This document shows positions 1 to 64,000 of a DNA stretch of 64,000 nucleotides, in pieces. Numbering within the stretch: the first letter of the stretch is position 1; each line of letters starts with the position of its first letter. The position numbers were made by a program, and so were the translations under genes. The DNA comes from Chrysemys picta bellii (taxonomy: Eukaryota). The DNA lies in contig NC_088794.1 in NCBI RefSeq assembly GCF_011386835.1, positions 57,722,001 through 57,786,000 of the forward strand, read 5' to 3'. Below the pieces are notes generated by a model. It did no database searches, was not told the DNA's origin, and saw nothing but the letters and a program-made list of their open reading frames with translations.

Positions 1-251
1 ACAGCCACCACTCTCCAGCTGCCCAGATCTGAAGGCAATGCAGAAGTACTGCGGACCCCCCCAATAACCTTGTGACCCCCCCCTGCAACTCCCTTTTGGG
101 TCAGGACCCCCAATTTGAGGAACACTGGTCCCCCCTGTGAAATCTGTATAGTATAGGGTAAAAGCACACAAAAGACCAGACCTCACGGGGGGAGACCAGA
201 TTTCACAGTCCGTGATGCGCTTTTCATGGCCGTGAATTTGGTAGGGCCCTA
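1..251. mobile_element. Right end of a non-autonomous hAT-like DNA transposon, cut by the window start
   Basis: Ends in GTGAATTTGGTAGGGCCCTA, a recalled turtle hAT terminal repeat; Charlie-like TTGAGGAACACTG end near 127. Confidence 0.65.
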
Positions 252-1419
252 CCTATGAAGCTTAACAGCCCAGCTTACACCTTGATCTACCTTGCCAGGT
301 GTGAGCTACTTTTCATCAGGTTGAACTGCAGTCAGTTATGCTTATTCATGCAACAGAACTGAAATGTTTTCACATTTCACAAGGGCTAAAAGCTGTCTCA
401 TGCTCCCTGCTCTATCAGGCAGACGAGCTCCCAGCACCTGCCCAAGGCTCTGTCCTCCTTGACCTGAGAAGCAGGTAAGTGTGGTATTGTTCTCTCCCCC
501 CCCCCCTCCCCCGCAATGAAACCAGCTGCACTGGCTCTGTGGGTTTTTTGCTTCTGAACCTGTGTATGATGGCATCAGTGGAATCCCGCTGAGGCTGTGT
601 TCTAGGGGTGCCAAGGAGAATACTAATGTACTGCTGCAGCTTTGCAGTGGTACAGACTCAGAGCTACTCTGTGCATGGTGGGGGAAGGACAGAGCCAGGG
701 AAGACTGGGGGCTGGAGGGAAGGGAATGAGGCACTGGGAGGACTGAATTTGGGGTGGTTGGGGGGGGTGGATATAGGTGCAAATGGGATCCAATTAGACA
801 TGATTTAAATCCCTCTGGATTGCACTCAGTGCATAGAGCTTTTGTGTCTATTGCTAATTTTTGAGGTCACTTGCACAAGCTGCTCTGGTGCTTTCCCTGG
901 TGCTGGCTAGGGCCTGTTTGCTCCTGGCACATTAGTCCTTCTGTGGATGAGGTTAGCTGTACCCTTCCCAGGGCAGAATTGCCACATGCTACACAGCGCC
1001 TTTCCGTAAATACAAGATTACTCCCAAGGGGTATGATGTACTCCATTAAGTCCGTGCTGTCTGTCTGCAGGATACCAGTGAATCAAGCTACTCTGACAAT
1101 CTGGGAAGGAAATGTGTTCTGGGATGCATTTCTGGCGTCTCTCGAGTGAGCCAGAAATTAGAGATGGAGACGACCACTTAGCTCTCCTGCCAGCAATAAG
1201 ATTTTTCCCTCTAGGATCAGTACACTTTGGGGTTTCCTCCTTTCATCCCTGGAGGCTGTCACAATTTAGCCAATAGATTTCCTTATCAAAGCTTTTCTTA
1301 AGAGTCATTCTGAATTTCTTTCTGACATAGATTTGCTGGGATTAAATTATCACCCATAAATCCTCCCCCACTCGTCAGTTACTTGGAGATGGTTCTATCT
1401 CCACCATGTCACTTCCATA

Positions 1420-1590
1420 GGCTATGTCTACAGTGGACAGTTAACCCAGGTTATTGGCCTCCAGTCTGAGGAGTTGGGTTAGCCTAGCCCAGATGTGAGC
1501 ATCCTCACTGCAAAGACCTATCTGTCCACTGTTTGCACACTTGCCGGTGTGTGACTTGGAGCATATCCCATGGTTCTTTGTGCTGAGATG
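1420..1590. mobile_element. PIF/Harbinger-type MITE fragment
   Basis: Starts GGCTATGTCTACA, the terminus type seen at 15265 and 16702; other end not found. Confidence 0.5.
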
Positions 1591-1599
1591 CTCTAGGAT

Positions 1600-2200
1600 T
1601 CTTTCCTAGTCAGTTGTGTCAATTGCGAGAGAACTTGTCTGTCCTTCTGGGGGAATTGTGGGAAGCCATTTCTTTCTGATCTTCCTGCAGTTTGTTTGTT
1701 TGTCTGCTGACAAGGCGCCCAAGCCTGGATGCAGTATTCCAGGTGCTCTTCCATGAGAGACGCAGAGAGAGGAGTTGTCACCTCCCCGGTTCTGTACTGA
1801 GATGCTTCCATATGCACAGCCAGGAGTTAGTGGCCTTTCTTCTAATTGCTGTCTGCTGTAAGTTGCTCTCAGCATTACTACTTTCTAGGTTATTCCCACT
1901 ACTGCACAGCTGTATTTTTTGTATAATTTTTCTGTAAGTATTAACAGCACTCTTCCAAATTGAATCTCATTCTGTTACCTTCCGTATTTCTGATATTGCT
2001 AGAACCCTTTATATTTCTGCCAGCCCTGGTATTCACTGCTCCTGCTGGTGTGTAGTATTGTCCATACATTTCATTAGCATACTCTTTACCTCCTTTCCAA
2101 ATCTGTAATGAAGAACTGAAATTGGACCGGCCCTTGCTGTGTTCCCCATAGTAACCTACTGTAGGTTCCCCCAGGGGGCTGAGCAGATCCTTCTGTGCAT
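1600..2200 (-). mobile_element. Old, degraded CR1 LINE ORF2 fragment; ends approximate
   Basis: Minus-strand frames give EHLEYCIQAWAP and EGNRMRFNLEEC, degenerate versions of CR1 [11 protein letters not shown] and NxMRFNxDKC. Confidence 0.7.
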
Positions 2201-5029
2201 CTTTGCTATGTTTGGGCTGAGGTGAGGGGTGATTACTTTTATCAAGTCCTATCAAGAGGCCCTGAGCTCTTCCTGATGGGATTCTTCCAAGGGGAATTCT
2301 ACTTGTTTCCCTCCAGTGATAAGAGGAGAAAGTGATCTGATGCTTTGGATTCACCAACATAGATTTTGAAATAATTCTATGTAAGTTTAGGGGAGGAGGA
2401 CCATAGCTGATGTGGAGAACCTGAAGGGGGCCCATTCTTGCACACCAAGATGATGGCGACTTTTGGGATCCACTTGAATGAAACATGCATCCTTTCTGCT
2501 TTGTCCTTTGGACTGACATTCCAGGGATCCAGTCCATTCGTTCTCCATATATTCGCTGCTGTGGCCATTGGAAATAGGCTGAATTTCCAACTTTGACACT
2601 TCAGCCACTAGAAGGGTGATTAAAATCCTCCCTGTATTCCCTGTCCTCCTTTGCAGCTGCACTGTCAGGAGTCTCAAGAGTCTCATTATAAAAATGGCAG
2701 TTCTAGGTGATTAGGGATCACAGATCATGCAGGTACAACCCTTTTTGAATAGTGCAAGTTTCCCTGTCTGCTCCATCATGATTACTGTTATCAAGTCCTG
2801 TCAAGAGGCCCTGAGGCTCTTCCTGACGGGAACCTGGTTCTGGTACAAGCAGTGCCCGTTCTCAAATATAGGAGATCTAGTGGTGATAGTTTTTTAAAAC
2901 TCTTCCTGAAATGGACGGTTGTTTTGCAGTATGGAACAGGCTATAACAATACTTTCTTTGGGATCCTGACAATTCTTTCCACAGTTGGATTCCAGCTTGG
3001 ACAGTGTTTACATCCATTTGTTCCCAATTGCTAAGGTTTCTCAATCTTGCTATGGGAATCTGCTCTCCGGGGCCAGGTTTGAGCTGACTGTTGGAGATAA
3101 ACATTTGACATTTTTAGCAGTGCATTGTCTATTCATCTGTTTTACATACAGAGGATCCTGTTTTCAATGGCTACCCAGTGGAGTGGCAAATCAGTTGCTT
3201 AATGGAAGGGACTTAATAAAGGGGGAACAGAATTGTGCAAATAGAACTATGCTTAGTATGGTTGCCTGGTTTTCAGAACAGGATGTTGTCTAATATAGAA
3301 GGCCCCTTTCTTGTATGGGTTTCAGTGCGTTTATAATATATTTATATGGTCTCCAGTGCATGAGATGTTACATTTTGTGATAAAGTTCTTGAATTTCCCA
3401 TTAAGCTCTCTGATCAGTTGAGCATTCATAGGTGTTTTGTAATGGAGAGAATCAAACCCTAATACAAAATGTGCTCCAAACTGAGGGGGCAACCATATGT
3501 AAGTAGGACACTGAAAAGGTACTCACCTCATTTGAGACCAGCAGTGGACTAGAACTTAGCAGGTTTGAACAATGCCACCGGTGTAGACTTAATGGCTTTA
3601 TCAGTCCATAAGCCATAAAGCTAAGCAGGCCTTTATGAAAGTTTACTTATGCTCCGACCGTATTCATTTAATTGTCATTAAAAATGTCCCTTTTTCCGAA
3701 GGCTAAATGTAGCTCAATGTTCTCCACCCAAGCTCAAAAACAGTTGTTGACCTGGACTCCATGGGACGCTGGCAACGTGGCAGCAGAAGTTAGGCAGAAT
3801 GTGGAGGCTCCAGACAGAGAGGTGGTTCTCGGCCTTGCAGAATGGATAGAGTGAATTCTGAGCAGCAGTCTTGGCAAATTTGTTCTTGAAATCGAGGCTG
3901 CCTCTGCACTAGGAAAATAGCTTCTGCTGCACCTGGAGTCTTGAGGGATTTGTGCCTTTGAGAAGGCACGACACGGATGTTGCTGCTATTCATGCCGCTC
4001 GTGGGGCTACCCAGCTGCCCTGTCACATCGGGCCAGTTGAACTGTGAATTTTAATTACACTGTCTGATCAATACTGTGACCTTGGTAACGGGCTCGTTGC
4101 TGCTGTAGAATCTGTTTACTTCAGGTTTGTAGCAGAGAAAGGACTTCACTGGCCAGGGACATGATGTTCTGATTAGTCAAACAGGCAGCATTGTAATGCA
4201 GGGTGGGAAGCCTGCTGCTGCAGGGGAAGTGCGTATTGCCTCAGTGCTGCCTACTGTTATCCTTGAGAGAACCATCAGATCCCAGTGCTATCCTGGCTCT
4301 CACAAGGGAGTGGTTTAGTTCATAAATACCAGAGTGAGGCAGCAGGGGCCTGTACCAATGGGGGATCTGTCTCTTTTCAGGCTTCTCGGGGTGGGGGAGG
4401 TGGCTGGAGCCTGCCTAAGAGCAGCCTGGAGGCAGTTCCCTTTGCTCCCTCTTGCAAAGATTCTCTTTGCGTTCCTTTCATTGAGGGACTTGGACCTTGG
4501 TGCTGTGGAAACTCTGCCACTTGACCCTGATGTTTTCAGGAGTTCTCCCCCTCCCTGCCCTTCATCAAAAGTCAGGATCAGAATATTACACATTCTTTTC
4601 TGGTACCACAGGGAGAAGATTAATTCCAACCTGGGCATGTTTGGAATGAGAGCATTTTGCCAATTCCTATTGCACTTGGATCAAGAGACTGTATGCATAT
4701 AATGTGGCCGCAATCTTCCCGTGTAAAACAACCTATTCGCCAATAATCTCCTAGATGCAGTTCCATGGGCTATTGTATTTCATCCTGTCATCAGGTGGAG
4801 GCAAGATAAAGATTGACTCCTGATGACCCCTCTTACTTAACTGACAGGAAACCGGGCTGATTCATTCCTCAGCTGGTGGAGGAATTGCAGTGCAAGGCTG
4901 GTGGTTCTTCGAGTATATGTCCCTATGGGTGCTCCCTTGTAGCATGTACGTGCGCCTGTGTGCTCTTGACTGGAGAATACAAAGCAATGGCCGTGGGCCT
5001 CCCCTGAGCAGCACTTTGTGCTCCCAAAT

Positions 5030-5795
5030 GAATCATAGAATCATAGAATATTCGGGTTGGAAGAGACCTCAGGAAGTCATCTAGTCCAACCCCCTGCTCA
5101 AAGCAGGACCAACACCAACTAAATCATCCCAGCCAAGGCTTTGTCAAGCCGGGCCTTAAAAACCTCTAAAGATGGAGATTCCACCACCTCCCTAGGTAAC
5201 CCATTCCAGTGTTTCACCACCATCCTAGTGAAATAGTGTTTCCTAATATCCAGCCTAGACCTCCCCCACTGCAACTTGAGACCATTGCTCCTTGTTCTCT
5301 CATCTGCCACCACTGAGAACAGTCTAGCTCCATCCTCTTTGTAACCCCCCTTCAGATAGTTGAAAGCTGCTATCAAATCCTCCCTTACTCTTTTCTTCTA
5401 CAGACTAAATAACCCCAGTTCCCTCAGCCTCTCCTCGTAAGTCATGTGCCTCAGCCCCCTAATAATTTTCGTTGCCCTCCGCTGGACTCTCTCCAATTTG
5501 TCCACATCCTTTCTGTAGTGTGGGGACCAAAACTGGACACAATATTCCAGGTGTGGCCTCACCAGTGTTGAATAGAGGGGAATAAACATTCCCTCAATCT
5601 GCTGGCAATGCTCCTACTTATACAGCCCAATATGCTGTTGGCCTTCTTGGCAACAAGGGCACACTGCTGACTCATATCCAGCTTCTCCTCCACTGTAATC
5701 CCCAGGTCCTTTTCTGCAGAACTGCTGCTTAACCAGTCGGTCCCCAGCCTGTAGCGGTGCATGGGATTCTTTCTTCCTAAGTGCAGGACTCTGCA
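5030..5795 (-). mobile_element. Young CR1 LINE, 5'-truncated
   Basis: ORF2 C-terminus ([27 protein letters not shown]) and (ATTCTATG)n tail on the minus strand. Confidence 0.95.
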
Positions 5796-7589
5796 TATAA
5801 GCAAGCATGGACCCACCACCACTCGGGTCCTTCTCAATTGCCTGAGTAAGTGGTTTATTTAGATCACTTAGGTCAGCTGCAGCAAGGAGCTTTGTTGCTG
5901 AAATTCTGTCTGTGTGTGGTATCCCACTGACCTAAACAGGTACAAGAGCTGGTTCTGGGGCATGAGAGTAACAAAACCAGAGGCGATTTGATCTGCTGAA
6001 TTAAGTTAGTAAAGATGCTGATTTGTTCCTGTAAAGTGTGGTTGCTGCCTTAGGAGATGGAAGATCTATTCTTCATCCCATAGACAGCAGTGAATGGTGG
6101 GGAAACCTGCACATTGGATCCCAATGATGGACCTCGCTAGAGACTCTAGCCCTCCTGATAGTGAGGAATAGCTGAATGAAGGGTGAGTCTTGTGTTTCAG
6201 AGAGAGGGTGTTTACCACAGAGTGGCCATGGGTTGCAGTCTGTCTGGGATAGTCTTGTTGCCAGTCAGGCGCATGCTCCTGGAGTTAAATGTAATTTTTC
6301 GGTCCCAATGAGTTGCACACAGATTGCACTGGATGTCAATGAGACCTCAGCACTAGAACATACCTTCACCTTTGCCTGAACTCTGCATTGATGGTCTGCC
6401 AGCCAAGATGCAGTTTCAGCTCTCTCGCCAGAGCAGTGCTCAAATGGTTAGGCCTGGCTAGACTTTTATCTTTGTGTAACACACATATTAAGGTTATGCT
6501 GCTCATTCTGATGCTGACAGGCTGCTGTGGAAGAGCCGCTTGCTTCTAAACTGGCACTTTGCTTGTCTTTCTTTATCTTTCTGCTGGTACCAATCACAGC
6601 GGATTGGCCCAAAATCACGTCAGTTGTATGTTTTTTGTCTTGGTCCCGTTTCAGGCTGTTGATATTGCAGAGCTTTGTTCTTCATTTTTTCATTTGTTTT
6701 ACAGTTTTCCTGAGATAGGAAAAAGTACAAGGATATCATAATGCTCAATGTCCTTTACATCCTATAGGCTAAATAGTCATAGGAGGGCCATTGAAGTCTG
6801 CTTGGTATTGAAGCTCATACAGCTTTTTGTTCTGTTTGTATACCCCAGGTCCCGTAGGGTCCTGGTCCATGCCCTTATCGCAATACATCTAAGGCCCAAA
6901 AGGTTACGGTAAATAACTTGTACTTGTGTCTACCCTGTAAGACTCTATGAAGAACTGGAGAACTAATAAGCTTATAACATGGATACCAGGGAAATGAAGT
7001 CCCATTACTTGGGAAAGGAAGTGACTTAATCGCACTGTTTAAAACTTTTTTTTCTTTTTGGTTCTACCTATATAACTCAAACACCGAACCCAGCTGGGAG
7101 AAAAGTTATTTTGTTAAAGATTCAGCACCTCTCCTCCCTTCATCTAACTTTCTAGCCCATCTCTGGGTCTTCAAAAGAGAGAGCAGATCCAGGGAGACCC
7201 AGACTTGATATGCTTGAAATCTCTAGAGAGTAATAACAAATAATCAAGTGGGAAAGATCTCTTTACAAATTCAAGGTGGTTTTTCAGCCTCATAACCCAA
7301 AAGGGCCCAGATGCTCGTATTTTTTTTCCTTTGCACGTCACCTTTAAACACATTCCCTGCTCAGGTGCTGATCAGCATTATATTGCAGGTACCTTCCATG
7401 CTGCTGTCACCATTCAGCCTGAATAAGAAATATAGCAGGTTTGGCAGCCTGAAGTAAATGATCCCCAAACAGTTATAAATTAAATACTTAAAATTGCATT
7501 AATGCAACACTGATAAGACTTTACTGCCTCAAGGTAAAGATTCAATGATTATTGCAACAGCAAACTCAGCCCAACCCCCTGGGGTAATT

Positions 7590-7870
7590 GCAGGGCTCTG
7601 TATTGAACCCCGGGGTCTTGGAGTCAGGAGACCTGACTGCTGCTCACCAGCAGTGTGACTTTGGGCTCTCCTAGCTAGGGTGACCAGACAGCAAGTATGA
7701 AAAATCAGAACAGAGGGTGGGGGGGTAATAGGCGCCTATATAACACACAGCCCCATGTATCAGGACTGTCCCTATTAAATCGGGACATCTGGTCACCCTA
7801 CTCCTAGCTTAACCTTGTGTTAACTCAGTTTGCCCACTTGTGAAGAGTGGACTGATGCAGTTGTATGCAT
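7590..7870 (+). mobile_element. MIR/CORE-like SINE interrupted by a hAT MITE; ends approximate
   Basis: GGAGTCAGGAGACCTG...TGTGACTTTGGG...[insert]...TTAACC...CTCAGTTTGCCCACTTGTGAA. Confidence 0.55.
7676..7800. mobile_element. hAT MITE, 125 bp
   Basis: TIR TAGGGTGACCAGA/TCTGGTCACCCTA; perfect 8-bp TSD CTCCTAGC. Confidence 0.93.
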
Positions 7871-8345
7871 GTGTGCAGTGTTGTGTAAATGCTTTGGGGG
7901 AAACTAACGCTGTGGTTGGAGAGCAAGTGTGAAATCTTCAGTTCAAAAGGCAGCTTTTATAAAAAGCTCTTAGCCCCTGACAGCTGGAGCTTAATGACAG
8001 CACTTTCCTGGACCTCTCTAACAAGGGAGTTGGTACTGCAGTACGACACTGATGTAAGAACTGAGTAAAAGTCCCAATTCGACAGTCCTTCTGGCTGTGT
8101 GTGTAATATCCAAGTACCACTATTTATTTAAAGTCACTTCGCTTTTAGTATTTGGCATAATGGGTAACAGTTCCAAAAGTGACTGTGTAAAGGAGCTTCG
8201 GGATACTGAGCTCTCCTCACCCACTGACTTTGGTGGGTGGTGGTTTCTGTTTCTGAAAAACAGACCCTTTATTTCAGGTTGGGCTCTTCCAAAGATCCAG
8301 AGGGAGGTAAGTGCCCAACTCGCAAAATTTACACTTCACTCTCTT

Positions 8346-8540
8346 GGGTCTTGTTGACATTCAAAATTGCACTGGTTTAACTTTAAATTGGTTTAAAAAC
8401 GGATTTAGTTAGAAGTGGATGCTCTATAGGCTGAGTTTAAATCAGCTTAGGAGTTGGCCTACACTGTTGCACTCATTTAATTGAATTGCTTTAAACTCTC
8501 ACCTGCAGTTGCAGCTTGTCTTTGAATATAGGCGAGGTCT
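8346..8540. mobile_element. Old Harbinger-like MITE remnant
   Basis: Degenerate termini and a semi-palindromic interior (GGTTTAAA...TTTAAATC). Confidence 0.35.
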
Positions 8541-10007
8541 CAGTCTCCTTTCACAATCCCAGCCTGGGCGTTTAACCTTCAGGCACACTTTTAAAAATTG
8601 ATCCCTATATGTATAATCTGTGCAATCTCCAGCTCTAAAATCCTTCCCAGAGTCCAAGGGCTGTATACTTTATCTCTCCTTTTGATGGCAAAACTTTGCC
8701 TATGCTCCTTGAGGAACGAGTTACTTTGACCCTGAGTTTTTTATAAAGCAGTAATTGTTATTGTTCTCAGTTACTATTTAACCATTAGACCCTTAAGATC
8801 ACATTTATTTTATTTAATGTTGTGTTCCATTTATTATTCTCTTAACCACCTCTTCACATGTATCATTATATGACAATTAAAAACCAGAAGCCGTTTTTCA
8901 CCCCATTAACCTTTGTAACTTGCCTGCTTCTTTCAAGAGCGTCTTAATCTCTGTTGGGCTTCAGATTCTTGTGAAAGCCTTTAACCCTCGTCTTGAAACA
9001 GATGGAGATTTCTCTTTAATGCTCACTGGCACAGAAGCCCTTCCTTTCAGTGAGGAACCCAGACAGATTTTAGGGTTTTATTTGCATTATCAGGAGTTTA
9101 GTACCCTTTAGTTCCTGGTTGGATGTGGCATAGGATTCCCAAACTAGAGTCTGGCAGCTGGCCATGATTCCTGCTCCATAACCAATGCCATGTGTGCTAC
9201 AGAAAGTAAGTAGGTCTCTGAGCAGCTTTTAGCTGCAGTGACACAAAATCATAGCAAAGAGGCCTTCATGTTAAACACCGAGACCTACCAGTGTCTGAAA
9301 TGGCAAGTGTGCCTTCGAATTAGCACTACTAGGAGTGGAGCAGTAGAAGGCCCCAGATTGCAAAACTGCTAGGCAGTCATCCTAGCTTTGGCTGTGATTT
9401 GTCTGAGCAGGGCATTCTCAGATACTTTTAAGGACTATTCAGATGATCCCTTCAGGAGGTTGTGGGAAAACAGAATTGGGTAACCCCAGCTCCACAACTA
9501 GGGCAGAGTGGGCCTAAGGACACTGGCGAGCAGCTCAGTCTTTTCGGGGGGAGAGCAGATATGGCTAAGTGCTAACGGTCAGGAATGCTGCCCTGGCACA
9601 GCACAAGCAATATTTCATGTACTTGTCCCTTAACTAAACCAGCTTTGTGGTAGTTGGATGGAAGTGTCATCCATTCAGGGCTCCCACTGATACTGACAAA
9701 GGAGGGTCAGCTGCAGTTCCTGTTTCCAGTGCCAGCAGTTAGCCCGGAAGAGTCTGGAGTAGGAAACGTACTAAAGATCTGTGCCATAATGGGTTGCTGT
9801 TGAGGCTTCTCAGGGTGCTCCGGCCACGTGAAGCTACCAGCCCCTTCCATTCAGAGAAGAGCAACTCTGAGGACTCTGTGACAAATTATAGTTCCCTGTT
9901 TTCAGGATTGGGGAAGAGAGCAGCTGATACATTTTTATTGGTTTAACCTAGCAATAGATACTTCACATCTGACCCTACTTGGATGGTATTTAATGAACTG
10001 CTTTCTG

Positions 10008-10031
10008 GAGAGAGAGAGAGAGAGAGAGAGA
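10008..10031 (+). repeat. (GA)12 microsatellite
   Basis: Read directly from the sequence. Confidence 0.95.
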
Positions 10032-10351
10032 CAGTCCCTGTTAGGACATGCCATGGGCAGGAATTACCTGGAGGACTGGACTCACCTGGACAAGATGGAT
10101 CAGTGGTAGGAGTGGGTCGTGAACATTACCTCAGTAGAAAAGTACAGTAGGTGACTATGCACAGAGTGCCTGACGCATAGTATTTTAACTGGACTCTCAT
10201 TCGAAGTGGAGTTAGGATGATCTCAGATCTACATCCTGAGAATTGGTTACTCTGGTATGCGTAACGGTGTCGTTGGAGGATGGGAGATGGCCACGAATTA
10301 ACCTGCTAGTCCGCTCCTGTTCTTGACCTAGAAAAAGAAGCTGCATAGCAG

Positions 10352-10474
10352 TAGGGTGACCAGACAGCAAGTGTGAAAAATCGGGACGGGGTGGGGGGGT
10401 AATAGGAGCCTATGTAAGAAAAAGACCCAAAAATCTGGACTGTCCCTATAAAATCGGGACATCTGGTCACCCTA
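10352..10474. mobile_element. hAT MITE, 123 bp, same family as 7676-7800
   Basis: Same TIRs; perfect 8-bp TSD CATAGCAG. Confidence 0.93.
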
Positions 10475-12871
10475 CATAGCAGCCAAATTTCTGCCTGTCT
10501 GGGGATTCACCAGGCACTTGTATGCCTGAAATGAATAGTAACATTCCTCCTTCCCTTCTTCCTTGTGGCTAGAGTTAATAAACATGATGATTTTCTTCCG
10601 AAAATACGTGAATTCAAACAATCACCGTTTAAAAGCTTCTGAACTCACAAGCACAGTGAGAGCCTGCTGCTTACGAGAAAACAATTCCAACCTCCCAGGA
10701 GGAAATCGTGCCATGGAAATAATCTTTCTGTAGAATAATTAATCACTGACGGTAGTAGTAGCATTTCAAGACAGTTTTCCAGGCCTGTTAGAATCAGTAA
10801 CTGTAAATACGAGTTACAGAATCAATCTGCAATTTTCTAAGTTTGCTGCTGGGCTTTGTGCCATAAAGAGGATGGATGCAGGTTGATACTGAGCTTTTTA
10901 TTCTGATAAAGTTTACAATCCTAGTTTCGGAATGAAAAAATAACACGTAAAAGAACAGGTAGTCTCTCTGCATCATGGATGTGGCCTGCTGAGCAAAGTG
11001 TGCAGCCAACAGTCTCCAGATCCACTGAGCTATTGTTAGGGCGAGCAGATTAAGTCAAGGAACACAGTGCTCACAATTGTGTCCTGATCTCTTTGTTGTT
11101 GGGTTTCTGCAGCCTCCAGAGGCAAGGTCCCAGGATCTCTGATCCTGGGGCAGCAGTTACATTGTTCTCTCAAGCAAGTGGAGAAGATGCCTAATTCCCT
11201 GGCAATGCCAGAGTCCTGGAAGGACATGCAGACCCATTTTCTCCTGGGTGGCGATGTCAATCTGATGCTGTATGTTGTAAGGCTTTGTGTGTACTCTTGG
11301 TGTGATTAGTCTGACAAGTGATTATAGAGGAAGCTTTTGAGATTCCACGTTTGTGTCTTGATGGCATTTTCTCAGCTGACGAATAGAAAAAACACCCTTT
11401 TTTTAATCTCCCAGCCACACTAAAGCAGCCTGGGATATGACAGACTAGCAGGGTTCTTTCTGGTTAGCATGTTATCACCAGTAATAAACCTACTGACAGC
11501 CAAATTTATCCCATAGGCATTGGCTTGACCAGGAAAATACACTTTTTATCACATGGTAACATCCTAATGTAGCCAAAGCAGTATTTAGTTTTCCTGTGTT
11601 AGCAGGTCGAGGTTTGTCCTCGGGCCTCTGTGGAGTTTACCTCAGCCAGCCAACAGATGTGAAAACTAAAAACCCTTGTCCAAACACTGAATTCCCCTCT
11701 TGCTAAATTGTCATTGGACATTTGCCGGATATTTTCTCCCATTCCAGTTATTGAAATTGCTGTAGACGCACTTTCCCACAGTATGGAACTCACTCAGACT
11801 TGCTAGATACTAGTAATTGAGAGTACTTACCCCCTCCCCCTCCTTCGCAATTGGTGCTTTGGGATCGGTTTGTATTTTCCCTTAAACTCCAGTTCATTCT
11901 GGGAGAATGGGCACTGGGGCTGGTTTCTGGGTGCATTTATAAGAACCATATGTATAAAATTAGATCTGTACAGAAGTTACATGCAGCAGCTCAAATGTAG
12001 CCCATTGTTCCAGGAAAGGTGATTTAATTGCCTAAATGCATTCATAATCTCAGAGAACTGTAGGACCCCTAGTATGTATCAGGGACAAAATCCAGATGGC
12101 TTTTCATCCCATGAAGGGTGACTATGTTGCTGGAAGAATTGGGGGTGTAGGTCTGATGAGTTGCTGGTTGATTTGAGCAGTCAGGTAAAACTGCCAAAGA
12201 AACTTACCAGCCAAGGTACAGAACCTACTTGCCTGCCTTTTGCCATGCTCATGAAAAACTAAGGACATTTTACTCATCTGTCTGATCAAGATTTGCCATG
12301 AATGAATACAGCACTGGATTAGGCTGTGGCAGTGCAGAAGCAGTTAACATTGTAGTAAGACTGTAGTGTGCCATTGAGTTTGGTCTGTAACACAGCTGCA
12401 CAATGACCAAGAATGGAAGTATCTAATAGCATAGCTGACCTGCGTTTCCAGCATTAGTTTCAAATGGCTAGGTGAGAACGGGGGTCATTTTGACCTTTCA
12501 GTCTTAAGACACAGCACTGTATCTGCAGAGGTCAGAATGTCTTTGACTTCTGTCCTTCTGCCATAGACCGAGCAAAATTAAATACCGTTTGCATTGTTGC
12601 ACTTAGAAATACCTGGAAAGCATTGGAACTGCTTGAAATACAGTGGAACTGCACTACGTCTCACTGATTGCGAGGAATTGTACCTTTCAGCTATTGACAC
12701 GTGTAATTAAAACTAAGGCCCCAATCCTGCACTTGAGGTGTGCCTATGCTCGTCGGGGCCTATAAACGTTGTTCAATGCTTCATACTAGACCTCTAAATA
12801 TACTGTGGCAGATTTAAACATTGACAGATGTGAATCTTTCTTTTTAGCAGTACCCCCCCTGAAAGAACTGA

Positions 12872-13080
12872 GCTTGGTGTGGTCCAGTGGATCGATCACT
12901 GGAGTGGACTTGGGTTCTAATCCTGACTCTGCCACTGTCTTGCTGGGTGGCCTTGGGCAAGTTGCTTCCCCTCTCAGTGCCTCAGTTTCTCCATTTGTAA
13001 AAAGAAGGCCATGCTGACCTTCCTCTGTAAAGTGCTTTGAGCTGTATTCATAGAAAGCTCTGTGTAAGAGCTAAGTATTG
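12872..13080 (+). mobile_element. MIR/CORE-like SINE
   Basis: GGGTTCTAATCCTGACTCTGCCACT...CCTTGGGCAAGT...GTGCCTCAGTTTCTCCATTTGTAAAA core. Confidence 0.8.
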
Positions 13081-15186
13081 CGTTGTTCTGCCTACTTAGC
13101 ACTGACGTGCTGGGATTAAAAATATTTTCCTTGCTATTAAATGCTGTGCTCCACCCTGTCGGAAAAGCCACTTCCAGCAGAGTGAGAAGTTTGGGTTCCA
13201 ATAAAAGACATTTTAAAGATTGTTTTTGGCCTTGGAAGCCCAGAGCTGCCTGTATCCACAATGAAAAGGTGGATAGCCGCGCTTTCCAGCCCTCTCTGGG
13301 AAGAACCAGACTAGCTGGCTTGTGAGCCGTACAGGCAAACCTAGCCCATCCAAAGGAGATGGCCTGGGTGGCTGCATTCCACAGCAGTGCAGTGCAGGAG
13401 AGACTCTGCACAGTCAGTATGTAATTGGAGTTTGAGCGATTACGAAGAGGATTTTCCCCTTAATGCCAGCTAGAGAGACCGGCACATGAACCAGTAGGAT
13501 GGCTGGAATTAACTGGAGGACATCACTGAGTGTGCTGTCAGACCTGGCTCTTACCCTGGCTTGGGTAAACTCGCCTCCCCAGCCCCCTTCTCAGCCAGTT
13601 AGGAAACACCCCGTTAGTTTGTTGCAGATGGGGTTTGAAGAAGGGTTTAATGCTGGAATAATTCATTTGATTAGTAAGCTGCTTGCAATGTTTGATAATA
13701 TTTTTAGACGGGGCAGATTTTGCTAAGCTGCAGAGTTCAGATGAGCTCCGTTAAAGCCGGTCTGGGGATTACTGTGGTTAATTCAGCACTTGGTTTCTTT
13801 AGCAACCGATTTCCCTGTATCCAAACTCGCTTTTTTAGAACTGAAAAATCTTGGTGCAGATGCCAAGACAGGAACCCTTTTGAGAATGAAAATGGCATTT
13901 GCCTACAACATGATGCAAAGGAACTGCCAGTGGGGGCAGCATTAGGAATGGGAAAAGGGGGTTGGGTGTATTGGTGGGGATTATCCGTGCAGCATTGGTG
14001 ACTGCAGAGGGGCTGTGTGGGTTAGTGATGGACCATCATGTAACCTCTCCTGCTTCTGGTCAAATCCCAAACAAGCTTTTTTCAAGAGAATATTCATGTG
14101 GAGGAGGGTTTAATTTGAAATCACTAGATTTCACTAGACTAGTGAACTAGAAAGAGGCTTTTCCCATGACTCTGTTGATGACCATGCCATAGTTACAGTG
14201 AACTTGGATGATTTTGGGGATGAGAGCTTCAGAAGCAATGGCCCAAGCATATGCCAGGCACTGATGAAATGAAGCAGTTACCTGCTCTTTTCACAAAGTA
14301 CATGTATATGCTTTTCTCCTCCCATGTTCCTAGCCCTGAAAGCCTCTCCCGCCTTTAACTCAGTCTAAGAACATTCTCAAACTAACATTTTAAGCTGTTT
14401 TAATGTCTGCAGTTGCTTTGGAGGGCACCCCCCTCCCATCTTGGTTTTAAATTCTTGTGGGAAGTGGGAGCTAGCATTTTTAAAGCTGCTAATCTTTCTC
14501 CCTAAAGATAAGTCAGTAATGTTGTGTATGAGTTCCCCCTCCAATCAGCTTGAAAAACCCCACACCTTCTTTGAGGAAGATTGTTGCAGGCAACAGGCCA
14601 TGAACAGAGTCCAACAAACTGGTCCTGGATTGAAAATTTAGTGCATTCTTTAACATCTGATTGTCAGCCTGCCAGCTCCTGAGCTGCACATAGAGTACAC
14701 TAACTCTACCTGTTTGTTCTTTATCTGTCAGTAACCAGATATTCTAGGACATTGCTGTTGTGATGGCCTCTTTATTATTTTCCACCTAAAATAAATCAGT
14801 GTAAGATAACTGCAAAAGCAAACTGTGTAAACTATATTTAACTACTCCAGTAAACCAAATTCATCCTGCTGCACGCACGTCACATGATGTCTGCTGGTAA
14901 ATCCAGACTCGAGGACATACCAAACTGCAACAATCCTGATAAGGAAAAGCAAGCTAAAAAAAGTTACTTTCTGCAATCACAGCTTTAAAACATACAGCCG
15001 CCTTGGTTGGGTCTAAGATTGTCTTAATCTGCTTCTAGTGCAAGTGGGTTGTGCTCTGGTTTCTGGATGCCAGTACTACTGTTTCACTAGCCTGAGGGTT
15101 CCTTCTTAAAAGTTAGCACTTATTATGAAGAGCAGTGTCAAGGTAAATTACAAGAACATAGCATGGAAGTTTGAAATGGCTGTTAC

Positions 15187-15639
15187 TAGAGCCCTGTGTG
15201 GATACCAAATTTGTTCCTGTGTCCGATCCACAGATATCAGCATCCACAGATTTGCAGGGCTTTAGGGTATGTCCAGACTACCTGCGTATGGGTGGGTAAC
15301 TATCGATTTATCGGGGATCGATATATCGTGTCTCGTTAAGACGCGATATATCGATCCCTGAACGTGCTCAACATCGACTCTGGAACTCCACCGAAGCGAG
15401 CGGCGGTAGCGGAGTTGACGGGGGAGCCGCGGCCGTCGATCCCACGCCGTGAGGACCCAAGGTAAATCGATCTAAGATACTTCGACTCCAGCTACTCCAT
15501 TCACATAGCTGAAGTTGCGTATCTTAGATCGATTTCCCTCCCCCCCCTCCCCGCAATGTAGACCAGCCCTTAGATATAAAATTTAGTTCTTCATCCATCT
15601 GCGATCTGCAAAAATGGTCCACGGATTTGCAGGGCTCTA
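15187..15639. mobile_element. hAT MITE hosting a Harbinger MITE
   Basis: TIR TAGAGCCCTG/CAGGGCTCTA; 8-bp TSD GCTGTTAC/GCTATTAC (7/8). Confidence 0.8.
15265..15569. mobile_element. PIF/Harbinger MITE, CpG-rich
   Basis: Ends GGGTATGTCCAGACTAC...TGTAGACCAGCCC; 3-bp TSD TTA. Confidence 0.88.
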
Positions 15640-16701
15640 GCTATTACTTTGCCTTGAGCCCTTGTCTGTTATGGACAAACGGAGGTGTCACACACTTCAT
15701 GTGGTAAATGTAAGCCCTGTCTACTAGTCTGAAAGCCCTGGCTGTTAAAAACTACCATGCTGAATATGTTTGTATAACTTAATGGTGGCCAAATTGTTTT
15801 CCCTGCTTGTGTGGAGAAAACCGCCATGGTTCAACCTTGGTAAGGAGTGAGCTTTTGTTGTCCAATTCCCACCATTGCTAGCACAGGTTCAACTCTACTC
15901 GGGTAGTAGCAGTGGGAGCCAGACTGTAGATGACTTGCTGGTGTCCACTAGCATTTTAAATAGTCACTTAGATGTTGGGCCGAGTGGCTCTGGACAATGT
16001 GGTGATTAAAACTCCAGTGGCCAAAGGAGCCCTCTCTTCACGAATGCTCCTGCTCTTGCTACCACAATACAGCCTACAGTGGTAGTGACAGAAAACTATT
16101 GGCAAAAATCCCTAATGTAAACACACTATAGGGCCTAATGATTCAACAATCTTCCTCCAGTCACCTCAAAAGAACCTGCATCCTCTTAGAAGGAATCAAG
16201 TTTTAGCCTTGAATTTGATTATGACGTCTCTGTCCATACTGACAAGAATAAACTGGTATGACATGGTTTAGCCACAACCATGTTTAACCATTACTGTTCT
16301 TGTGCGGTCATTGATTAGAACTTGTTCCCAAGAAGGCATCCTAAAGTAACTGTACCTACTTGAGGGTCGATGTCATTTTCAAGAATCTTATCACAAGGTT
16401 CTTTCACTGCTTCAAATCCCATTCATTGTAAATTACAGTCCTGGACAGCGCAGTAAGCCTGGCAGTTGAGTAATGGTGGCAAATAAATTGCTCAAGTGTC
16501 TCCTGTATGACAGTGACAGTGCAGACTGAGCAATCTGTCCCCCGTTACTGTAGCGCCTCACAATATTTTATTTCTTTCATATTACTTAACCTCTCTGCCT
16601 CAGTTCCCTATCTGTAAAGTAGGGATAATCTCTCAAGCTGGGAAAACAAGCCTTGCAGGTGTTTGTCCTTGTTATGCTCTTCCTGTATTCCCACTTACTG
16701 A

Positions 16702-16986
16702 GGGTACATCTACACTACAGGGGGGAGTCGATTTAAGATACGCAAATTCAGCTACGTGAATAGCGTAGCTGAATTTGACGTATCGCAGCCGAATTACCCC
16801 GCTGTGAGGACGGCGGCAAAATCGACTTCTGCGGCTTTCTGTCGGCGGCGCTTACTCCCACCTCCGCTGGTGGAGTAAGAGCGCCGATTCGGGGATCGAT
16901 TGTCGCGTCCCAACGGGACGCGATAAATCGGTCCCCGAGAGGTCGATTTCTACCCGCCGATTCAGGCGGGTAGTGTAGACCTAGCC
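16702..16986. mobile_element. PIF/Harbinger MITE, inverted relative to the 15265 copy
   Basis: Ends GGGTACATCTACACTAC...GTAGTGTAGACCTAGCC; 3-bp TSD TGA. Confidence 0.88.
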
Positions 16987-18829
16987 TGAGAGTGGGATGT
17001 TCAGATATATTGAGTCAGATTAAAACCCTTTTCAACCAAGCCCCCCCCCCCCCCAGGGAAAGTCCCTTCATGTTGGCCCTGGTACAAACACTTCAGCTGC
17101 AACTCTTATTCACGCAACCTGCAACAACATGCACCCTTGCTACTGTTTATCTTAGCTATTTCTGTTCTGTTCATATTCTTATACCATGCCCATCACTGTG
17201 GTATCTGAGCACGTAAGATGCCTATCCCCTTGGAATCTGGCTGCGAACAGACCAAAATTGTTGTACACTTGGTTTTTAGCAGTGCTTCCTGCAGGATTTC
17301 TCTGGTTGGAGCAACACAGCTGCTCACTGGCCTGAAGGGCTGTGATAGTGTTACTCCCATTGTGTATTTGGGCTCAGTGGGTGGACAAGTTCTCCTTGGG
17401 GTGGGTCACCTTGGATTAAACATTTGTTCTTCCCCACCCCTGAGGTCCATCTCAGTTTGTACCTCCCTGCTTCTGAAAGCATCCAAGGAAGCTTTTGGTT
17501 TTAACGGTTTTGCAGGTCTAGTTTGCTGTGTAGAACCCCCCTAATACCACCTGTCTTGACTTTTTAATATTTTCTTCAGGACTCTCTTCTAACTGTGCTG
17601 CACCCTGGCTCAGTGGGGGGCTTTGTTAATCTGCACTCAGGATGATATTTCATCCCTGCTAAGAGGTACAATTAAATCACATGCCTCACAATCAATGAAG
17701 GGGTCAAACAGGACCAGGGAACGCGTTGTGGGGTTTATCATCAGATATGGGACTCTGTGCTCCACTTCTATAGGTTGCAAAAGCAAACCAGTATTTACGG
17801 ACTCTTCAAAGCCAGTTTTATTTCCCATTTAAAGAGGTTCTGGGGAAGAGATTTTCAAATACTGTGCCCAAAACTTGCACTTGTTTCCCTTTCACATCTT
17901 CCTTATCACCACTCAAGGTAGAGAGCAAGAATGTTCTCACTCTGATCATACAGTTCCAAAAGCTGAATTCTGAAGCAGTTTGGGACTAACCCTGGCACTT
18001 TCGTTCTCCTCTCATACTAGGATTTTATGAGAGAGAGCAGGCAATAGAGTCCTGAACTGAGTCTCGCTGCTGGATGAAGTGGAAGGAGAGGCCAGCTAAG
18101 AGCTCTGATTACAATTGAAACATCTGTAATAATAGCAGAGGAAACTGAACATTAATACAATGTCAACTGCTTTTTGTTGAAATGTTCTTACTTTTCAGCT
18201 TTTACCCTGGTGTGCCAGGTCCTCCTTTAATGTAATTTTGGGGCTTGCAGTGTTTTTAGTCCATGGGATGCTTCTTCCCCCCTGGGGTAAATGTCTTTTG
18301 AGGCCCTGTTCACACTTCTACCCTGACTCTTGCCATTGCATCTTCACTTGCTACCCAGGCTAACCAAATCAGTGCACAATGTGACGCTTTAGTTTCAATG
18401 CGTAATCTGCTGTACGAGTGACACCTGTGCTTTTGTCACCAGCGGGTTTGCCGATAAGGGATGATCCCCCCCCCGTGTTCTGTGTTTGAAGGATTACTCT
18501 AACCATTCTCGGTTTGGGTCTCAGGGAGCCTGAGAAGGGTTCAAAGAGATGTTTCAAGGTGTGCAGGGCCGTATGCTGGATCCTTGCTTAACCTGGGGTG
18601 TCGGGTGACTAATCGGCATTAACCTGCTGCTGACAGAAATGACTGAAGAGAGAATAGCCATTCTTGAGCAAAGTGTGACTTTGGTTCCTTGGGAGGCAGA
18701 GCTGTTAGCTCTGGTAAGGGAACATTGTGTAATGCTCGTTTGTTACTGCAGCAGTGGGGACAAAGAAGGGAGCCCATGGGCAGAGCAGAATGAGTCACTA
18801 GAGCGTTTCCTGCGAATTTCTGTTGTTAA

Positions 18830-19066
<237 letters not shown>

Positions 19067-19703
19067 TAATTCTGGGAATTGCCTCCAGCTTGGATACTGG
19101 TCACGTTTCTTCACTAAGCCAGAAAGGCTTTTGTCTTGCCAAGGCTTCTCTTCCCCAGGTGCTGACTCAAAAGCCCGTGCGAACACCTGAAACTGACAAG
19201 TCTGTCCGCATTCTATTACATCCTGAACTCTTTGAGTGGTCCTTACCTTCGCTGTTGGAGTGGGCTTTGCAATGAAACCAGACATCCTGAAAACAAGAAC
19301 ATTTCTCTTGTCTAACGTGCAATTAAAGCCAATCTATTCCTGGGTTAGAGACTTTATGGGCTTCCTTCTTCTCACAATTCAAAACAACCACTTTAAAATT
19401 GTTTTGACCATTTTCAAGGCGTTTTGAAAATCTTAACAAAGCAGATCCACTTATAGAACATTTCATGTTCTGCTAAATCGTAAAACCACCTTGTCCATGT
19501 TGGCATTTACACTCATGAATGATTAACTTGTTAACAGAGCTGTCTTTAAGAAATTAGAGAATTTAAATGCAAAGTTCTTGTTAGACGTTTGTTTTCCCTT
19601 GCAGTGTTGGCAACATAGACATTGCAGCCTTGTGCTAGCTCATGACAGACAGGAAGTGAAACTGACTAAAAACGCAGCTGGTAGAAGGTAATTGGCCTGT
19701 TGA

Positions 19704-19937
<234 letters not shown>

Positions 19938-20558
19938 TAAACCAAAACAGGGTATATCCTGAAACCTCCAGTTATGGTCAGCAAATATCTTGATGTTCTC
20001 CTTGAGGCATCAACAAGCCATGTAGGAAAGAACTGAACTCCTCCGACAGGTGGTGTGTTAGTGACAAGCCATGCAGGGTTTTAAGTACCCAGTCTGGTGA
20101 GCAGCAGGAATGTTCTGATGGATTTTGATGGGGAAGTTCGACATGTGAAGATCTCAAACCACTTTCCAGAAAGAAAAACTGGTGGCACCAGCAGGCTCAT
20201 TTCTTTAGATCTCATGAAAAGTGGTGACTTGTATTTTAAAGTGGGATTTGATGGAGCTTGGCTGGTTCAGGGAATGATTAAGGATGTGCCTTCAAACTCT
20301 ATCCACCCACGCATTGTCCAAGCCACAGAAAATGGAAAAATTCCCATTGTAAAGGTGCTTGCAGGATGACCGTCTTGGGAGGAAGGAATGTATTATAATA
20401 TGCTCTTACCTTAAATACTTGCTTTAAAATGCCCCACTCTGTTCCTGGGTGTGTACCAGTCTGACTAGATGGACAGGTAGGGGTGCAGGAGTTGGCCTGG
20501 TGTCCTGGCAAAGAGGCCTGTGTGGGGAATAACCACTGGTGGACAGAGACCTCGTTAA

Positions 20559-20771
<213 letters not shown>

Positions 20772-21016
20772 TAGTCTTGGGAACTTTCTCAGCCCTGGGG
20801 GAATACGAGGAAGTGTTTCAATATTGCATAAACACACATGAGCAAGTTGTCCCCATTTTCACACTTCCTAGAGGGGTGTGTGTAACTGCCCTGCAGCTGC
20901 ATTTTCCAATATGGCTGCTCCAGGAGCCCAATCAGCAGATGTTTCCATTCTTCAGTGCAAATGGTCTATGGTTGAGTAACACTGTTCCCTTCCTGCTCTG
21001 TGCTGGAGTTCCCTAA

Positions 21017-21211
<195 letters not shown>

Positions 21212-21372
21212 TAAGCGCAACTTACGCCGGTTTCGCATTGCGCTGCCAGTGTTTTTGTAAATACCATGCTCACCCAGACTCCTGACTGCCACTTCTCAGC
21301 CCCGTCTCGAGAAACATTCCAGGGATTTCACAGAGCTCCAGGACTACTTAGGCGTGACTAGATTACCCCTAA

Positions 21373-22053
<681 letters not shown>

Positions 22054-22689
22054 TAATGGAAAATATATTAAATTACCTTGTGGTTTTCACTGTCCAGTCG
22101 TCCTCTTGTATGACCAGTCCCTGGGTGTATCAGTGGAGCGTTTTTCTGTCTCTGCATTGAACGGGGCTGAATGCTGGTCAGGAAGGGGAGTTTGCAGAAA
22201 TTGTGAGCTTCTCATGCTGTGTTTTAGAGCCTGTGGCTAGACAGCCAAGGTAAACTGGCTGTGGGGAGGAGAGGAGACTTGCAGGGTGTATGACTAGGCA
22301 GAAGTCTCAAGAGGCCTATAGATATTATATGTATTGGGGTCTAAGCCACGCCCAAATAGTCTGATTTAACTCCGTGACTGGAGTTCAAACCAGGCCCTGT
22401 GGTCCGCAGCTCAGCAGTACATCCTGGAAGAGCCATGCTTGTGGGTCCCATAAAACTCGCATGCAGTTCATAGGGGTGGCCTGTCCAGTTTCTTGGGATC
22501 TGCTCCCTGACTGGCATCTGTCTTCCTCCCTCACCTAGGAAACAAGCCCGATAGCAAAGCTGTGTCTAAGCCTTTCCCCTGGGATGGTTACCTTTTGAGT
22601 TGGGCATAGACTTCTCAGCTCCTGTGTGAGCATGTGCAATGTTTAGATACTATTAATGCCTCTCAGGCCAAAGATTGGAAGTGGTATAC

Positions 22690-22822
22690 AAGCAACCCTT
22701 CCAGTCCCCCTGTGAGTCAGTAGTTATCCCATTTTACAGAGGGGAAACTGAGTCAAGTTACATGCCCAGAACCACACAACAAGTCTCACACCTGGGAATA
22801 GAACCCAGGAGCAGAAATCCTA
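22690..22822 (-). mobile_element. MIR-like SINE
   Basis: TTATCCCATTTTACAGAGGGGAAACTGAGTC...GGGAATAGAACCCAGG (reverse of the MIR core). Confidence 0.7.
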
Positions 22823-22914
22823 TTTTAATGGGGCTTTTCTGTTGCTGCCAGTACCCTGGTTTGCTGGCAGTGGAAGGACTGAATGTCCTTTGCTTTTCTC
22901 TGCTTGTTCCATAG

Positions 22915-23022
<108 letters not shown>

Positions 23023-23533
23023 TAATGGACCCAAGGGCAGCCAGAATCTAGCCCTTTCACCACTCTCTTGTTCATGGCAGGCAGCTGCTGATGATTTTAT
23101 TCTCCATGGTATCTGCTCTGGCATGGTAGCTAGAAGAGACTAGCAGTCAATGTACTTTTTCTGATTATGTGAGGTAAGGCCTTCAGGTTTCCCTGACCCT
23201 TACTGTTCACACATGCACTATGATTGCCTCCAGGAAATGACAGAAAATCATAAAGGGCCTTAGGCTCTGATGTCAAGGTGCATGCTTTAGCTCTGCAGTC
23301 ACTTCCTCTGCTGTACATGTTTGGCCCTGGATTGCATCTGTCCTGAGAGCCTGAGCAGCTGTGGATCTGTGTGTTCTGTGGCAGTTTGCATCCTGGGCTG
23401 CCAGCTCCCCATCACTAGTGTTAGGCTAGGAGGTTATAGTGGTCCCATCTTTCTCGGGGGCATGGTGTTAATTTGGAACCCGTTTGCTTTGCTGTGTGCA
23501 GATCTCTAGTTTGTCTAATGGAATGGTTTCTGA

Positions 23534-23671
<138 letters not shown>

Positions 23672-23781
23672 TGAGTCTGATCCTTCAGGATACACAGCTA
23701 TTCCTTTCCTTTAACTTGTGCCGATAGATTGGTCTTTCTCTGGCTTCAGTGGCATTTAAATCAGACTCTGTCGTGTCCTAG

Positions 23782-24015
<234 letters not shown>

Positions 24016-25294
24016 TAGGCAAGACCCATCCTTTCCCCAGTGTTCATTATCTGTCTTTGACTAGCAATGACCTCTTACCCTTGCTAAGAGTAGGAGCATT
24101 AGGAAGAGTTCATACATAATAGAAGGAAATAGTGTCTCTCTAGACAGTTTTCCCTATGTCAGTGCATGGCTGACTGCTGATCCTGGAGGAAATTGTTTTC
24201 AAATCATGGGAAGGTGGATGCCCACTCTGTCGTGCTTGTGCAGGAAAGCCTTGCTAGAAGCTGCTGAGACATTGTATACAAAGTTTCTCTGTTTCCCAGC
24301 TTGCTTGGAGATTTGCCTGAATTGCTATTTCAACACAGGCGTTGCCGGTAATGCTCTTGCATGCCAGTGTCAGAGCCATAGGGGTAATGGTGATTGGATT
24401 GGTGTGGAATGGAGCTCTGGACTGACTGCATCCCACACTGCTATATCTTGGCTATATAAAGCAGGTCTGTTATAATGAAGTGATTCTCTTGTTGAGTGGT
24501 TTGAAACTCCCTGATGTCTACAGAATTCCTGGATGTACGTTTATGGGGCGGGTGGGTCGTGCATCTTGCTTGTAAATCCTTCTGGAAGAGCCGGCACAAA
24601 GCAGGGATCTGACACCTTGCCCCGTTCACATGCTGTGTGTATGTGTGTTTACCTTACAAGCTGAGTCCACTGCAGTGGAGGCCCTGGCGGTAGCAGTAAA
24701 TGCTCTTCTCCCCAGGAATATGCGTACTAATTTGTTTATACACCAAAGGAGCCCAAACTTTGCCCAACCAAAAGGCTGTGTTGGCAATCTGCCAGGGACT
24801 CGAGGGTTGCATGTAATTTGCCTGTCTGCTTGGAGCAAGCTGCAACATTGCATGCTGGGGGCTGTAGTCCCTCAGGGTGGCTTTGCCAGATTAAATATGA
24901 GATGCCAGAAGCTGAACTATGGGGCCATACTGACTACCCCATACATGTGCTAAATAAAATGGGGGGGTCTGTTACAAAGCTATAAACATACCCATGTTCT
25001 CTTTTTTTAAAAAGTGCAGTTGGAGGTTAATCCCGGCCTAGGTCTGTGTTTATTTATTTTAAAAAGAGAAGTTAGCTCTGATCTCTCCTCTCTGAACCCT
25101 TGTACCTGCTGGATGTTATGCCTAGGCCATGAATGCCAAGCAGGTGATCTTGAAATGACACTTCCGGGAGGGGAAGACTGGGCTGTGAGGGGCCAAGTGC
25201 CTGTTGCCATGCATACTGTAAAGCTGATGCAGCCCATTCCTGCTCCTGAACCTTGGCATTAGGCAGATGTCTGCAATGAGACTCTTGCTCGTAG

Positions 25295-25471
<177 letters not shown>

Positions 25472-25742
25472 TAAGAGATGAAGTGTTAAATGCTGCTGAG
25501 TGGAGCACCTGTTCCTTTACTGCCTGTCTGGTCTTTGAGCTTCATCGGAGGGCTGACTTGAAGTCAGGCTGCTCAAGAAGATCCTTCCTCCACCCGGAAC
25601 CTCATAACCCATGGCTAGTCTCATGAGAAAGTATACGTCTCTCGGGGACCTTCCATCATTTGTGCTACCATTTGAGTGCATGTATCCTTGGCCAAGGACA
25701 GCCAACTGGACTTAGAGACCTAAGTGACTTAACATTAGCTAA

Positions 25743-26240
<498 letters not shown>

Positions 26241-26888
26241 TGACTGTGCATGGAAGATGTACTGATTCCTGTGCTTAGACACCTCAGTCAACATATTGCA
26301 CATGCAATGTGGGGGGTACAACTTGTGACCTTGGGCTCCCAAAACTCCCTGCCCTCTATGTGGGGAGCTAGAGCAGCTCCTCTGCTAGTTTAGCCTGTGG
26401 AGGGAGCTGATCATGCCTGAGCAGGTCTCCTCTGGCACTTAACGTAGCTGGGGCAGTCATGAGCATACCAAGGGGAAAACTGGAGTGGAGGGTGAGGGAA
26501 AAATCCAATCCACTGCTGTGTTGGTGTCAAAATGTGAGCTCCACCTGCTGTCCTCAGTGCGTCCAGGTGAGTCAAAGGGACTCCCCCTTACCTTGGGAAG
26601 GGTGAGATTGTAATGTAGGGGGTGCACTTTTTTCTTGCCATTTTGGGTTCTCGTTGCTGCCTGAGTGACCTCACCTTCCACAGCCACCAATGGGAGCTCA
26701 CCCTGGGGAGAGGCACTAGGAACTGATCTCCCCAATACCACAGCCAGCTCATGTGCAGAGACCACACCCATGGCCCTCTGATCAGCAGAAAGCATAACCC
26801 CTCCGCTGCCAAGCGCTCCAGCCAGCTCTGCCCTAGTGCGTGTGTGGGCCCAGTGCACCAGCCAGTCGTGTTCTGGCAGAGCCTGTGA

Positions 26889-27281
<393 letters not shown>

Positions 27282-27284
27282 TAG

Positions 27285-27404
<120 letters not shown>

Positions 27405-28221
27405 TGAGAGGCTGCAGCCGAGTATCTGGCCTAAAGCATCACATGGCAGGGGGTCCTGTGTCTGTTCGTAGAGTTTCTGCAGCCCAGGAGATGACATTGT
27501 GGGCAGTGGTTTGAGATTGGGATGTAGCTCAATACAAAGACTATAGAGTAACTACAGAGCAACCTGTGTGGCTGGGAAGGACTTTGAGCCTGGGGGGACC
27601 CTGTAACCATGGACTACTGCAGTCACAGAGCTTTCTTGGTTTGATTTTTCTCAAAGGGGTGCAGGGTTACCTATCATATATACTGGTCTCTCAGCAACAC
27701 AGTTACTAGCTGGCTTGCTCTTGCCCATCCATGCAAGCCAGACCCAATATCTGTCTTGATTTGGGAAGGACCCAATGGCTACAAAACACTGCATTTCTCT
27801 TCCCTTTCCAGCTGGTCACTCCCACCTTCCTGGGCACAGCACAGGCCTTGCAGTTGGAGTGACTCTGTCTCTCCCTTTGTCAGGACCACACCAATTCTCT
27901 GACCTTTAGCTAAGGACAGGAACTGCTCTCACCCATTTGGGTGGGAAGTTAGGGCCTCCAGGATAGCAGGACACTGCACCTTCTCAAATAGCTGGGCAAG
28001 ACCTGCCCCTGCCCCAGGGAGTGAGACTAGATATGGAGCGTGGACCCCTGGGAGGGGTCAGTAACGAGGTTGGGCTTTTTGGCTTCATCAACTAGTAACC
28101 CAACTAAATGGGTGAATCTGAAGCATCGGGGGTAAAAAATTCCCCCCATTTTCATAACTCTAAGCCGCCCCAGTGTAATGAGTTCACTGTCCTCAACGTC
28201 TTCATCCTGTTGTCATTTTAG

Positions 28222-28407
<186 letters not shown>

Positions 28408-29448
28408 TAGGAGACACTTTCTGTAACACACAAAATTTCAACCACTTGAGTTTGCATTTTAAGTTGTTAGAGCATTTATTTCTTTGAACTTTGGGTAAAA
28501 TAAATTCTCAAATCTGTTTTTTTGGCTCTGAGGTTAAAATGATTTAAATCATCCTTGGTAGCAATATTACCTCGAATGGACAGCCATCACCACCACCCCT
28601 TGTGTTTCTTGGCACGTGGCTCTCTCTGTAAACAGGATTATAAACAAATACAGCTATGCGTTCGGCTCTTTGCCATACACAAAATCAAGGCAGTCCCTGG
28701 CCCGATCTAAGAGAAATGCAGGGAATGCAATACACTGGGGAAATCCAGAAGTGGCAGATGGTTAAACTTGTTATAAACGAAACTCTACCCATGGGCATTG
28801 CAGAAGGGAGTTTTGGTGTTATAGACCAGTAGCTGCAATCCTTTCCCTTGATGCCGAGTTATTTTCATGCCAGTCGAAACACGTACAATGCCAGCATTTT
28901 GGACCAGCTGCTGTAAATTGGTGGAGCTTCAGTGACTTCAAGGGAGCTCATATCAGCTGCAGAGCTGGTCATTTCTCTTTTGAAAGGACACTGTCAGATT
29001 AAAATGAATGTCCATTTAAAAAGAATTTCCTTGCCTGTGACTGATTGCCTTAGATTTTTACAAAAGATAATTTTATCACTGATTTACTTTTCCACCATGT
29101 CAGAGGGCTGTATTTTTACCTAGCATTCAGTTGGGGCACTGAAAACATGTTGGTCAGTTTCTCTCTGGTTCTCCAGCACCAGGGATCCTGCAGTAGTTGA
29201 ATCACATGGAAAGGAGGTGAGGTTATCTTCCAAAGGGAATCATTTATCAGGGATGGTATTGTAAAGGGTTTTTACAAAAGCTAGAGCTTGGACCTCACTG
29301 TCCTGCATTGCATATGGCTATTCTTGTGTGCCTACATGTCGTCAGTATCACAACATCCACACGTGTCATGGTCTGGCCTCTGGTCAGCTCTTCTCTGGCC
29401 CCATGCTGTTGGTGAGCTCTGTACTGGTGACTGACTTGTCCTTTCTGA

Positions 29449-29541
<93 letters not shown>

Positions 29542-29631
29542 TAAAGGAAGCTACTTGAGCCCCGAGTTGAAGTGGTCCCCAACCAACAGAGCTGTGAGGG
29601 ATCTGATCAGGGCCCAGCAAAGCTGTTAGAG

Positions 29632-30026
29632 CAGTGGTTCTCACCCAGAGGTATTTAGAGGTCTTCCAAGGAGTGCATCAACTCATCTAGATGTTTGCCT
29701 CGTTTTACAACAGGCTACATAGAAAGCACTAGCAAAGTCAGTACAAACTAACATTTCATAGACAGTGACTTGTTTATACTGCTCTGTATACTGTACACTG
29801 AAATGTAAGTACAATATTTGTATTCCAACTGATTTATTTTATAATCATATGGTAACAATAAGAAAGAGAGCCATTTTTCTGTAATCACCGGCTGTGCCAC
29901 TTTTGTTTTTTTATGGCTGGTTTTGTAAGCAAGTAGGTTTTAAGTGAGGTGAAACTTGGGCTACTAGACAAGACAAATCAGACTCCTGAAAAGGGTACAG
30001 TAGTCTGGAAAGGTTGACAGCCACTG
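29632..30026. mobile_element. Charlie-type hAT non-autonomous element
   Basis: TIR CAGTGGTTCTCA/TGACAGCCACTG; perfect 8-bp TSD TGTTAGAG. Confidence 0.9.
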
Positions 30027-30807
30027 TGTTAGAGAAACCACAGTCTCCCCAGACTCTGCAGAGATCTCTGGTCCACGTTTCCTGCTCCTATAAGGAGCAA
30101 TTTATGCAAGCTAACTGTGCATGATTGTTTGGCAGGGATTGCAGGAGGCAAGAAGTTTGAGGTGATGCATATGCACTGTCAGTGAGTTGCCTGTTTTGTG
30201 TAACCAGTTGGATTGGACCTGTTGCCTTTCGCACCCAAACCTTTTCCTGACACCAAAGAGCTAGTGACAGCTTGTCCTACCTAGCAGTTCTTTAAGCTAG
30301 ATGCCCTGTCTGATTGTTCTTCCGACTGAGTGGGAGAGTCAACAAGATGCTTTTAAATATTGAGGCCGAGACTCTTAGCGGTAAACTGAAGGTGATTCCA
30401 AGGTCAGGCTGCCTTACACATCAGCTCAAGGTGTGGTGGTGGAGTGAGTGAGCTGCTCTGTACAGAGCAGAATGACTTGAGGCTATAGTTCTCCCCTGAA
30501 CATGCAGTTTCGATGCGTCAGCCAGCGTGAATGTGTTCAATCGACACTAACCATGTTAACATAAACCCAGAAGAATAGTCTCTTTAAAAACAATTCTTCC
30601 AGGGCCTGTGTGCAGTTCCCACTTGTGGGATTGGTGTCCTCAAGTAACGACACAAGTGGGAAGTGCAAGAGATGACTACTGAAGAAACATTTGCCAGTAA
30701 GTGGCCTTTCTTGGCACACTTGAGGCATGGCTAAATACATAATTTCCCCAGTGGCCTGTAACTGCCCTGATCAGTCATTTAAATACCCACTTATTCCTCT
30801 AATGTAT

Positions 30808-31471
30808 TGTAATGGGGTTGGCACCCACCCCTCGTGAACGCCCCCTCTGGTTGGATGTGTCTGTGGTCTTTAAACCAGTCCTAGCCCTGCCTTCGGGCTC
30901 TGTCCCCCACCCCTCCCCGGGCTTCCTCACTGCAGGCAATGGTTTTGCCCTCTTAGTCTGTTTTGGCCCCAGTCTTCAGCTGAGCCTCCTTGACAGTTCA
31001 GTCCCCTTCTGGGGGTTTAGTGCTGTCTAATTGTAGGCCCTTCTCCAGTGGCCTATGGGGGGACCTGGGCCCGCTCACTACTCCGGGCCCCGGCTTTCAC
31101 CAATGTCTTACCCTTAGCTCAGGGCTCTTCTAAGCTCAGGCCCAGTAGTCAGCCAGGAGCTCTCCCGTGCTCCCCCTGTCCCTACTAGCACTGGGCTGTC
31201 TGTTCTATTGCACTTCCTTCAGCCAGCCACATCATCCACGCTCCTCCAGCTCTAGTGAGGAACGGCCTTGTGTTTGGTTCTGGCCTCTGTAGCTCCTTTT
31301 TATATGGTCCTCCTGGATGCTGATTGGCTGTTCCAGCAGCCCCTCTGATTGCTTCCTTGCAACCACTCTAGGCTGCTTGAAGGACCTCTTCACTGCTCCT
31401 TTCCTGGGATGGGTGTTGTAGGAACCTGACACCTCCAGCAGGGGCCTTTGGGCCTAGTCCACCCCATCTCA
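30808..31471 (-). mobile_element. Solo LTR (Gypsy/ERV-like)
   Basis: TG...CA ends with a short inverted terminus (TGTAATGGGG/CCCCATCTCA); flanks TGTAT/TGCAT; CCAAT and TATA read on the minus strand. Confidence 0.7.
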
Positions 31472-32363
31472 TGCATGTTAACTCTGAGTGGTGATACGGC
31501 TTTTCAGGGCTGTTAGTTTATTGTATCACTTAGAGCACAGTGTCTGCCATGCTGGAACACACCATTGATCAATCTAATCTGGCAGCGTCCAGTGCCGGCC
31601 CCAACAGAGGAAGGCATATAACTCCTATACCTGAGGTATCACTCCATGGAGCAGTTACTTCCTGACCTTACACTGGTGATGCTTTTATCCTGAAAGATGA
31701 GGACTGAGAGCCCTTGTAGTTTTCAGAGCTCATTCTGCTTGTCTGTTTATATCCCTCTCCCCTGCCCCTCCATCTGTCAGGTCTAGATAGTAAGCTCTGC
31801 AGGCAGGGATTGTCTATTACTCTGTACAGTGCCTAACACATTGGACAAGTACTACCATAATGAACATGTATAATAATAATAATCCAGCTGCAGATGCTTT
31901 CCGTATGAAATGTGCAATCCTTTTTCCAATTCAAGCTTACCCTGTTTGCCCCATTGCATTAATATTAGATATTTTTTGCAGGTGGGGTAGAGTTTGCTCC
32001 ATGCTAAAATTGAAGAGCCTGAAAAGTTAGCTTCTAAAATGACTTGAGCTCTGGACCCAATCACTTGAATACGCTCTTTTTTTCCTGAATTCGTTACACT
32101 GGGAATCAGTGAACAAGTTATTAAAATCTGTGCAGTTTGCTCCTAGCCCTAAGCCCTGCCCTACTAAGATGTACCTTGGTCTTAAATTTGATTGCACCTC
32201 TGAACTCCTCGTTAGATTTTACATTGGCCTTATCCTGAAGTCTAATCCCATCTGTTCTCTCTAGCGTCTTATACCTTGCCCATCACTGTAGTATCGAGTG
32301 CCTTCCAGTCGCGCATTAAGTGACATGACTTAACATCTGTCACGTGTTTGTTGGTACTGTTGA

Positions 32364-32549
<186 letters not shown>

Positions 32550-32942
32550 TAACATCTGTGTGAGGGGGATAAAGAATCCATCTTCTGGTACCTTCTGAGG
32601 CCTCTTCAAGCAGTAGCAGCATGGGTTGTGCCTCTTGATTGCAGTGGCATGTGGGTATGGCGGTATCGTGCTGCTTCTCGGGGCGGGGTAATGTCATCTA
32701 GGTGGTTGGGACATGGACCAGCTGTCTGCTTAGCTAGTTCTGGGTTGGATGATAGTCGCCCAGACTGTGAGTACCGCTGGTGTTTGGCAGGGTGGGGAAT
32801 GCACAGCACTGGAGAGGGACAAGTACTTCCAGATACATGGAGGTGATGGCTGCTCTCTGAAGGTGCCAGGTGTCCCACCAATGGTGTGGCTTCTAGCACG
32901 GTATCTGTTGCCTGATTCTGGTCTCCTTTCCTTGCGTTTCAG

Positions 32943-32949
32943 ATACTGA
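32943..32949 (+). CDS. AHCYL1: AHCYL1 exon 17, coding part (completes R, adds Y and stop)
   Basis: Polypyrimidine tract + ag|A TAC TGA gives the AHCY-family C-terminus YYRY*. Confidence 0.92.
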
Positions 32950-35290
32950 TGGACCATAACACTGAAGGACCAGACCACACGAGACAACTTTAGAGAAATT
33001 ATTTTTAAAGATCATTTTATTTTGTTTTACTCTTTTCTTTTTTTTAAAAGCTGTTGTTGTTTTTCTTTTATCTGTCTGATTTTAATGTCACTTCTTTGTT
33101 TTACATTTTCACGTGATCGCATCTCTCTGTACGTCTGATCTTGGCAGACAACCTGGGATTTGCTTACTGCTTTATGACTGAAACCTGGCAGTGGGGTTTC
33201 AGACTTTCACAGATGGGAAGGGTTTCCTTTCCTGACTATGAAGGGCAATTCATTCCCACAGTGGCTTTTTACCTTTCCAGTGCACCTTAGTCTTAGTTGG
33301 GATATTTGCAAACACTGAGATGCTGTACTGTTTTTTTCTGTGTGGAATTATCTGCAACTTCTAAATTGCCTTAATGAGCCCAGTTTTTAGCTGCTAGATC
33401 AATGCTCCTATCCCTGTCTTGGAGCAGAGTGGCACCTAGTGGCCAGTTAGGGTAAAGGTGTGTGACCCCAGACCGGGTTTCCTATGTGAATTTGGGATGG
33501 TGCCAGGTAAGGCTAAGCCCAAGTGGGTGTTAACTAGTCTATTTCAGGGTGCTAATCTGAATTTGAATGGGGATCACCTACCCCTCAGACTCCTTGTCTC
33601 TCCTAGGTTTTAAACTGCATCTTATTTAATTTCAGACCATTTTTCTTTATTAAAGCGCTATTTTAAAGGAGAAAGTGTTTCCAAGTGGAAACACTGTGGC
33701 ATAGTCGGGCAGCAGAGAGCATGCTGCAGCCTCTTCAGCCATGGGCAGGCCTGACCAGAGAGGGGCCAACATATGGCACCTCCTGTGAACTCCTCCGGGC
33801 TTCTGAGCACAAGTGTGTTGAACACAGATGACCCTTTCTGCTCCTGTCCCCTTAATGTGTAGAGTGCAGGGGATGTTCTGATGACGTAGCAACTTTTCCA
33901 TCAGCTTTAACGGTGAGCTCTCATGTTGAAATCAAAATCCTCCAGTCAGTGGACCATTCTGTAAAGCACTTAGCTCCACTCAGAGCCAATGACTCTTGGA
34001 GGTGGAATCCCTGGCCAGCTGCACTGCTGTCTTCTAAAGCGTTCAGCCAATCACCTCTTCCTTCCCCAGCCCAGAAGTTGGCAGGTTGTCTTATTTCATC
34101 TGGTTCCCCATGTTATGGTCTCACTATGGAAGGGCCTGATGCCCCATGGTTTTCAGGTCTGTGTTCCAGGCTTAGCTCAACAAAGATCACAGCACAACAA
34201 TTCAGATTCCAATTCATTGCTCAGTGACATGTAAAAGGGAAGGAGTTTCAGCTGCAGCGGCCTAAAGGCCCAGCTCCAGCTAACGAGGGTGTTTCTTCTG
34301 AGTTTATGGCATCAGTCCAGCACTTCACGAATGTACAGGTACAAAGACAATCGAGATGCTGCAGTTGGGCGTAGCAAACACCCTTGACCAACCCTGTGCT
34401 CCCTTGCCCCCCTTGCCCAAGTACACAAGATTCATTCCTAGCACCACTTCTGAGGAACCTCCCTGTGTTTGTTTATGGGTGACCCCGGCTGCTTTCCCTC
34501 TCTGGGAGTGAACAGCTCCTTGCTGATGAGAACAGGGGTGGGATTAAGATTTCATCCTCCAAAACCTTGCAGCACTTCCAATTATTCCCCCTTATTCCTC
34601 CAGACTCTTCTTCACAACCTTGCCCCTCTCCTAGATAGATTCTTGATTTCTCATTGACTCACTGCTGCATTGGGCTGACTCAGACTGCCAGGGCTGGTTC
34701 CCAATGACCTTACCGAGTCTGCCCATGTACCCCCCTCTGCTCCCCATAACCTGAATTTCCAGCAAGATGCAGCTGGGTTTGGAGTGATGAGCCCAGGATC
34801 CTTTGGGGGCCCTGCTCTCCTTTCCTTGCTCAGGGAAGAGGATGTGGCCAGGAGCACAGGGAAGCTCCCGCTCAATCATTGCTCCAGTCTAGGGGGTTTG
34901 CCCCATGCCACAACTCCTGGCTTTCTTTGTCCCTCTGCACTTCCTGCTCGCATAGAAGTTCTAGTATCCCAGAGCAGGCTTGGTTCTCCCACACTAAGCC
35001 AAACAGAGTCTATGTACCATCCTAAATGTTCTCCGTCGTGACTGTCGGGAGGGGCCCCTCTGTTCCATTTGTCAGTCTCAGTGTTACAGTGTCAATAGGA
35101 ATCTTAGCTTAAGGGCTCCATCTCTGTATAAGCCATGTAACGAAAAGGACATAGGGGAACAATTGGTCTTACGCCTAGAGAAGCCTTGATTCTGTCAGAG
35201 GGAGCATGTTAGCACCAATCCGGGTGGGATAGGTTTATTTTGTATATGAATGATTTTTAATGGATGCAATATTAATCCTTGCAGATGAGC

Positions 35291-35315
35291 AATAAATCAT
35301 TAAAGTCTAATTAAA
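35291..35315 (+). terminator. AHCYL1 poly(A) signal cluster
   Basis: AATAAA 35291-35296, ATTAAA 35299-35304 and 35310-35315, upstream TGTA at 35241. Confidence 0.75.
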
Positions 35316-37022
35316 AAATGATTAGAAAAACACTTCTCTTGCCTTGTGAAGCTTTGTTTAAAGATCTAACGTGGTGGCCTTCAGATCAGTGAATCAGTTG
35401 CTATTATTACCTAAGGCACAAGAACAGAGCTACTTGTCTACTTAAAATCATAGACCATACAAACAAATCGTGGTGCACCTCACTTATGATACCTCAGATG
35501 GTGGCATGTGACTGCAGTAATTAACTGGTCATGTCCTTGTAGATGCAAGCTTGTCACCCACAGACCTAAAAATCTCTCCCTCTACAGTTGCTAGATTCAT
35601 GAAAACACTGTGAAACTCTTCTGTGTATGTAGATTAGCACCAGTGAGAGAGGATCTGACATTGGGCTTTGTTACAATCCCACATAAGGATTTTTAACATC
35701 CTGTGTATTGGGTTCATACCATGGCCAGCAAATTAAAACCAGCCTCCCTTTGAGGTTGTCATCTTCTCCCCCTCTCCTGCCAAGGGAATCTGCTGTTTAG
35801 CTCTGCCTTTGACCCACTGCCATCTGGTTTTGTATTTAACCTGCGTGTCCCTTTAAAATCTTTCTTGAGATGCCTAAAAGCCCAGTGCTTTGCAGTACTG
35901 TCACATGGGTGAGGGTTGAGCTGTCACTTTCTATGAAACCATCGCTGATGAACAGACTCCCTGAACTTCCCTTTCCGCTCTGCTGCTTTCTGTATGGATG
36001 TGGGATGCTGAGGTACTAGTCAGTCCCTCATTTTGGTGCTCCCTGAAGACAATGGGTTCAAAATCTCAATACTTCCTTTCTCCCTGGTCTTGTTTTACAT
36101 AGAATGGTTCAAATAAATCTACCAGCTCCCTGGACCTCCTTTGCCTAAGAACAATGTACAGAGGAGCAATGTGCTAGGGGAGAAAAAGTGGGATGGGTGA
36201 TCTGGTTTGTATTCCTGGCTCTGGTACTTAGTGTGCCTCAGTTTACCTGCTGTACAGCAGGGATAACTTTTACCCTCTGTAAAGCACTAATCTGTGCATA
36301 GACAATGCTAAGTTGTTAACAGGTTCCGACTGTACTATCTCAAAGTATATATCTCACAATCCCTAATGAGATACTTCACTGCAGTCCTGTTTGAAATCTA
36401 AGCAGCCCCTCATGAACCTCTGTTGCAGTCACATGTCTGCACTGCACATGTCTGTCTGCCCTGTTCTTGTGAGGTTGTAGGATATTGAAACTGACAAGAA
36501 TCCTGTTCTGGTGATTTCAGAGAATAGTAATTTTGTCAGTTTCACCATCATGCCTACTGCAATTAATTTTGCTGAGTGGGATGCTGAGAACCGTAGGGCC
36601 CTGCGCTAGTCCGGCTTGCTGGTTCTAATAACTTATTTTCCATGATGAAAATATGGGCATCCTAAAGCAACCTTTTAAAGAGGGTAGGAGTTTAGGCTTT
36701 AAAATGTTAACTTCAGCTATGCATGTGTCCTCTAAAACTATCAAACTAAACCAGGGCTGCTTATAGATGGAGCACTTAAGGCAACCCCTTAAAGCCCTGT
36801 CTGCACCTGAATCTTTTGCTGTTGCAACTGCCTGTTGTTCCTGGAAGCTGCCTTGCGTTCATGTGCAAAGCTGCTTCCTGTGGTGAGTAGACATTCCTAC
36901 CCCCTCTGCCATTGCTCCAAACCAATGCGGTGCAATTAGAGTTCCCCTCTCCTAGGACTAAGTCGCTGGGTTAATCAAACACATAGTTGGCAGGGGTTAA
37001 AGATTACACAGGAAATTACTTC

Positions 37023-37156
37023 CACTGGATGGGACTCAAGAGACCTTAGTTTTAATACCAGCTCTGCCACTGGCCTGCTGGTGACCCTGGGCAAGTCACT
37101 TCCCCTTTCTGTGTCTCAGTTGCCCCATCTGTAAAACAGGAATAATGATACTGACG
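37023..37156 (+). mobile_element. MIR-like SINE
   Basis: CCAGCTCTGCCACT...GTGACCCTGGGCAAGTCACTT...CTCAGTTGCCCCATCTGTAAAA. Confidence 0.8.
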
Positions 37157-38879
37157 GGTAGGAGTGAAGTGGAGGGGCCCAGCTGTGGAACATCCTTACT
37201 CTGACCCTGGCCCAGGCCCATTGCAGGAGCCCAGAGTGATCTTGAGCCAGGGAGGGCACTTAGGACAATAAATGAAATGGAGCTTGTAGAAATGATTGAA
37301 TAAATAAAGGAAAAGGAACTTCTTTCCCTTGAGTTACCAACCCACCACTCCTCATAGCAGCACCTCAGCCAAGCAGGCAACAGAGCCCTAGCACCTGACT
37401 GCCTGGAGACTGAGGACCTGGGCAGGCTAGTGCCAGTCTATAATGCAGGCTCACACAGTGGCTTTGTACCTTTTCAGTGGCCATACTAGGTTTGAATGCT
37501 CCTGGCACTGAGGTAACAGACCTGCTCCTGGTAAATGATCCATTCAATATCAGTGCTGCATAAACAGGTAGGGGGAACAAATAAATGTGCAGAAGTGTAA
37601 ATAGCCACTATAGACACCGCTGCTGCTCTAGAGAGAGGCACTGGGAATTTGGGGGTGATCAGCACACCCAGTATTGAATGTGAACTAAAGCAGCATCCCC
37701 CATGCACAGGCAATGCAGCAGCTGCCCCACGGCATGTGGAGAGGGGGCTGTGGCTGTGAGCTTGGTTCAAAATAGGCCTCTGGAAAGCCTGAAAGAATTC
37801 TGGACTGAGCTGCATCTAGCCTCAAGTTTCCAGAGGGATGGATGCTTTACCCGTGTAGATCATCATCTGGGAAGCACCGATCTAACCAAAAGGTAACGAT
37901 AAACCACCCTACAGTGCAGTGAGTGTGAGGGGAAGTGAGCGGGTGATGCAATGACTGGCGGGCAGTCTGGTCTTAATGTCATTGTAATGATTCCCCTCCC
38001 AAGGCTCTTGGGAAGCTGTATGGTATGAAAGCCACCTCCAATTTCACTGGCATGAACAAATGCAGCTGATGCCTGGGAAAAGAGAGGGAGGAAAATCGTG
38101 GTCATGTCAACTTTTTTGGACTGTGATCAAAGGTGTTTAAAAGCTAGGGGGGGGAAGAGTAGAGCTGGCGCCAAGGAAAGCAAATTCCACCCGCAGCTAC
38201 CTCCTACCTTAAGCTGTGTCTGTGAAGTCCCTCAAGGGCAAGTGGTGTCATTACCGACCAAGAGGAGGCAGTGGTCTGAAGTCGACAGGTTTGATTCTCC
38301 TGTCACTTACCTGGGGTAGCTCCAGAATCTTCAGCCGTTGCTCTCTTGATTGGACTCCTGGTCCTTCACATGAAAGCACTGTTGTTCTAGTCTGCAGATA
38401 CTAGCTGGCTGTAGGACTGAGTAGGTGAGTAGCCAAACCAGAGGATAAAGGATGTATTACTCCCACCAACTAAGGGAGATTTTCTTTAACGTGTCATTTT
38501 TGGAGCTCAAGAAGTAGGATGCTGGGCCTGGCCTGGTTGGGGGTTGTGGCGTTTATCCAGTAATTGGCTTGAGGCTGCACAGTGTTTGTTCGTTACAAGG
38601 GCAGCAGTGGGGAAGCGAGGGCAGGACATGCATGCCCTTCTGCTGGTTGAGACACACACAAGGCTGTGGTGTAGTGCACAGAAGTGCGGGGTTGGAACAG
38701 CTCTGGTTATGAAGATCCAGCGGCGTATGTCTCCTGCCTGATGCAGGAGGGCACCTGAGCCAGAAGTACGCTGGTATGTAGTGACCTCCCCCCCATGGGA
38801 CTACCACTCTCCCTCTGACCACGAAGCTGCCCTCCCTCCTCGTGCTGGGAGCAGGACCTAGGAGTCCTGGGTTGATTTG

Positions 38880-39946
38880 AACTACAAGGTGAATAGAAAC
38901 CTGGCTAGATCATCGAGCTCAACGAGTAGTGATCAATGGTTCCATGTCTAGTTGGCAGCCAGCATCGAGTGGAGTGCCCCAAGGGTCAGTCCTGGGGCCA
39001 GTTTTGTTCAATATCTTAATTAATGATCTGGAGGATGGTGTGGACTGCACCCTCACAAGTTTGCAGATGACACTAAACTGGGAGGAGTGGTAGATACGCT
39101 GGAGGGTAGGGATAGGATGCAGAGGGACCTAGACAAATTAGAGGATTGAGCCAAAAGATATTGGATGAGGTTCAACAAGGACAAGTGCAGAGTCCTGCAT
39201 TTAGGACGGAAGAATCCCATGCACTGCTACAGACTAGGGACCGAATGGCTAGGCAGCAGTTCTGCAGAAAAGGACCTAGGGGTTACAGTGGACAAGAAGC
39301 TGGATATGAGTAGTCAGTGTGCCCTTGTTGCCAAGAAGGCTAATGGCATTTTGGGCTGTATAAGTAGGGGCATTACCAGCAGATTGAGGGTACATGATCA
39401 TTCCCCTCTATTCAACATTGGTGAAGCCTTATCTGGAGTATGGTGTCCAGTTTTGGACCCCACACTACAAGAAGGATGTGGAAAAATTAGAGTCCAGCGG
39501 AGGGCAACAAAAATGATCAGGGGGCTGGAACACATGACTTATGAGGAGAGGCTGAGAGAACTGGGATTGTTTAGTCTGCAGAAGAGAAGACTGAGGGGGG
39601 ATTTGATAGCTGCTTTCAACTACCTGAAAGGGGGTTCCAAAGAGGATGAATCTAGACTGTTCTCAGTGGTACCAGATGACAGAACAAGGAGTAATGGTCT
39701 CAAGTTGCAATGGGGGAGGTTTAGGTTGGATATTAGGAAAAACTTTTTCACTAGGAGGGCGGTGAAGCACTGGAATGGGTTCCCTAGGGAGGTGGTGGAA
39801 TCTCCATCCTTAGATGTTTTTAAGGCCTGGCTTGACAAAGCCCTGGCTGGGATGATTTAGTTGGTGTTGGTCCTGCTTTGAGCAGGGGGTTGGACTAGAT
39901 GACCTCCTGAGGTCCCTTCCAACCCTGATATTCTATGATTCTGTGA
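38880..39946 (+). mobile_element. Young CR1 LINE, 5'-truncated
   Basis: RT motif region (TTTGCAGATGACACTAAACTG = FADDTKL), ORF2 C-terminus, ATTCTATG tail; possible 7-bp TSD TGATTTG. Confidence 0.95.
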
Positions 39947-40195
39947 TGATTTGTGACTTTTGAAGGGGCGGGTTGGCTTGGCTTGGCTATGCTGCATGCT
40001 GATGTGATGGCAGCTCTAGCCTCAGGGGGGCCTTATGGCAAGACCCTGTGAGGTCAAGCCCCCCAGCAGCCAGCACGCTAACTTAAAAGGGGGGTTGCTA
40101 CAGCTCCTGCTACATCTAACATGGCTTTCTCAGGCTACCCACTCGTCTGCCACACCAGCCATGGCTGCCTCTCTACCTCGTTCTCCCTGGCTGCA

Positions 40196-40235
40196 GATCT
40201 CGCGAGAAGGGCGAGCGAGTGCTTCTCGCGAGATC
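40196..40235. promoter_or_regulatory. Twin TCTCGCGAGA (BANP/CGCG) elements within a 14-bp inverted repeat
   Basis: GATCTCGCGAGAAG-N12-CTTCTCGCGAGATC; motifs at 40198-40207 and 40224-40233. Confidence 0.8.
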
Positions 40236-40272
40236 GCGGCGCGGCCCGGGGAGGAAGGCGGGGCGGGCGAAG

Positions 40273-40401
40273 ATGGAGCCGGGCGGTGTCGGTGGCTGCG
40301 GGGGGCCGGGGCCGCTGATCGTGAACAACAAGCAGCGGGGCGGGCTGCTGCCGGCGGGGAAGGGCCGCGAGTTCAACCGCAACCAGCGCAAGGACTCCGA
40401 G
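40273..40401 (+). CDS. STRIP1: STRIP1 exon 1
   Basis: aagATGG Kozak context; MEPGGVGGCGGPGPLIVNNKQRGGLLPAGKGREFNRNQRKDSE|gtgag. Confidence 0.95.
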
Positions 40402-40985
40402 GTGAGCGCGCGGCCCTGCTCCCTCCTCGGTCCGCCGGGCGGGGGGGTTCGGTTCGGTTCCGGCTCCGAATGACGCTTCCCCCCCGGTCGCTCGGGGCGG
40501 GGCGGGGCGGTTGGGTACCGGGTCCAAATGGAGCAGACCCCTCCCCCTTCTGGGTATAAGTGGGTCTGACCCACCCCCGTGGGGGTCTCGGTATCGGGCC
40601 AGCCCCCTTCCCCTGGGCCTTGGTAGTGGGTGCCCGGGGCCAGCCTGGATCCTGTCGGGGAGGGAGTCGGTACCTGCCTGGAGCCCCGCCTCTCAGTGGG
40701 CCTGGCTATGGACATACAGACCAAGCGCCCATCGGTGCGGTGTCTGTGCGCCAGGCCTGAGGCTGGCTGGCTGGCGGGTGTATAAGAGGGGCAGGGTGTT
40801 CAGTGTTGGCCCGCACCTTGGAGCCGCTGCTATGTTTGTGTTAGGGGGAGGGGACATCCAGAGCGGTCCCAGACCCAGATTTCGGGGGACTGACATCCCT
40901 GTGTCAGGCGGAGCGATGCCAGACTCAAAAGGTGACATGGTCCATACGTGGGAGATTGAGTCCCAGTCAGAGTGACTTCTTAAAG

Positions 40986-41136
40986 CAGTGGTTCTCAACT
41001 CCCCGGGTGCTTGCAGCCCAACCAGCGCACAGCTCAGGGTCATACAGGTAGTATATATATGGTGTGGATGCGGCCCACATAACACAGAGAGAGCTGCATA
41101 GGCGGCCCACAATGATAAATAGGTTCAGACCCACTG
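40986..41136. mobile_element. Charlie-type hAT MITE
   Basis: TIR CAGTGGTTCTCAAC/GTTCAGACCCACTG; TSD TCTTAAAG/CCTTAAAA (6/8). Confidence 0.75.
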
Positions 41137-41192
41137 CCTTAAAATGGGTAAATGAATGTTGCTGTTTCATTTGATCCCAATCCCAAAGGTGA

Positions 41193-41284
41193 ATCTGAAG
41201 AAGTTTTTTTTTTTTACCCACAAAAGCTTATGTCCAAAGAAATCTGTTAGCCTTTAAGGTGCCTCTGGACTCCTCATTGTTTTT
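41193..41284 (+). mobile_element. Penelope-like terminal fragment with a decayed hammerhead
   Basis: ATCTGAAGAAG...ACCCACAAAAGCTTATG...TGTTAGCCTTTAAGGTGCC; perfect 10-bp TSD CCAAAGGTGA. Confidence 0.8.
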
Positions 41285-41998
41285 CCAAAGGTGACTGTGC
41301 ATCCTATCCTCTGCTAGCGATTGGCACAAGATTCATGTAAAGCTTAGCCAAGGGAACATATTGATGACTTACATTTGTTTTTTTTAAAGCTACTGCATCT
41401 TGCTGCAGTCTTGATCTCTTTCCAACCTCAGTAATATTGCCTCTATTCTCTGTATTATTTATTTATTTACTTGGTTATTTTTGTATTCTGTTAGTACCTA
41501 AAGACAAGGATGAGGATTTGGACTGTGGTAGCATCCCAGACTTCCAGAGTGGTTCACATTTATTCTAAATTGATAAAATCTGAGAGCTCCCTGGTCCAGA
41601 CTAGTCTGCTCCAATTTTAGGATTAAATAAGCATGTGGATATATAAAATTTTACATAGTGCCTTTCACTACAAAGGATCCCAGAGTGCTTTATAGGCTGT
41701 ATACAAACGGGTCACTCACCACTGAAATGCAATTCAATGGAACATGATTTTTCAACAGCACAGAGCAACAGTACACAATCGGGTAGGAATAAGAAGTGTT
41801 GAATATTACACCCATTCAAAATACAGAAGGCACTTTAGTAGGTTACCGTGATACTGTTGATGTGCCGGTAAATTTCATATCTGTTAGACTGAAAACACTG
41901 TACTGAACTTGCAACAGGATGAATTTTGAAAGTTATGGAGACTGAATTTTTTTTTACTGAATAGTGACTGATTAAAACTGTTTTTCTTCTGCCATCAG

Positions 41999-42068
41999 GG
42001 CTATTCTGAATCCCCGGACTTGGAGTTTGAATATGCAGACACAGATAGATGGTCTGCAGAGCTGTCGG
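41999..42068 (+). CDS. STRIP1: STRIP1 exon 2
   Basis: GYSESPDLEFEYADTDRWSAELS; AG/GT flanks. Confidence 0.96.
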
Positions 42069-42495
42069 GTAAGGAAATTAAACCTAATGTTTAAATTAAC
42101 TTGTTTTTGGCTCAGTGGTCCGTAAAAGAACACGATCGACTCAAAAATAATATATTTTTCATGATTGTTTTTAGCTTAATAACACATTAGTTAATTAAAG
42201 CTAATAGGATTTTAACAATCATTATTTTTGCCATATACCCTGCTTTTCTTTTTTGCATTTCCCACCTTGGACAACCAGGCTAGTCAGTTTCACTTGACTT
42301 GCTTGTCAGTTTCAGCTTTCAGTTCTCATACTAGTGGATGTAGTGTTTGGATCCCAAATACTTTAGAAACTTACATCCAGATAAACTCTTTCCACTGGAA
42401 ATAATATTTTAAATACCGAAAATAATTTCTATTGAATTTCACTTATGTAAAACATTGTTCTGAGATCTTTTATGTTTTGAGCATTTGAGTATACA

Positions 42496-43594
42496 TAAGC
42501 CCCGTCGTTTTCAGTTTAAACCAATTTTTACTGAAAAAATGTCCAGGTTTTACAAAAAGTATTACTCATTTTTTTCTGATTTTCACCCTACTTTCGTATC
42601 ATTCAAATATATAAATAATAACTTGTTTTATTAGGAAAATACAATACATTGCGTGAGATTTATGTATTATGATAATACATTAGTCTGTGTGTGTATATGC
42701 AAAGCTGACTGTTGAAGTAAGACTATGTGTTAGTCTAGAAGATACACACAATAACAAACAGGCAGGCATAGGCACGCACTTATTTTGTGTATCTGAACGT
42801 ACTAGTGAATCTCACGCCCACCACTTGCACATTTCAAGCTGTTAGCAGATAGTGGTTTAAAGATTTGGCACGCTAAAATAGGAAGAAAACAAAAATCCGT
42901 ATCAGAATAAGTTTCAGAATACAAGGAAGTATTCGAAAGTTTAAAAAAAACCAAACAGGAGAAAAGGATGAAGTTGAGTGTACGCGCTGCAAATGGTGTG
43001 GCCCAATTATTAAATGTAAATATTTATAGGGCAATAGTTCTAAGTTTACAACAGTAAACCGTTTATTCAAATGAAAAGTTTTATTTGAGGATTAGAGATA
43101 TGTTGTTTTCTTAAACTCAGACGTGGCATTGTGTTTTGAGTTCTGTTTTAGTTTCTGCAGCAAACCACATTGATGAACGAAATTCAAAGCATTACAGGTC
43201 TGTCTCATCTTACGCGGGGGTTCCGTTCTGCGGTTAGCACGTAAAGCGAAAACTGCGTATAGTCAAAATTACATTGAGTTCAGTGGTGGGCGGAATCGCC
43301 CGCACTACAGGTACAGTATTAAAATTGTTATTTTTCTCTTTTTTTTGTTTTTGCCGACCGCGTAAAGCTGAAATCGCGCATGTTAAATGCGCATAAGATG
43401 CGACAGACCTGTAATCGACTGAATAATTTTTTCCCTGTCTTTCTGTCCGCCAAAATAAATCCCAATATTTACCCAGAAAAATTACTAACATTTTTTGCCC
43501 CGATTTTTCACCTGTTTTGGTTGCTGTGATAATAAACACTGATAAATTGTCTGGAAAAAATAAATAAAATAAAAACTGAAAACAAAGGACCCTA
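42496..43594. mobile_element. AT-rich non-autonomous hAT-like element, about 1.1 kb
   Basis: Imperfect TIRs (17/22); 8-bp TSD AGTATACA/AGTGTAGA (6/8). Confidence 0.6.
43195..43411. mobile_element. Tc1/mariner (Tigger-like) MITE nested in the hAT element
   Basis: 22-bp TIR CAGGTCTGTCTCATCTTACGCG (20/22 match to the other end); TA TSD. Confidence 0.9.
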
Positions 43595-43860
43595 AGTGTA
43601 GAAAACTTCAGTGATGAGAAATCTTTTAAAAAAAAATTAATATAATTAGTATGAATAGAAAAAACCCATAGCAGCAATTTCCAGGTAACAAGTCAAACCA
43701 TGCCGATTCTAATGCTCACAGAGTCCAATAAACATTAAGTGTGATATGACTGAAGTGAAGTTCGTGCTCCTTAGTTTCACAGCTGAGAACTGGTTAGTTT
43801 TTGGGAGGTGTTTTCTGTTTGGATGCAGAAATGAAATTGACAGTGATGCTCTCTTGGCAG

Positions 43861-43935
43861 AACTATACAGCTACACAGAGGGTCCGGAGTTCCAGCTGAA
43901 TCGAAAATGCTTTGAGGAGGATTTTAGGGTCCACG
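43861..43935 (+). CDS. STRIP1: STRIP1 exon 3
   Basis: ELYSYTEGPEFQLNRKCFEEDFRVH; AG/GT flanks. Confidence 0.96.
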
Positions 43936-44390
43936 GTAAGAGAACTGTCTTCTCCCTCCCACATCGTACTATGGAGATGATGTCACCTGTAGAACATAGA
44001 CAGTAGGAGACAGAAGTATTGATGTGCTGCTATCTCTGTGTCAGAAGGAAGGAACCAGCCACGTACATTGATTCCTTGTTTACCTTAGCTGGTGTTTGCT
44101 GACAAATGTTGTCAATGTTCACAGGACACCTTCTAATATGCCTCACCTGTGAACTGGAGGGGAAAGAGTAGGTTCGTGTCTGTGGCCTAATCAGCACTTA
44201 GGCTATCAAAATGTGCTAGGTGGTTAATTGGTGCTGACTGTGGCTGTGCTGTAAGATGTGGAAGTCTGTCCATTAAGAACAACCATCTCATTTTATGAAG
44301 GTTGTTGTCTGTACTGACTTCTGATCACCGCTGATGTGGATTCAAACAGATGAGTCTGATTAATTCTGTCCTGTACTAGAAGGCTTTAGT

Positions 44391-45105
44391 CCGGGGTGGG
44401 CAAACTTTTTGGCCTGAGGGCCACATCGGGTTTCTGAAATTGTATGGAGGGCCGGTTAGGGAAGGCTGTGCCCCCCCAAATAGCCAGGCGTGGCACGGCC
44501 CCCACCCCCCTATCCAGCCCCCCCCTGCTTCTTGCCCCCTGACGGCCCCCCAGGACTCGTGCCCCATCCAACCCCCCCGTTCCCTGATGGGACCCCTGCC
44601 CAATCCACCCTTCCCTGTGCCCTGACCGCCCTTGGAACCCCTGTCTGTCCCCCGCCGCCCAATCCAACCCCTCCACTCATTCCTGACTGCCCCCCTGGGA
44701 CCCCTACCCCATCCAACCACCTTCTTCCTGTCCCCGGAACCCTTGCCCCTGCCTGCCCCCCACTGCCCCATCTAACCCCCCCCCCCCCGACTGCTCCCCC
44801 GGGACCCCTGTCCCCATTCCACCCCCTTGTTCCCCGCCCTCTGACTGCCCCGCCCCCTATCCACACCCCTGCCACCTGACCACCCCCCCAAACTCCCCTG
44901 CCCTCTATCCAACCCGCTCCCTGCCCCCTTACCGCGCTGCCTGGAGCACCAGTGGCTGGCGGCGCTACAGCTGCACCGCCCAGAGCATTGCGCTGGCGGA
45001 GCGGCGAGCTGAGGCTGCGGGGGAGGGGCCGGGGGCTAGCCTCCCGGGCCAGGAGTTCAGGGGCTGGGCAGGAGGGTCCCGCGGGCTGTAGTTTGCCCAC
45101 CTCTG
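44391..45105. mobile_element. Charlie-type hAT element with a C-rich/CpG-rich interior
   Basis: TIR CCGGGGTGGGCAAACT/AGTTTGCCCACCTCTG; CTTTAG in both flanks. Confidence 0.85.
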
Positions 45106-45377
45106 CTTTAGAGTTCCCTCTGCCTGGCCCCTTGATGATCAGACGTACCTATGCTTTGTCCCATGGCTGTGATGAGTGCCCTGTCCAAATTGACAGTCTG
45201 GCTCTCTATTTATGCTGAATGCTCTGAATTTTCCTCTCTTCATTTTACATCCGATGAGAGAACTGCGGTTGTAACTGCTTCATAGTTTCATGGCTTTTGG
45301 AGAGGGGGAGAAATATACACCCCCGTCCAGCTGTGGGGAGCAACCTCACACAAAACTAGCTGTGTTTGGCTTTTCAG

Positions 45378-45512
45378 TGCTGGATAAAAAATGGACCGAG
45401 CTGGACAACAGCCAGCATCGTACCCATGCCATGCGGCTTCTTGATGGGCTGGAGGTCACTGCCAGGGAGAAGAGGCTCAAGGTGGCCCGAGCCATCCTCT
45501 ACGTCGCACAAG
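45378..45512 (+). CDS. STRIP1: STRIP1 exon 4
   Basis: VLDKKWTELDNSQHRTHAMRLLDGLEVTAREKRLKVARAILYVAQ; AG/GT flanks. Confidence 0.96.
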
Positions 45513-46532
45513 GTATGTTGCAGTGTCGGCAGAAGAATTGGTCCTGTTCTGAAATCCCTGTTAACTTTTCTGTGTAGAATCTTTATTAAAGGGGCACCCA
45601 GGTTAGAAATCATCTGTTTAACACCAGCTTCCCTCCCCATGTCCCTGGTCACACCTGCAGCCGTTAGATCGGAATTAACTTGTTACGATTGCTGCCATCT
45701 TACCTGTTGTGCATTCAATGAGTCATTTTCACCTTTATTTCTAGTTGGGTTCCTGTTTAGGGGCTCGATTCTGAAGCATAAGGGGTAGCCCAGGAGGGTC
45801 TGGGGCAAAGGTTGATTTAAGCTGCGGAGCTGCATCCTCCAAAAGCGCCTCGAATAATAATAATAATTAGTATGTTGTTTAAAATGCCTTTGCAATACCC
45901 ATGTTCTTCCTGCACTGAGGGCTGCTGTGGCCCCAGTCAAATTAAGAGCAGCTTGGGCTTTGTCTGCCAGTGGAATGCTCCATAGGCCAGAATGGCTGTG
46001 GGGCTGAGCACTGTCCCCACTCCCTCTCCTACCCCCAGGCCTGTCCCCTATGCTGTGGGCAGCATGGGGCCACGCACCTGAGCCTTACAGAGCTGCCACA
46101 GCGAGGGGAATTCTCCCTCTGGCGGTTGTATCCATTTTACACTCCCTATATCAGATCAGCGTGTATGGGCCGGGGACGGGGCCAAAATCTGGCCCCAGGT
46201 TCTCCTGCACTAGCTCAATGTGGTAAAGTTTGGGTTGCAAATGCTTCAGGGGAAATCTTTAAATCCAAATGCATAATTTTAACTGAAAAATATTTCTCTT
46301 AAATACTTTTGTCCAACTTCTAACCAAGTAGATGGGGCACCGGAACGGGAGTTGATCTAATTTCTTTTTTTTCCCTGAGACCTGGAGCAAGTTTCTTCCC
46401 CTCTCCGTGCCTGTCTTCCTGTCTGTCATCCGTGGATCAGATTCGCATGGGCTCTCTGAGGCTTGCTTGAATGTCTGTGAAGTGCACTGAGATTCTTGAC
46501 GGAAAGGTGATCCAATAATAACGTTATTACAG

Positions 46533-46653
46533 GCACCTTCGGAGAGTGCGGTTCCGAGGCTGAAGTTCAAGCCTGGATGCGATATAACATTTTCTTGCTA
46601 CTGGAAGTTGGTACCTTCAACGCTTTGGTGGAGCTTCTGAACATGGAGATTGA
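46533..46653 (+). CDS. STRIP1: STRIP1 exon 5
   Basis: GTFGECGSEAEVQAWMRYNIFLLLEVGTFNALVELLNMEI; AG/GT flanks. Confidence 0.96.
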
Positions 46654-46778
46654 GTGAGTATCATGGGGCTGGGGATATGAAAAGCTGTGCCCGAAGAGTT
46701 TTGGTAACCTGTGCGTGAACTACTCCACCTGGATCTTTTTCCAGTTTGTGAAAGATGCTCACTTCCCAGCAGCTCTCT

Positions 46779-46848
46779 GCTCCCAATCCAGTTTCCGTTG
46801 GAGTCAGCGGGAAGGCTCCTGTTGACTTCAGTGGGGGTCGGATTGAGC
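46779..46848. mobile_element. Short palindromic MITE-like repeat
   Basis: CCAATCC...GGAGTCAGCGGGA / TCCTGTTGACTTC...GGATTGAGC arms. Confidence 0.5.
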
Positions 46849-47014
46849 TCTGTCTCCAAGGACCAGGGGCAATGTAGGCAGCAGTAAGTTTTGCAAGTTT
46901 CAGAGTGCTTCACGCGTGTCCTGGAGATACTGCCTCCAGGTCAGTCCAGTCAATCCTTGGTAAAAAGCAACAGAGGGTCCTGTGGCACCTTTGAGACTAA
47001 CAGAAGTATTGGGA

Positions 47015-47055
47015 GCATAAGCTTTCGTGGGTAAGAACCTCACTTCTTCAGATGC
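47015..47055 (-). ncRNA. Minimal type I hammerhead ribozyme motif
   Basis: Exact reverse complement of 47070-47110. Confidence 0.7.
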
Positions 47056-47069
47056 AAGGCATCTGCAAG

Positions 47070-47110
47070 GCATCTGAAGAAGTGAGGTTCTTACCCACGA
47101 AAGCTTATGC
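47070..47110 (+). ncRNA. Minimal type I hammerhead ribozyme motif
   Basis: GCAU-CUGAAGA-A-GUG(A)GGU-UCUU-ACCCAC-GAA-AGCU-U/AUGC: helix I GCAU:AUGC, stem II with a bulged A, palindromic helix III AGCU. Confidence 0.72.
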
Positions 47111-47625
47111 TCCCAATACTTCTGTTAGTCTCAAAGGTGCCACAGGACCCTCTGTTGCTTTTTACAGATTCAGACTAACATGGCCACCCTTCTGATACTC
47201 AATCCTTGGTGTGTCTATTCAGGCTGCCAACTGTGGTGGTCGATTTTGGCTACTAGGAGCTGAAGCCCTCCCCCACCCCGCCTCCAACCAGTGGTCAGTT
47301 GGTGGCAGCTGGGCTGGATTTGTACTGGAGATCTCACCTGTGTGCTCTCCAGAACACTTTTATTCTGCAAGGGGAAGAGGAGCAGGGAGGTAACGAATGG
47401 TCAGACACCCATTCTAGCGAGAATGGTTCTTCCCGGGGGTTAGTCCATTTAGCCAGTGAGCATGTTAGACGTGGCGCATCCTTAGGTCTGCCCTGAGCGT
47501 AGACTGCTAGTGCATTGTTGATGGGCGCCTGGGGGGAGAATCCACTAAGGATGAAGCCCTTTCACGTCGGCAGCGGGCTCCAGAGCAGAGACCTTTGCAC
47601 TTGAGGGAGGGGTTTCCGAGGGCAG

Positions 47626-47745
47626 GCCTGGGAGCTAGGAATTCCTGAATGCCAATCCTGGCTCTGACACTGACTCCCTTTGAGGCCTAGGGCAAATCAC
47701 TGCATTGCTGTGTCTGTTTTCCCATCTGAGAAATGGGGCTAAGTT
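47626..47745 (+). mobile_element. MIR-like SINE
   Basis: AATCCTGGCTCTGACACTGACT...GGGCAAATCACT...TTTTCCCATCTGAGAAATGGGG. Confidence 0.65.
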
Positions 47746-48108
47746 GTGGGGGTGCGGGGGGAGGTTTAGTGAGATGTTTAAGAAGCGCTGCTGCAGCAAG
47801 TACCGAATGTGATTTAGTTTCCCCTAGGAGAGAGTCGTACCCTTTCTGTGGGCCTCTGATCAACTGGGACTAATTTCCTCAGACATGAGGGACTCTGCGC
47901 TTGCTCCCTGTGTCGCCGGATTGATTTGGAGGCTTCCAGTGTTTGGCATCAGTAGAGTCTAGTCGTGTCAGATCCCAGTGGCAGCGATCAGCTCTCCTGT
48001 GTGGTTTAATTGGTTGTTTACGGTGGTGTTAAATCATCCAAGCTGCGTTTTCCCAGAGGGAGAGGTGGGCAACCTGATCTGAGGGTCTGAGTCTCTTTCC
48101 TCCCGCAG

Positions 48109-48177
48109 TAACAGCGCCGCCTGCAGCAGTGCCGTGAGGAAGCCCGCCATCTCCCTGGCCGACAGCACGGATTTGAG
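48109..48177 (+). CDS. STRIP1: STRIP1 exon 6
   Basis: DNSAACSSAVRKPAISLADSTDL; AG/GT flanks. Confidence 0.96.
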
Positions 48178-48299
48178 GTGAGTAAATGATGGGGAGATGC
48201 TGCTGAATGTTAGGCTTCAGGGTCTAAGCTGAAGGCCTGGGAGTTCAGAAAGGAGCTTTGGCAGGTGCGTTATGGGATTTGTTTCCTTCCTTTGAGAGG

Positions 48300-48470
48300 C
48301 AGTTCAGTCCAGCAGAGAGGGCTAGGAGTCAGGAGAATGGGCGCCATTTCCAGAGTGTTGACTCACTGTGGTCTCTTTGTGCCTCATTTACCCCACCTAT
48401 AAAATGGGTCTAATGGCACCCGCCTTTGTTAAAGTGTGTTGAGCTTTGGGCTCGAAAGGCACTGTAGACG
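48300..48470 (+). mobile_element. MIR-like SINE, degraded
   Basis: GGAGTCAGGAG...CTCTTTGTGCCTCATTTACCCCACCTATAAAATGGG. Confidence 0.55.
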
Positions 48471-48849
48471 TGCTCAGCTCATTAGCATCTCTGCAGGATC
48501 AAGTACAGCCTGCTGCTGGAGGCTGGATACTGGACTGATGGACCAGTAGGGCTTGCCATGCAGGGTCAGACTGTCTCCTAATCCATGTACACAGTGAGTT
48601 ACTTCTACTGGGTCAAAAGACGGGGGGCAAAGAGGTGAGGAGTGGAGCACACTCTCTCAGCCTTTTCAGGTTGGTGACCCCTTATCTGAAGTTAGAAATT
48701 TTCACTACCCTCTTTTATTTATTAAGAGTAAAAAGTGTATCAATAATGCCGATGCAGAGCCTAGATAATTGGTTAGTTTGTGTGTTACCAGAGAGGGAAT
48801 CCTTGACCTGCTTTCTGCCTGTGGTACACAATAGTTTCGTCTTCTGAGG

Positions 48850-48979
48850 GCTGTAACACTTTGGTCTAATTCTGGTTGTTGGCTTGGTGCGGGGCTGACT
48901 GGGGGATATTCTGTGGCCTGTAATATACAGTTGGTCAGACTGATCATCTAGGGGACCCTTCTGGCCGTAAACTCTATGA
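48850..48979 (+). mobile_element. CR1 3'-end fragment (older subfamily)
   Basis: TTCTGTGGCCTG...GGTCAGACT...CCCTTCTGGCCGTAAACTCTATGA, resembling a recalled CR1 tail. Confidence 0.6.
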
Positions 48980-49281
48980 CCTTGAAGGACCCTGGGTGGG
49001 GAGGGGAAGAGGGTTCAACATCTCGTGATTCCTCCCCACCCCCGGAGGCCATGACCTGCCAGTTGGGTAACACTCCTCCAGAGGGTTTCTTACCCCCAAC
49101 TCCAATATCTAGCTCTAGTCCCCTTGAGTCTGATCTGTTCCTCGTGCGGGATATGGACAAATGGGAGCAGAACATGACTGCCTTTCTAAGTGTTGCTGGA
49201 GCCAGCAGGTCATAGGCGCCTCTGAGACCTGCTCCCCTCTCGGTCATCCATTGGTCCTGTCTGATTCTCTGCGGTTTGCAG

Positions 49282-49388
49282 GGTGTTGCTGAACGTCATG
49301 TACCTGATCGTAGAGACGGTCCGGCAGGAGGCTGAGGGAGACAAGGTTGAGTGGAAGACGATGAGGCAGACTTTCCGAGCAGAGCTAG
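49282..49388 (+). CDS. STRIP1: STRIP1 exon 7
   Basis: RVLLNVMYLIVETVRQEAEGDKVEWKTMRQTFRAEL; AG/GT flanks. Confidence 0.96.
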
Positions 49389-49444
49389 GTAGGAGCCTCC
49401 CCTGGGATGTCCCGGGTGTGTAATGGTGGGGTGGGTAGGTTACA

Positions 49445-49810
49445 GCAGTGTTCTCTGCAAGGTGATGAGCCGGGGCCTGGAATCTCTGTAGTGGTTCGAA
49501 TCTGGCCCGTTTGGTAGTGACCAGCAGTCCTCCGCTTACAGCAGTTCAGTGGCCTGTGTGAAGTGAATTACTGGGTCCCATTCCAATTCCCAGGTGACAT
49601 GGGCCCACTCTGCAGAATCCATTCCCAACGCTCTTCTTGTCTGTCTTGGCAAATCAGCCAAAGCCTGAATGGGCCATGGAGACAGGATTCTTTTGCTGTT
49701 AGTGGAGGATTCCTCTGGGGCAGGGTTAAGCTACACCGGAGGGGGCAGAGCCAAGGAAGCCAGCATTCCCATTGCTTGTGCTGTATCTCTGCTGTGGAGT
49801 CTGGTCTCTG
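49445..49810 (+). mobile_element. LF-SINE-like ancient SINE, near full length; ends approximate
   Basis: Collinear blocks matching recalled LF-SINE: TGGTTCGAATC...GGTAGTGACC; GTTCAGTGGCCTGTGTGAAGTGA; GCCAAAGCCTGAATGGGCCATGGAGAC. Confidence 0.75.
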
Positions 49811-50026
49811 GGGCCATCCTTGCCCAGCATCAGAGTTATTTGTAAGCAAATACGGTAGATTCTGAACTTCAGAAGGGAGGAGAGGATGAGGGCAGGGGTG
49901 AGCAGGTAGGGGATGGGATGGTGAAGTTAGGAACATGCGGAAGCTCTGCCCTGAAAGGGAGGTGGTGATGGGAGGGTGGGCGGCTCCTCAGGTGAGCATG
50001 GCTGTTATCGGTGTGTTTGCTTCCAG

Positions 50027-50154
50027 GGGCCCCGCTGTATAACAACGAGCCATTTTCCGTTATGCTCTTCGGAATGGTGACCAAATTCTGCAGCGGCCAC
50101 GCCCCACACTTCCCTATGAAGAAGGTGCTGCTGCTGCTCTGGAAAACTGTGCTG
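50027..50154 (+). CDS. STRIP1: STRIP1 exon 8
   Basis: [43 protein letters not shown]; AG/GT flanks. Confidence 0.96.
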
Positions 50155-50324
50155 GTAAGAATCCCCGGGTGTGAGCAGGGGAGTTGGAACAAGTTTTCTA
50201 AAGCCATCATCCAAGTAATTCTTTCTTTGGCATCTAATCTGGAGCCGACTTGGCTGGAAGCAAGTGATAGGGGCTGTCTTGTCCTCTGCTGAACTCGGTA
50301 CACCCGCCCTGAGATGCAGCTGAG

Positions 50325-51160
50325 TAATTGTAAACAGGGGATCATCGTGGAGTGGGTGTGTTTCCAGTGGGCTCCTGCAGAGATCGGTTCTGGCCCTTCG
50401 CTGTTTCACACTTTTAGCCACGACCTGGAAGGAAACAGAAAATCATCACTGATAAAGTTTGCAAGTGACACAAAAATTGGGGGAGTGGTCAAGAATGAAG
50501 AGAACAGGTCACCTGATTCCGAGCGATCGAGATCACTTGGTCAGCTGGGCGTAAGCAAACAGTATGCATTTGAATACAGCTAAATGTAACTGTATTCCTC
50601 TAGAAACAAAGAACGTAGACAGAATGGGGGATTCTGTCTCGGGAAGCAGCGACCCTGAGAAAGACTGGCGGTTGTGATGGACAATGAGCTAAACATGAGC
50701 ACTGGTGCAATGCGATGGCCCAAAGGGCATAAACAGGAATCTCCAGTGGGAGCAGAGAGGTTATTTGACTTCTCTTTGTGATCTCTGGGATCTGGGTATT
50801 TGACACTGGTGCGACCGCTGCTGAAATACCGTGTCCAGTTCTGGTGCCCACAATTCAGTCAAGATGTGGATAAATTGCTGAAGGTGCAGAGAAGAACCAC
50901 AAGAATGATGAAAGGATTAGAAAACCTGCCTTCTAGCGATAGACTCAAGGACCTCAATCTATTTAGCTTAACAAAGAGAAGGTTAATTGGTGACTTTGAC
51001 CGTCCATAAGAACCTGGGGAACAAATATTTAATAATGGGGTCTTTGATCTACCAGAGAAAGGTCTAATAGGATCCAATGGCTGGAAATTGAAGCTAGATG
51101 AATTCAGACTGAAAATAAGGCATACATTTTTAACAGTGAGAGTAATTAACCATTGGAACA
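50325..51160 (+). mobile_element. CR1 LINE ORF2 fragment (older subfamily, lacks the 3' tail)
   Basis: IKFASDTKIGG (degenerate FADDTK) and LVRPLLKYRVQFWCP...NLFSLTKRRL; frameshifted. Confidence 0.9.
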
Positions 51161-51629
51161 AGTGTGTGACAGCTCTGCTCACGGTCAGGGACATGGCCCT
51201 GTACCATCCTGGCAATGAGGAACAGTTTGATAACTGGCTAGACACAAACAGTATGTGAGATCACCAGGGTGTCAGTCTGTAATGTAGATAGTCCCCAGTG
51301 CAGGTTGTGGCTTGGAACAGGTGAAATTCCACAATCCGTTTACAGGGAGCTATTGACAGGGTCGATTTTCTATTAAAATTCCCCCTCCCTGTGGTGCTAA
51401 ACACATTGCCAGCTGTCAAAGCTGAAAGCACCTTCCGTGTATGAATAACAAGGGTTATGCTGACTTCCTGGAGCCTTTAACTCCCAGCTGCCCTTGTACT
51501 GAATACTGCTGGGTTCCTGTAGCAGATCCTCCATTCCTTCAGAGGAAGTAGAATGGTAGGACCCTGGGGCAGTATCCCATTGCACTTTTCACAGTCCGAG
51601 CGCTCCATAGAGATCCTCTCACTCCGTGG

Positions 51630-51790
51630 TGAGACCTGTCACCAGTGTTATCCCCACGTTACAGATGGGAGGCCTGAGGTACCAAGAGTTTTGGATGCTC
51701 AGGGTCATAGAGAGGAGATGGTGTGAGCAGTGGGATTAGAGCTTCTGATGACCAACTCTGTGCTCCCATCTCTAGACCATACCCCTCTTT
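51630..51790 (-). mobile_element. MIR-like SINE
   Basis: TTATCCCCACGTTACAGATGGGAGGCCTGAGG...GGGATTAGAGC. Confidence 0.55.
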
Positions 51791-52142
51791 CCTGAATGAC
51801 CTCTTGACCAAAGGAAAGTGCGCCCTTCACTTCGCTAGATCTGTGATGTCCTGTAGCTAGAACCCCAGCGGTGCCTTTCTGTCCATTGGCTTTTCAGCTG
51901 TCTTCAGACTGAGCAGTCCAGCATCTGACATAGATAGACCCTAAATAACAGACCCCATACGTAAGGTTTATGGGCAGAACTCTTTGTCTCGAGGATCTGT
52001 TCACGTGGACTTTCTGTCAGGTGGTGTGGGGTGCTTGGAGCTCTGCCGAGTGAGTGAACCCTGTACGCTGTGTGTCCGGCGGGCGCTTGTACATGCGGTC
52101 GCCTCAGTCACAATTCTGGGTGTGTGGGGGGGTCTGTTGCAG

Positions 52143-52325
52143 TGCACTCTGGGAGGCTTTGAAGAGCTTCAAGCCATGAAGGCCGAGAAACGGGAGATAC
52201 TGGGCCTCCCGCCACTTCCAGAGGACAGCATCAAAGTGATCCGCAACATGAGGGCTGCGTCCCCACCGGCGTCGGCCTCCGACCTGATCGAACAGCAGCA
52301 GAAACGGGGCCGGCGGGAACACAAG
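52143..52325 (+). CDS. STRIP1: STRIP1 exon 9
   Basis: CTLGGFEELQAMKAEKREILGLPPLPEDSIKVIRNMRAASPPASASDLIEQQQKRGRREHK. Confidence 0.96.
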
Positions 52326-52553
52326 GTGAGGCCGAGTCTGGGCGAGGTCAGGGGGGTCGCAGAGGGAACGTCACCTTGCCCTCAAGGGGACAGTGAAATT
52401 AACAAGGGTAACACAGAGCAGCCAACTTCTTGCCCTAGGCATGCTGGGGAGTCAAGTGTGATCTTGGGGTGACTTGCGCCCCAGAGATAGTCTCCCCGTG
52501 TCAATCTGACGTTCACCTCCTCCCCACTCAGCCGCCTTCTCCCTTGGTTCCAG

Positions 52554-52771
52554 GCTCTGATTAAGCAAGACAACCTTGATGCCTTCAATGAGCGGGACCC
52601 TTACAAAGCTGACGACTCCCGTGAGGAAGAGGAGGAGAATGACGATGACAACAGCCTCGAGGGGGAGACGTTCCCCCTGGAACGAGATGAGGTGATGCCT
52701 CCACCCATCCAGCACCCTCCCACCGACCGACTCACCTGCCCAAAGGGGCTGCCCTGGGCTCCCAAGGTCAG
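52554..52771 (+). CDS. STRIP1: STRIP1 exon 10
   Basis: ALIKQDNLDAFNERDPYKADDSREEEEENDDDNSLEGETFPLERDEVMPPPIQHPPTDRLTCPKGLPWAPKV. Confidence 0.96.
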
Positions 52772-53255
52772 GTGAGTTGTCTCCTCAGGACCACTAGGAA
52801 TGACCTCGTGCCAGGCCCCTGGCAGCGTTTTGCCATCGGCTTGTCTAATGAATGCTGAGTGGCGATGGTTAAAGTGTGAGACAGGTTTCCGCTCCCCCGA
52901 TGGAGACCAGTATCCTTCAGGATAAAGACAGGACCCTCTAGGAACTGTCCAGCAGTGGGGCTGTCGAGATCAACCACCCCATTGTTACGAGCCTCCAGGG
53001 TGGTGGCATTGTCTTGGAGCAATGATGGGTTATCGTGTTCCACACTGGAACTCACCTAGAGGGTGGGGACCCTCCTGGGGTGGGACTTTGAAGTGGAGGC
53101 GGAAGCTCTGCTCTCTCTGAATCTCACTTGATCCAGGAGAGCTCTGTTGGGCTGATTTGTTCTTCCTGGTTGTAATTACGCGGGCACTCTCCAGCACGGC
53201 AGTGGTGGAAGGTGTGGGCCTGACTGCATGGTAAGTGATCTCCTCCTTCCTGCAG

Positions 53256-53321
53256 AGAGAAGGACATCGAGATGTTCCTGGAATCCAGCCGCAGCAAGTT
53301 CATCGGTTACACGCTGGGGAG
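53256..53321 (+). CDS. STRIP1: STRIP1 exon 11
   Basis: REKDIEMFLESSRSKFIGYTLG; AG/GT flanks. Confidence 0.96.
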
Positions 53322-53545
53322 GTGAGTTAAAGCAGAGCTCTGGGGCCTGGGCAGAGCCAGTTTGTGGGTCATCCCATTTCAGCCTCACATGCTGACGTGC
53401 TGGCAAGGCTACAGCAGATGGGCAAACTCCCGCCTGGCTCAGTGGCTGCTCTCTGCCCTGTAGGAGAAATGGATCCTCTCCTTTCTGACCAGGAGGAGGG
53501 GACGTTTTCAGCCTCTGTGTCAGTCTGGCTTTTTCCTCTCTCTAG

Positions 53546-53609
53546 TGACACGAACACGGTGGTGGGGCTGCCCAGACCCATCCACGAGAGCATCCGAACC
53601 CTGAAACTG
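53546..53609 (+). CDS. STRIP1: STRIP1 exon 12
   Basis: SDTNTVVGLPRPIHESIRTLKL; AG/GT flanks. Confidence 0.96.
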
Positions 53610-54127
53610 GTGAGTGCCACCCTCACGGGCTCCCCTCAACACTGCCTGTATGTGCGGATGCCTCTAACCCCTCCCACCAGTTGAGGGCCGACTGTCCACC
53701 TTGTCCAGGTGCCAGGCCTCCAGCCTGCCCTCTCTCCTGTTCTCGCAGGGCTGCCCTCTTCTCCCCTGCAAAGTTCCCTGTCTACCCTGGGTCTCCCGAA
53801 CCAGGTCAGCCCCTTCCCGTGGTGTGACGACCATCCAGACTCCGGGCCACTCTCTGGTCGTCAATGGAGGGTTACCAGAAAGGTCCATTCGCTTTCCTGT
53901 TGGAATTAATCCTTTGTGAGCAGGTAGCAAACTACATAACGGTCAGGTGGACAGAACGTGTAATGGTCATAAAATGTTACAGGCACCTGCCTTCACAAGC
54001 CCGTCTGTGGCTTCCCCGCTGGGTGGGCTGCAGCTGGTGGGGTGTGCACCGTCAGCGAAGGGACTGGGGGAATCTCCCTGTGCCACTGGCCGGTGGCATT
54101 AACCTCCCCTGCTCTGTCTCTGCGCAG

Positions 54128-54199
54128 CACAAGTACACGTCGATCGCGGAGGTTCAGGTTCAGATGGAAGAGGAGTACCTGCGCTCCCCGCTCTCTGGG
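54128..54199 (+). CDS. STRIP1: STRIP1 exon 13
   Basis: HKYTSIAEVQVQMEEEYLRSPLSG; AG/GT flanks. Confidence 0.96.
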
Positions 54200-54685
54200 G
54201 TGAGTGCCACAGGGGCGCGCCCCTCTCTGGGGAGTCCACACATTGCAGGGAGGCAGATCCGTAAAGTGACTCTTTGGGGAGTGCGAGGAGGAGGCTGTGG
54301 GGCCTGCAGAACTGCTGATTGGGGTTTCTTTGGGTAGGTGTCTGTCCTCGGGGACCCTGCCAATCCTGTATCCCCTGAGGAGGTGACTGCATGCAGGAGC
54401 CTGTCACTGTGTGCATTCAGTTAGCCAGAGAGGTTTGCTCAAGGGTAACCTGCGGGGGGAGGTTCCTCCCCCCTCATGAGCTCTTATCCCTATGTGGCAG
54501 CCTGCTGTGTGACTGCTAGGCTGTCCTTTGGGGGATGGGAGGGCTGTGCCCGTGTCCTGGGAGGCCACATTGTGCTCGTGTCTGGTTCTGCAGAGCCAGG
54601 CAGGCCCCTGCACCCCAATCCAAATCGGCCACCTTGCGAGGGCTGGAGACGTTCTCAGGGCGCGGTTCTCTCATCTTTGTACTAG

Positions 54686-54760
54686 GGGGAAGAGGAAGTG
54701 GAGCAAGTTCCTACGGAAACCCTGTACCAGGGCCTCCATCCCAGCCTGCCCCAGTACATG
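54686..54760 (+). CDS. STRIP1: STRIP1 exon 14
   Basis: GEEEVEQVPTETLYQGLHPSLPQYM; AG/GT flanks. Confidence 0.96.
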
Positions 54761-55232
54761 GTGAGTTGTGGCCACACTACAGATCCTAGGCCGAGCCCCG
54801 TCCCTTCCCACTCCCCCGCCTTGACCAGTACAGCTGGACTTTCCTCTCCAAACTTACATTGGAGTGGGCCTGATCCCATGATCTTAGCCTCTTTCCACTG
54901 GTATGTGCCAAGTCATACTGGATCACTCCTTTCCCTGTCCGTTGGCGTGTGCTTGATTGTTCCCTCTGCTGCTTCAGACCCATCTCCTGACAAGTGCCTG
55001 ATTGCCCCTGCTTGTGAGTATGTCCCCAGTCACATGACTTCTGCCCACCCCTGCCCTTTGGTATGTGCTCCCTCTTTGCAAATTGACACGCACCTTGTGG
55101 CATCCTCTCGCCTTTCCCCACCGCGTACCGAATTGAGGGCCATTAAGAACCTCGGCGTCAGCGCCCACAGCCCTGTTCTCTGCCCTCGGAGGCCCTTCCC
55201 AGCCTCACCCAGCTCTCGGATGCACTCCACAG

Positions 55233-55330
55233 ATTGCCTTGTTGAAGATCCTGCTGGCCGCAGCCCCCACCTCCAAAGCCAAGACGGATTCCATTAACAT
55301 CCTCGCGGACGTCTTGCCGGAGGAGATGCC
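55233..55330 (+). CDS. STRIP1: STRIP1 exon 15
   Basis: IALLKILLAAAPTSKAKTDSINILADVLPEEM; AG/GT flanks. Confidence 0.96.
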
Positions 55331-56257
55331 GTGAGTGCCCTTCTCTGGTGGCCTGGAGAAGCCGACGGCGGGGTGAATGGGGGGGTGAGAGAACAGGGGT
55401 GACTAGGTCTCTGGTAGGTAGAAGGCCCCTCCTGGCTTTGCATGGCAGCGCTTTAAGGCCTGGCTGGTTGTGCTGGAGCTGGGGAGTCTTCGCCAGCATC
55501 CAGACTGCGGCAGGTGACTCAGTTTCCTGTGCTGGGAGCAAGTCTGAACTCTGAGCTAGGAAATGGCCTGAAGCTAGACTCCCTAGATTCTGTCAGGTCT
55601 CTCGCGCTAAGCAGGGTTAGGCCTGACCCTTGCTTGGAGGGGAGATCTTTGGCTCACACCCAAGATTGCGCAGGTAGCGGTGCTGGTGACTGTAGCAGGC
55701 GCCTTCCCTCTGAGTCAGGACTTGCAGCGCTGGGGGCATTGTGCTAGCAGAGGTGTTCTCTTTCTGCTGAGATGTCAAGCTTGGTACAGATTCCAGGGCG
55801 TGTTAGCCCAGCGTCCTGGCCTAATTCCAACTAGTGTGCCAGTCTAAATTGTGGTTTCAATCCGATACGGGATTGGCCTCCCCTGAACATTCTCATGTTC
55901 TGTTAGCCGCTGCTGCCGTCCGCCCCAGAGATGGCCGCGTTTCAGCGGTGGGATGGAGTGGCTACAAACTAGGCATAGGGATCAGTTGGTTGACTGGCCA
56001 CCTTGGGATCTTTGGGGTGAAGTGTATCCTGGAAACCTTATTCGTTAATTAAAGGTAGCATGAGCGTATGGAGTTGCAGGAAAGGCCTTCAGGGGACAGC
56101 GGGATGATGGCTGTGGAGAGGGAGAGAAGGGGCAAGAGGCGGTGGGCTGTACTCCCTTGGTAGGATTGTGGTCTGGCTGTCTCTGGCCATCCCCTCTTCT
56201 GGGGACTGGTTACCCCCTCCCTGAGACGGGGGCTGAGATTGGGGCTTTGTCCTCCAG

Positions 56258-56384
56258 GACCACGGTGCTGCAGAGCATGAAGCTGGGCGTGGACGTGAAC
56301 CGGCACAAAGAGATCATTGTCAAGGCCATTTCTGCCGTGCTGCTGCTGCTGCTCAAACACTTCAAGTTGAATCACGTTTATCAG
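56258..56384 (+). CDS. STRIP1: STRIP1 exon 16
   Basis: PTTVLQSMKLGVDVNRHKEIIVKAISAVLLLLLKHFKLNHVYQ; AG/GT flanks. Confidence 0.96.
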
Positions 56385-56469
56385 GTAAACCTGGATGGGG
56401 ACCCCCGGGTGGGGGACTGCCGCCCCCGCCCCCCCGCACACAGATGCAGCTCACTAGGGGAACACGGAG

Positions 56470-56483
56470 CACCAGGGGGCGCT
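56470..56483 (+). promoter_or_regulatory. CTCF-like binding motif
   Basis: CACCAGGGGGCGCT matches the CTCF core consensus; lies in STRIP1 intron 16. Confidence 0.65.
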
Positions 56484-56525
56484 CAGGTCTGCTTGCTTAT
56501 CTGCCTCCCTTATCTTTGCTCTTAG

Positions 56526-56626
56526 TTTGAGTACATGGCCCAGCACCTGGTGTTTGCCAACTGCATCCCACTCATCCTGAAATTCTTCAATCAGAACATC
56601 ATGTCTTACATCACTGCCAAGAACAG
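56526..56626 (+). CDS. STRIP1: STRIP1 exon 17
   Basis: FEYMAQHLVFANCIPLILKFFNQNIMSYITAKN; AG/GT flanks. Confidence 0.96.
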
Positions 56627-57209
56627 GTAACAGGGTGCCCAGGGCTTGCTGTACCACCAGGCCCTTCGCTGACCCTGCATCTGCTATGGAGTGGGATTGC
56701 TGCACAGTGGGGTGCCCCTACCATCACTAAACCTGCAGCAAGCTACCCAAGTGGGTTGTGGGGTACCTGATGGGGTCCCTCACCATCACTGACCATGCCA
56801 TGGGGTATCTGGTGGGGGCCCCCCGTCACTGGCCCAGTGTGACGTACTGAGTGGTTGTGGGGTGCCTTGAGGGCCCCCAACACTGCACCCACAGTGGGGT
56901 ACCCAGTACCTGCTCCCCCTCCCCAAGTGCTGCTCCTGCCGTGGGGCCCATAGGAAGGGAGCTGTTCTCGAATCTCTCCCATCAGACTCCCTTCCACGCT
57001 ACTGAATCCCCAGCAACGTCCCCTCTCGGTTGTGGCCCAGGCACCAGGACCCGTTCTCAGTAAATGGACGTTGTCAGCTATCCCCAGCATGGGATCCTTC
57101 AGGAAGCTGCCCCGGGGGGTGCAGGGGACTCCATAGAGATCTCCCCACGCAAGGCTGGGGCTGTGCATCGGCAAGCAGGAGAGGCTGAGGCCCTCTCTTC
57201 TCCTTCCAG

Positions 57210-57276
57210 CATCTCGGTCTTGGATTACCCTTACTGCGTGGTGCACGAGCTCCCGGAGCTGACGGCAGAGAGTCTG
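57210..57276 (+). CDS. STRIP1: STRIP1 exon 18
   Basis: SISVLDYPYCVVHELPELTAESL; AG/GT flanks. Confidence 0.96.
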
Positions 57277-57699
57277 GTGAGCTCAGCCCCCTGCAGTGCC
57301 CTGCAGGCTGCCCCCCTCCTGCCTGTCATGTCCTTTCCCTGCTGGGGCCAGAGCACAGAGGGGCTGTAGGGGAAATGAGGAGAGCTCTCTGCAGCACCGG
57401 GAGGCCTGGCATGTGGGAGCAAGCCTGTAAGCACCCAGAGCAGGCGGCTGCTGCTCAGAGGGCTGGGGCAGTGCTGGGCTCTGGGCCTTGCTGTGACAGC
57501 CCAGGCTTTCCGGAGATCAGCTCCCCGCACATGTGACTGGGATCCAGGTAGCGCTAGGGGAGGGCTGGGTGGGAAGGGACTCCTGGCCTTCAGGTTGGCC
57601 CTGTATAGCATGAGCCTCCTCCCACAGGCAGCCCATCCCTGCGCGACACACCCCCAAGCCAGCTGCTCACCCTCCCACCCGGCTTTCATCTCTCTGCAG

Positions 57700-57804
57700 G
57701 AAGCTGGGGATAACAACCAGTTTTGCTGGCGGAACCTGTTCTCCTGTATAAACCTCCTGAGGATACTGAACAAGCTGACAAAGTGGAAACACTCCAGGAC
57801 CATG
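57700..57804 (+). CDS. STRIP1: STRIP1 exon 19
   Basis: EAGDNNQFCWRNLFSCINLLRILNKLTKWKHSRTM; AG/GT flanks. Confidence 0.96.
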
Positions 57805-58044
57805 GTGAGTAGGGGCCCATTGGATGTCGGGACCACAAGGTGCAGAGACCTGTGTGGGTGGGGGGCTGCGTAAGGCTCTATATGGCCTTAAAAACCTCCG
57901 CGTGTGGAGTGTGGGCTGAGTCTTCGATCCAGCCCATGTCCTGATGCCAGGGAGGGGTATGGATGGGCTCGGTGTACATGTGCCTGGCACAGCATTACGC
58001 ACTGCGTGTGCCCCGTGGCGCGGTGTGACCAGTGTGCCTCCTAG

Positions 58045-58249
58045 ATGCTGGTGGTGTTCAAGTCGGCTCCCATCCTGAAACGAGCCCTGAAGGTGAAGCA
58101 AGCCATGATGCAGCTCTATGTCCTGAAGCTGCTCAAGGTGCAGACCAAGTACCTGGGGCGGCAGTGGAGGAAAAGCAACATGAAGACCATGTCCGCTATC
58201 TACCAGAAAGTGCGGCACCGGCTCAACGATGACTGGGCCTATGGAAATG
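58045..58249 (+). CDS. STRIP1: STRIP1 exon 20
   Basis: MLVVFKSAPILKRALKVKQAMMQLYVLKLLKVQTKYLGRQWRKSNMKTMSAIYQKVRHRLNDDWAYGN; weak donor gtacca. Confidence 0.95.
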
Positions 58250-59049
58250 GTACCACCCCCACCCTCTGCCCATGGCCTCTCACGTGCCTGATTCATTGGG
58301 GTTGGGTTGAGCCCAAGGGAGTGCTTATCCCAGGGGGCATCTGCTCACTTTGCCCAATAGCAGGTCAGGCTGGCACCTGGCCAGGAGCCCAAAGGGCGTC
58401 GCTAATTGGCATAAAACGTAACAGGTCTTTAACATACCAGATGGAGGCGAAACATTGCATGCTGGGACCTGTAGTCTCCAGGAGGCTGTCCCTCCATATT
58501 ACAGATGAGGGCAGCTGCTTGGACAAAGATGGAGCATTGCATGCTGGGAGAGAATGGCATGGGTGGGTGAAGATGGAGCACTGCTGGCTTCATCTCCACC
58601 CTAAAGATGTGGGCAGCAGCAGTCGACCTAGCAACTGTGGTTGAGCTGCTCCCGTTTATACCCATCAGCTATCAGGAACTGGCAGCTGTAGGAACTCGCT
58701 CCCCAGGGCAGCTGTACCAACCTCCCATTATGGGGAGGTGGCATCCCAACTGCTATATGGGAGCAGCTCAGTGGTACAGTTAGCCCAGTATCCTGTCTCT
58801 TGGCAAAAGCCATAAAGCACCTAACTGCCCAGTGCCCTCCCTGACTCCCACTGGTGATAGCTCAAGCCCTGAAGCTTGGGCATTAGGAGCCCTGATCGTG
58901 GGATTCCTAATCAAAGGGACTTTTCCTCTTTTGACACTCGTGGGCAGGGGCAGCTGCCTGTCCAAGGAGGGAGAGGGTAGGCAAGGTATGACCAGGAGAC
59001 CACCTTCCCCAGGCTATATAGGCCTAATGTCCTCCCCCTTCTGCCCTAG

Positions 59050-59297
59050 ATCTGGATGCGCGCCCCTGGGACTTCCAGGCGGAGGAGTGCGCCCTGCGAG
59101 CCAGCATCGAGCGCTTCAACTCCCGGCGCTATGACCGGGCGCACAGCAACCCTGACTTCCTGCCCGTGGATAACTGTTTACAGAGCGTGCTGGGCCAGAG
59201 GGTGGAGCTGCCAGAGGATTTCCAGATGAACTACGATCTATGGCTAGAAAGGGAAGTCTTCTCCAGACCTATCTCCTGGGAAGAACTGCTGCAATAA
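59050..59297 (+). CDS. STRIP1: STRIP1 exon 21, coding part
   Basis: DLDARPWDFQAEECALRASIERFNSRRYDRAHSNPDFLPVDNCLQSVLGQRVELPEDFQMNYDLWLEREVFSRPISWEELLQ*. Confidence 0.96.
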
Positions 59298-59852
59298 TGC
59301 CTGTGTGACATTAGGGGGCCCTGCAGAGACTTGGAGCTGGGGCTAACGTGCCGAAGGGACGATGCCGGGAATGGTCGAGTTCCTCTTCCTCATCCACTGA
59401 AGGCATGTTCCAGGTGTGGCCTATGCTGCCTGGAACAGCTGTTCCTCCCTCCTTCTCCAGATGGCAGCCTGGCTTCATCCCACCTGCTCAAGGACACAGC
59501 AGCACCAGTCACAGGCCTTTGCGGGGACCCAACAGCCGCTGCAGTTCCTGGTGAAGCTTGTGCCGACTGGGTTCCTGGGTCGCTTGGCTTCCACGCTGTT
59601 CAGTGAGGGGTCTGGGGGGAGGACAGATCTCCTCCATCATCCCCAAGACACTAGAGTCCAATCCCATCCGAGGGAAGCATGTTCCTTGGCCCCACTGCTT
59701 GGCTCAGACAGGGCTCTATGCTCTGCCTCCGTGCCGGGGGTTGGATGTGGCTGCCGGTTCTGGTCCCAAACCAGTCACTCCTGCCCACTCAGTGTGGTGC
59801 TCTGTCCCCCTCTAGTGGTGGTTGAGCCTCCTACAGCTTTGGCCAACTCATC

Positions 59853-59925
59853 TGGGGTCTCCACTCAGGCTGCAGAGGCTCCTGCTTTTAAAACCGGAAG
59901 TCCCGGGTTCAATCCCCACGGAGGA
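59853..59925 (+). pseudogene. Degenerate tRNA(Lys)-like sequence or SINE head in the STRIP1 3'UTR
   Basis: CTCAG...AGAG (D arm), CTTTTAA (anticodon loop), GGGTTCAATCCC (B box); no acceptor stem. Confidence 0.5.
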
Positions 59926-60369
59926 TGACTCACCCAGGGCATGGCATCACTCTAGCCACCTGCCTTTTCCTACCTCCTTCCCTGGCCAGAGGCGGGGAGA
60001 GCAGCCTCGGGTAAGGCAGAGGTGTGGGGGGCATAGAGAGGGGCTCGGGAAGAGGGTGTGGGGAGCAACAGGCTCGGTGCTGCCACCTAGTGTGTGCAGG
60101 AAGGTGGAGTGGTGGTAGCAGCAGCCTGTGCTCTCACCAATGCCAGGGCTGGGCATAGCCGAAAAGACCCCAAGCAAACAAGGTGGCTGATGCTAGGATG
60201 CAGGGGACATGGTGAGTGGAGAAGGGACCTTCATTTGGAGCTGGGCTGCTGTCCCGCCTCACCCCGCTTGGTGGCGCAGGGGAGCTGTACATATCTATAA
60301 ATAGCCCTGTAACCATTCCTCCTGCGTAACTCCAAATGCCAGGTTTTTAATGTCTTTGTGACTCTTTGC

Positions 60370-60375
60370 ATTAAA
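60370..60375 (+). terminator. Probable STRIP1 poly(A) signal ATTAAA
   Basis: ATTAAA preceded by a U-rich stretch (GTTTTTAATGTCTTTGTG), about 1.07 kb after the stop codon. Confidence 0.6.
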
Positions 60376-61089
60376 CAATCTGTTGCGCTTGGACTTGGCT
60401 TGAGCTAGGTGTGGGGCTCCTCCATCCTGCAGAGCAGCTGCTCCCTGCCGATATCCAGCAGGCCCCTACAGCTTCCCATCCACCTTCCCCAATTGGGCCT
60501 TTTCTGCTCTTGAGGCCACCCCAGTCTCCCCTTCTTCCATCAGGCCTTGAGCCCAAGGCTCTGTGGGCCAGCCTGTCTCAGTAGCTGTGCCCGCAATGGG
60601 GGTCTGGCTGTTCTGGCAGCTGGACCAACCTGCTCCTTCCTAGCTTGCAGCTTAGCCCCTCTTAAACACACAAGGTTTTTCTCCTTGGCCAATGACCGTG
60701 AGCCAGGCAGGGTTTCCAGTGTCCTCTGATCGCCCCTGGGTCTGCCCATACAGCCGATCCCCATGCCAGGTGCTAGCAGAGCGGGTGAGGTGGGGACAAG
60801 GGCAGGCATTAGAAGATTCGGGTGACAAAAGTTGGGGGTGAGTTATTGACCCCTCTCTACATAGCTCTGGTGGGATGCGCCCTGTCTTGCTGTGTCCATG
60901 GATGGATAAGATGGTAGTTCCGACCAGAACACTGCAGGTGATCAGGGGGCTGCAGAGATTGATAGCTGAGGGGGGCAAGGAACATAGCTGGGCTAAGTGA
61001 CCACTGAAGCTGGGCTGGGGACTACATGTCCCCAGTGATGAGGAGGGTGAGGTGGCCAGTGGGCTGGTGTCTCAAAGGTGCTTAGCTAA

Positions 61090-61504
61090 TGTCAAGGGTC
61101 AGGTCCTGTAGCAGAGCCAGCTCTGGGTAATCTGACGAGCACAGCTGGCCTGCAGTAGACTGCTTGATTGGCTACCCTGCCTGATTGGCGGCAAGAGTCA
61201 GCAGACCAGCTCTTAAACCCAGCAGCCGTTTGGTGGCTGCTCAAAGCATTCGCCCACGGCTGTGATAATTTCTGGGCGTTCTTGTTCCCAGCCCTCTTCC
61301 TGCCTCGGACCCAACCCTGCTCCCGCTTTGCCTCATCCAGCTCTGACCCTTGGCTCCTATTCCCAACTTTGGCTCTGACCCATGGCCTCTGGCATCTGAC
61401 TCCAGTTCTCAGCCTGGGCTCCTATTCCTGGCTCCCAACTCCTGTCCTAACCACTAGGTATGACTCTCACTCCAACCAGTTGGCATGACTGCCCACATCG
61501 GACA
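61090..61504 (+). mobile_element. LTR-like element; boundaries uncertain
   Basis: Two GATTGG boxes, a CTTAAA TATA-like motif, internal CTCTGACCC/GGCTC repeats typical of turtle LTRs; no TSD found. Confidence 0.45.
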
Positions 61505-62569
61505 ACGAAGAGGAATAGGGTGAAAGCAATTGTGCGAAATCTGCTTACTTATGAAACCTATAAGCCTGTGGAGGGGCCTCCTAAGGGAAGCAGGGGAAGC
61601 CTTGTGTGGGCCATTTGTGGGCATGAGGCACGAGAATGACGAGACTGTGGGGCACTGTCCCATCTTGTCAGGACACCCCGGCTAGCTCCCCTTGTGGTCA
61701 GGTGGTGCTGTGGCTGCACAGCCTGTGCCAATGATGCAAGTTCACTGTTACAGCTGTAGCCAGCAGTTTATGGTGTGGAACTCATATCCTCCGTTGTCAG
61801 TGCCATGGGGACTGGCAGGGCTGCCAATTGCCTGCCTCTGGCTCCTTGGCCTTCTTCCTGTACCACCCCCACAACTGAGGCAGGCTAGAGCCAGCAGGGA
61901 TTAAAAAGATGGGGAGGGGGGAGGCTGCGGTGCTAGTGAATGTGGCTGCTGGTGCTTTGAAGTTGAGGTTATAGGCTGAACCAGGCTCTCTTCAGAGCCC
62001 CTCTGATGCAGTCCCACGCCCTGTCCTGGAGCTTCCAGCCTGTGGCTGCTGGTATGGACCAGCCCATTCCTGCTCCTGCTGTCTCTGCAGAAGCTGCTGC
62101 GGCTGGGGGCCGTGCGAGGAGGCATTGCTTCTGGCTCAGGCAGCGGCTGGGGATGTGGCAGCCATCGCAGGCTTCCAGAATATTTTGTTGTTGGCGAAAC
62201 AGACAGAATCAGTTTCACAGCCCGGCTTGTGCTGCTTTGCCTTCTAGCCAGAGCCCTTTTGAGAGAAGGGTGGAATGGATGTGGAAAGGTAGGGTCACTG
62301 CCCTCTGAATGCAGGGGGGCTACTGTTTTAAAGCAGGTGGGGAGCCTCTGTATACTGCATGATGGATCATGTTGGGTGTCTTCTACATTCCCTGGCCAGA
62401 GAAATCACTGCATATTCCAGAGCTCCTCCCATGATCAGCCTGCACATCCCATGTGGTACAGCGGCACCTCCTGAGATTAGAGCCCCAGTATGCGACGTGA
62501 TGTACATATATGTGCAAAGAGCCGGCCCGTGCCCTAAGCAGCTGATGGTCTATACAGACAAAGGGTGGG

Positions 62570-62665
62570 GTTCCTGTCCTTGACAGATGGGAACAGAAAG
62601 ATGAAGGGACTTGCCCAAAGTCCCCTGGACAGGTTAGAGTTTGAACCCAGATCTCCTGGGAACAG
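62570..62665 (-). mobile_element. MIR-like SINE
   Basis: ACAGATGGGAACAGAAAG...GACTTGCCCAAAGTC...TTTGAACCCAGATCTCCTG. Confidence 0.6.
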
Positions 62666-63365
62666 GAGATCTCATGGTTCAGGGTTTCAGCTGGCCCCCA
62701 GCAGGGGTCAGGAAGGGAATTACCCCCCATGCAGTGTGGAAGGGCTTTTTTAAATACTTCCTCAGAAGCAGCAGGGATGGCAATGGCTGGAGAGGGGACG
62801 TTGGGTGGGGTGGGCCAGGGCTCCCAGGTGCTTGGCTGGCTGGTTCTCGTTCACACGCTCAAGGTCTAGCCAATCGCTGGTGTAGGCTTGGGAAGGAATT
62901 TCCCCCCAGGTCAGAATGGCAGGGACCTTGGAGCTTTTCACCTTGCTCTGCAGGGTGGAGTGTGGGTCACTTGCTGAGATCATCTGGGTCTGGCTCACTC
63001 AATTCCTTGGCATTGTAGGGGCCTGGGGCACTAGTGCATCTTGGTCCCTCTTGTTCTGTCCCTGTGACGCAGCCATCTGGTCACCTATGGGCTGGGATAT
63101 GTTGGTCTCTGTCTGGTTGGTGGGGGCAGTGTGCAGATGCTGGTGGCCTGTGATGTTGGGGGGGCCAGATGGGATGAGCTCATGGTCATTTTGGGCCTTG
63201 AACTCTCTGACTCCTGCACCCAGCCCAGTGCTTTACCCTGCTAGCCCTTACCAGCTGTGCGGATGGCGCTAGTCCCCTTGCTGCATGCCACTGTGCCCCA
63301 TCCCATAGAGTGCTGTTTGGTAACCTCCCGCTATGCCTTCTCTTGGGAGGTGCTCTGTTTACTGA

Positions 63366-63487
63366 TTTCAGAGTAGCAGCCGTGTTAGTCTGTATCCTCA
63401 AAAAGAACAGGAGTACTTGTGGCACCTTAGAGACTAACAAATTTATTAGAGCATAAGCTTTCGTGGGCTACAACCCACTTCTTCGGA
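63366..63487 (-). mobile_element. Penelope-like terminal fragment with a hammerhead variant
   Basis: TTTCAGAGTAGCAGCCGTGTTAGTCTG...GGCACCTTAGAGACTAAC...AAGCTTTCGTGGGCTAC; perfect 10-bp TSD TGTTTACTGA. Confidence 0.9.
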
Positions 63488-63490
63488 TGT
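63451..63490 (-). ncRNA. Minimal hammerhead motif, U4C core variant
   Basis: (A)CAU-CCGAAGA-A-GUGGGU-UGUA-GCCCAC-GAA-AGCU-U/AUGC. Confidence 0.55.
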
Positions 63491-63584
63491 TTACTGAGTG
63501 ATCTTTGACCTACCCCTCAGCCCTGCTACTGGGCCTTCGAGCCAAAGCTTGATTCCTGCCAAAGCCCCTCCCCCAGCAGCCCTC

Positions 63585-63660
63585 AAACATTATCCCCATA
63601 TTACAAAGGGGAGAAACAGAGACAGCAGGGGACCATGACTCCAGGCAACCATCTTTGGCA
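63585..63660 (-). mobile_element. MIR-like SINE fragment
   Basis: ATTATCCCCATATTACAAAGGGGAGAAACAGAG. Confidence 0.5.
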
Positions 63661-63725
63661 CAGCTAGGAAGAAAGCCCAGTTGTAGACACACGAGTGCTA
63701 AGTACATTAGATATACTGTGAGATA

Positions 63726-63887
63726 AGCATTGGTTTGCTAAACCCAGGGTTGTGAGCTCAATCTTTGAGGGGGCCATTTAGGGCACTGGGGTAAAAATCT
63801 GTCTGGGGATTGGTCCTGCTTTGAGTGGGGGGTTGGACTAGATGATCTCCTGACGTCCCTTCCAATCCTGATATTCTATGATTCTAT
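63726..63887 (+). mobile_element. Turtle Pol III/SINE (tRNA-derived head + CR1 3' tail); 5' A box missing or degraded
   Basis: AGCATTGG...GCTAAACCCAGGGTTGTGAGCTCAATC head, then TGGTCCTGCTTTGAG...ATTCTATGATTCTAT, the same tail as the CR1 copies in this window. Confidence 0.88.
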
Positions 63888-64000
63888 CTAGCTCCCCTGC
63901 TCTCTCTCCCCACCCTCAGCCCTCCTCAACGGCGCAGGCTGGCAGAGCAGAGGGGCATGGCCAGGCCTTGGCAATGGCTCTCCGGAATAAATCAATGGGC

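What the first reader, a model, noticed from the sequence alone, without database searches (positions are those of the whole stretch)
41183..63497. Three Penelope-like insertions share one architecture: 5' end at the hammerhead edge and a 10-bp TSD
Seen: three diverged insertions (41193-41284 +, 46961-47199 +, 63366-63487 -) each have a clean ~10-bp TSD (CCAAAGGTGA, CAATCCTTGG, TGTTTACTGA). In each, the sense copy begins 1-4 nt upstream of the C(U/C)GAAGA core. That is the 5' strand of helix I, not the predicted cleavage site (GCUU/AUGC) about 35 nt downstream. Known: Penelope-like elements carry minimal hammerheads in their pseudo-LTRs. Inference: random 5' truncation is unlikely to hit the same few bases three times, so a defined 90-130 nt ribozyme-headed unit may be mobilised like a SINE or retrozyme, or the ribozyme fold may stop reverse transcription. 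A simpler explanation is that these are solo pseudo-LTRs whose natural boundary lies here. Three copies is a small sample.
Basis: partly seen in the sequence, partly recalled or inferred. Interest (0 to 1): 0.78.

Follow-up and report, generated by a model that had tools for sequence, protein, structure and literature searches.

The report
Mini Penelope insertions sharing one start
Three tiny, dead copies of a very abundant Penelope-like retrotransposon all start within a few bases of its hammerhead ribozyme motif; that start is a preferred end genome-wide, but it looks like the natural edge of the element's end module rather than a new kind of ribozyme-driven mobile unit.

Summary
The window has three insertions with perfect 10-bp target duplications, and no other copies of this family. 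Each carries a minimal Penelope-type hammerhead. The sense copies begin 1-4 nt (up to 8 in copy 2) upstream of C(U/C)GAAGA, not at the predicted cut (GCUU/AUGC).

The 92 versus 122-130 nt lengths are explained by known biology. The 3' ends lie 55-58 or 89-93 nt past the cut. That matches the two internal reverse-transcription start sites and the ~34-nt "tail" shown for the anole element Poseidon_Ac.

Contigs of three organisms, about 17,000-22,000 per run, were laid on copy 3. The hammerhead's 5' edge is the best-supported 5' break (148-174 contigs). The cut site is not among the top breaks. I estimate roughly one in four or five contigs continues into a conserved upstream sequence.

So a preferred 5' end is real. 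[quoted passage not shown] A self-transcribed SINE- or retrozyme-like unit is not shown: two of the three hammerheads are damaged and no promoter was found. An RT stop caused by the ribozyme fold is unlikely.

This scan has noted Penelope hammerhead insertions many times in this genome, some starting at the cut site. No full-length parent could be reached.

The parts
41183..41192 (.). Left target-site duplication of copy 1 (CCAAAGGTGA)
   Evidence: Exact 10-mer repeated at 41285-41294
41193..41284 (+). Copy 1: 92-nt insertion without tail. The hammerhead is decayed: core CTGAAGA at 41195-41201, a T-run in helix II, and AAAAGCTT. The predicted cut lies between 41229 and 41230. The 3' end is 55 nt after the cut.
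41285..41294 (.). Right target-site duplication of copy 1
46951..46960 (.). Left target-site duplication of copy 2 (CAATCCTTGG)
46961..47055 (-). Copy 2, antisense arm without tail. Its outer end is 58 nt after the cut. Its inner end is at -4 (GCAT) relative to CTGAAGA.
   Evidence: 100% reverse-complement of 47070-47165; alignment
47056..47069 (+). Copy 2 spacer, aaggcatctgcaag. AAGGCATCTG occurs at 47056 and again at 47067. I read these as two further sense restarts at -7/-8, that is, template jumps at an RNA 5' end (inference).
47070..47199 (+). Copy 2, sense arm with a tail of about 35 nt (47165-47199). The core CTGAAGA is at 47074-47080. The predicted cut lies between 47106 and 47107. The 3' end is 93 nt after the cut.
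47200..47209 (.). Right target-site duplication of copy 2
63356..63365 (.). Target-site duplication of copy 3 (TGTTTACTGA) on the element's 3' side
63366..63487 (-). Copy 3: 122-nt insertion with tail (63366-63399). The hammerhead is at 63486-63455 with core CCGAAGA (U4 to C). The predicted cut lies between 63455 and 63454. The stem GUUAGUCU (63438-63431) pairs with AGACUAAC (63391-63384). The 3' end is 89 nt after the cut.
63488..63497 (.). Target-site duplication of copy 3 on the element's 5' side. Its two bases next to the element (63488-63489, CA on the element strand) also match the family sequence, giving a 2-nt microhomology.

Best explanation
These are three dead-on-arrival mini-insertions of one very abundant Penelope-like element (PLE) family. 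Each consists only of the element's terminal cis module. That module is the minimal hammerhead, then a conserved stem-loop (GUUAGUCU...AGACUAAC), with or without a ~34-nt tail.

The element's GIY-YIG endonuclease made staggered cuts 10 bp apart. Reverse transcription started at one of the two internal start sites known for PLEs, 55-58 or 89-93 nt after the hammerhead cut position. [quoted passage not shown]

The common 5' end, 1-8 nt before CUGAAGA, is the natural 5' edge of this module. Most likely it is the 5' end of the RNA that was copied, whether a transcription start or a trimmed end just upstream of the ribozyme. An RT that loads at the start site nearest the RNA's 5' end then makes a 90-125 nt run-off product. 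Hammerhead self-cleavage did not make this end.

Shown: the anatomy, the TSDs, the spacing of the 3' ends, and the genome-wide preference for this 5' break. Inferred: that the break is an RNA 5' end, and what creates it.
For: - Minimal-hammerhead features described for PLEs are all present. These are CUGANGA, one unpaired nucleotide before helix II, the G10.1-C11.1 pair, GAAA, a palindromic AGCU and a 4-bp helix I.
- Cut-to-3'-end distances are 55, 58, 89 and 93 nt. In Poseidon_Ac the cut is after nt 29 and the tail spans about nt 85-119, which gives about 56 and 90 nt.
- The one-sided tail, the head-to-head inverted copy and 8-10 bp TSDs are all described for PLEs.
- About 17,000-22,000 contigs per run lie on the unit. 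The top 3' loose ends are at 63366 (with tail, 220-293 contigs) and 63399/63400 (no tail, 86-269). The top 5' loose end is at 63489, the hammerhead edge (148-174). The next 5' break, at 63467, has 34-47 contigs and reflects a subfamily difference in loop II.
- The cut site (63454/63455) is not among the listed breaks, so it has at most 34 contigs in X1 and 19 in X9.
- Loose letters at 63489 agree at 0.44-0.47. True flanks give 0.34-0.40. This fits a minority of copies continuing into a conserved upstream sequence (...TTTTCCACTCCATG before CATCTGAAG).
- Head-to-tail joints run from a tail, through about 8 nt, to ATGCAT-CTGAAG (table 5c).
- Copy 2 shows three ends at -4, -7 and -8, as expected from repeated run-off and template jumping at an RNA end.
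- Frangieh et al. found that the ribozyme is not needed for insertion and saw no RNA ends at the cut site.
Against: - No full-length member with an RT/GIY-YIG ORF could be fetched. Where its own 5' pseudo-LTR begins relative to the hammerhead is therefore unknown.
- All runs were contigs, not raw reads, so no RNA 5' end was observed.
- The estimate that only about a quarter of contigs continue upstream rests on consensus-agreement values. Diversity among subfamilies upstream of the ribozyme could bias it.
- The pile at 63489 pools copies that end there with all longer copies.
- In D. virilis Penelope the mapped transcription start is about 120 nt upstream of the ribozyme (46 nt after splicing), not at its edge.
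Confidence: 0.55

Rival explanations
1. The 90-125 nt unit is a non-autonomous element in its own right, SINE-like or a solo retrozyme. Master copies, perhaps short tandem arrays, would be transcribed into a discrete ribozyme-headed RNA that the PLE enzyme mobilises in trans.
For: - The family has a very high copy number.
- Most contigs that reach the hammerhead edge appear not to continue upstream (agreement 0.44-0.47).
- Head-to-tail unit-unit joints exist in the genome (table 5c).
- Published work derives non-LTR retrozymes, including solo monomers, from PLE pseudo-LTRs; the mean consensus in reptiles is 176 bp.
- Variants above 5% are absent from the hammerhead core, the conserved box and the tail stem (table 3).
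Against: - No promoter was found. The A/B-box-like strings overlap each other and do not have Pol III spacing (read by eye).
- Helix I is incomplete in copies 1 and 3, and the cores are mutated (U4C, G12A).
- The ends are not phased on the cut site, as ribozyme-processed or circular RNA would give.
- No tandem copy lies in the window.
- No discrete RNA could be tested, because only contigs were available.
Confidence: 0.22
2. The reverse transcriptase tends to fall off, or to switch template, just after leaving the hammerhead and protein-bound module. The end would then be an RT termination hot spot on longer RNAs rather than an RNA 5' end.
For: - The ends are ragged over -1 to -8.
- The PLE protein binds this region, and the ribozyme is protein-assisted.
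- Copy 3 has a 2-nt microhomology at its 5' junction.
Against: - A structural block should stop RT before the structure, on its 3' side. Here the whole hammerhead was copied.
- In vitro, 5'-truncated templates simply gave shorter products, and no stop at the ribozyme was reported.
- Repeated restarts at the same point in copy 2 look like run-off.
Confidence: 0.15
3. The match is a coincidence: three ordinary random 5' truncations that happen to end near the same base.
For: There are only three loci in the window, and the pattern was noticed after the fact.
Against: - P is about 0.01 even if ends are confined to 125 nt, and 2e-5 on 2.7 kb.
- The same position is the leading 5' break in about 150-170 contigs in each of three organisms.
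Confidence: 0.05

Closest known systems
5'-truncated or solo pseudo-LTR insertions of Penelope-like elements (Penelope/Poseidon/Neptune; Evgen'ev & Arkhipova; Arkhipova et al. 2013 PMC3846280; Craig et al. 2021 PMC8557442)
   Same: Heavy 5' truncation, an optional 30-40 bp tail at one end, a head-to-head inverted copy, TSDs of 8-10 bp, and a hammerhead in the terminal repeat.
   Different: Here the copies are cut down to the last 92-130 nt and share one 5' end at the ribozyme edge. A preferred 5' end at that point was not described in the papers I could read.
Poseidon_Ac (PAc) of Anolis carolinensis, with internal initiation of reverse transcription (Frangieh et al. 2024, PMC11167929)
   Same: Two RT start sites lie about 56 and 90 nt after the hammerhead cut, with the tail between them. 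The ribozyme is dispensable for insertion. The start sites are associated with a stem-loop.
   Different: In PAc the ORF starts inside the hammerhead and the tail is coding. In this family every frame through the unit has stops, so the module is non-coding. Outside the ribozyme core there is no evident sequence similarity.
Minimal hammerheads of PLEs (Cervera & de la Pena 2014, PMC4209133)
   Same: Short helix I, long helix II with one unpaired nucleotide before it, the G10.1-C11.1 pair, no real helix III, and a palindromic AGCU suited to dimers. The paper reports them in turtles.
   Different: Nothing new in the motif itself. Rfam hammerhead models do not detect it.
Non-LTR retrozymes and their solo monomers (de la Pena et al. 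2020 PMC7229834; Li et al. 2026 bioRxiv 10.64898/2026.07.22.740005)
   Same: Short non-coding units with a type I hammerhead, related to PLE pseudo-LTRs and probably mobilised by PLE enzymes. Monomers are scattered through genomes.
   Different: Retrozymes are defined by tandem units processed at the ribozyme cut into linear and circular RNAs. The window copies are single, TSD-flanked, bounded by the ribozyme edge and the RT start site, and carry a minimal hammerhead that is partly broken.

Membership tests
Penelope-like element (fragment of) | Minimal type I hammerhead in the terminal repeat: CUGANGA, an unpaired nucleotide before helix II, G10.1-C11.1, GAAA, and palindromic positions 15.2-16.2 | tested here: met
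   Read directly in copies 2 and 3 and compared with the criteria. Copy 1 is decayed.
Penelope-like element (fragment of) | Two alternative 3' ends separated by a 30-40 bp tail, at the internal RT start sites | tested here: met
   The 3' ends lie 55/58 and 89/93 nt after the cut. Genome-wide 3' loose ends fall at 63366 and 63399/63400.
Penelope-like element (fragment of) | Head-to-head inverted 5' copy and/or partial tandem, flanked by a TSD | tested here: met
   Copy 2 is a 96-bp perfect palindrome with a 10-bp TSD. Tandem and opposite-strand joints occur elsewhere in the genome.
Penelope-like element (fragment of) | An ORF with a telomerase-like RT and a GIY-YIG endonuclease in full-length members of the same family | not testable with these tools
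   There is no such ORF in the window; the ten longest ORFs gave only AHCYL1 and STRIP1 domains. The collections searched hold no relevant DNA.
Non-LTR retrozyme | At least two tandem units, each with a complete hammerhead | tested here: not met
   The window copies are monomers or a fold-back. A few head-to-tail joints exist elsewhere.
Non-LTR retrozyme | RNA processed at the ribozyme cut into unit-length linear and circular molecules | not testable with these tools
   Only Logan contigs were available. The cut site is not a leading break in the DNA copies.
SINE | Internal Pol III promoter (properly spaced A and B boxes, or a 5S/7SL-type head) | tested here: not met
   By eye there are only overlapping partial matches within helix II. 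No tRNA, 7SL or 5S match was found in Rfam.
Rfam hammerhead families | Score at or above the gathering threshold | tested here: not met
   There was no hammerhead hit even at E = 10. This is expected for motifs without helix III.

The most novel reading that the evidence does not exclude
In this reptile lineage, most of the tens of thousands of Penelope copies descend from a discrete short RNA of about 90-125 nt. This RNA would begin at the 5' edge of the hammerhead, made by its own transcription start or by trimming down to a protein-protected footprint, and end at the RT start sites. That would make it a SINE-like parasite, or an R-like mini-template, of the Penelope machinery. Its ribozyme would serve as a protein-binding head rather than as a cutter.
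Probability: 0.22. Interest if true: 0.6.

Novelty: new member of a known kind. Interest (0 to 1): 0.36.

Why it matters
How Penelope-like elements choose the ends of what they copy is only partly understood. The 3' start sites were mapped in vitro in 2024, but nothing comparable exists for the 5' end, and the role of the hammerhead is still open.

This window, together with the contig pile-up, shows two things for one abundant reptile family. The short copies end at the ribozyme's 5' edge far more often than at its cut site, and copies with a mutated core still spread. That argues against self-cleavage as the step that defines template ends. It also points to a specific RNA 5' end that can be looked for by experiment.

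For genome annotation these are ordinary dead fragments in the introns and flanks of AHCYL1/STRIP1.

Tried and rejected
- Rfam scans, at gathering threshold on the whole window and at E = 10 on two copies, gave no hammerhead. The only hits were sub-threshold miRNA-like matches caused by the palindrome.
- I looked for more copies in the window with patterns, BLAST word 7, nhmmer --max and a generic min-hammerhead scan. None turned up beyond the three insertions.
- I looked for copies outside the window. The metagenome scan gave one chance bacterial match (L001) and the viral scan gave nothing.
- I looked for a PLE ORF in the window to reach full-length relatives. None was found. I did not type the published PAc protein into a search, so the full-length parent stayed out of reach.
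- The upstream consensus recovered from loose ends is absent from the window.
- An ORF through the unit, as in PAc, does not exist; every frame has stops (read).
- MFE folding of the units is not better than shuffles (z = -1.1, -0.7 and +0.4). Only the GUUAGUCU/AGACUAAC stem is noteworthy.
- Hammerhead cleavage as the origin of the 5' end is rejected, because the end lies about 35 nt upstream of the cut.
- A ribozyme fold as an RT block is rejected, because the fold was fully copied.
- A spliced-leader or 3' splice site at helix I, as in D. virilis, is rejected. There is no AG in the family consensus before the edge and no exon sequence upstream in the copies.
- The RNA question could not be addressed. 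All 24 runs are contigs.
Full report
**What is there.**

- Copy 1 (41193-41284, + strand) is 92 nt long and lies between two copies of CCAAAGGTGA.
- Copy 2 (46961-47199) is 239 nt long and lies between two copies of CAATCCTTGG.
- Copy 3 (63366-63487, - strand) is 122 nt long and lies between two copies of TGTTTACTGA.

None of 200,000 random position pairs in the window had a 10-mer direct repeat placed like this. Pattern searches, BLAST with short words, nhmmer without filters and a generic minimal-hammerhead scan found no further copy in the 64 kb. The window covers exons of AHCYL1 and STRIP1 and holds no retrotransposon ORF among its ten longest ORFs.

**The ribozyme motif.** Copies 2 and 3 read GCAU-CUGAAGA-A-GUG(A)GG...CCCAC-GAAA-GCUU/AUGC. 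This matches the minimal hammerhead that Cervera and de la Pena described in the terminal repeats of Penelope-like elements, turtles included. It has a 4-bp helix I, one unpaired base before a long helix II, the G10.1-C11.1 pair, no real helix III, and a palindromic AGCU that lets two copies pair. Rfam's hammerhead models do not score it, which is expected for this variant. The motif is damaged in two copies. Copy 3 has CCGAAGA (U4 to C). Copy 1 has AAAAGCUU (G12 to A) and a T-run where the 5' strand of helix II should be.

**The 3' ends are explained by known biology.** Measured from the predicted cut, the copies end after 55 nt (copy 1), 58 nt (antisense arm of copy 2), 89 nt (copy 3) and 93 nt (sense arm of copy 2). 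Frangieh et al. 2024 showed that the anole element Poseidon_Ac starts reverse transcription at two adjacent internal sites, and that the optional ~34-nt "tail" of genomic copies is the stretch between them. In its consensus the cut is after nt 29 and the tail spans about nt 85-119, which is about 56 and 90 nt from the cut. The "90 to 130 nt" range is therefore simply tail versus no tail.

Copy 2 also has the classic one-sided tail and head-to-head inverted copy of these elements. In copies 2 and 3 the conserved box GUUAGUCU pairs with AGACUAAC in the tail. The first start site lies in the loop of this stem and the second lies beyond it.

**The 5' ends.** Relative to the C of CUGAAGA, the sense copies start at:

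- -2 in copy 1;
- -1 in copy 3, or up to -3 because the last two TSD bases also match the family;
- -4 in both arms of copy 2.

The 14-nt spacer of copy 2 holds AAGGCATCTG twice, which marks two more restarts at -7 and -8. All of these lie about 35 nt upstream of the predicted cut. They also fall within or just before the 4-nt 5' strand of helix I, so copies 1 and 3 do not keep a whole helix I. By simulation, three ends within 8 nt have P = 0.01 if ends were uniform over 125 nt, and 2e-5 over 2.7 kb.

**Genome-wide check.** Only Logan contigs were on offer. I laid the contigs of three DNA runs from three coded organisms, plus one possible RNA run, on 63306-63545 at 80% likeness.

- *Abundance.* Between 17,593 and 21,795 contigs per DNA run fell on the unit, so the family is very abundant.
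- *Age of copy 3.* Locus-specific contigs of all three organisms cross both junctions of copy 3 without a mismatch. This insertion is therefore shared by all three.
- *3' breaks.* The best-supported 3' breaks are at 63366 (tail end, 220-293 contigs) and 63399/63400 (no-tail end, 86-269). These confirm the two start sites.
- *5' breaks.* The best-supported 5' break is at 63489, the hammerhead edge, with 174, 169 and 148 contigs. The only other listed 5' break, at 63467 (34-47 contigs), is a subfamily with a T-rich loop II like copy 1.
- *Cut site.* The cut site (63454/63455) is not among the listed breaks, so it holds at most 34 contigs in X1 and 19 in X9. One tandem joint in X17 does start there. 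Earlier notes of this scan also describe such copies elsewhere in this genome.

**How many copies go on upstream?** The loose letters beyond 63489 give the same consensus in all four runs. On the element strand it reads ...TTTACTTCCTACTGTATTTTCCACTCCATG, followed by CAT-CTGAAGAAG. Longer copies therefore exist, and this is presumably the untranslated region that precedes the ribozyme. It resembles the pyrimidine-rich end of the Poseidon_Ac consensus.

The agreement of those letters is only 0.44-0.47 in the DNA runs. For calibration, true flanks at the no-tail end give 0.34-0.37, and breaks followed by 13-19 nt of family sequence give 0.5-0.6. If family sequence agrees at about 0.8, then roughly a fifth to a quarter of the contigs that reach the edge continue and the rest end there. 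This is an estimate, not a count. Subfamily diversity upstream would lower the agreement as well.

Several head-to-tail joints run from the tail end, through about 8 nt, into ATG-CAT-CTGAAG (table 5c). This is what a jump from the 5' end of one template to the start site of another would leave.

**Most likely mechanism.** The enzyme of a Penelope-like element nicked the target with a 10-bp stagger. It started cDNA synthesis at one of its two internal start sites and copied to the end of the template.

The template end lay just upstream of the ribozyme, so the product is the bare terminal module. An RNA that begins near the ribozyme carries a start site about 90-125 nt from its own 5' end. An enzyme that loads there makes exactly these dead mini-copies. 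In copy 2 both DNA strands were extended, as seen in vitro for PAc, and the repeated ends at -4, -7 and -8 look like repeated run-off.

What creates the RNA end is not shown. It could be a transcription start, or trimming down to a protein-bound structure. In D. virilis the mapped start lies further upstream, 46 nt before a 75-nt intron whose end abuts helix I. A start at the edge would therefore be a difference between families.

**Rivals.**
- *A self-sufficient SINE-like or retrozyme-like unit.* This is not excluded, given the high copy number, the tandem joints and published links between retrozymes and Penelope repeats. But it has no promoter, no cut-phased ends and no intact ribozyme in two of three copies.
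- *An RT stop caused by the ribozyme fold.* This is unlikely because the fold had already been copied.
- *Chance.* The statistics and the genome-wide pile-up exclude it.

**Comparison and novelty.** Every structural feature is already described for Penelope-like elements: the hammerhead, the tail, the fold-back, the TSDs and the heavy truncation. The one point I did not find in the papers I could read is the preferred 5' end at the ribozyme edge, and its dominance over the cut site. It is a modest addition that agrees with the 2024 finding that cleavage is not needed for insertion.

**Limits.**
- No full-length parent could be fetched.
- No raw RNA reads were available.

Noticed in passing
window 46960-47165: The 96-bp perfect palindrome of copy 2 gives strong but sub-threshold Rfam matches to several miRNA precursor families (for example mir-3179, 62 bits against a gathering score of 90). 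The cause is the hairpin shape, not homology. A long intronic hairpin in STRIP1 could still be a Drosha/Dicer substrate.
   Followed up: no
window 41204-41216 and loose ends at 63467: Copy 1's T-run in hammerhead loop II is not private decay. In each genome, 34-47 contigs break at the same point and continue with an A/T-run. This indicates a subfamily with a U-rich loop II that is prone to expansion.
   Followed up: partly
window 63485 (copy 3 core CCGAAGA): U4 of the catalytic core is C in this copy. That would mean ribozyme catalysis is not needed for spread.
   Followed up: no
window 21490-22056 (+) and 58045-58644 (+): ORFs contain an AdoHcyase domain piece (AHCYL1-like exon) and a DUF3402 piece (STRIP1 exon). 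The window therefore spans the AHCYL1-STRIP1 neighbourhood, with both genes on the + strand.
   Followed up: partly
window 63366 (3' end of copy 3): Loose letters beyond the tail end share about 6 nt (CCTGTC on the element strand) in all runs. Many copies therefore start reverse transcription a few bases further downstream than copy 3.
   Followed up: no
all three TSDs: All three target duplications are exactly 10 bp, about one helical turn, and their flanks are not AT-rich (43-53% GC). Published Penelope TSDs are more variable, and PAc prefers AT-rich sites.
   Followed up: no
L001 6965-6984: The only metagenome hit to the conserved 20-mer is a chance match in a bacterial-looking contig and is unrelated to the element.
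   Followed up: yes
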